A stretch of DNA of 64,000 nucleotides from Leucoraja ocellata (Eukaryota): assembly GCA_036785375.1 (NCBI GenBank), contig JAWMAR010000105.1, positions 6,448,001-6,512,000 of the forward strand. Reading direction: 5' to 3'. The translations under genes were made by a program, and so were the position numbers. The notes beneath the pieces were generated by a model. It had not been told where the DNA came from. It saw only the letters and a program-made list of their open reading frames with translations, and ran no database searches. Positions 1-64,000 of the stretch are shown in pieces; the first letter of the stretch is position 1, and every line of letters begins with the position of its first letter.

Positions 1-81
1 TCACGAACGCACCCTTTCCCCCCGTCCTCCGTAACCACTTTCTCTCATCATCCCTCGTTCTCTCTTTCTGTTTTCCTACAG

Positions 82-124
82 GGGCGGGCGAATCGGGGAA
101 AAGCACCATCGTTAAGCAAATGAA
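82..124 (+). CDS. GNAO1: Coding exon 2 (43 bp) of a Gi/o-family heterotrimeric G-protein alpha subunit, probably G(o) alpha
   Basis: Polypyrimidine tract and acceptor ttttcctacAG (AG at 80-81). Exon gg|gcg|ggc|gaa|tcg|ggg|aaa|agc|acc|atc|gtt|aag|caa|atg|aa = (G)AGESGKSTIVKQM(K), followed by donor GTAAGT at 125-130. The 43-bp size and phases match exon 2 of GNAI/GNAO/GNAT genes. The exon is secure. The GNAO1 call is inferred from the very long downstream intron, since intron 2 is short in mammalian GNAI and GNAT genes. Confidence 0.85.
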
Positions 125-1069
125 GTAAGTGGCTTCTGCTTTTATTTTGAGGGGGGCGATGATTTGATTTTATCATTCGAAATGGATTATAATATCGCGC
201 ACACATTGCCCTCTTCATATGTTCACGCCTTAGTTTTGAGTCGAGACTGTATCTCGAGGTTAGATGTGTATTAATGATAGAGACCGCCATATTTATGGTG
301 CTGTTATCCAGTCTCCTGTCTCCAATATATTGAAGGTTTTGGTGGAAGGACAGTGACTTTTATCAACATGTGCACTTTGGCCATTGGAGGGTCCAGGCTT
401 GTTTTTGCTGAGGATGGGCTGTTTATTTGTGTCCAGTGTCCTCAATTATTTGGGAAAGGGTGTGGATCCGGTGTATTTAACGTTGTAGCTGTGTTGGCAT
501 GGCTGGGTCTGCTCCAGTGAATGTGCGAGTATGCATCAAGACAGAGATTGGGGTTCGGTATCATCTACCGCTACCAATTAAGATGTAATACCAAGCTCTC
601 ATGTTTGTCAAGTATTTTTGCCACGTTTGACACTGGGCTGGAAGGCCAGCTCTCTGAGATTTATTAAAACAAATGTCTACATTGGATGCGAAATTAACCC
701 GACAGACGGCAACCTGGACATTTTATCGTCACGATCCATTGTGGTAATTAATCAGCCTGGTTGCACAGATTCCGATTCACAGTATTAATAAATGGGTGGA
801 ATTCGTGGAATTTCTGGTCAGTTTGGTCCCACCCTATCCAATACATTCATTTGAATCCTGATTTCTTCAGGCAATGTGGGATGGAGACGCTTTGAAAGGA
901 GGGGGGTGGTTTAATAAAAGAATGTGCTGAACATTTCTAACCAGTCTATTTTTGCTGTATAATAATGATCGAGGCCTGTCTGTAATTTTTATGGCTGGCC
1001 CGGGTTTGTGTATGGTGGAAGTGAATGTCCATGCCCACAAATCGCTAAAAGATAGTGGGTGGGTTGGGA

Positions 1070-1610
1070 CAGCAGTCCAAGGCATGTCTCATTTGTACAG
1101 AGCGCATCTGGAGTGTCATGTGCTGTTTTCTGGTCATTCCATCCTAGGAAGAGTGCAGTGCCTTGGATAATAAATGCAGCACAGATTCACTAGGATAATA
1201 TTGGAGCTTAAATTACGTCCTTGGCTTGTTCCCTTGATTTAAGAATGCTAAATGCCAATCTGTTAAATATTTTTTGATAGTTAGAAATGATAACTTCACC
1301 TCACACTGCCCCGCCCCAGACCAATTGAAACACAGGGTATATTAAAAACCAATAATAATCTTGGCATTTCAATATTGAAATCATAGAAAGCTTTCCCCAT
1401 GTAAAGGTAGTAGAAATCTGGACATTTCTTTTCCAGAAGTGTTATGATTGCTGAGACAATTGAATTGTTCAGGACCATGATTGATAGGATTTAATTTGGT
1501 ACGGTGTCAAGAAATGTCTTGGCGGTGATTGCATGGAGTTGATTAAAATAAAGCATGAGCTGATTGTACAGCAGAGCTGGCTCCAGGCTAGAATGGCTGC
1601 ATGTTTCTTC
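1070..1610 (+). mobile_element. Old, degraded CR1-type LINE 3' fragment
   Basis: Remnants such as catctggagtgtcatgtgctgttttctggtc (HLEYCVQFW-like) and a tail ...gaatggctgcatgtttcttcctgt resembling the younger CR1 copies here. Confidence 0.6.
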
Positions 1611-1650
1611 CTGTGACAATGCCTGCATATCTCTTTGTATATCAACGTGG

Positions 1651-1738
1651 AAGCTGGAGATGGTGCAACTCAGTGGGTCAGACAGCATCTTTGGAGAAAA
1701 GTTAATATGTGGCGTTTTGGATCGAGACCCTTCTTCAG
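1651..1738 (-). mobile_element. PLE terminal-repeat element with degenerate hammerhead core
   Basis: aactcagtgggtcagacagcatctttggagaaaag...gcgttttggatcgagacccttcttcag is homologous to the family at 22907-23125. Confidence 0.75.
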
Positions 1739-2489
1739 TGAAAGCTGGGTTCATATCTGGGTGATGAAGTTTGAGTCTTACGTGCTTCTTCTTGGAAGAA
1801 CAAGCAGATAAGGTTGAAGATGCTGTTTCTGGGACTCATGTCGGTGTTGCAGCCTAAATTAGTTTGGTTTGTGGATTGTTTTACACTGGGTTGGTACAGG
1901 TCAGAGACACCTAGTATGGTCAAGGTCTACTTTCTGAACCATGCCTTCCAGGCATTGGTTCTTTTTGTACACATTAGCAGGGGTCTACTACTACTGCTAC
2001 TACTATGTCAATGTTCTATATCTCCAAACTGCCTCAACTAAAATCTCACCCATATTCATGTTACTTCTGGACAATATCAAAAATCGACCCTTTATATCCA
2101 AACTAGTGCCAAGTTCTGTGTTTCCCAAACCCCTACAAACCAGATTACCCCCCCCCCCCCCCCCCCTTAACTCCAGTCACCTGGTAAAATCCCACCCTTG
2201 CATTTAGATCTTTCCATAGCTCCATCAGTTTACATTCTCCACCCTGCAAGGCACAGACAAATATGCATCTCTGGTTCTAGCTTTCTGGTTGTCTTTGCTT
2301 CGCCACAAGAAGCCAGTCATGAATTTATGTCTTCTACCCACCCTTAAGCACCCGGCCTCTCCACCCCTCCTCCTGAAAAGCGCTTCTTCTAGTCCTCTCA
2401 CCACAACCAGGCATTTGATTATATGTCCAATGTCTTCTGTCAAGCATTTTTGGAGATATTTTATCCCGTTTTCCGTGGGCTGTTTTGTG

Positions 2490-3200
2490 GCGTTTGATGC
2501 CGGTGTCCGTGCCATCACCGTCCACGTTTGATTTGTTGGGCTCTTGGCTCCATGTGTTATGACGGGCCCTGTGTGTGCTGAGCTGGGTCAGTGCGCGCAA
2601 GGGGTGCGTTTCACCGCCGCTCAGTTCTGCGTGGGACCAGAATTTAGCCCGGACTGTGCTCTCTGATCGGCCGGGATGAAAGGTGATAAACCCTGTCCTG
2701 TCGCTCCTGACCAAGAGCTCCATTCAGGGACTGTCCCGGCCCCCTGGATGGGGTTTTTAAGCTTGGAGCCAGACCAGTGGCAGGTTGGAGCCGGGGACCG
2801 AAGGGCGAGAGGCGGCGTGAGCTTGTGGAGACCGGTGGCGGCCGAGCGACTTTCAGCCGCTTTCGTTGGTGGACAGCGCCCAGGCAGATACGCCGAGCGG
2901 CTTCGGCAGCGCTCGGGCGAAGTCGGCGCCGCGGGAGGGAAGGAGAAGGCGGGGAGAAAGGCGGGGCTGAGCGGCCACGCAGCGGGCGGAGCTGCTCGAA
3001 TCCCCGCGGGTGCTCCGAGCCTGGCGTGCACTGGGTTAAAAGCCCGCAGCTCACCGTGCTGGCTCTGGGGAACGCTGTTAACAGCAGGAAGAGTGGCGAG
3101 GTGTGGTGCGGACATCAGCAGAGAGAACCATTCTTGTTTTCCTCACGACAATCCTGCCGAAATTGTCCCAATCTCCGCGCCGCCAAACAGCACAGAACAC
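2490..3200. promoter_or_regulatory. Intronic CpG island with GC boxes
   Basis: Abrupt GC- and CpG-rich, non-repetitive segment in a CpG-depleted background. GGCGGGG boxes near 2948 and 2960, GGGCGGA near 2984. Confidence 0.8.
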
Positions 3201-6200
3201 CCCGAGGCAATTAGGGAGTTGCACCTTTTCTTGTTGCCCCAGCCCTTGGCATGAGTGAGCTATGTACCACACAGGCATGAAGCATTGCCTACCAATGATA
3301 CAGTATCTTGCTGCCTACCGTTACAGAAAGGGTGCTGGATGCAAGGCTGTAACATGTTCACTTACACAGCACGCCTGTCGCTAAGACTGGTGTCACCAGT
3401 GAAATAAAACGAAGCTACTCTGCAGTTCAGAATTGAAATATATTTTACCGTGTGTGTAACCAGATCTTGCCACACGGTTGGAACCCGGCTATGCGTGTTC
3501 TGAGTTTGATATGATGTGGTCTTTGCAGTGTTTCAACCGATTTGAGGTCGAGTGTTGACTGACCCGTGGAAATTGTACAGAAGTTGAAGTCCATGCAAAT
3601 GATGCAAATACAATCACTTATCTCTCACAATAAATAATTTTCAAATATATTTACATTTTTTAAGTATTGCAGTACTGACCAATTGACACTACTGGCAATG
3701 GCACCAAACCTAATTGTTGTAGGTGGATTCTGGACCAGTTTGGTTTTAAAGGAAAGAGATGTCGAATGAAAAACATTGTCAGCATCTGAGAGTTTAATAG
3801 CTATGAAGGAAAATAACATTATTATTAATCATTTGTGAATTATGGAGAGAGATAATGAATACAAAATATTGAATTATTCACATATCTTTAGTTGGGCACG
3901 GAATGAGGGCAGGGACAAACAGTGGATACAGTCTCTTCGAAACTTTCCACTGACATACTCTGTATGATGTGAACAACAACATTTAGACATTTGAGATGCC
4001 CCTGGTGATATTATGCAAGAAACGCAAATGTTCAATGGATTTCTGAGCACGGTTGCTTATTTGCATTGTGATGTACCTAGGGACATATCGAGCTATTGGC
4101 AGATATGTGCCATAAACAATATTTGAGTCACAGCTGGTGGCAAATTGGCTTTGGACAATTAGGTAATTCATAGTACAGACCAACATCTGAACATGCAATG
4201 TCACTGGGTGGAAGTTCGTGTTTATTAAATAGTTCTGCTTGGATTGATTAAGCGAAAGATTGAGAAAGTTGTTCTAAAATTGTTCATTGCTGGAATTCAC
4301 AATTGAGCTGCACACAATTCCAAAAGCCCTTTCCATCTTGGAGAACATTCAGAAATGTTAATCGATGTATGATACTTTGGTTGAAAGCATAATCATTTTT
4401 GGATACATCACAGAAACAGTCACGTATAACGAGTGTTAGAGCACCAAGTCTTGCCACAAGATGATCTGCAATAATGTGCAGAAAACTCACATTGAATCAA
4501 ATTTATTTTGTTTTGGTTTTATTTTAGAACTCCCAATAGTACCACTGTTAGGTCCCTGATCTTTGCAATTCAAGATGATTAAATACCGTTATAATGAACT
4601 TTTTGCACCTGATCCTGTGTAATCAGTTATTGTGGAGGGTGACAAGTGGGGCGAGGGGGTCCAAAAATAGCCTCTACCCACTGCTTAAATAACTAAGTCC
4701 AAAATAAATCTTTACATTGCATGGAATGTCACAATTCTATTTGCAATTAACTGGAAGTGTATTGTTGAGTAAAATTGAACTTCTTTGGGTTCTTAGTGGG
4801 AGAGTCTTTATATACCGGCAGAAATATTTTCGCATTTCGCAGCTAACAAAATGACTGTGTCATAGAGCAGCTGCTAAAGTCCAATTGTGTTCATTTGAAA
4901 TGGCACGTAATCCATTTAATGTTTAGGTCGTAGCTCCTACAGCCCATGTACTGCTCGTGAAATGCTGTAAAGTATAACACCTTGATGGCAGGTATTTTTC
5001 ATATCATTCACTCATTACTGACATAATTACATTTTGTATCCATCATAAACAGCGATTTATGAAGTTTGTGAAGTCATTTGGTCAGCTGCTGCTGACCTCC
5101 ACTCCTCCCCGTACCTACCCACATCTTGTTTTTAAACAAAGATACAATAAAAGGAATTGGGAGCTTCCAAGTGCTTAAATGGTTTCATGTAGAATATTAA
5201 GGAATCCCAAGCCGCTCAGCTGAAACTCATTAATGGTGTAATATTTTTCAGTGCATAATTGGTGAATGCACACTAAGAAAAAGTGCGAGTTGCACAAGAG
5301 AATTGGGGTTTGGAATATTCTCTTCAAAGCTTGAAACTTTCCAACTAAATTAATTTTTCCCACCTTGAAATTTTACCAATTATTAAAACTTCTAAGAATT
5401 TCAGGAATATTTTTATTCATAGACGAAGGAGATTTAGAGATCACCGTGTTTTAACATAAAAAGTGTCAAGATTCGGAATCCTATACAGTGAAACAAAAAA
5501 AAATAACACTTTAATTTCTGGTTTTCCCAGGACTGAGTCATGTGGTTAAACGTTAAATTGTTTAGGATGAGAGCTATTTGTTTGTTGACGGGACAGAGCA
5601 TTACTAAATAAACTTACAATTCTGTACCTGGGGATGGTGTTAGATTACAGAGAAACCTAAAAGGGGATACCTGAAAAAAAGGTCTATAGATCTCTTGCAA
5701 TGTGCTTATTAGTTGGTGCAAGTTCACAACACAGATTATCCACCGTTTTTATTCATTTGTAATTGTAATAAAGGATATGGATGGCTAAGTAAAAAAACGT
5801 ACATCTCAATATTGGTGCAATGACTTTCTTTTCAAGGATGAACCTAAGGCTAATTGAAACAATAGTCAGGGAGTGATTTTCTTTAGGAGCTTAATGGGGC
5901 AATGTGGATAAAGCTTTATTTTTGTATCTTCTCACTGAGATATCCACGAGGGATTGATAAATTGGTTTCTCGGGCTGGGAAGTCTACATTTTGGGGGAAT
6001 GTTTTCACAATAAGGAGTGAGATGAGGAAGCATTTCTTTAAAATGAAGGGTTGCATATATTTGAAAATCTCTACTTCAGGGGGCCACTGATGCTTAGTCA
6101 TAGCACCATGTTTCTTTAGTGCTATTGGAGATGCTTTGTTCCAGTCAAGTAGAGAGTTTTCCGTCGCAATCCTGGTTTGTGCTGTGGAAATGGAATAATT

Positions 6201-6559
6201 ACTTTGGGCAAGGACGACGACCATCCTGGAAGTGGTGATGTGCAGTAGGGGGCAAAAGGTGGAGACACATGCATTGCAATTTAGAAAAATTGGATTAGAA
6301 GCATACAAAGTAAATTCCACATAGAATGATGGTCCAGAGGGGCATCGGAAAGTGAAAGTGCAGTTGAATATGAAGCCTTAGTCTATCTTTACTCCCACTT
6401 CAACAGTTATGGCGGTGTGTTCAACAGCAGACAGCCATTTTTCTTCCAGCTTTCTATCTCTATTAAATCATTTTTTTCTTAGCCTTAGCCTGTTTTCCTT
6501 CTTGCCAAAACCCCGATTTTTTGATTGGATTTCTGTGAAGTCCTTCACTTGTTTAGTTT

Positions 6560-7560
6560 TCCTGCAATAAAGGTACAAAATAAGTTGTTGTCGAGAAAGG
6601 GTAGTCCACATTTATCACAAACACAGGAACTCTCATGTGCCTCAAGCATAGAAGGATATGGACCTGGTGCAGAAAATTAAATTTGTGTCCATTGGCAAAT
6701 AGGTTGCATGGATATAATGGCCAGAATGATCTGCTTCTGTGGTGTACTTTGCCTTTATAGTTTTTGTGGACAGAAGTTGACCTGTCATAATTATGCCTGG
6801 GAAAATTATGGGACTTTAATGTGAAGCTGGATGATATGAGTGCTTTTCGTGGACCTTGGAGAGGAAGAGCATATGATGAGCGGTTGACAACTCTCGGCCT
6901 GTACTCACTGGAGTTTAGAAGGATAAGGGGGGCCGCATTGAAACATAGTGAAAAGTCTGGATAGAGTGGATATGGAGAGGAAGTTTCCACTAATTTAGTT
7001 TGGTTTAGAGATATAGTGCGGAAACAGGCCTTTCTTCTCACCGAGTCAGCCCTGACCAGCGATTTCCAAACGGTAACACTATCCTACACACGGGATCATT
7101 TCCAACTTTTACTAAAGCCAATTAGCCTAGAAACCTGGAAGTCTTTGGAGTATGGGAGGAAACCGGAGCACCCGGAGAAAACCCACGCAGTCACAGGGAG
7201 AATGTACAAATTCTGTGGAGACGGCACCCAGAGTCAATGTCGAACCCACTGTAAGACAGCAACTGTAAGACAGCAACTCTACCACTAAGCCACTGTGCAG
7301 CCCTTTTTTTTTACTCGTGGGAGAGTCCAGGACCAAACTGCACAGGCTCAAAATAAAAGGACGTACCTTTGGAAGCAGGATGAGGAGGAACTTCTTTAGT
7401 CACAGTGTGGTGAAACAGGTTCATGATTAGTAAAGGCATTGAAGGTTTTGGGGAGCAGGCAAGGGACTGGGGTTAAGAGGTAGATCAGCCATGATTGAAT
7501 GATGGAGTGGACTCAATGGGCCAAATGGCCCAATTCTTCTCCTATGACATGAACTTATGA
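6560..7560 (+). mobile_element. CR1 LINE 3' fragment interrupted by a SINE
   Basis: YDERL..LGLYSLEFRRIRG-like remnant at ~6871-6930. The sequence resumes after the SINE (gtgggagagtccaggacc, ~7317) and ends in a CR1 tail at ~7550. Confidence 0.75.
6994..7303 (-). mobile_element. HE1-like tRNA-derived V-SINE
   Basis: Reverse complement of the family consensus: tttagtttggtttagag tail, ggaggaaaccggagcacccggagaaaacccacg core, tRNA-like head. Confidence 0.9.
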
Positions 7561-9439
7561 AGGATGGATAGAATTGGAATTACAGACAGGCATTTATAGT
7601 GCATGAGAAAGAGAAGCAAAGGGAACATCAACTCACAATGGGGGAAGAAAGGAGAGTCGAATGATGAGAGAATTCGTGGAAAAGTAGATAGAGATTACAA
7701 ATGATAGAAGCTGAGGGGTGAATAGATGATTATACTGCAAGGGGAGACTTGTGGAGGAGAGGTACAGTAAAACTCTAATACAAGGGACCTCTGCATTATA
7801 GGAGGAACTGTATTCATAGTATTGGTCCATTTAACAAATTTCCATAAGGCAAAGTTGTGTCATCTACAAATGCGTCAGGAGCACAAGATGAAAAAATGCA
7901 TTTTAATTTCAATCATTTATTTTTTCTCACATGGATACTGTAAGGATGATTTTCACTTGCACGAACAGTGGTAACGTGGAGGTCACCTATAATTTGGTAT
8001 CCAGTTGCTCAGATTTCCTGATGATTTGACTCGCATATCAGACCAAAGTGTGATCTTGTGGTTGGGAACGCGAGCGTGCTGTGTACCTGGGTCTGGGTCT
8101 TTTGACTTTTGACTGGAACCAGAAATGGGTCTGGAATATGAGAGGTCGGGAACATTTGTTGGTTTATGGTCAGAACCAGGATCTGGAGTGTTTGTATATA
8201 TGCTGCTTCCTTTAAACTCATTGCATTCACTGGAAAATGTATTGTACTGATATGGAATATAAAAAGAGAGTGAAATGGAAATCTATATTGGTATTAATAG
8301 AATTTAATATCCAATAGTCTGATAAAACAGTCAAGTCAAAGAGGTGCCAGATTCTCATAATTTTACTGTAAATTGTAGCAGTAACTACATAGATGGTTCT
8401 AAGTTTGAAAAAGTGAAAGGCGATGAGACCAAGACACTCCACCTCACCCTCACCACCCCTTGTCTGCGTATTCCTTTACACATTTTGGGAACTGAGCAAA
8501 TGTTGTAATCAAATAAAACCCAGTATATTTACATGTCATCTCTCTCTATGATGATGAAACATCTGAACAGGTACCCTAATAATAGATTGAGGTTACAAAA
8601 CAACAAAAATACAGAGAATTCTTAGAGTACACAACTTATAATTGTTCTGCTATTTTTATTTCATATCTTGTGCCTGGTTGAATTGATTTGACCACATTCA
8701 TTTCACATGGGAAGAAAATCATAAAGCCTATTTAATTGAATGTCCAGTTGTAAATTCTATCCCAAATGAGTTATTTGTTTCAAAATGTAGGGAGAGGATC
8801 ACCTCTGGTGTTTCAAACTATGATATACGAAATCTGTCAGAACAAAAATCTGGAATTTGCATTGCCACATAATTCTCTGCTATGCAAGATACCCCATCTC
8901 CCTCTGAATTGAGTGCTGTCCCAGTTAGCCTCTCCTTTGGAACCAGGTTTTAACATAATTTTCCATACTTTTCAAATTCCAAACAGCTGCTCTTCCTTTT
9001 AAAAGAAACTTAATAATTTAATCTGTAAACCAATGCAAAGGAACTGGAAGTTTGTCAGTGATCGCCTCAGTGGGGTCATGTAACCTCATGTTTTGATTTG
9101 ATAACATAACTGGACAAATAGACTACAATATGATAGTCTATTAGCTGATTGTGGTATTTAGAAGTATTGATTAAATTATATTCCATAGAAACTGATATAT
9201 TACTGTAACTGCTTGTTTTAGACTGTTCTAAAGACCAATCTACCTGCACCCCTCCCTTTGGCCTCTTACATTGGCATTGACTATTCCATTTTTTTCCAAA
9301 CAAAGGAATTTTTTTCCTTTTGAAGTTGCAATACACTGCCCACTGAGAACCCACACAAACATTATTGTTAAACCAGCTGACAAGGGTGCTGCTATTATTT
9401 TGTTGAACTGACTTCTGCCTCAGCGAGGTTGAAAGCCAG

Positions 9440-10760
9440 ATCTCAGACATTCCCTCGTGCCTCCCTCTGGACCATGTCAGGACATTGTCTCTTAATCACT
9501 GCCCACATTTCCTCACATATCATCTCTCCATAGCTTCCAGCATCATAGTCTCCCAACGCCGCGCAACCTGCTTCTACCTTTCTCCCTATAGCCCACAAGT
9601 AGGAGTAACCTTGGAGTCATAATTTCTTCTCTGGTGGAACCTATTTCCATTTGTGACATTTCTGATGACCTCTGCCTCGTTGAGTTTCCAGTATCCTGGT
9701 CCCAACAGGCTCATTTTCACCATGGGCATCCCATCCCTGAACACCTCCACTTTATTGCAGAACAAAGACCCTGACCAAACCCCCTCACCATCACACTGCT
9801 TCATGTGGCTGCTCATTCTCACACTAAACAACTGCTCCATTTTTTTAAACTGCAAGTCAAGGGTGCAGATATGAAATCCTGCAGAGGCCAATATGTCTGT
9901 ATTGTTGTGGGAGGCTTTGGAAACTTCTTGGTTCAGACTGATTTGGCCTCCTCCCTCTCTTCTTTCCCACCACTTTTTTTGATTGTTTTGGTGATGCTTG
10001 GCAACCTTGTACAGAATTTAAACACATTGTTGCTGCCAGTTTCACCCCACTCTCATTTTGATATGATTTTCCTCTACTCTTTCTCAATTTATTTCCTCAA
10101 TCTCAGCAGACAGGTTAGCAATCAATATCCATCACAGACTCCCACAGCTGTCCTGGACACACCTTCTCCCATTCTACAAGCATTCCATTCTCCCAGTTCC
10201 TCTGGCTCCATTGCACATGTATGGATAAGGCAACATTTTTTAACCATGCCTTTTTCATCTTTCATTGTTGACAGGACTTCAACTGCATCTAATTCATTTC
10301 TTGCTGTTTTGCACTAACCTACTCCACCCCCCCCCCCTCCCACTGTAAGGATAAGGTTCCCCTGAAATTTGCCTTCCATTCCACCAACTTCCACTTCCTC
10401 TGTAATTTCCACCACCTTCTACATGATGCCACCACCAGGCACAACTTTTCCTCGTCTCTTATCTCAATGTTCGAACTGGCTCCTTGGTTCTGCTTTAACA
10501 ACCTCAGAAGTTCTAACTGCAGTTTCCCATGAAACAGTAGGAGATGCAACACCTTCCCTTTTGCCATTTTCTTTGCTCTGTCCAGGGAGTCCTGAAACAT
10601 CTTCCCTGTGAATCAGTGATTTCCACTCCAGTGAACTTCATCTGGAACTTGCAAAATGGTCTCTTCTATATCGGAGAGAAATCTAATGCAGATTGGGTCA
10701 ACACTTTTCAAAGAACTCCCCTTCAGTCTGCAAGAGGGTTCCTCAGCTTTCAGATGCCTG
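9440..10760 (+). mobile_element. Decayed Penelope-like retroelement (RT plus GIY-YIG remnants)
   Basis: Frame-shifted peptides appear in PLE order: FYLSP (FYLLPK-like), QYPGPNRLIFTMGIPSLNTS (FTMDVxSLYTS-like), LILTLNNCS, LQVKGADM (QxxGxAMG-like), DKVPLKFAFHST, GLFYIGEK (YIG). Confidence 0.8.
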
Positions 10761-11324
10761 TTTCTGAGTGGAATATTTTTAGGTCAGTCAACTGCACTAA
10801 CCAGCCTGTTGTGAGACGAGATCGAGGATTGATGTGAAATCTCGCTTTAAGAATGCCTAATGTGACCTGTAAAAATGATGTGTTGTCATAGAAAGACTCT
10901 TTGACTGCAGTTAGCATTAATTAGTGGGGCAGAACTGGGTGCTCTACATTTCATCCTATTCATACCATGGCTGATTTGGGAGCACTTAGGACAGCAATGC
11001 AAGGTTTATTCCTCGGGCCTGCCGTCTATCATCTCTTGAGCAGAGAAATAAACATGAAATTTGAGAGGATTTGATTGGGTGACTAGCGTAAACCTGTTTA
11101 TGCAAGATAACTCGGGTTTGGACATTCTTCACAAGTCCGCCTTGTTTCCACCACTGGCATTGATCCATCTTGTGGAGGTATTGATTGAAGTTTGGCCAAT
11201 CCCCATAAGAAATAGTTCGAATGTGAAAGCATTACTGTGCCACATTGTGTGGTTGGCAAAAGTTGAAACTTTTATCAACTGAAAACGCTGTTGGTTCCGT
11301 TGATACATGTCAGTGGTATCATCT

Positions 11325-11545
11325 CGCTGAGGCGGTGAATCTGTGGAATCCCAGACGGTTGTGGAGGCAAGGCCATTGGAAGTATTTAAGAGGAAGTCGA
11401 TAATTTTTTGTAAGTTTGGGGAATAGAGAGCAATGTGGAAATGGCTTAGAAGAGGAGATAGGACTAGGGCAGGTCAGCTGTGGTTGAACTAACTTGAGGG
11501 GCCGAGTGACCGACCCCAGCATCTATTTTCCTATATCCTTATGTT
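11325..11545 (+). mobile_element. CR1 LINE 3' tail
   Basis: gaggcggtgaatctgtggaatc...gtggaggcaaggccattgg...tttaag, matching the 3' end of other CR1 copies. Confidence 0.7.
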
Positions 11546-12189
11546 CACAGAAATAAAAGGATTTTTGTGGATGTGACCCATTTTTGGACCCATTTGCTTT
11601 TAATTGTGAGAAATTCTATGTACCAACCTTTTTAAAAATAAATGTTGTTAGTGTGGCCAGGTTTATTGGAATATTTAAGCGATCCTTGTTTCTGATTGCC
11701 AAACCTGGTTTGTGAGAGCTCCACCTAATATTGACCTTGCTGACTCTAAAGTAATTGATGGTGATTTTAATTACACCGGAAAGAATAAGCCAGTATCAGT
11801 GTGGAATCAGTACCCAGTGAAGCAGGTCATGTATGACTGGCACTAACTACTCTCTCATCGGCTCTGCTGCAGTAACTTTGGCAGAAGTACAGCAGGGTTG
11901 GCTGTGGAAGCGTACTGGTTTTTGAAGCTGTGGGTTTATGTCACTGGTAACATCAAGTGGTCCCTCTTGTTCCTTAATTTTCCATTTGCTTTGTTGATCG
12001 CTGCATCGGCTGGGGCAGAGACAAATAGGCAGAGACATTGTGTGTCTGTTGTAGATTAATGTTAAGAAGTTAATGTTTTCATAAGACAGGAGCATTTTGT
12101 GGAATAGATTATGTAAGACCATAAGACATATGAGCAGAATTTCAATTCCATAACTCGCTAAAGGTGGTAGCGCAGGAAGATAGGGTGGT

Positions 12190-12805
12190 AAGGTGTGCTT
12201 GCCTTCATTGCTAGGGGTATTGAATATAAACATCAAGAAGTCTTGATGCAGCTCTATGGGACTTGGAGTATTGAGTGCAGTTCTGGTTGTCCCAATACAG
12301 GAAACATGTGGAAGCTCTGGAGATGGTGCTGAGGAGATTTATCAGCATGCTGCCTGGATTAGAGGGATTCAGCTATAGGGAGAGGTTGGATAGACTTGGA
12401 TTATTTCCTCTGGAACGTAAGAGATTGAGGGAGACTTGTATATATTTGTATATAAAAAATTATGGGAGGCGTAGATAGGACAGGCAGCCAAAGCCTATTT
12501 TCCCCAGGGTGGAAATTGCCGACACCACAGAGAATAGCTACAAGGCGAGAGGGGGGAAATGGAATAGAGATGTGTGGGGCAAGTTTTTTACACAGAAGGT
12601 GGTAGGGCATGGAACACATGGCCACAGATGGTAGCGAAGGCAGATACAATAGTGGCATTTAAGAAGCTTTTACATAGGCACATGGATTTACAGCGAATGG
12701 AAAGATATGGATCACTTGCAGGCAGATGAGATCAGTTCAGCTAGGCATCATGTTAGGCACAAACGTTGTTGCCTGAAAGGCCATCTCCTATGCTGTACTA
12801 TGTTC
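12190..12805 (+). mobile_element. CR1 LINE 3' fragment
   Basis: ORF 12275-12478 QFWLSQYRKHVEALEMVLRRFISMLPGLEGFSYRERLDRLGLFPLE is a typical CR1 ORF2 C-terminus; tail ends ...gctgtactatgttct. Confidence 0.9.
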
Positions 12806-12807
12806 TA

Positions 12808-13055
12808 ATTAGGCCATTCAGCCCATCGAGCCTATTCTGCCATTCAGTCAAGACTGATCTATTTTTCCCTTGCAACCCCATTCTCATGCCTCCTCCCTGA
12901 AACCTTTGACGCTCTTACTAATTAAGAACCTATCAATCTCCGCTTAAAGAATACACAATGTCTTGGTCTCTGTCCAAGCTCTATCACAGCTGTTTGTGGC
13001 AATGAATCCACCAGCCTCTGGCAAAAGAAATTCCTCCTCATCTCCATTCTAAATG
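12808..13055 (-). mobile_element. CR1 LINE 3' tail, tail-to-tail with the previous copy
   Basis: aggccattcagcccatcgagcct...aagaaattcctcctcatctccattctaaa is the reverse complement of a CR1 3' end. Confidence 0.8.
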
Positions 13056-13265
13056 TGCAATTTCAGGTTTATCATTAGTTCCTCTATATAATTTTACCAG
13101 CAAAAACTAGATTAAGCATTGGTGTGCTCACTCAAATGGAGAGATCCAGAGACGAAGATGAGCTGGCTGTTTCGCTTCTAATTACTACCTAATGCATAAG
13201 AATAGGTTTCAGTTCACAGAAGGAGTGTCCCCTGAAAGCTATCTTGTGTGAAGAGGATGAATAAT

Positions 13266-14300
13266 TAGAGTCATACAGTGATACAGCATGGAAACAGGCC
13301 CTTCGGCCCAACTCGCCCACACTGGCCAACAATGTCCCAGCTACACTAGTCCAACTTGCATGCACTTGGTCCATATCCCTCCAAACCGGTGCTATCCATG
13401 TACCTGTCTAACTGTTTCTTAAACGATGGGATAGTCCCAGCCTCAACTACCTCCTCTGGCAGCTTGTTCCATACACCCACCACCCTTTGTGTGAAAAAGT
13501 TACCTCTCGGATTCCTATTAAATCTTTTCCCCCTCACCTTGAACCTATGTCCTCTGGTCCTCGATTCCCCAACTCTGGGCAAGAGACTCTGTGCATCTAC
13601 CAGATCTAATCCTCGCATGATTTTGTCCACCTCTATAAGATCACCCCTCATCCTCCTGCTCTCTATGAAATAGAGACCCAGCCTACTCGACCTCTCCCTA
13701 TAGCTCACACCCTCTAGTCCTGACAACGTCCTCATTAATCTTTTCAGAACCCTTTCAAGCTTGACAATATCTTTCTTATAACATGGTGCCCAGAACTGAA
13801 CACAATATTCTAGATGCGGTCGCGCCAACGTCTAATACAACTGTAACATGACCTCCCAAGTTCTATACTCAATAGTACACAAAAATTCTGGAGAAACTCA
13901 GCGGGTGCAGCAGCATCTATGGAGCAAATGAAATAGGCAACGTTTCGGGCCGAAACCCTTCTTCAGCAGTCTGAAGAATACTCAATACTCTGACTGATGA
14001 AGGCCAAAGTCCCAAAGGCCTTTTTTACCACCTTATCTACCTGCGACTCAGCCTTCAAGGAACCATGCACCTGTACTCCTAGATCCCTCTGCTCTACAAC
14101 ACTATCCAGAGGCCTACCATTTACTATGTAGGTCCTGTCCTTGTTCGACGTCCCAAAATGCAACACTTCACACTTCTCTGTATTAAATTCCATCAACCAT
14201 TCCTCTGCTAATCTGGCCAATCGATCCAAATCCGCCTGAAATCTTTCACAACCATCTTCACTATCTGGAAAACCACTAACTTTTGTATCATCAGCAATAT
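13266..14300 (-). mobile_element. Relatively young CR1/HER1-type LINE (RT C-terminal part and 3' UTR) with a nested PLE-repeat insertion
   Basis: ORFs 13963-14313 (ADDTK...FNTEKCEVLHFG...RDLGV) and 13346-13828 (RPHLEYCVQFWAP...LERV...TRGH...FFTQRVV.VWN.LP). The 3' tail shares gggccgaagggcctgtttcc with the SINEs. Confidence 0.95.
13875..13977 (-). mobile_element. PLE terminal-repeat element with intact minimal hammerhead core and 10-bp TSD
   Basis: TSD atactcaata at 13865-13874 and 13978-13987. The minus strand reads CUGAAGA-A-GGGU-UUCG-GCCC-GAAA-C-GUU. Confidence 0.85.
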
Positions 14301-14560
14301 TTGGAAATGTCACAAATTGTGATACAGTTTAAGTAATTCTTTTTAAATCTAAATATATCAAGCTGATTAACACATGGGATGATATGAGTGCTTCTGCACT
14401 AATTTCTTGAGGTTGCAGTAAGGAATATGCTCCAGTAAATGAGAGCTATCGATCACCAGCAAGACTAGTATTTATGGCCCATCCTTGTGGTCCTTAACAG
14501 TCTGGATCAAGCAGTGATCAGTTAAAGGTCATAAGCTGACTGGTCCAATAAGGTGAGCCT

Positions 14561-14847
14561 AGGGTGGCACAGCGGTAGAGCTGCTGCCTTAGAGCCAGAG
14601 ACCCAGGTTCGATCAATGACCACGGTGCTGTCTGTACGGTGTTTGTATGTTCTCCCTATGACTATGTGGGTTTTCCCCGGGTGCTCTGGTTTCTTCCCAC
14701 ATTCCAAAGACGTGCAGGTTTGTAGGTTAATTGGCTTCATTAAGCTGTAAAATTGTCCCTAGTAATATTAGTGTAGATGGTGATCGCTGATCAGCGTGGG
14801 CCCAGTGGCCGAGGGCCTGTTTTCGTGCTGTATCTTTAAAGTCTAAA
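14561..14847 (+). mobile_element. HE1-like SINE
   Basis: A-box-like gtggcacagcggtag, B-box-like ggttcgatc, core ggtttcttcccacattccaaagacgtgcagg, CR1-type tail. Confidence 0.9.
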
Positions 14848-15509
14848 GCCAATTTCCTCACTCTGAAGAATACGTACATCATTTGGGTTTCTTTGACAAT
14901 CTGACTTAACTGGCACCATCTTTTCATTTCTAAATAAAAGTTCTCTTTAATATTTTAACACGACAAATCTTGATTTTGTAATTTTAAAGTGAATGTCTCA
15001 ACTGCTTTAACAGCAAATGATTTATAAATTTCTATTCACTTTTGTGTAGAGCAGTGCATCTCAGTGGGACCCCTAATCAGCCCGGGCCTGGTTATTAAAT
15101 CAGGACCATGGTAATATTGGTAATTAAAGGGAATCTCTTCTGAAAGGTTCAGCATGCTTGCATGTAAAATGCTTCCTGTGTACCATTTATTATTTCTGCT
15201 GGTATTGTGTGTTCCACTAAGAATATATATGTTGTGTTCCCATGTTTGTGTGTTGGTGATTTGGTGTAACAGTATTGAAAAGCTGCTGCACTGGAGGAGT
15301 GAGTTCCTAAACTTCCCTTGACCCTATTTTTTTTTTTAATTGAACGGATATCTTTGGTGCCCAAGGCAATATTTAAATTGACATTTATAATCAAATTAAT
15401 TACCCTGCCATCCAATAATCCAATATTTCCTTTGTCCTATCCATTCCCCGCGGCTCCATACTCTGCAACGCAAAGACACCATTTTCTTTTTAGCTCCTTC
15501 TCAGTTTGT

Positions 15510-15650
15510 GTCTGATGAAGGATGCTGGACCTGAAACATTATCAGGTTATCTCTTGATACATTATCTCTAGTTTGTCTCTCCACGGATGCTGCCTGACCT
15601 GTTGAAGAGTTTCCAGCATTTTCTGTTTATGTTTCAGAGTTCCAGTTTTT
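15510..15650 (+). mobile_element. Older PLE terminal-repeat subfamily copy
   Basis: tctgatgaagg...cctgaaacatt core followed by ccacggatgctgcctgacctgttg...tttccagcattttctg. Confidence 0.7.
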
Positions 15651-17334
15651 GTGTTAAAAAATAAAAAATTCTAATTGATTTGCGATTGGTGAGCATTGTA
15701 TTGATTGTTGTGGGGACATTTGTGTAACTTGACTGTTGTGTTTATTTCTTCCTATTTGTGCTTTGAGGCTTCTTAAGAATATAGGGCTAAGAGAATAGGT
15801 CAGATGAATATGTGGCTAAAGGGAAGGCATGTGAGGAAGAGCTTTAGATTTCTTGGGAAGATGAGACGGGTTGCACGAGAACTAGACAAAGTAAAATATT
15901 CCCAAGGAGGTTCGGAAAGATTTAAACTAATTGGGCCTGGAAATGGGACACAGAGGAGATGTGCATTTGGATGAATAATGCAGTTAAATATAGGAGGAAA
16001 AATTAGACCAGTAGTCAGACATGAGCAAAAGACATATTGGAGGAATACATGGCAAAATTATAACTGTTTTAACGCAAGAAGTCTGATTAGTAAAGCAGAT
16101 TAACAGACCATTGATCAGCGCATAGGAATGTGATATAATTGTGATCATATAGACATAGTTGAAAGAAAGACAGGACTGGCAACTCAACGTTGCAAGATAC
16201 ACAGTCTTCAGGTGCAATGGGCGGTGAGGGGAGATTCAAAAGAGGAAATAGCATTGCAGTATTGACTATGGAGACCAACACTGCAGTAGTAATGGACAAG
16301 CTTTTCAAAATGAGACCATGTGGTTAGAGTTTGCACACAGAAAGGAGGCAATCGCCTTGCTTGGGGTGTATTACAGACCTCCTAACAGTCCGCAGGAGAT
16401 TGAGGAGCAGGAATGTAGACAGCATCCAGGGAAAGTTGTCACATTGGATTCAAAATTGGCTTAGTGTTAGGGAGTAGAGGGTGATGGTGGAGGGTTTTTG
16501 ACACGATTGGAAGGCTGGTGTACCACCGACATGGATTCTTACTGTTTCCTACATATATTAGTGATTTGGATAGGAAATATAGTAGGTATGATCGGTAAGT
16601 TTGCAGATGGCATGAAAATTGGTGCTGTTGTTCATAGTGAGAACTATATTTGTAGGTGCAGGATGATGCTGATTAGTTGATAAAATTATGAGACATTTCA
16701 TGATGGGTAGAGCAATGCAGGTGGAATGTAATCTTGATAAATGCATGGGAGGACTAATACAGATAGGCCATACACAATGAATGGTGTGGGCTTAAAGGGT
16801 ATTGAGAAACAGAGTGTCCTGAGTGTACAAGTCCACAAAACCTCAAAGTTGGCAGATAAGGTGGTATAGATGCTTGGACATAGAATATAGGAGTGGGGTA
16901 TTAAAATTAAAATATTGGTTAAGCCACAGGTAGACTACCATGTATGGTTCTGGTTGCTACACTACAGGAAAGATGCTCCCTGGTCCGCTGAGTTCCAGCG
17001 GTGTATTTTATTGCGACAGGAAAGGCAAGATTGCACTGGAGAGTGCAGAGCAGATGCATCAGATGCACCCTAGCACAGAGCATTTCCTTTATGAGGAGGG
17101 ACTGGAGTTTCTGGGATTGTTTTCCTTGGGTGGAGGAGACTGAGATGGGTCCTGATTGAGGAATATAAAATGATGAGGGATGGGATGTGCAATAAAAAAC
17201 CTTTCCCCTTGGCAGAGATATCTAAAACTAGAAGACGTGGGTTGAATGTAACGGGTAATATGTTTCAAGGTGATCTGAGGAAGAACGTTCTCACCCAGAG
17301 GAGTAGTTGGATTCTGGAACACATTGCCTGTTAA

Positions 17335-17440
17335 CTTTTATGTGGCTGTGTGTCCTGTTGCTTTTCACTTAGTATGGCTGTATGGTAACTCAAATTTCAC
17401 TGTACCTTAATTGGTACATGTGACAATAGACTGACCTTAA
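17335..17440 (+). mobile_element. 3' end of a Rex1-like LINE
   Basis: tttcactgtacc-ttaatt-ggtacatgtgacaata terminal hairpin motif, shared with 21085-21212. The family name is tentative. Confidence 0.5.
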
Positions 17441-17525
17441 AACATTGAATGGGTGATAGCAGCAAGTACATTCACAATGTTTATGAAGTATCTAGATGAG
17501 CAAATAAATCCTCAAACCATTCTTT

Positions 17526-17839
17526 GGGCAGCACTGTGGCGCAGCAGTAGAGTTGCTGCCTTCAGCTCCAGAGACCCGGGTTCAATCCTGACTACCGATG
17601 CTGTCTGTATGGAGTTTGTACGTTCTCCCCATGACCTGTGAGAGGGTTTTCCGGCTGCTCTAGTTTCCTCCCACACTTCAAAGACATCCAGGTTTGTAGG
17701 CTAATTGGCTTGGTAAACTTGTAAATTGTCCCTTGTGTGTAGGATAGTGTTAGTGTGTTGGGATCACTGGTTGGTGTGGACTCGGTGGGCCGAAGGGCCT
17801 GTTTCCACGCTATATCTCTAAACTAAACTAAACTAAACT
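17526..17839 (+). mobile_element. Full-length HE1-like SINE
   Basis: gtggcgcagcagtag A-box, ggttcaatcc B-box, conserved core and (ctaaa)4 tail. Confidence 0.95.
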
Positions 17840-18789
17840 CAGAAGGCTATGGACCAAATGCTGGTAAATGGAATTAGTATACAAAGCACTTGATAGATGA
17901 CATAAACATGGTGAGCCAAAGAAACTGGTTCTGTGCTAAATGATTCTAAGAAAGGTGCTATATTAACGCAGTGTTATTTTCTTCCATGGATTTGGTTTTT
18001 GCTAATGATTTACTAATTGCTAATGAATGAGAGCCACTGAATCATTCAAAATGGGACGAGTTGGGAATGGGACGTGCCTGTTCACTTACCGGATTTAGGC
18101 AGTGCGCTGTTCATCTTTCTCTTCAGCTTGTGCCTTTCTGTTCTCACAGATCACAGTGATCAATTTTCTTGTCAGGCGAGGTTATAGCAGGTACATATCA
18201 GGCCGATCATGTAACAATGGAAGCCATGCGAGTTCTCCATTGAGAGACCAAATTGCCGGGCTCCATGGGAGTTCATGCCTTCACAGTCACTGATGATGGC
18301 CGTATTGATCTCATGCCAATAGAAAACATGCCAATTACAAGCTGAGAGAAACCATGCCCTTCCTGTGCCAAGAGACCAAACTGGTTCCTGCCGTGCGATG
18401 GCACTTTTCTATGCTAGGTATTCATGGGGTAAATCAACCACATATGTAGAAGAGCCATCACGACATATGCCTTGGAGACTCTGCCAACCATTGCCAGGCT
18501 TCTCGTAAATTGAAGTTGCATTAAGAGACCTTGCTCAGTCTATTCCTGGAGAGACCATCTGCTCTACTGCAGGAGCTGATGCACGTGCTCAAGTTATATA
18601 ATCTTTGCAAGTAACTGGCTCCTGTTACAAAACAGTCACACAGCTTGTCTGATTGCACAGTTGGTGAGAGTGGGATGAAAGTGAGCCATTGGTTTTAAGA
18701 TATCCCAAGGTCAGAGTGTCTGCACACATCTGACATATAGTGGCGTACTCTGAGCTATAGACAGAAAATTGTTGATCATTTACTCCTTG

Positions 18790-19220
18790 AGGTCAGGTCA
18801 AGAATGTTTTATCATTATATATCCCAAAACAGAACAAGAAAATTCAACACAACAATGCAGCACATATGTAAAACAAAAAATGCAGCACAACAGATATGTA
18901 AAGATAGGACTCTGTAAACACCATGATAAGCAATTAAAAAGTTCAGTATTTAAAAACAAACAATAATTGTGGAAACCAAAAACAATGCTCCAGATCTATG
19001 TAGTTCTGAGCTCAGTTAGAAGTTGTAACGTTTAATAGCCTGATGGTTGTTGAGAAGTAGCTGCAACTGAACCTGGGATGTTACCGTTTTCAGGTTCCTC
19101 CTATAGCTTCTTCCCAACGGCAGGAGTGAAATGGGAGAGTGGCCAGGGTGGTGTGGGTCTATGATGATACTGGTTGCCTTTTTGAGACAGTGACTCTTGT
19201 AGATCCCTTTGATGGTTGGG
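18790..19220 (-). mobile_element. Rex1/Babar-like LINE 3' fragment
   Basis: The minus strand encodes PHHPGHSPISLLPLGRSYR, resembling the Rex1 C-terminal HPGHxLFxLLPSGRRYR motif. Confidence 0.65.
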
Positions 19221-19284
19221 TGGACTTGCTACAGTGAGATTACCCAGTGCTGGTAACTGTATCGATGTAGTTATGCATTACATT

Positions 19285-19495
19285 ACACAATAGGTGCAGG
19301 AGTAGGCCATTCGGCCCTTCGAGCCAGCACCACCATTCAATGTGATCATGGCTGATCATCCCGATCAGTACCCCGTTCCTGCCTTCTCCCCATATCCTCT
19401 GACTCTGCTATTTTTAAGAGCCCTATCTAGCTCTCTCTTGAAAGCATCCAGAGAACCCGCCTCCACCGTCCTCTGAGGCAGAGAATTCCACAGAT
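19285..19495 (-). mobile_element. CR1 LINE 3' tail
   Basis: taggtgcaggagtaggccattcggcccttcgagcc...ggcagagaattccacagatt, nearly identical to the 24797-25310 tail. Confidence 0.9.
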
Positions 19496-20334
19496 TGAAT
19501 GAACTAAGTCACAACCAACAGTGAACACTAGGGTTATGATGAGTTGCATATTGATAAATTATGGACAGCTACAGATAAACCAGTATGCTCCTGAGTATAC
19601 AGTAAAGAGTTCATAATTAGTTTTAATTTAATAAGTTCATTATTTTATCTTTTCATCGGTTAAGGCTATGTTTCACAATAGTAAGACCATTCTCCTCTCA
19701 GAATCATTAATCCTTAGTAGTGAGGAGATGGAGCACTGGGGAGGATGATGATTTGATAGCTGTAATGATGACAACAGTTGTGTCCCTCATCTGGTCATTG
19801 TACCTAGGAAAACCAAGGTGTGATTGACCCATCTAAGTCAGTTTTGAGTTCATCTGGATAAAATTTGTCACAAGAATAGGAAAATCACACTTAATTTTTC
19901 AGTCCGGAAAGAAGAAGAATGGAATTGGTTCCTTTTGCAGAGCTGCATGTGGATATGGAAATTGGGCATAGATAGGGTTAAGTCTGGTTCTGAATTACTC
20001 TCAGAATAAAATAGGAGGTCTTACTTATGAGGCCAATTTTTCCTCCCAGATTTTGTCTGCAGCAAAATTGTAAACCCATTTATAGCATGTATTCTGAAGA
20101 CTTTGCTATATTTGGGAAATATTACCTCATGTCAAACATCCATGCAGCTCTGGAAAGGGGCGGTGTTTCAGGAGGGAAATTAAAATATTATTTCCAGAAG
20201 GGAAACAATGAATTGGAAGAAATTATACCATTTGAGGGCTTCAAATTAAATACATATTTAAAAAAAAAAAGTGATAAATATTTTATTCCTGTTTGAAGCA
20301 ATGAACCACCTTCTTGAGAATTGGAGATTTTTCT

Positions 20335-20895
20335 TTAAGCAGGAAAATGATCAAGCTGCCTGAAAGGGTGGAGGGACAGATTCAATGATAACCTTCATGG
20401 TAGATTGAATGAATGCTTGGAAATGAAACACAAGTCTGAGATTATTGAGAAATTGTCAAGGGATGGGGTTAATCGGAACACTCTTCCAAAACAATTGGCA
20501 CATGTACAATGGTTAGAATTACTTTTTCTACTTTAACACTGAGTTTGTTGGTTTATCTAATCTTGTTTCCGCCACGGGAGAGTCTAGAATGAGAGGGCAG
20601 AGTTCCAAGATCAAGCAATTTAAAACTGACAGTGTAGGAAATTCACCCAGACAATGGCCAATCCATGGAATTCTTTCGCCCAGAAGGTTGTGGAGGCTTG
20701 ATCACTGGGATATTTAAAGAGGAGCTAGATATTTTTTTTGAGAGGTCACAGAATTGGGGCACTGGGTAACTGGCACAGAAGAGGAGCAGAAAGGAAGCGT
20801 GGATCAGAATGGGCCATTATCATATTGAAGGGCAGGCAGGCTAGAGGAGCTGAGTGGCCTACTCCTGCTCATCTTTTATATGTTTTTATGTTCTA
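20335..20895 (+). mobile_element. Two adjacent degraded CR1 3' fragments
   Basis: gggagagtctagaatgagagggc..., tggaattctttcgcccagaaggttgtggaggc, tail tggcctactcctgctc...tttttatgttct. Confidence 0.75.
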
Positions 20896-21084
20896 ATCTA
20901 TACTGGGCGAAGGCTCATTCATAGAAATCTTTCATTCCTCTGTATGCTGAAACAAGAGGGGATTCCTTCCATTGAGAAGATCAGTAAGTCTTTCCTGAAT
21001 GCTTTCCCAACAATTAGGTAGCTTGTGCATCTCTGTGTTTTGCTAAGGCAGGCTGATGATTTCACAAACCTTCTCAAGCATTTA

Positions 21085-21212
21085 GCATACACCGTGAATG
21101 GCTCGATTGTAATTATGTATTGTCTTTCCACTGGCTGGTTAGCATGCAACAAAAGCTTTTCACTGTACCCCGCCCGGTACACGTGACAATAAACAAAAGC
21201 TAAACTGAACTG
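21085..21212 (+). mobile_element. 3' end of a Rex1-like LINE
   Basis: cttttcactgtacc-ccgcc-cggtacacgtgacaataaac plus an aactgaactg tail; homologous to 17335-17440. Confidence 0.55.
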
Positions 21213-21384
21213 CTTCCAACAGTGTTGTCGCTCTATGATTATTGTGCTCACATCTCTTATTGGCTTCAGACCACTTAGCCTTCAGACTTAGAGTCAAGGA
21301 GCTGAGCTCTGGCTGACATTAATTATACCCCAATTTCTTGAGATCTTTGCTGCTCTGATAGGAACATGATATTGACTTGATCCG

Positions 21385-21482
21385 CCATCCATCCATGTTC
21401 TCCAGAGATGCGGTCTGACCCGCTGAGATACACCAGCATTTTGAGTCTTTTTTTTAAACTGGCTTTTACAGTTCCCTGATTC
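21385..21482 (+). mobile_element. PLE terminal-repeat fragment lacking the ribozyme core
   Basis: atccatgttctccagagatgcggtctgacccgctgagatacaccagcattttg...cagttcc. Confidence 0.7.
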
Positions 21483-21803
21483 TATTCTTTGTTTGCTTCT
21501 CCAAGTTCATCCATTTGACCAACTTTTTATGTCACCCTGTATTAAATCTCTTCCTTTCTAGCCTGGCTTCCATTTCCCTTGTGTCTCTTTATGTGTATAC
21601 AGTTTATAAAAGCAGAGTTGTGTAAGTGAGTTGTGTACACTGGGGTGACATTTACGATGAATTCAACCTTTAATGGAGTGTGAAACTGACTGAAGGGGAG
21701 TTTCAGAGTTGTATCTCTGAAATCACTGTGCGGTTTTGTATTTTGAATGAAACACAAGAGTCCCTTTCATTAAATAACCTCTACAGCAGTCAAACCTTTA
21801 TGG

Positions 21804-21925
21804 TTGTTCTTCTTCTTGCGTATGGCGTGCACAGCCTAAAGTTGTAGGACAACTTGTTCTATTTGATTGTGCACGCTGGGCTGATTGCATTCGTCGAAAC
21901 AGGGAAGGTTGCAATCTTCCACCCC
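21804..21925 (-). mobile_element. Short structured retroelement with a candidate degenerate HDV-like ribozyme head, (GAA)n tail and TSD
   Basis: TSD aac(c/a)tttatgg at 21793-21803 and 21926-21936. The minus strand begins GGGG and ends gaagaagaacaa, with three perfect internal stems. Confidence 0.7.
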
Positions 21926-21929
21926 AACA

Positions 21930-22050
21930 TTTATGGATAGAAAAGATCTTGAAGAATGTGGGCAGGTGGGACTAGTATGGATGGGGCATGTTGGTCGGTA
22001 TAGGCAAGATGGGACGAAGGACCTGTTTCCATGCTGCATGACTCTATGAC
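21930..22050 (+). mobile_element. CR1/HER1 3' tail
   Basis: ggcaggtgggactag...gggcatgttggtcgg...gaaggacctgtttccatgctgcatgactctatgac. Confidence 0.8.
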
Positions 22051-22277
22051 AGGATAGGATGCCATTATGCAGTAGCTGGTCTATTATTGTGGAGACAGAT
22101 TTTCTTACTATGAATTAGATGCAAGTCTGACCTTGGGACAAGGGCAGGGCTATTCTTACCTATGTCTGATGAGTAGGTGTGAAGTGCCTTCTGACGCATT
22201 AACCTGAGAACAAGAGCAACCTGAAATGCTTCAGTTTTATTCCATCTGTTTAGAAAGTGATGAAGGGAAAGTTGATG

Positions 22278-22474
22278 GTTACACAAAAAAGCTGGAGAAA
22301 CTCAGCGGGTGCAGCAGCATCTATGGAGCGAAGGCAATAGGCAACGTTTCGGGCCGAAACCCTTCTTCAGACGGAGTGTTTCCTTCGCTCCATAGATGCT
22401 GCTGCACCCGCTGAGTTTCTCCAGCTTTTTTGTGTAACCTTCGATTCTCCAGCATCTGCAGTTCCCTCTTAAAC
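22278..22474. mobile_element. Palindromic PLE terminal-repeat element with 15-bp TSD
   Basis: TSD aagggaaagttgatg at 22263-22277 and 22475-22489. Perfect 58-bp inverted arms at 22277-22334 and 22382-22439, with a hammerhead core in the spacer (minus strand). Confidence 0.9.
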
Positions 22475-22906
22475 AAGGGAAAGTTGATGTTTTGTTGAAA
22501 CAAGTTTGTAACAGCACTTTATGCAAATATATGTGCGTGGAGTAATATTGTGATTCGTGCATTGGGAACTGGGTGAATGAAGCTGTAATTGGCAGCAATT
22601 AACAGATTGCATGAGATTTGGATCTTGCCTTGGTAATTAAATGAATACCATAGACTCTCGTTGGGCTTTAACATTATCTATCCCTTGATAGGTGATGTAG
22701 GTAAGCATATGAGGGACAACGGATTAGAATGATGTGCTGATGAGGTTTTCATTATTGGGGTTGGAGAAAACTCACTTGCATTATAAGCACTGAGCATTAG
22801 GGACCAAATGGCCCACTTCTGCATTGTATTCTGTAATTTAAGAGAGTGTTGTCCACCAGTATGGTTGCAGCTGGAGGATAAAATCAGCATTTGGGAACTG
22901 GATATG

Positions 22907-23125
22907 TATAAGAAAGAACTGCGGATGCTGAAAAAATCGAAGGTAGACAACAAATGCTGGAGAAACTCAGTGGGTGAGGCAGCATCTATGGAGAGAAGGA
23001 ATTGGCGACGTTTCGGGTCGAGACCCTTCTTCAGACTGAAGAAGGATCTCGACCCGAGACGTTGCCAATTCCTTCTCTCCATAGATGCTGCCTCACTCGC
23101 TGAGTTTCTCCAGCATCGTTTGTCT
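22907..23125. mobile_element. Palindromic PLE terminal-repeat element with two back-to-back hammerhead cores
   Basis: TSD attt(g/a)ggaactggatatg at 22889-22906 and 23126-23143. Palindrome centred on 23035 (ttcttcag-a-ctgaagaa) with arms of about 90 bp. Confidence 0.9.
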
Positions 23126-24796
23126 ATTTAGGAACTGGATATGGTTTGTAAATATTATTAACACTAGTTTACAGGATTATAATCCAGCAATGTGCTCAGA
23201 ACAGGAGATTTGAGAAAGGTAATCCAGGATATGGCTTGAAACAGAACATCCATGGCATCAATTCATGAGCAGAGCAAAAGGGGGCAGTGCTAATGGTTAA
23301 CCTGATAGATACCATAAATAGCCGAGAGTTGACCAGAGCTCTGTGAGAGTGGGGACTGCAGTTGGGCTCTGCGGTTGTCAAACTATATTGTTTTATTGGA
23401 ACTTGAGGCAGGGCAATAGCTTGCAGTCCGCAGGGCAGCGTATTTTAGTGCTATCAGTTGCTGGTACATCCCGTCCACAGGCCAATGACAAGTACTCAAT
23501 GCCAGACTTCTACAAAATGACAATGAAATAAGAGCAGCTGCTGAAAAGAAATGTGATTAAATGACATTAGGCCAAGTTCCATTTATATTTAATAGCAGGA
23601 TTTGTACATCTGGACAGAGGGAAAAGCAACGTGGATTGCCGACGTGGGGATTGGCGACAGATAGAGATTACTGATTAAAAGTACCAGCCGGGATTTGCCC
23701 ATGGCTTTTTTTTGAGAAAGAAATGCAGCTGTTTGAGGATAAGTGGGTTGATTTGAGATTTGCAAAGTAAAATATGCTTCAGATCCCTCTGGTGTGTGCT
23801 TGTGCGTAGCAGATGAGTGATGGGATGTGCAGAATTGCAACAATAGCACCAGCAGACACTAAACCATTGGATGCTCTCAGTGCGAGAGAGGCTCTCTAGT
23901 TAATTGTGTTTGTGCCAAGTCTTTGCCAGAAAAATCCAAAACCAATCCCACTGCCCTCCCCTCCCTGCAGACACGTATTTCGTTGTTTCATATGTTTATT
24001 CACGTCCCTTAAAAGAAAACCTATTGATATTAGATTGGTATCAGTTTCTCCCAGAAGTAAACTATTTCATACTTTCACAAAACACCAAGATAGTTTTCAT
24101 AACCTCTCCGCTCACTCCTGAGAATTAAAAACATTTTGTCTATTCCCCATTTCCCTGTGAATTCGGCTCAAGCCTGGTTGAGAATCTTAAGAGTTCAGGG
24201 CCGAGGGAGTAGTGGCTTTTAAACAAGAGGATCCCCTTCCCTTTCCATCAGGTCATAAAATGAGCAAGGTGTCATTCATTCACTGATGAAGCCCAAGGGC
24301 ATTTTCCCCATTAAATACAATGACTACTTGCTGTTCCTGTGACAGTTTTGCCAGATAAAGATGTCTTGACCTTTTCAAGATTCTGATTTGATTAAGAAGC
24401 TTGTGTGTGGCCTTGCATTATTTCTGCTCCGTCTGTTACTTGCTCCCTAGGCAGAGTATCCTTCTATTTCTAGTGTTCTATTTCTTGATTTTTTTTTTTC
24501 CTCTCCTTATGCTAAATTTACTACTTGGGACCTGAACTCAACACTCTCCCGATCTCCCTGACGCTACCCCATTCTGGTCAATTACCTTCCACCAGAATGA
24601 TACATACAGAATAAATTGCAATACACCATTGTTAACGAGACCCCAGCCAGCTTTTCTTTTACATTGATGGTTATACACATCAATTAATGTTTGCCCATTA
24701 GTCTTTTAAATAGTTAGAAGATGAAGGGTGGTACAGCGATGGTTTCAGCAGATCAAAAAACATAGCAGTTTAGGCCCCACATTTGGGCTCAATTAA

Positions 24797-25310
24797 TTAC
24801 ATAGAAACATAGAAACATAGAAATTAGGTGCAGGAGTAGGCCATTCGGCCCTTCGAGCCTGCACCGCCATTCAATATGATCATGGCTGATCATCCAACTC
24901 AGTATCCTGTACCTGCCTTCTCTCCATACCCCCTGATCCCCTTAGCCACAAGGGCCACATCTAACTCCCTCTTAAATATAGCCAATGAAGTGGCCTCAAC
25001 TACCCTCTGTGGCAGAGAGTTCCAGAGATTCACCACTCTCTGCGTGAAAAAAGTTCTTCTCATCTCGGTTTTAAAGGATTTCCCCTTTATCCTTAAGCTG
25101 TGACCCCTTGTCCTGGACTTCCCTAACATCGGGAACAATCTTCCTGCATCTAGCCTGTCCAACCCCTTAAGAATTTTGTAAGTTTCTATAAGATCCCCTC
25201 TCAATCTTTTAAATTCTAGAGAGTATAAACCAAGTCTATCCAGTCTTTCTTCATAAGACAGTCCTGACATCCCAGGAATCAGTCTGGTGAACCGTCTCTG
25301 CACTCCCTCT
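24797..25310 (-). mobile_element. Young 5'-truncated CR1 LINE
   Basis: Uninterrupted ORF LEGVQRRFTRLIPGMSGLSYEERLDRLGLYSLE...TRGHSL...FFTQRVVNLWNSLP and an 8-bp terminal repeat (catagaaa)3. Confidence 0.97.
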
Positions 25311-25441
25311 AATTCTTCCAGTCGTATCATTTCTGAAGGTTATTTTTGGTGGATTTTAATCCTGGTTCTGAATCTCTATAAATGTTGAGTATTCGTTGCT
25401 AATAAGACCCAATAAAGTACACCATCAGAAACTCGAACCAT

Positions 25442-25653
25442 GGCCACGGTGGCGCAGTGGTAGAGTTGCTGCCTTACAGCGCTTGCAGCGCCGGAGACCC
25501 GGGTTCAATCCCGACTATGGGTGCTGTCTGTATGGAGTTTGTACGTTCGCCCCGTGACCGCGTGGGTTTTCTACGAGATCTTCAGTTTCCTCCTACATTA
25601 AGTGGGCTGATGGGCCCGGTTCCGTGCCGTATCTCTAAACTAAACTAAACTAA
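25442..25653 (+). mobile_element. HE1-like SINE, internally deleted
   Basis: cacggtggcgcagtggtagag head, ggttcaatcc B-box, jump from core to tail, (ctaaa)n end. Confidence 0.9.
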
Positions 25654-28509
25654 CCATTTTTCCAATTTGACGAGATTTGACTCTCAAGTATTAATTCAGT
25701 GGATAAGTTTTTGAACCATGTTGTGTAAATAAGTGGTATGAATTTCTGCTGCAAGTGTAGGAAACAAATTTCCAATTATAAACAGTTGATGACTCAGGAT
25801 AATGAAATATTATAAATGTCACATAACTGTTCTTTAGTATTTTTTAATTTTGCAATGACACAACCATATTGCTTGTATTGCAGTTTATAGATGTCTTGAT
25901 TGAAACAAAATATTTTGGCAAGGGAAATATATCTATAAAAAATGGTCATTATTACCCTTGGGCTTTCTCTTAATTTCCGAGGTTTTCTTCCCTTTATGTG
26001 GAGTCTTAATTTATCATCACCAATAATTACTTGTTCCATCTCTGGCCTGCAAAACTTCTAATCGTTCTCACTTGGAAGCTTGGACAGTCAGAACAGCTTC
26101 CAAATATCTCCGATCCGTGCCTGATGCAGATCAATTGCATAATTGTTGCAGTGATTAATCAGCAGCTCTGCTCCGCCTGTATCATTCTACAAAGATAATG
26201 GAAGGTGAATTAAAGAGACCTTGGGCCGTCTTGCCTAATAATTCATTTTTATTGGCCAATAATTCCTCCGTACAATGTTGTCATTCCTTTTCAATAATAA
26301 CACTTCACTTTACATTGTAAAGAAAAATAAATGTGACCCATAATATCATTCAGAATGAACATCCTTGCGTTCTTAGTGCATCCTTGAAAGCTCGGTGCCA
26401 CTTATTTTTCTTTCTATCCCAATTATTGGAAAATCCATGTCAGAATATGAAGACAACCTTCATGCTTGAATGGTAGAAGGGAATACATCCTTTACTCTAC
26501 AAATTAATGACCCACTACCAAAAATCACAGTTTTCCCAAAGACCACTGTGCAGCCACAATGCCTTTTGATTTTGTTGGTGTACCATTTATTTTGAAAGGT
26601 TACAGATAAAGTTTTCTCCCAATACTGTTCATATAGTTGAAGGCTTCAAAGAACAAAGATCTATTCGTGTGTGTTTAATGAGAGTGAGCCAGTGTGTCCA
26701 GAATTAACAGTTACCCTTTTCAACTATAATTGGATTCCAGAACCCATAAAGATATCCAGCACACATACCTTGTGCTTTGGGCAAGTAGACTCTCAGTAGC
26801 AGATCGAGTTGCACAGGTGAACATTGTTGAGCATTCAGATTTAGAACAATACAATGAAGTGCTTGAAGGCGAGAAGATAGGAAAATATTTTGAAAAATAA
26901 CAGTTCACAGTAGTTTTAAAAATATTCTGCAAAATTGTAGCAGTTTCTTTGTAGATTTCTACAAAGCAGAAGTCACGTAACATTCCAAATCTAAGTTCAG
27001 ATCCCAAAATAGAATTAAATCTGCTCTATCAGAACCATAATTTATGTCAGTGAAACTTTTCTGGGTTACAGAAAAGCTGTAGATCAGTAGGTATTCTGAG
27101 AGTAATTTTATTTATCCCTTGTGGAGAGACTTTAATGTCAGGATGTAACCGTCTATCAGCAGAAAGCTTTCATTTCTGCTTTAATTAAATTTCTCCCCAT
27201 CCTTGTGTATACTAACTATCACACATTAACATGTTGCACATCCTGTCCAACACAAGTATTAATGAATCTTTGAGTAGAGGTGATGATAAAAGGAGAATTT
27301 ACCCAGGACAGAAATTGCTAATAATCAGACAATGTCTGAGCTTTGATTATAGAATCCTCTATCAAATTTCCAGATCTGTCTAGTTTTCTAATGACTGCCT
27401 AATGCCTGCCTCAATTAAGCAAGGGTTCCCTTATAATCCAAGCTTATCTTCAAAGTTTTTTTAAATCTTAAACAGGTACAATTCCTCATTACCCTCTCCA
27501 GTTTCACAACCCTGACATTTTTCCATTTTCCATTATTAGTATTCCATCTCGTCCATAATATGCATGTCTGAGGAATACTGTTACACCTTGGTCCTTGTTA
27601 GTTGTAGTATTGAAGTGCAGTTATTTAATATGCTAGACATGAGATGATGCTCTTACCACTGCATTGAATAATGAGGGCAGTACCAGTCACCTTATCCCCA
27701 TGATATCAATATAGCAGTTCCTCGGGCTTAGACATCTTCAACTGCTTCATCAAAGGCATACCTTGAACCAGAATTTCAGAAGTGGAGTTGTTTGCACGTC
27801 CAGTTCTGTTCCCAATTTCTCAGCTAATGTAGTTGTAGCCCATGTGCATCAAGCTTGAGGTAATAATTAGACTTTAGCTGACAAGTCATATTTTCATTAC
27901 TTTGTTAAGAAACAGCCACATTATTACTAGAATCAAACCCCAACCATCAACATCCTGGAGGCCACCATTAACCAGAGTCCTGATATAAATATCATGGCCA
28001 AGAAAACATTGTGATTGAAACCCTCATAAAATATGAAGCATCACTGGTGAAGTGACTATAAGAGCCAGCTTTGACCAATTCTGAAGGTACGGCAACAATC
28101 ATATTTGAAGGCCAGTCCACCATCCACCTGCAGTCATCACCAGCCTCACTCTGCACAATGAACACAGAATTCTTGCATCTACAAACACCTTGTCGCAGCC
28201 GATATCTACGCCTAACACACATCTTCACAGATGGCATGGACCTCAATTCACCATCTCCAGGGCATCTCAGAGACCATTCCATAGGAGGCATACAGGATGC
28301 CAGCATTGTTTACAAGGAGCCACTGTCTTATCAGAATACTAATGTCTGTCTAGGCCGTACTTTCTCAGGATGATCCTCATGGAGCTCTATGCTCATAAAA
28401 TCTCACGTACAAGCACACATATGTTCCTGGACAACACGTGGTCGAGGACCGTGTCTCTGTCAATGAATTACAAATGTTCTCAAATGGGTCATAAGGTATA
28501 TGATCAGAG

Positions 28510-29140
28510 GAGCATGGATCAGGAGTAGTAAACTCAGCTGCTCAAGCCTGCTCTACCGTTTAATATGATCATAATTGATCTAACTGCAACTCAACTTCAC
28601 ACACCCATCTCCCCAACACTAAGCCTTCACTCTCTTGCTAATCAACGATCTATTTAACCCAGCCCAAAATATATCACTTTGCTTTCACTGATCTGCGAGG
28701 AAGAGAGTTGCAGAGACAGAAGACCAGCTGAAAGATGTGCACCGGGAAGATTGGCTTGCTTTGTAGGTATTTGGCCTCTGACATTATCTCAAGGGAAAAG
28801 TAAATGTAATTTAAATGAGGAATGAAGTTGCCTTTTTTCCAAGGATGGATGGTGATGACAAATAGACTTTCTCAACAATGCCTCTGGTTCTGAGTAAGCC
28901 CCTGTTGCTACATAGAAACATAAAAAGATAGAAAAATATGTGCATGAGTAGGCCATTCGGCCATTTGAGCCAGCATTGCCATTCATTGCTGATCATCTAA
29001 AATCAGTACCCCGACCTTGCTTTTTCCCCATATCCCTTGATTCCTTTAGCTCAGAGAGCTAAATCTAACCCTCTCTTGAAAACATCCAGCGAATTGGCCT
29101 CCGCTACCTTCCGTGGCAGAGAATTCCACAGATTCACAAC
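28510..29140 (-). mobile_element. Two CR1 3' tails (older 28510-28720, younger 28910-29140)
   Basis: catagaaacata...gagtaggccattcggcc...ggcagagaattccacagattcacaac. Confidence 0.8.
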
Positions 29141-29539
29141 ATCTAGCTGAGACGGAGGAAGGAAGGCTCTGTCCATTTTTGGCTCAGTAGATGTCATAGC
29201 TGCAGTATGAAGGTTGCAGTGAGAGATTGGATCATTCTAATGAAGACTACTTGTAAGGTTGTGGTAGCTGAAATAATGTTGCAACTGTAAGTGATTTTAA
29301 AGTGAGCGTGCAGGGAGTGGTGGACGTAACGGGATTTACAAGTACCTTTCCCTGATCAGACGCTGTATCTTGGTACATCCACATGTGTGTCCTCTTGAGG
29401 TTGCCGGATGCCTGTGAGGCCCCTGTGGCTGTGGGTCTGGGCTGAGTAGTTCTCCATCCTCGACTTCCTCTTCCGCCAGGTGCACGTTTTCACCCGAGTA
29501 CTTCTGCTGTCTGGCCTCAACCTGCAATGCTTCAGCTCA

Positions 29540-29683
29540 TCTGAAGAAGGATCTCGACCCGAAACATCGCCCGTCCTTTCTCTCCAGAAATGCTGCCTGT
29601 CCCGCTGAGTTACTCCAGTGTCTCCCTTCAATTTTGTGTCTACCGTCAATTTAAACCAGCATCTGCAGTTCTTTCCTACACGG
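29540..29683 (+). mobile_element. PLE terminal-repeat element with 12-bp TSD
   Basis: TSD ttcagctc(a/g)tct at 29531-29542 and 29684-29695. Core CUGAAGAAGGAUCUCGACCCGAAACAUC; ends ...ctgcagttctttcctacac. Confidence 0.85.
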
Positions 29684-30394
29684 TTCAGCTCGTCTAATGG
29701 CCAAATTATCCAGCAGACCACACTAATATAAGTAACTATGGCTGGTGATTGCTGCAGGGTATCACTGCCACTGGTGCTGGACATTAACGTCGCACTTTCA
29801 GCAGCCCTGCCGTGGTCTCTGCTAAGGTCCGTGGCTGTGACATTGTCCAGTTGGTATGCTTGTGAGTGGAGATGGCTGAACAGGGGAGTGAGGGGTTGGG
29901 AGGGGATATGGCTTTGTCCCTCAAAGTCCATCCTTAAGGGCAGTGCAGCCCCTGAATAATGAGAAGCAGTTGTGAACATTTCTGAATGAATGAGCCGTAG
30001 GAGTTGCCGCATCATATGGAATTGGCCATCAAATTCCGGTTTACAATGCCATGCATGTTGTGAGAATGTAGCCCTTCCTATCAGTGATCGTTTGTGGGTT
30101 TGTTAATGGAAACTCCAACAAGTGTGGTGTAGGCGTGTCTGCACAATGGGCAGTCCTCTGTCTTTGGGTTTTGGACCAGAGGGTCAACTCAGCACTGCAG
30201 GCTAATGCTTCTGGAGCAGAGAGGGTTGTGGTTCTGTCTTCTCCTGGGGTTTGAAGGAAGGCAGAGAAGGAGATGGAGAGATATGTAGGACTGCAGGGGA
30301 AGAGAGAGCTGCAGGAAAATGGAAAGAGGGACAATGGCGAAGGGAGGCAGAGTGCGTGTGAGAAAATAAGTGTTACTAATCAAGCCTTATCAAT

Positions 30395-30590
30395 CTCCAC
30401 TTTAAATATACCCAATCTTGGGTACTTAAAAATACCCATTAAACTCATGGGGCCTTTATCTCCATACTACCCATAAACCCACTGTCCCTAAACCTTGTGG
30501 CCACTGTGTCCCATTGACCCTAAACCCATGGGATCGCTGTGTCCCACACACCCCCTAACCTCTCTGGACCTCATCCTTTATCCCAGTGGT
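30395..30590 (-). repeat. Degenerate ~35-bp minisatellite
   Basis: Recurring cccattaaactcatgg / cccataaacccactg / ccctaaacccatgg / ccctaacctctctgg. Confidence 0.45.
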
Positions 30591-32395
30591 CCAAGCTTCC
30601 TTGCTGTCACTGAATTACTGTAGAAATCTAATAAAAGGATGCATGACATGCGATTTATGGACTTCACATCATCCATGCTGCACTGGAGCATCAACCTAGA
30701 ACATGCTTGTAAGTCTCTAAAAAGCAAGTCCACCAGCTGCCGTTTGCAAACTCAGCCTGGCACCTCGATTTCCTCATGTACGCCAAGCGAAAACAACAAA
30801 GGAATTGATTCCCTCCCAACCAACACTTCAAGATAGCGGCAGGGTGTTTATTCCCTGCATCTTATGACCTCCAGCCATTCGTGACGTTAGCATTTCATTC
30901 TTTGTTTGCGAGTGATGTAGATTAATGAGTTAGATTTCTTTAAATAAATCAATGACTGACTTAATCTCATTGTACTAGTGATTTTGTGGAACTTATTTTC
31001 CTCCCAATGTAATTTTACTGAGGTAGGACTTTGGCTGGTCATAAAAAGCAACGTCCATTTCCTAGCATTGGTAAATGAACACAAGTACACTCCCTTATTC
31101 CTTGTCGACATCACAGCAGGTGTCCCTGTGGCAGACGATCTTTAAGATTGTACAGCAGACAATAAACACTCTGCATATTTAACAATTCTGAAGCCATTAA
31201 ATAAATGGTTGCCACATTGGAAAACATTCCAAAGGCCATACCACCTCTCTATTCCCTTCTGATACTGCAAGATCAGAACAAAACCTAATATTTATATTCC
31301 GCCTTTAATGTAATAAAGTGCCCAGTGCACTTCCCAGGAGCATTTCGGACTCGTTTGCAGGAATGTTCTGAGCTGTAGAATTTTATAATGCATTAACGGA
31401 GTAATGCTCTGGGAACCTGTTATATTTTTTTGATGGATAGCTTGCTGACTTGCGATTCTGTAGCCCCACTTATATTGGTAGAAGAGTATTGTACCTAGCA
31501 CCCTCCTGCTCGGGTTTTGTGGCTTTCAGCGGGTCTGTGGAAGGATTCGTTGCAAAGAGAGCCAGGATTTTCCCTGGTCAGCTGCCAGTTCCTGTTTAGA
31601 GTCGCTTTATTTCAGACTGTGAGTGGATTAGGTGTTATGGGTTCAAAGGATGGCTCCCGTCTTGTAGAATTAGGACCTACTTGATTAAGTGTAGGAGCGT
31701 GGAGCTTGTATGCGCACATTCAGGATATAACAGCAATGTGGATTTAATTGTTTAATACTCATTTGCGCTGCTTTTTAACATGTGGAAGAATCAGTCTTTT
31801 TTGCTCTGTGTAGTAACAACATTGGATTCTCTCCAACAATGTTCTGGACTTGCTTTTCTGTGAAGGAAGAAATTCAGACTCTTGAATCGGGTCTCTTTCA
31901 AAGGCCAGTGCTCCCACTCTTCAAATGCTTTGTCCTTGTTTCCACAATCCTTCACTGCCTCATCTTTGAGCGTCACTAGTTAATTGCCTTCAAGTTGACG
32001 TATTCTGAGTTGTTCTGTCACCTACCCAAGCTAGAACTTTCAGGAATTCCCTCTAAGAACTGGTCACTATCCTCTCACCTCCTTTAAGATATCTTTTGAA
32101 ACCTAGTTCATTGACCAAGGTTTTGAGCCAGTATCTCTTTTTGTGGCCAGCTATTGATAGTGCGGTTGTTACAGTAAGTAGCTAAAGATCCCAGATATGT
32201 GCTTGTAGTTGGCTTTCCAGAAAGATGGCTTGAGGTTGTATAGAATTGTTCAATGGAAGCTTGTAAGTTTGGAGGAAGAGAATGTTACCTGTGATCTGGT
32301 GTTCATACTGATCCAGTGGAGACCTAGGATCGTGTCACCATTCTGAATGGCAAAGGAGGCAGCTCTACAATTGCAATATTATGATGCTGGTGCAG

Positions 32396-32696
32396 GGACG
32401 GCACGGTGGTGCAACTGTATAGTTACTGCATTAGAGTGCCAGAGACCCAGGTTCGATCCTGACTACGTGTGCCATCTGTATGGAGTTTGTACGTTCTCCC
32501 TGTGACTGCATGTGTTTTCTCCGGGTGCACTGGTTTCCTCCCACATCCCAAAGACGTACAAGTTTGTAGGTTAATTGGCTTTGGTAATAATTGTAAAATT
32601 GGCCCTAGTATATAGGACAGTATTGGTGTACGGGGTAATCAATGGTCGGCACGGACTCAGTGGGCTGAAGAGCCTGTTTCCGGGCTGTACATCTAG
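32396..32696 (+). mobile_element. Full-length HE1-like SINE
   Basis: ggcacggtggtgcaac head, ggttcgatcc B-box, conserved core and tail. Confidence 0.92.
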
Positions 32697-33112
32697 GTTA
32701 TAATAATTGATAGAGATAGGTTTCTTTAAAGGATGACTGATGCAATTTCCTCCTTCAGAAGAGGGAAGATATTGTAAAATGACCATTTATAATTTAGAGG
32801 AGTATTCAATTCTTTGCATGTTTGGATCCCAGTCAGCGAGTCGGAACAGGAATCTATGGGTTTATGAGGTCAATATGAGTCTAGCCGTGAGCCCCTCACC
32901 TCCCTGACCTCCACCCTGTCCATAGTGAGCTAGTGCCTTCCAGCTGTAGTTGTGAATAATCGTCAGAGATCAGTCCTCTAAACTTTGAGTTTGGGAGGAG
33001 TTAGGGCTGTCATTTGGAGGGACTGTGCCATCATCCTGCTGAATGTGTACAGGTTTAGATAGCTGCAAAGGATGACATTGGGTTTGTCAGTGAATTCTGT
33101 TGCTTATGATCA

Positions 33113-33372
33113 GGACTTTGCACGTTCTCCCTCCGGCCGTGTGGGTTTTCTCTGGGTGCTCTGGTCTCCTCCACATTCCAAAGACATGCAGGTTTGCAGG
33201 TTAATTGGCTTCTGTAAATTGTCCCTAACATGTAGGATAGAACTAGTGTATGGATGATAATTGTTCGGCACAGACTTGGTGGGCCTAAGGGCCTGTTTCC
33301 ATGCTGTATCTCTAAACTAAACTAAACTAAACTAAAAATGAAGTGTGTAGGAAGGAACTGCAGATGCTGGTT
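33113..33372 (+). mobile_element. 5'-truncated HE1-like SINE followed by a ~28-bp PLE-repeat end
   Basis: SINE core with (ctaaa)4 tail to ~33336, then tgtgtaggaaggaactgcagatgctggtt. Confidence 0.85.
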
Positions 33373-33805
33373 AAAATGAAAAATGACTTTCTCATCAATA
33401 ATTGTCACTTGATTCATGGAAAGACAGGTCTCCCTATAATTGCAGCACAGGGTACCTGAGGCAGAAGGTTCCTGATTTGTCAGCCACGTGAGAAATAATA
33501 TTACAGCTAATAAAAGTCACTGGGTAGCATAATGACTTTCAAAGCCTGTTTAGATATTCTCTTTCTATATTTTCAAAAACAGTCAGCATCGCCTTATGAG
33601 GTACAATGGAAACTCTTTACAGCAGTTATCCGTGAAAGACAGACATGCCGGAAAAAGGTCGACACCAAAGAAGAAAGACATTGGCCTAGCCGCTGGTAAA
33701 GGGTTCTGACTTAAGAGTTCTGAACCTTTCGCATACTCTGTCATCCTCTTGAGCTGGGCAAAATGTTAGTCCAAGGTTTGCAGATATTTATTGAGAAAAA
33801 CTCCT

Positions 33806-33965
33806 CAATAAGTTTAAAGGGTTTGTGGGAACCAGGGCCCCAGTGAGTTGCAAGGAAGCATAAGTACCGGAATTCCAATTGGTTTCAAGGGAGCACTGGA
33901 AATGGGGTACCAGTAAGTTTAAAGAGGGTGGGGACCAAGGCACCAGTGAGTTTTAAGGGAGAGCA
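33806..33965 (+). repeat. Degenerate 35-bp minisatellite, about 4.5 units
   Basis: Unit starts caataagttt (33806), cagtgagttg (33841), caattggttt (33876), cagtaagttt (33911), cagtgagttt (33944). Confidence 0.65.
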
Positions 33966-34350
33966 GGAAACATTATCTACTAAGTCAGATGGCAATTCAT
34001 TGGCTTTCAGAATAATAGTATAGTGAATTATCCAAATTATTACAAACCATCAAATTCTTTCAGATGATGGAAATCAGGATGTTTTACAGTTTACTCATGT
34101 TCAATATGAAGGCCGCAGATTGTTCTGCTTTATGGCCAATGGGAAGGAAAGCAAGTGGTTTCAACTGTCTGATGCTGGTGTACCTCATTAACCTACTTCT
34201 CTTTAGTTTTTTCAAGTTTGCCTACAACAGACTTCCAGCCTTCCTGCTTTTGCTTCCCTTTTCTGTGCATAATAAAATAGAAACATACTTGCTGTAGAAA
34301 TAATTGATCCAGGTTGGCAGCCAGTATAGGGCAGATTGGGTGTAAGCCGT

Positions 34351-34435
34351 GGTACACAAAAATGCTGGAGAAACTCAGCGGGTGCAGCAGCATCTATGGA
34401 GCGAAGGAAATAGGCAAAGTTTCGGGCCGAAACCC
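34351..34435 (-). mobile_element. Truncated PLE terminal-repeat element (UUCG subfamily)
   Basis: Nearly identical to 13875-13960, but cut within the core so CUGAAGA is absent. Confidence 0.85.
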
Positions 34436-35293
34436 ATTAAGGTGCCAAGACGTGGGCTTGAGTTTGACTCCAGCTGATACTGGCCACAGAGGCATGAGCT
34501 TGACCTTAACTTCCTCTTCTAGACAGTAGATGACAGCTGATTCCTGGATTAAAGTTCTGATTTAGGCTCTGAAGGTCTCTTCAAGTTCCCAGTGAGACAT
34601 CAAAAGGCAGTCTGGGTTTTCCTGCATAGGCCAATGCAGCAGCACAAGGCATTGGGGTCTGGAGAGGGACACAACTGCATGGATTGTTTTTAGTACTTGT
34701 GTGACCCTGGTGAACCAGAGGCCTCCAGAATCCCACCCACTTGATCCAGTACCTGGAGCTTATCAGTTGAAGACCTCCTGGTCCTAATTGATAGCAGAGC
34801 TCCTTGGGGTTTGCTGAGAGATGGCCAATGCTTCTCATCAAATGAGCTTCTCTGCAGAGGTCCTTGTTGGAAGTTAAATTTAGCGTGGTAAAGTGGCACT
34901 AGAGGCTATCAGACAGTTGCCTGTGGACACTGAATTGGAGAATGTATCATCAAATTTAATGAGCCCCAGGAGAGATCATTAATGAGAAAACATTTGAGAC
35001 TTTTTTCAAAGTTTTATGAAAATTGCTTGGCTAGGGCTGTCGATTACCTTGGTTCGCACCTTCAAACCAAGATCTAAAATGTGCTTGTATCTATCTGCTT
35101 GACAAGGTGAACTGTAGGTGAAAAGAATGGTGCTTGCTGAGGATATTGTGGAATTTTCCTTCTATTTGTGGCTTACAGTACATTTCACTTGAGGTGCAGC
35201 GGTGTAGAATGCATGCCGGAGTGGGTTGGAGGTGGATGGGCAAAGATGTCATAAGTAACCGGAGTAAGATCTGGACAACCATTCATTTGATAG

Positions 35294-35400
35294 ACACAAA
35301 GTGCTGGAGTAACTCAGCGGGTCAGGCAACATCTGACTGAGTTACTCCAGCACCTTGTGTCTTATCTTTGATGTAAACCAGCATCTGTAGTTCCTTGCTT
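35294..35400. mobile_element. Small inverted PLE-repeat element with 12-bp TSD
   Basis: TSD ttcatttgatag at 35282-35293 and 35401-35412. Arms gacacaaagtgctggagtaactcag and ctgagttactccagcaccttgtgtc. Confidence 0.85.
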
Positions 35401-35514
35401 TTCATTTGATAGCCTAGCTACTCTGTCCTGCAGGTTTGTCTACGATTGCTTTGGCGTCATTATCGACCATTATTCTTTTCCAACCAGGATTATTTTACCT
35501 CGGTTGGGAAGCCT

Positions 35515-36050
35515 TGATTATAGAAACATAGAAAATAGATGCAGGAGTAGGCCATTCGGCCCTTCGAGCCAGCACAGCCATTCAATATGAGCATATCTGA
35601 AAATACACGAACTTTGGTGAGAGGAGAGCACCCGCATTTTACTGCCCTTGAAGTTGGCTCCTCTGTTGGTAAACTGCTAGGAATCTTGATGTAGCACTCT
35701 TGATGAGGTGAAGATAATGGTTCTGATAAGAACAGAAGAACACATGAACAGGTTTCCAGCAGCTGTAGGAGCAGTCGACTAGGCACCTCAAGCCTACCCT
35801 GCCATTTAAAATGGTCATGTTTGATCGATGCTGGCCTTAGCAACTCTCATGTGCCAGTTCCCCATAACCCTTGATCTTTCAAATATTTATCTGTCTTCAC
35901 CATCAATATATCTAATGGCCTGGCCTCCATCACTCTCGGGGCAGAAAGTTTCAAGAATCTCTGGGAGAAGAAATTTCTATGCACATAATTTTTAGATAAT
36001 CAAGCCCTTATTTAACAGCAATGCACCGTTGATTGTCCCCTCTCCCACTT
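35515..36050 (-). mobile_element. CR1 tail fragments (35515-35590 young, 35750-36050 old)
   Basis: tagaaacatagaaaatagatgcaggagtaggccattcggccc..., and further on gagaagaaatttct. Confidence 0.7.
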
Positions 36051-36067
36051 TTGAAAACATCTCCACA

Positions 36068-36193
36068 TCTAAAGAAGGGTCTCTACCCGAAACATCACCC
36101 ATTCCTTCTCTCCAGAGATGCTGCCGGTCCCGCTGAGTTACTCCAGCTTTTTGTGTCTATCTTCGGTTTAAACCAGCATCTGCAGTTCCTTCT
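36068..36193 (+). mobile_element. PLE terminal-repeat element with 10-bp TSD and mutated core
   Basis: TSD tccacatcta at 36062-36071 and 36194-36203. Core reads CUAAAGAAGGGUCUCUACCCGAAACAUC. Confidence 0.85.
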
Positions 36194-36242
36194 TCCACAT
36201 CTACCATGCCAGGCTCCTTATTTATTTGAATGAGGTTCGTTT

Positions 36243-36700
36243 GACTGATTCCTGGATGTCAGGACTTTCATATGAAGAAAGACTGGAAAGACTCGGCTTG
36301 TACTCACTAGAATTTAGGAGATTGAGGGGGGATCTTATAGAAACTTACAAAATTATTAAGGGGTTGGATAGGATAAATGCAGGAAGATTGTTCCCGATGT
36401 TGGGGAAGTCCAGGACAAGGGGTCACAGCTTAAGGATAGAGGGGAAATCCTTTAGGACTGAGATGCAAAAAACATTTTTCACACAGAGATCTCTGCCAGA
36501 GAAGGTAGTTCATTGGCTACATTTAAGAGGAAGATAGATGTGGCTCTTGTGGCTAAAGGTATCAGGGGGTATGGAGAGAAGGCAGGTACGGGATACTGAG
36601 TTGGATGATCAGCCATGATCATATTGAATGGCGGTGCAGGCTCGAAGTGCCAAATGGCCTACTCCTGCACCTATTTTCTATGTTTCTATGTTTCTATGTT
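36243..36700 (+). mobile_element. Young 5'-truncated CR1 LINE, same subfamily as 24797-25310
   Basis: MSGLSYEERLERLGLYSLEFRRLRGDLIETYKI...TRGHSL and a (ttctatgt)3 tail. Confidence 0.95.
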
Positions 36701-36814
36701 TGAACTCCAGGGAGTATCGACCTAAACTGTCTCTTGGCAGGTCAACCCTCTCATCCCAGGAATTAGCCTTGTGGAACTCATTTATACTGCCTTCAACACT
36801 TCTGTCCTTGCATC

Positions 36815-36910
36815 GGTAACTTCTGTTTCTCTTTCCACGGATGTTGCCCGACCTGCTGAGTGTTTCCAGCATTTTCTGTTTTTGTTTCAGATTTCCAGCA
36901 GCTGCAGTTT
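36815..36910 (+). mobile_element. Older PLE terminal-repeat subfamily fragment
   Basis: ctgtttctctttccacggatgttgcccgacctgctgagtgtttccagcattttctgtttttgtttcagatttccagcagctgcag. Confidence 0.75.
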
Positions 36911-38396
36911 AATATTTGATTTTTAAATAGTTCCTCAATTTCCGGAGCAATCTCTGCAGAGCATAACTGAGAAATGGGAAATTATTTTTGAGCTGCTGAG
37001 CAAAATCAAAATGTCCAGCAGACTTCTTGAATGATATCATGGTTGAGCCTCTTCGATGAATTTTCAGGATTTTCTTGAAAGGCCATTGGTGATATTCATA
37101 ATGCTGTACTCTCATCTCTGACGCTGAGATCATTTCCATTGTCCAAGCTTACAGCTTTACTGGCAGTTCCAGAGTTCCTGCCTACAATGACCACAGACAA
37201 CGTCTAGTAGGTAAAAACCTGCAGCTAAAACGCCTAGCCATGTTGGTACTGACTAAATTGATGGACTGGTATGAGAAAGAGAACAATTGTTCTCAGCTAA
37301 ATGTTTGCCCATTGAGATGAAACAACATGTGACCACAGGACTTCTAGCAAGAGGTCTAATTACTTGGATTACTCTTTCGATCAAACACGATAAAAAATTC
37401 CAATCAAGAAGACCCTGTAAGGACCATAATTTATTTTTGGTGGCAAATATCTGCCTTTTCTCAGCGAGAAAGGCTTTCTGTAAAATTGTTAAATTGTGCA
37501 GAAAGAATGGTAGCTTTTACCTAAACAACCACATCTAATCAGGAATGCAGCACAGATACCACAGCCTTCATCTGGACTGGACTGCCGAAGTCAGCCCAGA
37601 TTTTGTGCCCCATGTACTGGAGTCTTGAACCGATGACCTGAGTATTTATACAATCATATTATTAACATAATTTCTAGGTTATGGTGTACAAATTGAAAGC
37701 CTATGTTTGGCTGCGCAGTGTGATTAGTCATCAAGGGATTGAATATTAATCAGGAAAGGTCTTTGAGAATAATGTCTGACACATATCTTGGATCATTCAT
37801 CCTCTTAATAATAGGCCCTTGCAGCATGACAACCTTTCGCACTTGTTCAAGATATGAAAATCCCAAATCGGTGGTCTCCTTTCAGCTCAAGGCTCGAAAG
37901 AAATCAGCTGTGATATTATTGGCAATGCTACTGGAGTGAATCAGTGCAATCAAATCAGTTTATATTAACAACAACACTGTGAGGGGAAAGGACAGAAAAT
38001 GAATATTTATTTAATTGCCTGCGGCCATAGTGGTTTGTTCCCTAATGTTTGTGTTGTATTGTAGGAAATAAAGTATTCAGATTCCTTTCCCCTCCACATG
38101 CTTCATACACGACCAACTCAGTCTTTATTGATTGGACTAAAATGAGAATTGGTTTAATGAAGCAGAGCTGTTGACAAGCTCCCAGTATATTCTCTGCCCC
38201 TGGAGACACTGGTCGTAATGCAGGCAGGAGCATGGTATGGAAATATACAGCAGCACTGGTGGGGTTAAAGACGGCCCAGTAACCCAGCACCCCGCCACCC
38301 CCACCCCCACCCTGTTCTGCTCCTCAAAAACAACATGGCTGCATCCCAATGTCACCAGCACACCTTGAGTTTATTGATAGTTAAAGGCAATTGGTT

Positions 38397-38683
38397 TTTA
38401 GTTTAGTTTAGAGATACGCATTGAAACACGCCCTTCTCCCTACTGAGTCAACGCCAACCATTGACCACCCATTAACACTAGTTCCGTGCTACACCACTTT
38501 CTCATCCACTCCCTACACATTTTTTTTATTTACAGAGGCCAATTAACCTAAAAACTCACACATGTTGTGGGATGTGGGTGGATTACCTGGAGAAAACCAA
38601 CATGGTCACAGGGAGAACATACAAACTCAGACAGACGTCAGGGGGAAGCTGTGAGGTAGCAGCTTTACCAGCTGCGCCACTGT
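38397..38683 (-). mobile_element. HE1-like SINE
   Basis: (tttag)n tail at 38397 and head ending taccagctgcgccactgt. Confidence 0.85.
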
Positions 38684-39199
38684 ACGAAAGCCAGTAAAGT
38701 TCGTATGTTCACATTCAGACTAGGTGTAACACCAGTCAGATTAGCTTGGAATATATACGTGTAGGACTAGGGTGTGTAGGTTGCGGTGGGCCACAAGTCC
38801 ACATTAGATGGGTTGGTGAGACAACAGTTGTTCAGATGGTGGGATCTGATGAGTTAGTTAGGCTCACATTAGGCCAGGGAGTGTACATATTGGGGACGTG
38901 ATGTGCTGGTGGCACTCTGTACCTTCTTTGTTCGTCGTGTTGAAGGTGCAATGGTTTGGTGTAGGCTGATAACCACAGCTGGTGCACACCTTGTCAAAAC
39001 AACCTTATTTTGCAAACCTAAAGGCCTCCTGGGTGATAGTACCATGAGAGTAACCAGTCCATAGAGACACCCTACGAACTTTGCTTCATTTGTTTCACAA
39101 AGAACAACATGCATGTAATGATGGTGATGGAAAGAGTGATGCTTGTCCTTTCTCAAGAGTACACTGAGTTCAGCACAAAGCGATCTTTCAGTGATCCAC

Positions 39200-39390
39200 T
39201 GTGGGAACAAGGAACTGCAGATTTGCTGGTTTGCTGGAGTAACTCTGGAGAACATGGATAGGTAACATTTCAGGTCAGGATCTGAAGTCTGAGGAGCGGT
39301 CCCAACCCAAAATGTCACCAGAGGTGATGCCTGTTCTCCAGACTTTCTGCCTGACACGCTGAATCATTCCAGCATTTTTTGTCTTTTGTT
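39200..39390. mobile_element. Degraded inverted pair of PLE terminal repeats
   Basis: ggaactgcagatttgctgg...ggataggtaacatttcaggtc, then gtctgaggagcggtcccaacccaaaatgtcacc...ccagcattttttgtc. Confidence 0.7.
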
Positions 39391-39974
39391 CAGAGCACTT
39401 GCAATCCACCAATTATCCCAAGTTCAATGATTCCCTGTAGACAATTCTTTAGGCACAATGGCTGACGTTGGGATTCTGCCATTAACACACTGGAAAATGG
39501 CTTGTGTTTTCAGTGCAAGGAATAATGTCAACTTGGGGATGAATGTGAGAAGGGAGATCATTTGTTTTATTGGTAGAACAGGAAGAAACTCCCACATTCG
39601 GACAATGCTACCTATACTGATTTCAAGAGATCGAGAGATCACAAAATACATAACAGCCAATTAAGTGATTATCATGGATGTAATGCAGGAAACATGGCGT
39701 GCCGAGCAAGATCCTACTATGACCAGGCAATCATCACTAAAATGTAGAGTGAATGGTAGCTGTTAGCATTGGTGAAAAGCTGCGCTCTTTCAAAGAGTGT
39801 CTTGGGATCTGTTATAGTTTCCCAAGAGAAGCAGATGGGGCTATCCAAAGGATGTATGGAATGGGAGGGTGTGTATTTCGAAAAAACTGTCTCCTGCCTT
39901 CTGCAATTTCCAAGAGTGGGAATATTTTCTTTCAGTCCTGTCCTGTTAAAAACACAATAATAACATGGGGAATA

Positions 39975-40200
39975 AAATCAGCTGTGGCCATTCGGCCCCC
40001 TTTTGTCTTCTCAGTAAGATTGCAGCATTTATTTCATCGCCACGTTCTTGCTCTGAGCCCACGCCTTTTGATTCCTTTGATCATTGGAAAATTTACAGAT
40101 CTCTCCCTTGGATATATTCTTAGCCTTCACAGCCTCCGGGGATGGAACATTCCCAAGATTCCTCCTCCCCGGGTGAATCCATTTCTCCTCCATTATCCCA
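39975..40200 (-). mobile_element. Old CR1 3' tail
   Basis: ggccattcggccccc...ccttcacagcctccggggatggaacattcccaagattc...gggtgaatccatttctcctc. Confidence 0.6.
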
Positions 40201-42159
40201 CGACATCCATCTTGACTGCGCTGAGAGATTTTGACAGACAGCTGATGAGCGAGGAACCTCATGACTGCATCATGACCCTGCTTGTGCACAACAGTGTAAG
40301 AATAAGAAATGCTCTGGAAGTCAGATGGAGACACAGCTGATCTCTCTAGCCACCTCTAGACCCTCATCACAGATGTTGCCTAACCTGAGTGTTTACAGCA
40401 GTTTCAGTCTTTCCAACTCTTCTGACATGCTTTTTTTGTCTTTTAGGTTAAAGGTTGCGAAATGTTAAGAATTGTTTTGGATAAATTCTTCTCTCTTTGG
40501 CTTCATTTCCTCCTTCTTCATTGCTCTATTCCTCAATATATAATCCCTGTTGCTTCCACTCTTTCACACTCATTCTCTCCAAAACTCATGGTCATGTTAA
40601 CATGCATCTGTGAACCCAATCTTCTATGTTAGAACCTCACCTGTCACTCTTACCACAGCAATAAATTGGCAGCAGAGTCACCAACAATATCCCCTGGTTG
40701 TGACCATGGTTCCCCATCCTTCCTCAATCGTCCTGCCATCTTTGCAGCTTTGGATGTGGTTCAGATTTGTTCCTTGTTGGACACCTGATGACCCTCCCCA
40801 GGTTCCAGCCATAGCCACGAAATCTGCAAAGGCACTTCTTCCATTCAATCAGCATCGCTGTCAGAATCCTCCCCCAAACACCATCTTCCATATCATCCAT
40901 TTGTTCTCCTTCAGTATTATCATTCAAAGGCATCAAGCAGGACACATTATTGACAGCCTTCAGTTCTGTCTCCCTATCCTCATCTCCTCCTCTCACTACT
41001 TGTGTGCTCTCTGGTTGCCTGTCTGATACATAACACCATGTTGAAACCAGTTACAATTGCAACATGCCGTTACATTGGCTTGTTCATGCACAACCCTGAA
41101 TGAGTTGCATTTTACTCTGGTTAAAGGTTTTGAAGGTCAAAGCCAGGTCTGATGCCACAAGTTTGGTGCCATCCCATTCCAGGCCAGTTTTATGATGGGG
41201 TAGGTTGGTTCCGATCCCAGTATCCTCTCCAACCCCAAGATTATCATCTCTCCAATAGGAGTTCCTACTTCCTGCTGTTCTTTTTATGCCACACCACAAT
41301 CAAAATTGGAAACCTTGGTGCTTATTTTACCACCGACTGTCCGAGCTGCTCCCTCATCTTAATCATTTACCAAAGCAGGTGGTGATCCAAAATGCTTGTT
41401 ATATCCTAACTTCATATGTGAAAATTTGACTTGTATTCGCTACGGTTTAGAAGAATAGGAGAATGTCTCACTGGGAGGGCTTGAGAAGTGGCAAGACCAA
41501 AACAAATTCAAGACCAGTACATTCTAAAACCAGTGTCAGCTTAGAAATTAGTTAGTGATTATTTCGCATTAATGAATTCAGTGTCATGGCAATAACTGTT
41601 TGTAGGTACTTTCATTTTAATTTTAGAATCCCTCCAGCTGTTTTCTAGTGAGTAATGGTTGCACAACATGCATGGTTTCCACATCAGCAGCCTGCAAGTC
41701 ATGCCTTTCTCTGCCAACTAACACACCCTTTTGGTCCATTGCTGGGAAAATTAGACCATCCTGGTGTGGCAGTGGTCAGCATTCAGGATCAACTCCGTAC
41801 TTCCATGTGAAGTCAAAACATTGTGTGGGTTGCCCGCCTGACGGTGTTGGAGTTGCATGAAGTGAGAATGATGCACAGTTCATACAACAACATCAAAGGC
41901 TTGCCTTGTGCAATGCTGCGGTAACACTGACATCACTTTCAGTCTGGTGTGCCCTGAGGATGCGTTGAAAGGCCTGGCTCTACTCAGCAAGAAACACCGC
42001 AGGGGCCATCCTGACATGCAGCTCCTGAAAGGACAAATCACAGAGCAAGCAAAACTCTTCTAACACCATCTGGATTGTGCAAATGAATAAAGGGATGGTG
42101 CAATAGTGGGAGAGCGTTGCAATGATCAGAGGGTCTAACAGTAAGAGGGTGACGGAAAG

Positions 42160-42385
42160 CTTTACTGTGCCAGAGGGCAAAGGGGAATGTTATAGTGAGG
42201 GGAAGAGGGAGAATGTTATAGTGTGGTGGTGAAAGATAATGTTACAGTGAAGGGACGAGGAGAGTGCTACAATGTGGGTATGAGGGGGAGTGTTACAGCG
42301 AGTTAGTGAAGGAGTGTGTTACAGTGAGGGGGCATGGTGTGCGTTAGAAAGAGTTACAGTGAGGTGGTGAGGGAGAGTGTTGCAT
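42160..42385 (+). repeat. Degenerate 26-bp purine-rich minisatellite
   Basis: TGTTAYAGTG-type motif at 42188, 42214, 42240, 42265, 42291 and 42317. Confidence 0.8.
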
Positions 42386-43575
42386 TACAAATGCCTGGTT
42401 TGTTTTTAATTTCAGCTTGTTATCTGTATTTAAATTCCATATCTGCCATGGTGGGAATTGAACACTAAATTGTTAACATTGTAATTTAACTGCTGCACCA
42501 CCATTCAGGTATGCTGAGAGGTTACCGAAAATTGTACAATTCAATGGTACGATACAAAAGCAAATATGAAATTTGATCTCAGTCTTGTTGGTGTCAAGTT
42601 TTAAGAAGTGTAATTCATCTGGAGAACACTCAGTGGAACAAGGCCTCATCTACAAGGGAGAAGGTCTTGTATTTATTGTATACCACTCTCTGACCCCAGT
42701 GCCGAAATGGCACTCAGCAAAGGGGGTTTACAAGTTGTGTCATTCACACAGAATAACATTCCTTATCCCATCTCAAAGCTGTTTCATTTCCAGTATGTCA
42801 TAATGAATGGGAGAGTCAATTAGGGCCAAAACATTAACACTATTTAACAACAGTCAGGCCAGCAGATACATGAAGGGCACTCCAGAATCGCCATTAGTTG
42901 TGATTTACATCAAAATGATTACAGTATCCTTTTATTTCACATTTACTAACGAGGACCCTGAACGCTACTAAAAGGGTGATTTGACACGTTTAAACCTAAC
43001 TCATTGGCTAACAAAAAATTCCGTGGTAATGACAATTATACCTTGAGACCGAGAGATGAAGAGAGTGGTATCCATTTCTACAAGTTTCCAATTGGATGGG
43101 CTAGGTTCAGCCTCCCCTTCCTCTTAACCTTGGAAAACAGGGAAATGCTTCACAGTCTAATTTCCTAAACTGTACCCTGGTCCTTTTATCTCCTTGTGGT
43201 GAACACTGTCATGATTCTAAAATGATCCAGGTTTGACTGTTAGAACCTCTGGGGTTGAATGGGCGATTGTGTAAACAGAACTTGGTTTACTGATCATAGG
43301 AGGAGGTGTGTATTCATATAATTGTTTTAACCATATATAACAGAGAGTAGGCTCTGTTAACAATGTTAAAATGGGAAGAATGAAAGAACAAAACATTTGG
43401 AGCTCAAAAATGTCACATATAATGGGACATGTGTAGGCGGTGCAATGGTGCATGAATTCAGCATTGTGCTGTCACGTGCTGCAAGTGGAGGACTTGGTGC
43501 AGTTGTATACATGGGCTGCACTTCACCATCTAACTTAGTAACCTGGCTGCACAGGACGGCACAGTGTTCTGTTCC

Positions 43576-43878
43576 TTTCAGTTCAGAGATACAGCGCTGA
43601 AACAGGCCCTTTGGCCCACCGAGTCTGCACCAACCAGAGATCCCCGCACGTTAACACCACCCCACACATACTAGGGACAATTATTTTTACATTTATTCCA
43701 AGTCAATTAATCTACAAACCTCCGTGGTGTACGTCTTTGGAGTGTGGAAGGAAACTGAGGATCTCGGAGAAAACGCACGCGGGTAACGTACAAACTCCGT
43801 GCTGACAGCACTTGTAGTCGGGATCGAACCTAGGTCTCAGGCGCAGTAAGGCAGTAGCTCTACGACTATGCCAATGTG
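43576..43878 (-). mobile_element. HE1-like SINE
   Basis: ttcagagatacagcgctgaaacaggccc tail, core, and ggatcgaacc (reverse B-box). Confidence 0.9.
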
Positions 43879-43885
43879 TTGACCC

Positions 43886-44167
43886 AGTGATGCAGCAGTA
43901 GAGTTGCTGCCTTACATCGCCAGAGACCCTGGTTCGATCCTGACTACAGGTGCTGTCTGTATGGAGTTTGTATGTTCTCCGCTAACTGTGTGGGTTTTCT
44001 CCGGGTGCTCCGGTTTCCTTCCACATTCCAAAGATGTGCAAGTTTGTAGGTTAATTGGCTTATGTAAATTGTCCCCAAGGTGTAGTGTAAGATAGAACCG
44101 GTGATCATTGGTAGGCGTGGACTTGATGGGTTAAAGGGCCTATTTCCACGCTGTTTCTCTGAACTAA
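43886..44167 (+). mobile_element. HE1-like SINE, head-to-head with the previous copy
   Basis: gtgatgcagcagtagag head, ggttcgatcc, core and tail. Confidence 0.9.
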
Positions 44168-45394
44168 TCTGCATTACGGCACAGAGGGAATGCTCAACAA
44201 GTCAGGGTACGGTACAAATTTGTGCTGGTGTTCAAATTTTGGAGGAGGATGTTGGCATAAGGATCTCATTCAGATTTACAAGGGAACCAATCTTAACTGT
44301 GACAGGGTAACATTTACTGCAAATCAATATTTTATACACAGCTATAAAACTAATGGCAACCATATGCATGGGATGCAGGGCTCTGAACTGAAGTTTGTTG
44401 ACTGGAATGATACTATGATCAGTACTGTATTATTGTAGCAAAGGCAAAACTGATGGGGAGGTGGCAAGTGAATTCCAATTCTGAAACAGTAGATGCAACA
44501 TGGCTTATTTGCTTTATCTTGTTTTGGAACCTTGAAAGATACAGAGAGAGAGGTTAAGTCTCAAATGGCATCTGCATCTCAGATCAATAGGAAATATGTC
44601 CAGTGTTTAAAAATGCATACACTTTCCTTAGTGTTGTGTCTCACTGATCTATTGCATGCAATTACAACTACATGAGAATCCTCAGTCTAAATGCAATCTC
44701 TGCTGTTGGAACTACAGTATGTACTAATTCTAATTCTAGGTGACATATTAAATGTTAATTTAATTGCACAATTGGCCGCTTTATATAGCAAAATCAGATT
44801 GCATTGAGATGAAACTGTTTTTGTAATTTCTCTCGGCTGTCAAAACTTTCAGTGGCAAGAGAGTAGTCCTGTACTAATATTAATTCCCAGGAATTTTGGA
44901 ACCATTGTCCACAGAGTGCATGAAGGTTACATCGTGATGGACAGAAGGTCTAATGTGGAACGGTATAGTTACAATCGAATAATTACCATCAGGCCTTATT
45001 ATTGTTTATGTATGTGAACAAATATTTGTTTTGCTTTGCAAAAATTGAATGGGATGCAATGGAACAGTAACCATTTATTTTGACTAATTTAATCTTGCAA
45101 CTAAGACGTAATAAGTCATGTTAGCTAAAAGACCTTTTGTGCAAGTAGAATAAATTGGTTCCACTGTCTGCATTTATAGATCAACATAGTGCAAAGTCAC
45201 AAGGAGCTACCAAAAAACATATTGCTTGCTCGCAAACTCTGCTCCAGCTTAGGATCGCTAACACTAAAACGTCAAATGATAAAACTTATTTAAGGCACTC
45301 TTAGTTAATGCATTACCAAATAATAATACTCTTAATTATGGTCCTCATCTATTCAATTACTAATCTTAAATACCTACAATGAAAACTACAAGGT

Positions 45395-46480
45395 CTCATT
45401 GGCTGATGACACGAAGATTGGTAGCATTGTAAATGTAAACCTGTGCTCAAATGATTTGAACATTGGCAAAGTTGAGTTTATGTACTTTGGACCTAAATAA
45501 ATGAAAGAAGAGCAAACTTTCTACAATTGGAAAGCTAGAATAGGAGAAGACTCAAATGTCTACAATCTTTGGAATCCGGTGATTATTATTATGCAACCAC
45601 GCCACACGCGTCTTCCTCATGTTTGATGCACAGAGCTGTATTTAACGAGAATATTTAACTGTACACATATCAGCCATAATCAAGACTTTATAAAGCTTCA
45701 GCGTAATCTTTACCTCCTAGTGTTCTAGTACTGTGTGGTATTTTGAGCCCCATACCCAAGGATATTGTCACTGGATAATGCAGTTCATATGCATCAATAT
45801 GATGTTCAGATAGATGGAGGGAATTAGACGATAGATTAGATCGAAGTTGGAGCACAGTGAATAATTCTGGATACCATTCTTTGAGAATAGGTCAATTGGC
45901 CTTGGGAGCAGAGCAGCCTAGATTTATGAGAATATTACTTGGATTCCAAGGGTTAAATTACAATGAGAACCGTTTTGCCCTGGAGTAAAGAAGAGTAAGA
46001 AGGAATGAACAAAGTTTTCAAGATTCTCAGGAGACCTGTTTTGGTGGAAAGAGAAGATTATTACAGCTGGTTGATAGGTCTGGGGCAAGTTGAAGTGATT
46101 GGGCCTTTCAACGTATTGGGAAAGACTGGTTCATGGAAAAGGGGGTGGATGTATGGAATTCTGCTCCACTCCTAGAGTCATACATCATGGAAACAGGCCC
46201 AAGATGTCTAAGCTGGTCCTATATGCCCACGTTTTCTTCTAAACCTTTCCTATCCATGTACTTAAGTCCAAATGTCTTAAGTGTTGTTACTACATATAAA
46301 GATTAAATATAACATTTATAATAATATTAATAACATAATATTAAATGTTAGATATAAGATCTGACTGTGGGTAGTAAAGGATTTGGAGCAAAGGCAGAGA
46401 AATGAAGTTCTATCTTAGATCTGTCATAATGCCAAAGGACACATTAGGATTGAGGAGCTGAGTGCCTGACACACATCCCT
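45395..46480 (+). mobile_element. Very degraded CR1 fragments with a short opposite-strand tail at ~46172-46290
   Basis: gctgatgacacgaagattggt (ADDTKIG) at ~45402, tactgtgtggtattttgagccccatacc, tggaattctgctccac. Confidence 0.55.
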
Positions 46481-46905
46481 TGTTCATGAACTACTACCCT
46501 CAACCTCACCACTGGGCTCAAGTTCAGGCAGCTCTGATTTGAGCAACACATGAGCTCAATGTATTGCAGTTTCTTTCAAATGTTGCTGTTTATTGAGGGG
46601 AAAGACATGAAGTTGTGTTTTCCAGATGTCAATTCAGGGTTTTAAAGCGTAACCTACTGCAGTCCTTCATATTGTTTAAATAGCTACGTGGAGCATAAAG
46701 TAAAACAGGCAGTATAGACACATTGACTAATCAGATTTGACAGATCTGCAGAGTTGGAGATTTCAGCCCTTCATTCACCATTAATATTGTAAACAGCAAT
46801 ATTCCAACAGTGTAACTGGAGGAGGGAGTCGGGTTACCCAGACAGAAAAGATAGTTCCCAGGAATGAGAAAGGATCCGAAAGATGCATTAGAGGAGGATC
46901 TCGAT

Positions 46906-47038
46906 CCGTCTGAAGAAGGGTCTCAAACCAAAACATCACCTATTCCTTTTCTCCAGAGATACTGCCTGAGCCGCTGTGTTACTCCAGCATTTTGTATCTA
47001 CCTTTGGTGTATACCACAATCTGCAGTTCCTTCCTGCA
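46906..47038 (+). mobile_element. PLE terminal-repeat element with degenerate core
   Basis: gtctgaagaagggtctcaaaccaaaacatcacc...ctgcagttccttcctgca. Confidence 0.85.
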
Positions 47039-47734
47039 TCGGAAAATGCATTGCCAGGTTAAGAAATAAATGGATGGGTGGTTTGTTTGGAGGTAAATGA
47101 TAGTAGAGAGTATTTGGGCCAAGTGGTCAGGCATGATGGAGTGCACTTATGTTATTACCTGTAGTAAATTTGGAAATTCATTGAAAATAATAGATAAAAC
47201 AGAAAAATAATCTTGTTTGTTACATGCTTTCTGCACTCACCAGCTTCTTGCAGTCCTCCCACAATCTTTTCTGTCGGCAAAAACAGGCCTGTGTGGGGCA
47301 AACTGAGGCTGTTGCAAATGGTGTTTTTGCAAATGAGAGTCTGGCTAAAATGCTACGAGCAATGAAATGAATGACGTGAGAATATTTGTTCAGAAGCAGC
47401 CAGAATTTACAGCAGCAGTCAGACTACATTTGCTGGAGGCATGGCGAGGCGAGATTGTGGCTGTGGCAATGTGTTTCAGCAGTTGCTATTCTTGCAAACA
47501 AGCAAGCAGCAGAACCACTCCACGAACGGAGTGTATGATTAAGGGAAGACTAGCTTGCCCCTAGCCACCTGTACAGGACATTATAGTGAATCCAGCAAGT
47601 ATCACTATCCAGTAGCAATATGCCTCACCTTTCCAAGTACAGTATTTTAATATAATACCAGGAATCTGCACAATTTCAGCTTCCTCCCAGGAACACATAG
47701 CTGGCATATTCCTCCAGTTGCCTGATTGTGATTG

Positions 47735-48510
47735 TGAGTTCCCCTGGTCCTCATCTTTCACCCAACACCCTCTGCAGCCAACACATCTTTCTCTGACACT
47801 TCCGCCATCTTCAACAATTGACTTTTCAGCAGTCCCATCTTTCCAGACCCCTTTCTACATGTTTTGGTTTGCTTATCCCTTCCCACCAAACCAGCCCTTG
47901 CACTGGCACTTTCCTCTGCAACTGCAGGAGATGCAATTCCTGCCCCTTCAACCCCAATTTAACATCCATCCAGGGACCCCAGCAGCTCTTTCAGGTGAAA
48001 TAGAGATACGAGTGCACCTCTTCCAACCTCATCTATTGCTGTTGGTGCTCCCGATGTGGCCTCCTTTACATCAGCAAGACCAAGCATAGACTAGGTGACC
48101 ATGTCAACCTTTCTGTTCTAGGCCTCCTCCATTGCCAGAGTAAGGCTGCACATAAATTGGAAGAGCAGCACCTTATATTCCACATGGGTAGCATACAACC
48201 CAAATATTTGAGAAATGCATTCTCCAAATAATCAGCTCCCATTTTCTCTCCCTTTCCCCTGTCCCCTCGCCCACCACAGTGCACACACATTTCTTCCAAC
48301 TTCTCCTCCCACTCTACTCACACTATCCCTTTCTCCTCCTCTACGTTCAACCATTTTCCAGCTTTCTCTCCCCAACTCCATCAGTCCGAAGAAAGGTTCC
48401 GTCCCGAAACGGCCCCTGTCCACTCCTTCCACATGTGCTGCCTGACCCACTGAGTTCTTCCAGCGCTTTGTGTTTTGCTCAGGATTCCAGCACCTGCAAC
48501 TTCTTGCGAC
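47735..48510 (+). mobile_element. 3' part of a Penelope-like element: Cys linker, GIY-YIG endonuclease remnant, 3' UTR and hammerhead-type terminal repeat
   Basis: GTFLCNCRRCNSCPF...IQGPQQLFQVK*RYECTSSNLIYCCWCSRCGLLYISKTKHRLGD (GIY-YIG-like), a pyrimidine-rich UTR, then cagtccgaagaaaggttccgtcccgaaacg...gctgcctgacccactgagttcttccagc (48382-48500). Confidence 0.88.
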
Positions 48511-49321
48511 TCCTGCTTGTGATTGGTGGTATCTGATTCTATTCTATTGAAGGCTGCTGACTCTTCTTTCCTCCGCCATCTCCATTATTTATTGAAGTGA
48601 CTGAACAGCAGGTTTTGTTACACCGTCCAATGTCTTTGGGTGTGCCACATATTGAACAAAGGTACATGGAGTTCCCTTCGGCTCAGTGCATGGCAGTGGA
48701 GATGACAGTTCTCTGTGCACTGAGTTGACAGTCAGTAGAGAACAAACATCTAGTCGAAACAAAACACCTTCATCTCCACTTCCCTCCTTATGCCCATACC
48801 CTACCCCAGCTTCTGTCATTTTCCTTCAATGTATTTGAGAGTCTGGCAACAACAAATTGGATTTCTGCAGCTTCTTTGACATAATATTTTACTGGAGCAG
48901 ATTGAACAAAAATTGCTACCTAGCTTTTTCACCAATAGCCTGCCTGTGCTAAAAGGTATCTTTGATGCCAAAGCAAGCAGAATATGATCTGCTAGATACA
49001 GGTCAGTGCAAGAGGTTGGCTGCATCACTTACATCCAATCACGGATGAAAGAAGCCAAGCAAACCTTTGTATTCAATCCGCCCTGAAGATTTCTTGACAC
49101 CTGTGGGCCCCGCCCATGATTTTTCTGGTTTGTGAGTTTATTTATTTTTGATTCCAAACTCAAGTCTATAGTTCTGCATCTTCTGCAGTCTTGGGAAGGT
49201 TATAGATTTGTGCAGCAGAGACATAGGCCCATCAGCCCACCATTTCCCTATCAACCATGCATATACCGATCATACCAGTTCCATTTACCTGCATGCAGTC
49301 TGTCAAGGTTTATCAATATTC

Positions 49322-49424
49322 AGTCTGAAGAAGGGTCCCGACCTGAGACCTCACATATCCATGTTCTTCAGGGATGCTGCCTGACCCGCTGAGTTATACC
49401 AGCACTTTGTGTCATTTAAAAAAA
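49322..49424 (+). mobile_element. PLE terminal-repeat element with 10-bp TSD
   Basis: TSD atcaatattc at 49312-49321 and 49425-49434. Core CUGAAGAAGGGUCCCGACCUGAGAC is degenerate. Confidence 0.85.
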
Positions 49425-49893
49425 ATCAATATTCTAATTCTGTTGATCTAATTCAAAAAATTTACACTGACAGATCAGCAAGATGTGCTGCATTACAAAG
49501 CATTAATTAATGTGAATAAAATCACTCTCTAATCTGTTATCCGTCTTCTGCTCGATGTTGAATTACCAGGGTTTTTGTCTTTATATTTTTGTGCTCAGCG
49601 TTCAGTTATGCTGACAGCTTGTCATCCGTCATTCCGACATGATAAAAGAATGTCATGACAACGCAAAAGCACTTGGCAAGTGAGGGCATCAAGACCTCAA
49701 GAAGAGGAATGAAAAATTGTGAGGCATTTCTTTTAATTTAATGGGGGAGTTGAATGAACAATGGAGCAAGACAAATGGTTAAATTACATTTGTTAGCTAG
49801 TTTTGGGACAAAACTGTGGATTTGCCTCGGCTTAGCATAGCCTCAGCACAGGAGGTAGCACAAATGCGCAGTTAGTAGAGTCACTGTTTTAGA

Positions 49894-50209
49894 GGCAGCA
49901 CAGCGGTGCAGCGGTAGAGTTCCTGCCCTACTGCGCCAGAGCTGCAAGTTAGATCTTGACAACAGGTGCTGTCTGTACGGAGTTTGTGCGTTCTCTCTGT
50001 GACCGCGTGGATATTCTCCAGGTGTTCCGTTTTCCACTCACATTCCAAAGAAGGCAGGTTTGCATGTTAATTGGCTTCTGTAAATTGTCCCCAGTGTGTT
50101 GGATAGAACTTGTGTACAGATAATCGTTGGTCAGCGTGGACTCGGTGGGCCGAAGAGCCTGTTTCCACACTGTAGCTCTATACTAAACAAATCTCTAAAC
50201 TAAATTAAA
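49894..50209 (+). mobile_element. HE1-like SINE
   Basis: ggcagcacagcggtgcagcggtagag head, core and ctaaac tail. Confidence 0.9.
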
Positions 50210-50338
50210 CTCTTAACTATATTGTCTCACAACGCTTGCGACCCCGGTTCAATCCTGGAGTTCACACAATATCCCTGTACCACATGATTTTTTTTTTTCC
50301 CGAATGTTCTGTTTCCACCCATATCCCAAAGACATACA

Positions 50339-50472
50339 GTGTAGGAAGGAACTGCAGATGCTGTTTTAAACCGAGGATGGGCACAAAATGCTGGAGTAAC
50401 TCAGCGGGACAGGCAGCATCTCTGGAGAGAAGGAATGCGTGGCGTTTCGGGTCGAGACCCTTCTTCAGACTG
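50339..50472 (-). mobile_element. Solo PLE terminal-repeat element with 9-bp TSD, nested in an older SINE (~50235-50640)
   Basis: TSD agacataca at 50330-50338 and 50473-50481. The host SINE reads ...cccatatcccaaagacataca|...ggttaattggccactgtaaatt. Confidence 0.9.
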
Positions 50473-50837
50473 AGACATACATTTTGGAAGGTTAATTGGC
50501 CACTGTAAATTACCTCTTATGCTTAGGTGTTCTAGTAGGCTCTTGGAGTGGGGGGTATTAATGGGTATATGGGGTGAATAGGTTGGACGGAAATTTAGTG
50601 GGTAATTGGCAATGCTCCAAAACCCAGTATGAGCACAATGCTAAGAGCCTGCCTTACATGTCATAAGAAAATAGGGTAACATAGAAATCCTCATTAACAC
50701 CATTACCATGCCACCTATTGCTTCAGTGGAAGAATTGTGTTATTTTGTTCTATATCTTGAGCTGTCATGGTTTAAAGTCACATTTCAACGCAATATTCCA
50801 GTGCGCTGACCTACCTCAGAATGCAACATTAAATTGG

Positions 50838-50980
50838 GATGCAAATCAAAATACTGCAGATGCTGGAAATTTGAAATAAAAACAGAAAATGCCACAAACA
50901 ATCAGCAGAACAGAGGGCACCTGTTGAAGGGACTGTGACTGAAATGTTAACTGTTTCACTTTCCGCAGATTGTTACTTGA
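50838..50980 (-). mobile_element. Older PLE terminal-repeat subfamily copy
   Basis: aaaatactgcagatgctggaaatttgaaataaaaacagaaaatgc, with a short inverted remnant at ~50935-50980. Confidence 0.7.
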
Positions 50981-52379
50981 CGATATAATGTGCTTTAGGG
51001 GATGTTGTCAGCATCTTTCTCTTCACTAGATAAGATGGGATAAACTCTGAATTTAACACAAAATAACACAAAATGCTTATTATTTAGTCCAAGAATGTTT
51101 ATTTGTCATTTATCAGTGCTCTCACCAGTTTCTGCATTTTCTATATTAAAATTATAGTTTTGTACAGTCCATCCATTGAATGCAATAGACACAAAGGTAA
51201 AGAGTGAAGTTCTCAGTGTCCTGACCAACCCTCAACCAGTGCTAGTCACTTATCCCTTTGTGGAATCTTGTATGCTAAACGTCCACTTTATTTCTGAGAT
51301 CACAGTGATCACATGTTCGTTGGGAGTGGAGCGCATTGGGACGTTTTGAGTTGGGAAGAGCAATTGTATTTCCCGTTTGTTCATATTTGACATCTGTTTT
51401 TTATTTTCATACTCTATTTTCTCAGCCCTTTCTTTGGACCTGTGCAAAAAGCACTGGAAATGCGCTTTAAAAGATTGTTCTTCCCACTGTGCTTATTAGT
51501 CAGTCGTAGAAGGTTTATTGTGCCAGTTGTCAGTGCTCCTCACCCACTGCTCCAGTTCCTGCAGCTCTGGAACAGATCACTCGCCTTCATTTGAAATAAT
51601 TAATTGAATCTCTGCCCCCAAGGAGTACTCATTAAGGAGGCAACCTTTCTATTGGTTACTGTTTCCAGATTGTGGTTATTTTGGTATTTACTGGAAATCG
51701 CCATTCTGGTTTTGATTTGTACATGGGCAAAGACTTTATTAAGATTTCTAAATTATTTTTACTTTGTTAAACCAATTTATTGATTCTGTACACTGTATGT
51801 ATTTAGAAGGACAGGCGGTGGATCTGGTGCTAAAATAATTGAGCACTTTATCAACTGCTTCGTTTTAAGGAAGAGGACCAGGGTTTGAGTAACGGCTGAC
51901 CAATTTCATTAGAGGTTATCGATGCTTCTTAAAGGTCAACATTAAGGTTCCCATAACTGTATCTAATTGTTACTGAGATGGAAACAGTCATTTGAAAATG
52001 GGCATGTTACTGTAGTAATTCCACTTCCATCGACAAATAGTTAATATTTGAGCTCAGCTCGATTGGAAGATGTCTGAGAACAAGGAGAACAATGGCCTTT
52101 TGCACCTCTTTGTAAAAGCTAGGTCATTAGTTCCATTCCCCCGCAGTACAATTTATTTTGCTCTTTAGGAATGTGTCTAATTTCCTTCAGCGAGTTACTA
52201 TTCATTGTATCTCCATCACTTTTTTGGGTAGCGCAGTCCATACATCTCCAATTATTTTTTCCCAGTTACCTCAACTGTGCATTCTCCAGCAACTGTTAAT
52301 CCACATCCACACTCCTACACAATAAGAGATACTGCTCAGAAATAGTGGAGCTAATAACAAATAATCCCACTATAATGGA

Positions 52380-52860
52380 ATTGTAGAATTACAGAATTGT
52401 TATAGCACAGAAGGAGGCTATTCAGCCCATTGTGCCTCTACGGGCTCTGATCCTCTTCCCGAACTTTCCCATATTTATTTTCAGGTCTCTATTGAAAGCC
52501 ACAATTGATTCTGTTTTTGGTGCCTCTATAACTGCTGAGTTCCAGATCACACTGCTTTACAGCTTTCCATCTCATCCCTCTTGTCTCTTTGGCTCCAACA
52601 TTTCAAAAAAATAATCTGTGCTCCCTGTTCAGTGAAGCAATTCAAATGGGAACAGCTTCCCTCAACTCACCCTTTCTAACTTAGTCATGATCAATTCTCA
52701 ACCTTCTTTGTCCAAGGAGAACAAGCACAGCCATCACCATTCTACCTTTGTAGCTAAAGTCCCTCATGCCCAGATCCATTTCCAGTGAAGATTTTCCATA
52801 ACCTCTCCAGGATCTTTACACTCTTCCTCAAGCGGGCAGACCTGAATTGGATGTTAACAT
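52380..52860 (-). mobile_element. Old CR1 3' fragment
   Basis: atagcacagaaggaggctattcagccc tail; tctcaaccttctttgtccaaggagaacaa. Confidence 0.65.
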
Positions 52861-53499
52861 TAAGTGCATAGATAGATTAACTTGCAACACTTGTCCCTAT
52901 GAAAGCTCCACTTGATGAGCCATTCACCTATCATGATGTTATCTGAGACTTTGTAATAAAGATCAAAAGGGCCGCACCAATTACGATGTTTCATCAAGGA
53001 ACTTTTCGCGAAATGTTATTTGCACATGTGACATTTTGCACAACTATTAGCCTTCACCTTAGACTTCACCTTTTGGGCTACCAGACTTGGGATTGTCATC
53101 TACCTTTACACAAATATTCAAAATGTACATGGTGCAGTAAGTAAATGGTTTAAAACAATCACTGTGGTTATGATTCTCCAACCCCTTAGGATTCTGTATG
53201 CTCCTGAATAAGTGAAATCCTTGCATGACCTGTGTACCGATTGATCCACACAACTCCACTATGACTGGTTAAAATGAGAGTTGACCAACCCTCCACAAAC
53301 AAGAAACAAATAACGAGAAACCAAGTTCATGGTGGATGTGAGTTGCTGATAGGTTCAAAATAACATTTTGAGATTATTGGTATTACATACAATGCAAATC
53401 TTCTGTTTTACACACATTTTATTTTCAGTGAACGGTACAATTTGTTTTTCATCAAAGGCTCCACATGCTCAGCCCTGACATCCATCCCATTTCATGAGT

Positions 53500-53632
53500 T
53501 AGCTTTAAGGAAATCAAGGAATATGGGGAGAAAGCAGGAATGGGGTACTGATTTTGGATGATCAGCCATGATCATATTGAATGGTGGTGCGGGCTCGAAG
53601 GATTGTACTCCTGCACCCATTTTCTATGTTTC
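53500..53632 (+). mobile_element. CR1 3' tail
   Basis: ggaaatcaaggaatatggggagaaagcagg...cagccatgatcatattgaatgg...ttttctatgttt. Confidence 0.85.
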
Positions 53633-54526
53633 ATCTCTGTATCAACCATCCACTTTCCCCAAACAAGGAAACACAGAGAGATCATGGACGCCTCCCAAAG
53701 AATACTGCAAGTGTAGCTGGACATCTCCAATTTGTTTTTCCTAGTTACCTTAACTGTCCATTCTCCAGCAACTGTTAATATCACACATCACCACCCCTAT
53801 ACAATAACAGATACAGCTCAGAAATAGCGACGCTAAAACAACAGCACATTCATTGGTCACAGTAAAGTTCTCTGCAACAAATATTAATATCTGCAACAAG
53901 ATTAATATATGATTCATTACTTTGTATAGCTGGTGGATAGTGAGTTGCGACCAGACGGTTATGTACTTTTCTCCTGTTCTTTCCTATCTTGGCATTCTGG
54001 CATTCTTATACTATCTCAGTGATAATTGCTGCATTTTTAGCTCTGAATGCTCTATGGATTCCTTACTAAAATCTTCCTCGAACATCATTTCTCCCTCCTT
54101 TTCCTCTACCATTGGAAGATGTGCCTGTGCCTTGCGGCTTAATGGACCAGAACTCTGTCCATTGCTCTATTCAGATTTGAAAGCTTGACCAATAATTCCA
54201 ATTTCTGTTTAGCAACCCAAGTCTCAGAACTCTTGTACTGCTGAGGTTTCGCATGTTCGGAGTTCTTCAACAACAAATAGATTTTGCCGCCTTAAAAGTG
54301 ATCACGATTAAATTTCAGAAAAGCAATAGATTATACCTGACAAAGTATAATTGACCAATCCTGGTGTTGTCTGTAGGCAATGCCACAGGAAATTAGCCAA
54401 TATGGTTGATTTGCTTTCATTATCCTCATTATATTTCTACATATTTGCCTGAAGCTGGAGCGTTATTTGAAAATGCCAGTATCTTTACTGTGATACTGGG
54501 ATAGAGGTTCCAATCCTTGTCTAGGT

Positions 54527-54808
54527 TTGGGTACAGTGGTTGCTGCCTTACGTCGTCAGAGACCTGGGTTCGATCCTAACTATGGGTACTGTCTGTAAGG
54601 AGTCTGCACGATCTCCCTGGGACCACTTGAGTTTTCTCTGGGTGCTCCGGTTTCCTCCCCAATTCCAAAGATGTGCAGGTTTGTAGTCTAATTGGATGCT
54701 GTAAATTATCCCTGGTGTGTAGGATAGAGCTAGTGCAAGGGTGATGGCTGGCTGGCGAGGTCTCGGTGGGCCGAAGGGCCTGTTTCCACATTTTATCTCT
54801 AAACTAAA
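54527..54808 (+). mobile_element. HE1-like SINE
   Basis: ggttcgatcc B-box, core and ctaaactaaa tail. Confidence 0.9.
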
Positions 54809-55339
54809 CCACCTGACCTTTGCTGCACTGTTGCTCAGTGGTACCAAGTGAGGTTCAAACTGGAGGGGTTGCTGTTGTGGTTCCTCACAAGCCCAATTAT
54901 GGGCCAAACTGCAAGCGCAAACAATACCTCTTTCAATGTCAGCTGAAGAACAGCTCCCAAAAACATGAAACACTGCTTTCTCTTGTTTTCATTGCAGCTT
55001 TCGAGATACTTATAAATAAATCCTGTGAGACAGTAAAGGGCCTGATCGAATGAGCAAGTTGACAAAGTCACTCCTTTATTGTGAGCAGGCCACGTGTTAG
55101 CTCACATTCTCTGTGGCGTTGTTGCCACAGTTCAGATCCACTAGGCGCAGCTGCACGATTGATGCCATGGAGTGCCTTTCCCCCAGGAGAAAGCACTGGA
55201 GCTGGAATGAGGCCATATGATGTCTTCTGTAGAGACTGTGTGAAGCACAAGAGCTTCAGTTAATAGGCCACTGGGTGTGGCTGCAACAAAGAAAGCACCA
55301 TTTGGAAGGATCCAGCAGCACTGATTCCTAACTGGTGTG

Positions 55340-56330
55340 GTTTAGTTTAATGTAGAGACATTGCATGGAAACAGGCCCTAGGCCCAAGGAGTCCACGCCG
55401 ACCATTGATCACCCGTTCACACTCATTCTCTGTTTTCCCACTCACCCACTGCTTACACACTATTTACAGGAGCCAGTTAACCTACAAAGCCGCAGGCCTT
55501 TGGGTTGTGGGAAGAAACCTGAGTACCTGGATGTTCATGGTCCTGGGGACGATATGCAAACCCACAACGTGCAGTAGATTTATTCACTCGGGCTGCTTTA
55601 CAATTTATAAATATGTGGAGTCGCACAGAGATACAGCATGGAGACAGGTCCTTTGGCTCACCAAGTCCAGGCTGACCATCAACCACTCATTGACACAAAT
55701 CCTAAATTAATCTCATTTTATTCTCTCCCTATTGCCATCAACTCTCCCAGATTCTACCTCGTACCTCCACGCTGGGGTTAATATACAACCATCAATTAAC
55801 TCCCCGACCTGCACACCTTTGAGAGAAGGAGGAAACTGGAGTACCTGGAGGAACCCCACGCAGTCACAGGGAGATTGTGCAAACTCCGCAACAGAGGAAT
55901 TGAGGCCTGGGGTAGATCAGCCACGAGTGCCAGATGAACGATTCTGCCCCTACTCGGTGGGGAATCACTGGTGGAGCTTGGCCTGCAGGGCTGTGTAAGA
56001 CTGGCAGCCATAACACTCACTTTCCAGGTGACTGCTAGATTGGATTGGGTGGCAATCAAGGGGGCACAGTTGGCACAGCTGCCTCACACCTCCAAGACCT
56101 TGGTTCAACTCTAATCTCTGTAACTGTCTGTGTGCAGTTTGCCCATTCTCCCTAGTTTCCACTGGATGCTCTCCTTTCTCCCATTTCCCAAAGCTGTACA
56201 GGCAGATTCATTGGACTCCAATAAATTGACCAGAGTGTGTAGGTCAGTGGTAGAACCTGAGGAGTTGAAGAGAATGTGGGAAGAATGAGCATGAGATTAG
56301 TGTAGGGACTAGTGTAAATATTGTGTGTTA
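55340..56330. mobile_element. Cluster of three V-SINE-type copies (55340-55560 minus, 55626-55895 minus, 56059-56330 plus)
   Basis: Each has core ggaaac.ggag.acctgga or its reverse complement. The first two have CR1-type tails; the third has a tRNA-like head gcacagttggcacagc...ggttcaac. Confidence 0.75.
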
Positions 56331-56571
56331 AATGAATGTTGTGAACTTGGTATACCAAAGGGACTATGAGTGCCTTGCATCCTGTGCACGTGTCATCAGA
56401 GAGCCTTCACTTCCCCCTTGCTTCTTGATTTTAAGCTTAATGTGGGCAAGAGGGAGGGTGAGGCTCACTGCTGAACATCCTGTTTTGCAAAACCACTACA
56501 TTTCAGGCAGAATCACTGAGGAAAATTCTATGCTTAAAGCTTCCTGTACCGATAATAATATAATGAAAACA

Positions 56572-56860
56572 TAGTTTAGAGATACAGCATGAAAACAGGC
56601 CCTTTGGCCCACTGAGCCCACGCCGATCATTGATCACCCATACACTAGTTCTATGTTATCCCACTTCCCGCATAGGGTCAATTTGCAGAAGACAAATAAC
56701 CTTCAAGCCTGCATGTCTTTGTAATGTGGGAGGAAACCGGAGCACCTGGAGGAAACCCACACCGTTACAGAGAGAACATACAAACTCCGCACAGAAAGCA
56801 CCCATAGTCAAGATCAAGCCGGTGGCCTCTGATGCTGAGGCAGCAGATCTACCACTGCAC
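56572..56860 (-). mobile_element. HE1-like SINE
   Basis: gtttagagatacagcatgaaaacaggccc tail and gggaggaaaccggagcacctggaggaaacccac core. Confidence 0.88.
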
Positions 56861-57303
56861 CATTTACATAGATATACATGACTTGAGATGCCCAGCAGCC
56901 AGCATTAAGAGCATAAGCAAAGCTTCAGGTGTAGGAAATGGAATAGTCAAATGGCAAACTGCAATGTGATCATAACCAGGTCATCTGTTTGAGTGGTTGA
57001 GGGATAACAAGGCTATTAAATGGTTGCAGTGTGAGCACAGACTGCAGCCCTGCATGTCCCCACTGCAGGCAACAACAGCAGATGAATCAGTCTGCCACCA
57101 TCATGAATGGCGAGAGCGGACGCTCTATATTCATCAGGGCACAAGCAGACGGCCCTACTCTATGAGAGAGGATCTTATCACTACCAGTGACTTTGATTAG
57201 CAAGCAGATTTTACCCTCCTGGTGAACCTGCTTTTTATTGTGATCCTTTGTCCTGCTTGTCTTTTAAATGTGTGACGTGAAAAATGCCACCAGTATATAT
57301 AAG

Positions 57304-57603
57304 AGCACAGTGGCGCAGCTGGTAGAACTGCTGCCTCACAGCACCAGAGACCCTGGTTCGATCGTCACCTCCGGTGCTGTCTATGTGGTGTTTGAATGTT
57401 CTCCCTGTGACCGTGTGGGTTTCCCCCTGGGTGCTCAGATTTTCTCAAACATTACAAGGACATGCGAGTCTCTGTAAATTGTGCCTAGTGGGTAGGGAAT
57501 GGATGAGAAAGTGGTACACACAAAAATGGTGTGAACAGGTGATCGATGGTCAATGTGGACTCGGTGAGCGGAAGGGCCTTTTTTCATGCTGATACTTTCA
57601 ATC
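57304..57603 (+). mobile_element. HE1-like SINE (variant tail)
   Basis: gcacagtggcgcagctggtag A-box, ggttcgatc B-box, ctttcaatc end. Confidence 0.88.
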
Positions 57604-58379
57604 CATTCTCGTGGTTATCTAGTCCTCACTCCTGCGGCTGTGAAAACTGGTGTACATCATGCCTGCTTCCATGGTCAGAGGTTACACTCAACTGGCAGGG
57701 TCACCATATGATTTCCCCTTGAATCCCACTTTATAACTTCTCTTCCAAGCACTTGGCAAAGATACCAACCTGAAACATGCAGAGTCCTGGGTTTAAAAAT
57801 AATCTTGGCATCCGGCTCCGGCTCGGGTGAGGAATATACGGCATCTTTCCCACCAGGTTCGGTCAAGAGGGAAAGCGATCAGATTGGAAGAGGGCATTCC
57901 TTCTGAGTTCTCTGTGGAGCAAGGGGCGGGAATGTTTGCTCCTTCCATTCCCTGTCACTTGCCTCCCCATTCTAAACCGGAGTGCTGGTAGCAAAGGTCA
58001 CCTGAATGTACACTGCTCAACAACTGAAACCTTTAATTGCCCCGGTTAACACCTATCCGTTTGCCCAGTGGCCTGCTTCTCCAAGCCTGCCATATTGACA
58101 CAATCTGCTGGGTTTTGACTTTCTGCAATCTGAGAGTCTAAATGTCATGTTAATAGTTGCAGTCCTGGGCGGGGAGGGGGACAAGTAAACACTGCAAAGT
58201 TCGAGTTGCTGCAGACAGGGTGGCACTGCATAGTGTCTCATGTTACATTGATAAGGAAGTTTTACTGCTTTTTATATATGTAACATTATCTTAGGCAATG
58301 GACATATGGTGAGTGGGCCTGGACCAATCTAAATGTTGTTTAATGACTAAAAATGTTCACTGAGGGAGAAAGCTTCATT

Positions 58380-58530
58380 TGTGGGCCCCAGTCTCTGTGG
58401 GCTCAGGCTCTGTGGGCTCAGGCTCTGGGGAGAATAGGGCCCCAGGCTCTGTGGGGACTGTGGGCCCAGGCTGTGTGGGGAATAGGCCCCCAGACTCGGT
58501 GGGCCTGGGCTCTGTGAGTGCTCTCTGGGG
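58380..58530 (+). repeat. G-rich tandem repeat (15/24-bp units)
   Basis: Repeated gggcYcaggctctgt(gggg...) motif, about 7 copies. Confidence 0.8.
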
Positions 58531-59029
58531 ATCAGATGAACCTTTCTCAACCTGTGGAATGGTCTGCTCCAGTTCTTTTGATTGGATTAGTTTCAGATTG
58601 GGTTTTGATGGTCCTGTAAAGGTATGAAGGTAAACATGCTAATTAGAAGCATGACTGCTCTTTGATCCATATGTACAAATATGATTTAATAAAGTTCAGG
58701 GAAGTCTGTTGCCTGAGTTAATATTTGTCCCGTATTTTGACCTTTTGTCCCATATTTGGGAGTGAGAAAGTTGGTACCCAACAAAGAATGAATGGAAAGG
58801 TGTAATGGCCTTTGAACGCTGGACTTACAGAAACCATAGAAATGGTCGAGCTCCCACTCATAGGAGAGCTATGTTTAATTCACAGTGTGTGACCATGTAA
58901 GTCTATAAACACTCCTAAAATTGATCTTCAGAGGACAGGTTTGCTATCCTTTGTTTCCTCAGTGTCACTTTAATGATCAACAACTAGTCGTGCTTTAACT
59001 TTATCAAGCTTTAATGCTATAAATGTGTG

Positions 59030-59316
59030 TACGGTCTCCCTGGGTAATAAGCAGGGTTTTTTTACAGTTGTCTGTAAGTTGATTTTATCCATAAGTAGGA
59101 AAATGCACAAAAATCACTCAATATGTAACCATACCTCCACACTACTTTTACGAATGGCATCAAAAAGCATATTAGACTGATAAAAATGATCAATTACCAG
59201 AAATGGAGAGGGAGAAAGGAAACTAGTTCTGCCACTCATAGGAACGAACATGTCTTTTGACCACTATTATGGGAGCTCATTTCTGGGGGTGTCCATAAGT
59301 CGGGTGTTCATAACCT
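59030..59316. mobile_element. Possible degraded Tc1/mariner (Tigger-like) non-autonomous DNA transposon
   Basis: Left end tacggtctccctgggtaataagc and right end ccataagtcgggtgttcataacc resemble decayed Tigger-type termini. TIR pairing is poor. Confidence 0.35.
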
Positions 59317-59404
59317 ACAAATAATAACACCAATAATAACAACAACAACTCTACAATAAATGACAGGCTGATTGCCTTGCCTAAAGGTTGGTCATGGATT
59401 AAAA

Positions 59405-59501
59405 CAGTCTGAAGAAGGGCCTCGATCCGAAACATCACCCATTCCTTCTATCCAGAGATGCTGCCTGTCCTGTTGTTACTCCAGCAATTTGTGTCTATCT
59501 T
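59405..59501 (+). mobile_element. PLE terminal-repeat element
   Basis: cagtCUGAAGAAGGGCCUCGAUCCGAAACAUCacccattcc...gtgtctatctt. Confidence 0.85.
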
Positions 59502-59685
59502 AGGAGCAAGTTTGTCTATCAGCCCCTCAAAGCTGCTCATTACTCAACCAGATCATGGATGGTCCAATATTGATGTCAATGTCATTCTTCCACCATTCTC
59601 TCAAGAGGCATGAGATTAAGGTGAAATAACCTCTGGTTCAATTAAACACGACAGCATTAAACACGACAAAAAAGTGTTGCAGCCA

Positions 59686-60052
59686 TTTAGAGTCGTCATA
59701 GAATGATACAGTGTAGAAACAGGCCGTTCGGCCCAGCTTGCCCACACCGGCCAACATGTCCCAGCTACACCAGTCCCACCTGCCTGTGCTTGGTCCATAT
59801 CTCTCCAAACTTGTCCTATCCTTGTACCCGTCTAACTGTTTCTTAAAAATTGGGATATACCCATCCTCAACTGCTTCCTCTGGCAGCTTGTTCCATACAC
59901 CCACCACCTTTTGTGTGAAAAAGTTACCCCTCAGATTCCTATTAAATCTTTTCCCCTTCACCTTGAACCAATGTCCTCTGGTCCTCCATTCCCCTACTCT
60001 GGGCATGAGATTCTGTGCATCTACCCGATCTATTCCTCTCATGATTTTATAT
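59686..60052 (-). mobile_element. CR1/HER1-type LINE 3' fragment, same subfamily as 13266-14300
   Basis: MRGIDRVDAQ...TRGHWFKVKGKRFNRNLRGNFFTQKVVGVWNKLP. Confidence 0.93.
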
Positions 60053-60421
60053 ATGGTTCTGCAAATAAGCAGTTTAGCAGCATCCAGTATCCAGGCCGAA
60101 CATTGTCAAAGTGTAGTCACAGTCATGATGCATGGAACTGAGTGGGTAGTCTCACCCAATGAGGCCCTGAAATTAAAAATCAATTTTATTGAGGTTGAAT
60201 GGAACTTTCTCCAATCTTCTGACAAAATCATAGGGATCCTTTATATTCTATGACTGTGAGTCTATTTTGCTTGAGAGGGGATATGGGGCCTCTGTTTAAC
60301 ACCGCATCTTTCATCCCTTGAATGCTGCATGGTGGAAAATATTGCTGATGGTTCTCCGTTTTCCCATGACATAAAGGAGGCCATTTGGTCTATCAGGTCT
60401 GATGGTATTTCTCCTCATCTT

Positions 60422-60566
60422 TGGGAGGAAATGAGAGCGCCCGAGGGCAACCCACACGGTCATAGAGAGAACATGCAAACTCCACACAGGCAGCACCAAA
60501 GATCAGGAGTGAACCTTAGTCATTGGAGCTCTAAGCATCAGCAATATCTGCTGCACAACTGTGTGG
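60422..60566 (-). mobile_element. 5' half of a SINE
   Basis: tgggaggaaa...acccacacggtcatagagagaacatgcaaactccacacag...gatcaggagtgaacc. Confidence 0.8.
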
Positions 60567-60791
60567 CCCAAGGCAAGGGTGTTACTCTGCTGAAGTCACT
60601 GAAGCATGAAACTCGGCAGGAGAGAGAATTGTACAGTTGGGGTGTTTGTACCATTGCTTACAGTAAACCCCAGGCCTTTACTTTCAATGTAATGAGGAGG
60701 GAAAGAGGGATTACAGGCAACCTATGTGTTACAGCCTTCCAGCTGCGGAAATTCATGAATCACCAGTATTCATAAATCACCATCTAAAAAT

Positions 60792-61260
60792 GGCAGGACA
60801 ATGGCGCAGCTGGTATAGCTACTGCCTCACAGCGCCAGAGTCCCAGGTTCGATCCTGACCTCGGGTGCTTTCTGTGTGGAGTTTGCATGTTCTCTCTATT
60901 GCCAAGTGGGTTGCCCTCGGGAGCTCTCATTTCCTCACAAAGATGAGGAGAAATACCATCAGACCTGATAGACCGAATGGCCTACTTTATGTCATGAGAA
61001 AACTGAGAACCATGAGCAATATTTTCCACCATTTTTCCTGTGACCGTTTTGGTTTCCTCCCGGTGCTTCGGTTTTTCCCCACATCCAAAGGGCATGCGGG
61101 TTTGTAGGTTACTTTGCCTCAGTGAATTACTCCTCGTATATAGGGAATGGATATGCAAGTGGAATAACACAGAATTAGTGTAAACCGGTGATCAATGGTT
61201 GCCATGGACTCAGTGGGCCAAAGGGCCTGTTTCCATGGTGTATCTTTCAATTGATCAATC
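60792..61260 (+). mobile_element. SINE carrying an internal inverted copy of neighbouring sequence
   Basis: tggcgcagctggtatag A-box and ggttcgatcc B-box. 60872-61032 is the reverse complement of 60329-60489, and the SINE core resumes at ~61033. Confidence 0.88.
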
Positions 61261-61271
61261 AAAGTTGTGAT

Positions 61272-61391
61272 GTGTAGGAAGGAACTGCGGATGCTGATTT
61301 ACACAGAAGATAGACACAATGCTAGAGTAACTCAGCGGGTCAGGCAGCATTTGTGGAGAAAAGGAATAGGTGATGTTTCGGGTCGAGACCC
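61272..61391 (-). mobile_element. PLE terminal-repeat element with 7-bp TSD, truncated within the core
   Basis: TSD ttgtgat at 61265-61271 and 61392-61398; gtgtaggaaggaactgc...gatgtttcgggtcgagaccc. Confidence 0.85.
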
Positions 61392-62459
61392 TTGTGATAT
61401 GGAATCAAATTCACTCTCACAGAATTTATGTGAGAAAAGTACATTAATATTTTTAACAACTCACATTTTGTGCTGCACACACAGAAAACATGATGTGGAA
61501 AAACAAAATAGGGGCAGTTTTCGCAGTACTCGGTTCTCCTGTAATACATTGTTTTAATAAGAGTGTATTTGCCAACCTAATGTGCAAAATCATTCTAAGA
61601 TAATTTGAGTTACTCGTATTTTGTTCTCCATGATTCATCTTTTACTATATATTGTATTTGGATATGCAAGGAGGATGTGCATTAAAAAGTGAGCAGATAA
61701 TACTGCATGTGGGGATTATTTGTACAAAGTCCTTCACTTCAGGCACCCGATTAATATGTTTTAATAATTCACCTTATGTCGAGTTTAATAACATGTAGAT
61801 TTTGTGTTTTATTTCATCTAATTTGAGAGACTATCTGGTTGGCCAGTTAGTTCAATGGAGTGGCAATTATGCTATTTGAAGTTCAATCTTGTGTGCCCTC
61901 TCAAAACTAAATGGGAATGTGTGTGAGGAAAGATAATGGTAACCTTGCTTGAAGAATGGCACGGACCTTCCAAATAAAATGTTGCAGAGTGGCTTTAAAC
62001 TACTGTCTGTTATCTACCTAACTATAAAAAAGTTCAAGATTCCTGAGCAATGCCGGAAATCCAGAAGCTCCAAGCTTCTATTCCCAGAACGGTAATGCTG
62101 TGCAGTTGGATTCCTAGTAAGTTATATCCCTTTAACCATCAACAATCTTCCAAAGTGTTTGTTATTTTGGTTGTGTCTGCTCTAAGGATTCAATAGGAAC
62201 ATTGCATTTTTGGGCCATTGCAAGTTGAGCCACAGGTAGTTTTCCGTTGTTCTATCGGCTTTTTTCCCCATATTGGACAAAACACATGGCAATCGGCTGG
62301 AATAACTTTGATCTGCTAAATATCCTCCAGAATATGACTGTGCAGTAGCAAAATCTATTAATACAAATTTAGAATGGATTTTATGTTGACTGATATAGTT
62401 CACAGACATGCAAATGGGCTCTTATTATGCCCAATACAAACAGAACATGCTGCAAGTAC

Positions 62460-63028
62460 AGGGCCTGTCCCACCAGCATGCGATTGCATGCGTCTAGCGC
62501 GACCAAACGTGGTGGCTTAAGGCGTACGGCCTTGCGGGGCCGGTCTCACTTCCAACCACGGAGGATGGTCCCGACATCATACTCACCAATCAGCTGGGCA
62601 GTAGACGGGCCGACTGAATTTGGACGTTGCATGGCGTCGGGCGGTTACGTCATCACGCAACGGCACGCCGGGCGGTGATGTCATCGCGCAATGCCACGCG
62701 CTAGGCGTACGCCGTCAAGACGCTGCGTACGGCTTCAAGATGCTGCGTACGGCGTCAAGACACTGCGTACCGCGTTGAAACAGTGCGTACGCCCGTCGAG
62801 GAGCTGCGTATGGCCTCAATGCGGCTGCGGGCCGACAGGCCGTTGCCGCGCGGAATTTTTGGACAGTGTCAGTTTTTCGGAGCCCCGTGCGATGTCGGGA
62901 CCAGCCCCACACAACTCCATACGGCTCCGGCGATCGAAGTGGGACCGGCCCCGCGAGGCCGTACGGCTCAAGCGACCATGGTAGGTCGCGCTCGCCGCAT
63001 GCAGTCGCATGCTGGTGGGACAGGCCCT
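62460..63028. mobile_element. MITE (non-autonomous DNA transposon), probably PIF/Harbinger superfamily
   Basis: 33-bp TIRs AGGGCCTGTCCCACCAGCATGCGA(T/C)TGCATGCG at 62460-62492 and 62996-63028 (1 mismatch), extending imperfectly to about 90 bp. 3-bp TSD TAC at 62457-62459 and 63029-63031. No transposase ORF. Confidence 0.9.
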
Positions 63029-63109
63029 TACTCAGCAGCTAAGATGGCAACTATGGATCCAGAAGCAGGGTTAATGTTTGAGGCTGAAAACCCCTGGTCA
63101 GAATTTAAC

Positions 63110-63216
63110 CATTCTGATGAAGGGTCCTCAATCTTAAAGCTTAACTCTATTTCACTTTCCACAACTTATTTAACATTTCCAGCATTCTCTGTATTTACTT
63201 CATCTGCAGTGTTTTG
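63110..63216 (+). mobile_element. Old PLE terminal-repeat remnant
   Basis: ttctgatgaagggtc...ttaactctatttcactttccaca...tttccagcattctctg...catctgcagtgttttg. Confidence 0.6.
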
Positions 63217-64000
63217 ACTTCCTTATACAACCCAGTTCTTATGGCAGACACCCTCCAAAGACAGGCTTGTATTGATTAACCTTTCTGCTGCCAAGATCGT
63301 CAGTGGAATAGACTGGGTAAACTCAATTTAACCCAAGCCACTGAAATTAAAGTTTGATATTCGGAATCTGAACTATCGTTTCAACTTGTGAGAATTTAAA
63401 TCTTTTGGCAAGCTTATCCAAGTGCTCCGTTCTAATTATTTATCTTTTGAATAATTGAGTATCCTTTCACGGAATCTGATCAGATGACTAATTCCTGAAA
63501 CAATGATCCTTTTAAGCACCAGTGCTGCATTAAATGAGCAGAAAGACTGTGCGAAAGGAGTGATATCAGAGCACTAAAGGGGGACTGATACAGCACTAAG
63601 GATTCAACAAAGCATCATTTGGTATGATTGAGCACCACTTGGTTTGCGTTCAAGTGGCCTTTTATTTGTATCTTGAAAGGAATCTCAAGCACATGGTTTG
63701 GCTGGATGTCCAACTGGAATGCTCTCAAGGTTTATGTTGCCGCCTCCAACTGGCATCCTCCCCATCAATGAAAAGACCCACATTCCATCTGAGCTTAAAC
63801 CAAGCAGGTCACTTTTTGAACTACAGAACACCACTTCCTATCCAAGCTGCCAATTGGCACCATCTCAAAAGCTTGCTATAATGATTCAGCCTGTTAGATG
63901 GGGGAAGATCAGGCTATCAGTGGGAGATCCTATTTATTAGCCTGCTAGAGATACAAGTCCAGGACTGGCAACATCACTCTCAATAAATGGCTTATTTCCG

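Follow-up and report, generated by a model that had tools for sequence, protein, structure and literature searches.

The short repeats scattered through the 64-kb window (the whole stretch of DNA analysed here), which lies in an intron of a cartilaginous fish, are, on the evidence of sequence, the hammerhead-bearing terminal repeat (pLTR) of a Neptune-type Penelope-like element (PLE), and the stubs that make up most of their insertions have a sharp 5' boundary distinct from the ribozyme cleavage site. Much of the finding is ordinary, because the motif class, the link to PLEs and the anatomy of inverted copies and tails have already been published, and the stub collection is of interest chiefly for what it preserves, in nature, of a step in PLE integration that is still unsolved. 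A 5' boundary placed sharply upstream of the ribozyme, where ends do not accumulate at the cut site, would point to uncleaved RNA as the template in vivo, in agreement with the in vitro result reported for one Poseidon element (Frangieh et al., 2024, PMC11167929). No publication on this repeat family, or on a fixed 5' boundary, was found in the main texts of the largely open-access literature searched.

The repeat family and an ORF-linked copy

A profile built from 18 arms in the window gave 29 matches at E<=0.5, against none in the reversed window; with one match (33356-33380, E 0.37) left out, the final set comprises 28 element arms at 22 insertion sites (Table 1). The preliminary description had spoken of about 20 copies or fragments in at least three subfamilies, and both statements hold, there being several subfamilies (two young copies are 91% identical, and the older groups share 44-80% with the rest). 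It had also counted nine copies with target-site duplications (TSDs): the unit is of fixed size with fixed ends, and exact flanking TSDs of 8-15 bp occur at 10 of the 22 sites (control, 8 bp reached by 3 of 300 random pairs), with TSDs of 10-11 bp and one mismatch at four further sites (control, 8 of 300), odds that are optimistic because element boundaries were placed by eye. The search of all 22 sites gave no flanking repeat above chance at eight of them, and no paralogous empty site of the 13875 insert was found within the window.

At one of the 22 sites a GIY-YIG ORF lies upstream of the repeat, and ORF end, pyrimidine tract and the same repeat are enclosed by one TSD (insert 47735-48516; 9 bp exact, or 14 bp with one mismatch). 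The tract ends in TCAGT, which we take to be either Inr-like or splice-acceptor-like. Identification of the ORF as the end of a PLE ORF is supported by matches at E 1.6e-25 and, in tblastn, E 1e-28, nucleotides 47761-48228 matching GIY-YIG-bearing proteins; no Pfam match was obtained for the decayed piece itself. PLE RT motifs and GIY-YIG occur in its relatives, of which close ones were found in whale shark, skate and stingray; the linked copy itself retains no RT. The window ORF contains CNCRRCNSC, and a CX2-5CxxC linker finger is present in all four full-length relatives checked (about 900 aa), a mark of Neptune and Nematis that does not separate the two (Craig et al., 2021, PMC8557442; Arkhipova et al., 2013, PMC3846280). 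Identity between the ORF-linked copy and the stubs is 53-72%, and no such copy of the young subfamilies was seen within the 64 kb.

These observations bear on what had been claimed for the family as a whole. Mobilization by a PLE gains support, since the repeat shares identity with the pLTR that follows a PLE ORF. The term 'non-coding element' suits most copies, which are ORF-less, but not the copy at 47735-48516; and the TSDs, from which a separate non-autonomous family had been deduced, are no proof of one, because the ORF-bearing truncated copy has a TSD too. According to the same two papers, EN+ PLEs of the Neptune clade share with the window family an RT-linker-GIY-YIG ORF with a CX2-5CxxC finger, a hammerhead in the pLTR, 5' truncation, an inverted copy at the 5' side, a tail of 30-40 bp and TSDs of the 8-10 bp type; unlike them, the window inserts are almost all ORF-less stubs of 45-145 nt, or pairs of such stubs, with a common 5' boundary. 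Neither a full-length nor a partial-tandem PLE was found in the window. Metagenome and viral contigs scanned for exact patterns yielded no match, and of 47 stretches from a protein-led metagenome scan none was confirmed.

Table 1. Features of the window (., both orientations within one insert; all pairs are head-to-head)
Position	Strand	Feature	Details
82..124	+	43-nt coding exon, Gi/o/t-family G-protein alpha gene	Sets host sense as +
1658..1738	-	Single stub	Core changed; 11-bp TSD, 1 mismatch
13875..13977	-	Young stub in LINE fragment	Intact core 13938-13966; short 3' end; 10-bp TSD; inverted 5' piece of 11 nt
15510..15650	+	Old-subfamily stub	Palindrome lost, catalytic bases retained
16973..17015	+	3' stub without hammerhead	9-bp TSD
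21383..21475	+	Stub with tail, truncated near hammerhead end	
22278..22474	.	Pair	Intact core and short end on minus arm; tail on the truncated plus arm; 15-bp TSD
22907..23130	.	Pair joined at CAG-N-CTG	Intact core and tail on minus arm; short end and two changed core positions on plus arm; 13-bp TSD
29540..29683	+	Stub with tail	ACAT replaces ACGT; catalytic bases retained; 8-bp exact TSD
34353..34436	-	Young stub, begins at helix II	Short end
35294..35400	.	Pair of 3' stubs without hammerhead	Tail on plus arm; 12-bp TSD
36072..36193	+	Stub with tail, begins inside CUGA	10-bp TSD
36815..36912	+	Old-subfamily 3' stub with tail	
39200..39403	.	Older pair	Tail clear on minus arm, possibly partial on plus; no significant TSD
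40361..40413	+	Decayed 3' stub	
46890..47042	+	Stub with tail; 17 nt of its 5' end repeated in partial tandem	10-bp TSD, 1 mismatch
47735..48231	+	Decayed 3' end of Neptune-type PLE ORF	Linker, CxxC finger, GIY-YIG-like endonuclease; frameshifts and stops
48232..48381	+	Pyrimidine-rich stretch, ORF stop to hammerhead	Ends in TCAGT
48382..48516	+	pLTR end, decayed hammerhead and tail	
49322..49424	+	Stub beginning at (C)AGT	Short end; 10-bp TSD
50339..50472	-	Full stub, CAGT through tail	U16.1 changed; 9-bp TSD
50845..50975	.	Old decayed pair	
59405..59500	+	Stub beginning at CAGT	Short end; ACAT; catalytic bases retained
61275..61391	-	Stub with tail, begins at helix II	ACAT; 10-bp TSD, 1 mismatch
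63030..63216	.	Old pair	Minus arm cut by later element with inverted ends

The hammerhead core and its orientation

Three cores are intact, all on the minus strand (13938-13966, 22341-22372 and 23005-23036), and read, as first described, CUGAAGA-A-GGGU-(UUCG/CUCG)-(G/A)CCC-GAAA-C-GU(U/C). In these arms CUGANGA, GAAA, NUH, the extra base after A9 and a palindromic helix III are all present, which agrees with the earlier assignment to the minimal type I hammerheads of PLEs. Metazoan PLE minimal hammerheads, as described by Cervera and de la Pena (2014, PMC4209133), likewise have no helix III loop, a palindromic 15.2-16.2, an extra base after A9 and G10.1-C11.1, and occur mostly singly, with some opposite-strand pairs; helix II of 4 bp and helix I of 2 bp in the window (as in D. 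virilis) compare with 7-8 and 4-5 bp in Schistosoma. The caution originally attached to helix I was apt, the third pair holding in none of eight cases. Helix II is paired in 12-15 of 15 rows, so its reported retention stands as to pairing, but no clean two-sided compensatory change was seen in those rows. The core proved better conserved than the rest of the element, at 96% against 86% (114/119 non-CpG core columns, 626/732 non-ribozyme columns; p=0.001, the copies not being independent).

Folding in silico disfavours the hammerhead, a putative ribozyme: under a nearest-neighbour model without protein or tertiary contacts, the predicted probability of helix I was 0.0 and that of helix II at most 0.26 in all five stubs folded, and a forced dimer was predicted to be 14-16 kcal/mol worse than the free dimer. 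The PLE hammerhead studied in vitro, however, requires its protein. No hammerhead family appeared among the Rfam matches at E<=5; the six matches obtained, all below the gathering score, were rejected as chance hairpins, and a hammerhead-like word near 9930 was set aside as RT-coding sequence of an old ORF remnant.

The Gi/o-alpha exon at 82-124 supports the view that plus is the host sense; the next exon of the gene was not found in the window, a Pfam scan of 17 candidate exons gave nothing useful, and a search with ORF 58381-58611 gave no homologues. Intact cores occur in three of six minus arms and in none of ten plus arms (p=0.036, post hoc). The statement that plus-strand cores all look mutated is correct only when intactness is taken to include the ACGU palindrome and helix II, since the plus arms at 15510, 29540 and 59404 retain all catalytic core bases; the apparent G5 mutation in the plus arm at 36069 occupies the same position as the last base of its TSD. 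Selection against sense cores in the host, which had been proposed to explain the bias, is not supported: all intact cores belong to the two youngest subfamilies, the ACGT>ACAT change is present on minus arms too (61270, 63030), single insertions number 11 sense and 5 antisense (p=0.21), and head-to-head inserts, predicted to fold into long hairpins on either strand, hold two of the three intact cores.

Ends of the inserts

Among the 20 arms that reach +10, and so enter the ribozyme, 19 stop within -8..+10 of CUGA, where the truncation rate in the body of the element predicts 11% (P 1e-17; 2e-6 at five times that rate). Eight of the 20 end at -4/-3, the 11-nt inverted piece of the 13875 insert among them, and only two of all 28 arms end within +24..+31, around the cleavage site; these 5' ends were called by eye and several share microhomology with the TSD.

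At the 3' side the inserts finish at either of two points separated by about 35 nt. Judged by eye, the short form stops about 11 nt past a first CAGCA and the long form about 19 nt past a second, and both CAGCA repeats can pair with the same ATGCTG. Inverted (head-to-head) pairs occupy six of the 22 sites; three of these pairs are clean, each with its tail confined to a single arm. An inverted copy at the 5' side, and a tail of 30-40 bp often at one end, are known PLE anatomy (PMC8557442; PMC3846280), and by this analogy the inverted pairs and tails are taken to be standard products of PLE insertion. In Poseidon_Ac of Anolis, too, two fixed 3' ends define the tail and the ends mismatch the cut site; unlike the window family, it belongs to another clade and its ORF begins inside the hammerhead, and a fixed 5' boundary of short genomic copies is not described for it in the main text examined (PMC11167929).

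Origin of the short inserts

How might inserts with so constant a front have arisen? Because nearly all begin just before the ribozyme, they are likely to be by-products copied from the front of a parent RNA rather than a SINE made by the ribozyme. The reading we prefer, tentatively and at somewhat short of an even call, is that RT starts internally, in the repeat at the front of the PLE mRNA, and runs off at the RNA 5' end. The mRNA would begin at the Inr-like TCAGT just before CUGA; priming at the front repeat copy would give cDNAs of 100-140 nt, and priming at the downstream copy would yield inserts with an ORF, such as 47735-48516; head-to-head pairs would form when two cDNAs, one from each of the opposite nicks, join; and the hammerhead would be kept by selection in source elements while being a passenger in stubs. 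PLE promoters are described as lying inside the pLTR, with Inr-like motifs. In Poseidon_Ac the endonuclease nicks both strands and RT extends both, which fits the inverted pairs in the window, and RT begins internally at two sites that define the tail, ribozyme cleavage not being required (PMC11167929). The same element requires the first 172 nt of its ORF, with RT starts at 111-118 (PMC11167929); given this need for RNA past the start, the full signal would sit at pLTR-ORF junctions and not in solo stubs. If such initiation occurs, it is predicted to flood genomes with stubs, and this would explain the solitary state of most metazoan minimal hammerheads.

Several observations count against this front-start reading. 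The Inr consensus, YYANWYY, matches 1.2% of positions across the window, and here it overlaps the CU that belongs to the ribozyme itself. Poseidon and Neptune are different clades; the pair at 39200-39403 perhaps has a tail on both arms; the young subfamilies have no ORF-linked copy in the window, and the sole such copy shows the low identity given above (53-72%). In D. virilis the PLE start is reported to precede by 46 nt an intron of 75 nt, the end of which was mapped to helix I, a layout under which CAG here would be a splice acceptor instead. A spliced-RNA template was rejected: the TSDs directly adjoin CAG at 50339 and 49321, leaving no space for a first exon.

The intron layout of D. virilis also lends itself to a different account, rather unlikely in our view, in which the stubs are ordinary 5'-truncated copies from the 3' pLTR and RT stalls at the pyrimidine tract or CAG before the hammerhead, for example at splicing factors on the acceptor of unspliced RNA, with about 1 in 20 passing into the ORF. 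In the ORF-linked copy the core is immediately preceded by a pyrimidine tract that ends in CAG, PLEs are known to retain introns, and single minimal hammerheads were earlier interpreted as truncated PLEs; but the stop would need to be about 95% efficient, none is reported in the PLE literature examined, and no clear donor was seen by eye in 48232-48381, a decayed copy. Very improbable, by comparison, is a non-LTR retrozyme, in which dimeric hammerheads would cut tandem repeats to monomers or circles for reinsertion, the ribozyme defining the unit. The window family resembles published retrozymes in its short, non-coding, pLTR-related units, type I hammerhead and dispersed monomers, and in its chondrichthyan host (PMC7229834; bioRxiv 10.64898/2026.07.22.740005, reporting pLTR-derived retrozymes in a chondrichthyan); the core is conserved above background, and the youngest copies carry the ACGU palindrome. 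Retrozymes, however, are defined by units repeated head to tail, by hammerheads that are for the most part canonical and by circular RNAs whose extent is set by cleavage (PMC7229834; bioRxiv 10.64898/2026.07.22.740005), and the window sequence shows no sign of these: there are no head-to-tail arrays among the 28 arms, only the partial repeat at 46890, the arms end before CUGA and not at the cut site, and the predicted helix I and II probabilities and forced dimer are unfavourable. A circular template was rejected in any case, since short-end copies lack the upstream tail expected from it.

It is also unlikely, we think, that solo stubs are true non-autonomous masters, with an internal Pol II promoter and RT start sites, remobilized in trans in the manner of a SINE. 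Fixed unit ends with TSDs would suit such masters, as would the lack, within the window, of ORF-linked copies for the young subfamilies, but autonomous PLEs also produce every structural mark, and 64 kb is too small for an ORF-linked copy per subfamily to be expected. Rotifer pLTRs are reported to suffice for mobilization in trans; Poseidon_Ac, on the other hand, requires RNA beyond the inserted end (PMC11167929). Five stubs of one clade share ACAT and may represent a source variant without the dimer palindrome, although ACAT is also an ordinary product of CpG decay. No tRNA-, 5S- or 7SL-derived Pol III head was found by ARAGORN (0) or among Rfam matches, both weak tests for a decayed head, and A/B-box-like words on the antisense strand were judged by eye to be chance. 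The SINE-like hammerhead retroposons of Schistosoma are similarly short, abundant and hammerhead-bearing, but in these a promoter part precedes the hammerhead, which in the window stubs is itself the 5' tip, no tRNA-like head having been found (review, PMC6765202). A doubtful but specific form of the idea is a Penelope-dependent SINE, a unit of 100-140 nt that carries a Pol II initiator at the tip and, internally, two sites where RT starts, needing no Pol III head, poly(A) tail or ribozyme cleavage, and with its commonest subfamily, on this reading, already without the dimer palindrome; if it exists, some 22 sites per 64 kb would make it a major repeat class of cartilaginous fish.

Copies and core of the repeat

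The profile made from 18 arms of the repeat gave 29 matches in the window and none in the reversed window used as a control; one weak match was excluded, leaving 28 arms at 22 sites. With insert limits chosen by eye, exact target-site duplications (TSDs) of 8–15 bp flank 10 of the 22 sites (control 3/300), so the TSD-flanked copies of the preliminary description are real, as are its three intact minimal hammerhead cores. Four further sites have TSDs of 10–11 bp with one mismatch (control 8/300), and none was found at eight.

Helix I is 2 bp long. Helix II, described as conserved, is indeed paired in most rows, but its changes are one-sided only. Once CpG columns and sister arms had been taken out, core bases proved better kept than the remainder (114/119 against 626/732, p = 0.001) and than the 3' body by itself (372/422, p = 0.015), which, as the copies are related, suggests rather than proves that the core was under selection in the source lineages. 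When five stubs were folded under a model without protein help, helix I had a probability of 0.0 and helix II of at most 0.26, because GAAGG of the core pairs with CCUUC downstream, and a forced dimer lay 14–16 kcal/mol above the free dimer.

The window is most likely a single long intron with host sense +, as had been supposed, because it opens with a + strand G-alpha exon (see table) and a motif scan of the window found no following one. (The gene may be GNAO1, which has a large second intron; this is an assumption, not a result.) Plus-strand cores had been described as all mutated. None of ten plus arms is intact, against three of six minus arms (p = 0.036, post hoc, leaving out the likewise mutated arm 50921+), but in three plus arms no catalytic base is changed, and one ‘mutation’ is a truncation. 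Selection against sense cores is not borne out by this post hoc test, since all three intact cores belong to the two youngest subfamilies and the changed helix III, ACAT, occurs on both strands. Single inserts are more often sense (11) than antisense (5), and pairs are predicted to form long hairpins whichever strand is read. A shortage of sense copies may still exist in particular subfamilies.

A terminal repeat, probably of Neptune type

The copy at 48382–48516 is preceded, on the same strand, by a decayed ORF end and then a pyrimidine-rich tract of 150 nt. The ORF end carries CNCRRCNSC and IYCCWCSRCGLLYI and resembles proteins that have a GIY-YIG domain as well as the RT motifs of a Penelope-like element (PLE). 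Its protein relatives are found in whale shark, little skate and a stingray, which suggests that the animal is a cartilaginous fish; full-length relatives (~900 aa) have the CX2-5CxxC linker, a feature of Neptune and Nematis according to the relevant passage of PMC8557442. Since one TSD encloses ORF end, tract and repeat, the hammerhead repeat is a PLE terminal repeat (pLTR). This ORF-linked copy belongs to another subfamily (53–72% identity to the stubs), and as it too lies within a single TSD, the TSDs of the stubs, though real, do not prove the non-autonomous unit proposed earlier. The first residues of the predicted protein P0073, MLPDLLSFSS, are like those of the frame opened by the ATG within the stub; PLE RT sequence follows, which hints at the same pLTR ahead of an RT in another genome, or at a gene-model join.

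Insert anatomy and the fixed 5' boundary

Head-to-head pairs occupy 6 of the 22 sites, and there are two 3' end points, spaced ~35 nt. The extension is on one arm only in three clean pairs (22278, 22907, 35294) and maybe on both in pair 39200; the other two are unreadable. Pairs and 3' ends agree with the inverted pLTR and tail described for PLEs in parts of PMC8557442 and PMC3846280, and an excerpt of PMC4209133 ascribes solitary and opposite-strand minimal hammerheads to truncated PLEs.

The 5' ends go beyond plain truncation. Numbered from C3 of CUGA (and read by eye, with a few bases of microhomology), they fall within the body (+11 to +65) in 8 of 28 arms, or 0.006 per base. That rate predicts that 11% of the arms going beyond the body should end in −8 to +10; 19 of 20 do (P = 1e-17, or 2e-6 at five times the rate). 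Eight end at −4/−3, at (C)AGT, and in many the TSD directly adjoins the boundary, which means that it is no artefact of overlooked upstream sequence. In only two arms of the 28 does the end lie close to the ribozyme cut site; the unit is thus fixed, as first described, but the ribozyme does not set its limit. The boundary reads TCAGTCY, an Inr-like word of a kind expected by chance at 1.2% of positions. We did not find this boundary described in the literature searched, although repeat databases or unseen supplements may contain it.

The repeats are real, abundant and largely explained: the PLE–hammerhead link and the anatomy of pairs and tail were already known, and the boundary is a modest, testable addition. 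For Poseidon_Ac of Anolis, the relevant sections of PMC11167929 report that both strands are cut and extended, that RT begins within the RNA at two sites, which define the tail, that 172 nt of ORF are required though RT begins at 111–118, that insertion proceeds without ribozyme cleavage, and that the hammerhead cleaves only with protein; PLE promoters lie within the pLTR (PMC2377424, PMC3846280, in part). If the Neptune-type element acts likewise, the complete start signal would always lie at the mRNA front, where the pLTR meets the ORF. A cDNA primed at this point would be short and would end with the RNA 5' end; two of them would make up a head-to-head pair. We infer every step beyond the insert anatomy, and our leading reading, that stubs are by-products of internal priming at the mRNA front with run-off at the RNA 5' end, is a tentative one, with a little under an even chance. 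RT may instead have been halted by a road-block at the pyrimidine tract or CAG, which we think unlikely but give some weight because a D. virilis intron terminates at helix I. Slightly less probable again are self-propagating non-autonomous masters, and a retrozyme is very improbable.

Other features of the window

The tRNA-headed repeat resembles the HE1 SINE of sharks, and the LINE fragments are CR1/L2-like; the young stub 13875 is nested within one of them.

Coordinates of features in the window
Feature	Position	Strand	Remarks
Coding exon, 43 nt	82–124	+	Strong splice sites; encodes GAGESGKSTIVKQMK; resembles Gi/Gt-family G-protein alpha chains
CpG-island-like, GC-box-rich stretch	2600–3250		2.5 kb into the intron; might serve as an alternative promoter or a regulatory element
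Another PLE ORF remnant, far older	9271–10770	+	KPADKG RT motif to endonuclease start; no recognisable pLTR behind it
LINE 3' fragments	13332–14328, 24799–25339, 36254–36699, 59638–60105
Short repeat with tRNA-like head	14555–14751, 17558–17844, 32399–32719, 43880–44185, others	both	Abundant; at least 10 copies
Coding-like stretch	29339–29760	−	No Pfam match; split by stub 29540
Terminal-exon-like ORF	58378–58611	−	Good acceptor; P/T/E-repeat-rich; opposite to the G-alpha gene; no homologue found by search; possibly a nested gene
GC-rich, MITE-like element	62460–63028		104-nt inverted ends (86% complementary); interrupts arm 63030; apparently young

Follow-up and report, generated by a model that had tools for sequence, protein, structure and literature searches.

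A Decayed Copy of an Abundant Short Retroelement, Probably Derived from a Vingi-Type LINE and Headed by a Predicted P4-less HDV-like Ribozyme, in the Genome of Leucoraja ocellata

Results and Discussion

The stretch of 64,000 nt analyzed here (the window) contains a 122-bp element on the minus strand at 21804-21925. This element is very probably a decayed copy of a non-autonomous retroelement of about 140 nt, composed of 80 bases from the start and 45 from the end of a Vingi-type LINE; intact heads of the family would form a complete HDV-like fold without P4, likely freeing the element from host transcripts at its first base (G1), and inactivity is predicted for the window copy, which is 11 bases short of that fold. 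In itself the copy is a dead insertion of an ordinary kind, and the interest resides in the family.

Structure of the Window Copy

The initial annotation of this DNA had read the minus strand from 21925, and its letters proved to be as stated. The 11-bp target-site duplication (TSD) that it placed directly against the first G was also recovered, with one mismatch between the two copies (21793-21803 and 21926-21936, 10/11 identical), and adjoins G1. The features are listed below in the order of the element, all on the minus strand.

21926-21936, minus strand: 5'-side copy of the TSD, abutting G1 (swapped-flank control 3/217)
21919-21925, minus strand: P1 5' strand GGGGUGG; 21925 is G1, the predicted cleavage site in intact copies
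21917-21918, minus strand: J1/2, 2 nt
21910-21916, minus strand: P2 5' strand GAUUGCA (pattern search and structural descriptor)
21905-21909, minus strand: P3 5' strand ACC plus the two leading bases of L3 (descriptor and alignment)
21904-21905, minus strand: site of the 11-nt deletion, which took the remainder of L3, the whole of P3', and the first three bases of P1'
21901-21904, minus strand: P1' remnant CCCU (alignment)
21894-21900, minus strand: G for P1.1, U, then UUCGA in the place of P4
21890-21893, minus strand: J4/2 CGAA, with the C at 21893 in the place of the catalytic cytosine by alignment
21883-21889, minus strand: P2 3' strand UGCAAUC
21866-21882, minus strand: remainder of the parent LINE 5' UTR (family nt 55 to about 80), including the site of a 10-nt deletion
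21853-21865, minus strand: 13-nt linker of the short element only, absent from both parent ends by alignment
21818-21852, minus strand: last codons of the parent LINE, stop codon (21836-21838), and 3' UTR, with the 3' arms of both body stems
21804-21817, minus strand: (GAA)n tail
21793-21803, minus strand: 3'-side copy of the TSD, 10/11 identical to 21926-21936

The P2 pattern (GATTGCA ... CGAA TGCAATC), which the initial annotation had pointed out as P2 with CGAA before P2', was matched once in the window, at 21883-21916, and in none of 100 shuffles. The two nested body stems it described are both exact and both present in the predicted fold: the 9-bp stem pairs 21868-21876 with 21825-21833, its 5' arm lying within the parent 5' UTR part at 21866-21882, and the 7-bp stem pairs 21849-21855 with 21839-21845. 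The stability of the whole-element fold was unremarkable (z = -1.31). The linker consists of a repeat of the preceding CAAATAGA and of bases complementary to the 3' part, which form the 5' arm of the 7-bp hairpin. Because it repeats the bases before it and complements those after it, the inner hairpin occurs in the short element alone, and the linker likely originated by a template switch.

Rfam gave no hits at gathering thresholds in the whole window and no ribozyme match at loose thresholds on the window copy. No tRNA was detected by ARAGORN in 21500-22300, and matches to A- and B-box patterns on an intact copy were equalled by 934 and 493 of 1000 shuffles, in agreement with the earlier statement that tRNA A/B boxes are missing. 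A tRNA-derived SINE (SINE2) was therefore rejected, there being no tRNA-like head and only chance-level A/B boxes.

Predicted Fold of the Intact Head

The intact head comprises 54 nt arranged as a double pseudoknot of the HDV/CPEB3 type in which P4 is lacking. In the intact copy L036, the structural descriptor recovered with zero mismatches P1 GGGGUGG/CCGCCCU (7/7), J1/2 AA, P2 GAUUGCA/UGCAAUC (7/7), P3 ACC/GGU (3/3), L3 UUCACGU, the P1.1 G, U, UUCGA, and CGAA. The same fold was found in the parent head L255, and in none of 200 shuffles of either sequence. Across intact members, P1 extends over 7 bp from G1 with a G1.U wobble (GGGGUGG/CCRCCCU), and J4/2 begins with C followed by N-A-A (CGAA or CUAA). 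The subfamily variants inside the head (U-A/U.G in P1, AA/GA in J1/2, and CGAA/CUAA in J4/2) preserve the fold. Between P1.1 and J4/2 there is UUCGA alone, in the family and in the parent and not just in the window copy; since P4 is absent, the head was filed as the minimal HDV-like type. The best Rfam model on L036 was HDV_ribozyme, which covered exactly the head (54-58 nt) with 21.7 bits and an E value of 0.31, below the Rfam cut-off of 50, the loss falling where the model expects P4. By analogy with HDV C75 and CPEB3 C57, the catalytic cytosines compared in PMC9901934, the first C of J4/2 may have the catalytic role, and intact heads are predicted to cleave themselves 5' of G1.

A search for the L3 and J4/2 motif of the head with another P2' returned 21 matches, all of them the short element, and no further family; a diverged loose end from one run had no matches in this genome. 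Thirteen metagenome loci showed no ribozyme pairing by eye and were treated as chance.

In the proposed mechanism, transcription of a copy would start in host DNA and read through, or would start at a promoter within the head, and the ribozyme would cleave directly 5' of G1, leaving a 5'-OH end protected by the pseudoknot. The parent protein would then recognize the common 3' end and the (GAA)n tail in trans, and insertion through target-primed reverse transcription would produce TSDs of 9-14 bp. Cleavage, transcription, and trans-mobilization are proposed here by analogy with L1Tc/NARTc and the R2 SIDEs as described in PMC4035085, PMC3414825, and PMC6765202. A different origin of the G1 end, from a promoter inside the head with the P4-less fold protecting the end or binding protein instead of cutting, is considered unlikely. 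L1Tc Pr77 acts both as an internal promoter and as a ribozyme according to PMC4035085 and PMC8256844, such a promoter would also yield 5' ends at G1, P4 is reduced to five bases, and the activity of the head is itself a prediction; however, all pairings, the P1.1 pair, and the C of J4/2 have been retained by the short element, by its parent, and by two further families, P4-less HDV-like ribozymes are reported to cleave in vitro (10.1101/2023.06.13.544163), and Pol III boxes did not rise above chance. Cleavage by the head thus remains the preferred reading of the G1 end.

Copy Number, Ends, and Subfamilies

A genome search with the element gave 1726 first-look candidates. The exact intact 35-mer occurs 3462 times in the genome (control 0), heads whose length between a pair of fixed anchors is intact 10,775 times (control 0), and a body segment 9,329 times. 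On contig C1, 50 of the 79 listed body matches have a listed head match, which gives about 17,000 copies by overlap, an estimate that takes in duplicated haplotype stretches. The locus L001 (G000:C485:90820-90941) is an identical duplicate of the window locus together with its flanks, and many other locus pairs are likewise duplicated with flanks, identical or nearly so, pointing to duplicated haplotype stretches in the assembly, by which the copy counts are inflated. In addition, copies of the element are amplified in a tandem array with a period of about 2 kb at G000:C1:19.26-19.43 Mb (L054-L060).

Most of 30 fetched loci carry 11 extra bases between ACCTT and CCCTG. The initial annotation had anticipated about 10 extra nucleotides in this place, supplying GGU (P3') and CCRCCCU (P1'), and the family carries 11, which supply both. 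It had also expected a multi-copy family with homogeneous 5' ends rather than a single-copy sequence; at least 10,775 heads of intact length were present, and the 5' ends agreed, with a G1 start in 19/21 intact-core loci and in 9/9 loci bearing the 11-nt deletion. The distinct intact-core loci starting at G1 do so with GGGG, and a TSD adjoins G1 in 16/21 (swapped-flank control 3/217; nine duplicate loci were dropped from the end analysis). TSD lengths in the family range from 9 to 14 bp.

At least two subfamilies exist, with CGAA or CUAA before P2' and with different bodies. The element is present in runs of six organisms (four rows possibly coming from the same source as this DNA). In three other organisms, contigs about 95% similar to the left flank enter the element tail by 27, 23, and 11 bases, overlaps below the 31-base standard that give a hint of an insertion older than the split from these organisms. 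No empty insertion site was found among the joints listed from four runs.

Deletions in the Window Copy

Compared with the intact copy L036, the window copy has two body substitutions and two deletions, of 11 and 10 nt. The initial annotation had recognized that P3' and part of P1' were missing, and alignment to intact copies accounts for this as the 11-nt loss, which removed the rest of L3, P3', and three bases of P1'; intact copies have CACGTGGTCCR there. Owing to a 1-nt microhomology at the junction, the break can also be placed one base further. The 10-nt deletion lies in the body between two TCAAATA repeats. The structural descriptor found no fold in the window copy, in which P3 and a full P1 are wanting. 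P3 and P1 are described as the most mutation-sensitive parts of the CPEB3 and HDV ribozymes in PMC9901934, so by analogy the ribozyme of the window copy is predicted to be inactive.

The 11-nt junction has 36 exact matches in the genome versus 3462 for the exact intact 35-mer, and each of the nine distinct loci examined among them starts at G1 and has its own TSD. These matches and ends could be taken to mean that the deleted form is a mobile subfamily that needs no working ribozyme or is cut in trans. Such a subfamily is very improbable: the ten fetched loci with the deletion fall in both the CGAA and CUAA subfamilies and have no private body changes in common, and their junction is one of many among 320 deletions of at least 2 nt in the 13-nt head segment, others being commoner among the first 100 of the 320 listed. 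Deletions in the head segment (320/11,095, 2.9%) are close in rate to those in a body segment of equal length (197/9,526, 2.1%; p 2e-4). A deletion hot spot at the pseudoknot was rejected, the excess over the body control being only 1.4-fold, so that no hot spot is needed as an explanation. Occurrence of the deletion in two subfamilies with separate TSDs argues for recurrent decay rather than a lineage. As judged from the sequences compared, the 11-nt deletion reflects ordinary decay that has struck repeatedly in copies derived from intact templates; in the window copy it would have arisen by a microhomology-type event during or after insertion from such a template and would have founded no lineage.

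The Parent LINE

The short element, about 140 nt when full, corresponds to parent nt 1 to about 80, the 13-nt linker, and the last 45 nt of the parent including the stop codon. Its nt 1-77 are 84-92% identical to parent heads. A Vingi/Ingi RT motif had 415 matches in the genome (control 0), belonging to several families with element-like 3' ends. Next to one such family, a LINE fragment was found that ends in the last 40 nt of the element and is joined to an inverted head piece. This fragment has 982 first-look candidates in the genome, and 29/30 fetched LINE 3' fragments continue into the last 40 nt of the element, several with 100% identity. The parent LINE 5' region gave 54 candidates. Head and 3' end stand in one orientation in 5/9 fetched long loci, among them L300 and its duplicate L304, where the locus from head to 3' end lies inside an 11-bp TSD. 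A LINE sharing both ends with the element, as the initial annotation had predicted, thus exists in this genome, in copies that were all seen broken.

The parent encodes an APE endonuclease (PF03372/PF14529) and an RT (PF00078) in a single ORF and is about 3 kb long. Its frames are colinear with P0001, a single-ORF protein of 1019 aa whose full-length homologues have about 1000 aa and whose identity is 35-62% to the Vingi-type loci of the genome and 24% to the Nimb-like ones. RNase H is absent: the region from the RT to the stop codon of L302/L306 is colinear with P0001, and PF00075 was found in 0/120 listed P0001 homologues (one, P0105, lists PF17917). Vingi elements are defined in PMC13708176 by one compact ORF without RNase H, and the parent appears to be of the Vingi type, an assignment made by architecture and the look of the 5' end and not by a tree with named references.

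With this parent, the family described in the initial annotation as ribozyme-headed and SINE-like retains its predicted ribozyme head, and its nature changes from a composite SINE to an internally deleted LINE derivative. The parent appears to be of the Vingi type, neither R2 nor RTE. An RTE-derived bipartite element was rejected, since 15 RTE loci from the PF20049 search have just the GAA run in common with the element, and the PF14529 matches, which are Nimb-like LINEs, likewise shared nothing beyond the GAA run. L006b was discarded as a parent, being a copy split by nested insertions. In three pattern searches for the parent, the matches were for the most part short elements with deletions, as judged in one search from 100 of its 177 rows; one row of another search (C29) is a parent 3' end.

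No intact parent reading frame was found among 45 scored candidates of a reduced search or among the nine long loci, so that trans-mobilization by the parent, as proposed, rests on shared ends and similar age. The long parent copies, all broken, are about 84-88% alike, and as an age proxy for the short element 3462/10,775 heads are exact over 17 further places; by this measure, the ages of the short element and parent seem to be of the same order. It is highly improbable that the element was moved instead by an RTE or Nimb-type LINE recognizing the (GAA)n tail. Identity to the Vingi-type parent reaches 100% over the last 40-45 nt of the element, and the divergence estimated from its heads is comparable in order to that of the parent, while RTE and Nimb LINEs resemble it in the GAA run alone; this outweighs the presence in the genome of Nimb-like LINEs whose frames are intact and of an RTE family, both with (GAA)n tails, even with no intact Vingi parent seen in the reduced search. 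The Vingi-type LINE is accordingly retained as the candidate source of the mobilizing protein.

Parent copies are often 5'-inverted. Of the 30 fetched 3' fragments, four are joined to a head in inverted orientation (L240, L255, L259, and L260), and an inverted LINE piece adjoins 15/30 head-bearing loci (L270-L299), or about 11/20 once duplicates had been paired by eye. In seven of the distinct cases, the inverted head terminates between nt 1 and 13 of the parent, in one of them exactly at G1. These arrangements look like twin priming. The outer stem of the element (21868-21876/21825-21833) joins the parent 5' UTR with the 3' UTR and measures 8 bp in the parent and 10 bp in the CGAA subfamily; part of this pairing is automatic, the core GTGCAC being palindromic. 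Such end-to-end pairing may favor internal deletion and inversion.

Nimb-like two-ORF LINEs of two families were also observed, represented by L130 (G000:C45), L131 (C303), and L132 (C2033), with open frames of 1246-1268 aa and ends consisting of a hairpin and (GAA)n. Both families are probably young.

Sister Vingi-Type Heads and the CPEB3 Ribozyme

This genome harbors no fewer than seven Vingi-type families. Some are younger, with copies 93-98% alike and (TAAA)n or (GAA)n tails (L214, L235-L237; L204, L209, L230-L234; L203). Two other heads, whose P1 and P2 differ in sequence but continue to pair, were recognized by the descriptor: L212, which has a true P4, with 0 mismatches and L206 with one (0/200 shuffles for each). 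No fold was found in 5/9 LINE heads (L305, L207, L223, L201, and L208), all single decayed copies.

A sister Vingi-type 5' end, L208:732-819 (G000:C9), scored 45.6 bits on the CPEB3 ribozyme model RF00622 (cut-off 35, E 1.6e-11); the head of the short element itself (L036) had no RF00622 match. The CPEB3 ribozyme is a single-copy intronic RNA. It agrees in L3 loop, in the single C-G P1.1, and in the CGAA J4/2 with the short-element head, which differs from it in the sequences of P1, P2, and P3 and in the lack of P4. As given in the supplement of PMC5786205, the Vingi-2_Gav 5' end shows the same L3 loop, CCCTGT after P1', and CGAA before P2', and it looks the same as the L208 5' end. In the part of PMC5786205 drawn on here, Vingi is not counted among the clades with shown ribozymes, and in the main text of PMC8233481 neither "transpos" nor "origin" occurs.

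These findings can be joined in a tentative proposal, which as a whole we hold to be slightly less probable than its failure: that the Vingi clade carries 5' HDV-like ribozymes; that one lineage has placed an active 54-nt P4-less form at about 17,000 vertebrate sites, thousands of them with an undecayed core able to cut host pre-mRNAs; and that the mammalian CPEB3 ribozyme arose by domestication of a Vingi 5' end. With a sister Vingi head above the CPEB3 cut-off, the origin of the mammalian CPEB3 ribozyme becomes testable.

Neighboring Repeats

The window is rich in other repeats. Two long inverted pairs of an abundant repeat, with arms of 72 and 91 nt, lie at 22266-22450 and 22944-23126. Their core is CUGAAGA-hairpin-GAAAC, which we take to be that of minimal Penelope-type hammerheads; Rfam gave only hairpin-type matches below the cut-off on the hammerhead-like repeats of the window. 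Apart from nearness in a repeat-rich window, no link between these repeats and the element was found. A short repeat fragment at 21961-22050, 25 bases upstream of the 5' TSD and very abundant in four runs, resembles a CR1/L2-type 3' end. The G+C-rich segment at 2600-3250 looks like a gene start, and no host gene was identified.

Significance and Comparison with Known Systems

A literature search returned no account of this short family; Repbase and Dfam, outside that search, may record the family or its Vingi link. The family appears to place a minimal P4-less HDV-like ribozyme, a type reported from phages and metagenomes, at the top of an abundant vertebrate retroelement, and it connects HDV-like ribozymes to the Vingi clade. 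Its thousands of natural variants, deletion mutants included, offer material for structure-function work. The Vingi clade is being developed for RNA-only gene insertion according to PMC13708176, and the 80 nt and 45 nt kept from the two ends provide a natural map of minimal cis-elements.

Ribozyme-headed internally deleted LINEs are already known, and the present family stands apart by its P4-less head, its Vingi parentage, and the number of its copies. The nearest counterparts are NARTc (from L1Tc), RIME (from ingi), and SIDER of trypanosomatids, described in PMC4035085 as likewise short, non-coding, two-end derivatives of Ingi-group LINEs with an HDV-like ribozyme head whose G1 is the first base of the element. 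Unlike them, the present family has an animal host, a Vingi-type parent without RNase H, a (GAA)n tail, a length of about 140 nt, and more than 10,000 copies. L1TcRz also has a P4, whereas the 54-nt head described here lacks it and its cleavage is predicted only. Internally deleted derivatives of Vingi-1_EE and bipartite non-autonomous LINEs, as presented in PMC5786205, resemble the family in having a Vingi parent of which only both ends were kept. The R2 SIDEs of Drosophila likewise combine a 5' ribozyme with the parent 3' end and are moved in trans by TPRT, but R2 inserts site-specifically in rDNA and its SIDEs are rare, as described in PMC3414825, whereas the present family is dispersed and abundant. 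The minimal HDV-like/theta ribozymes share with the intact head the absence of P4, a short J1/2, and the catalytic C as the first base of J4/2 (10.1101/2023.06.13.544163). As set out in the portion of that study used here, they occur next to tRNAs in metagenomic and gut-phage sequences, and none is reported among the genomes searched from human, mouse, and protists; in contrast to that phage and metagenome setting, the present head tops an animal retroelement.
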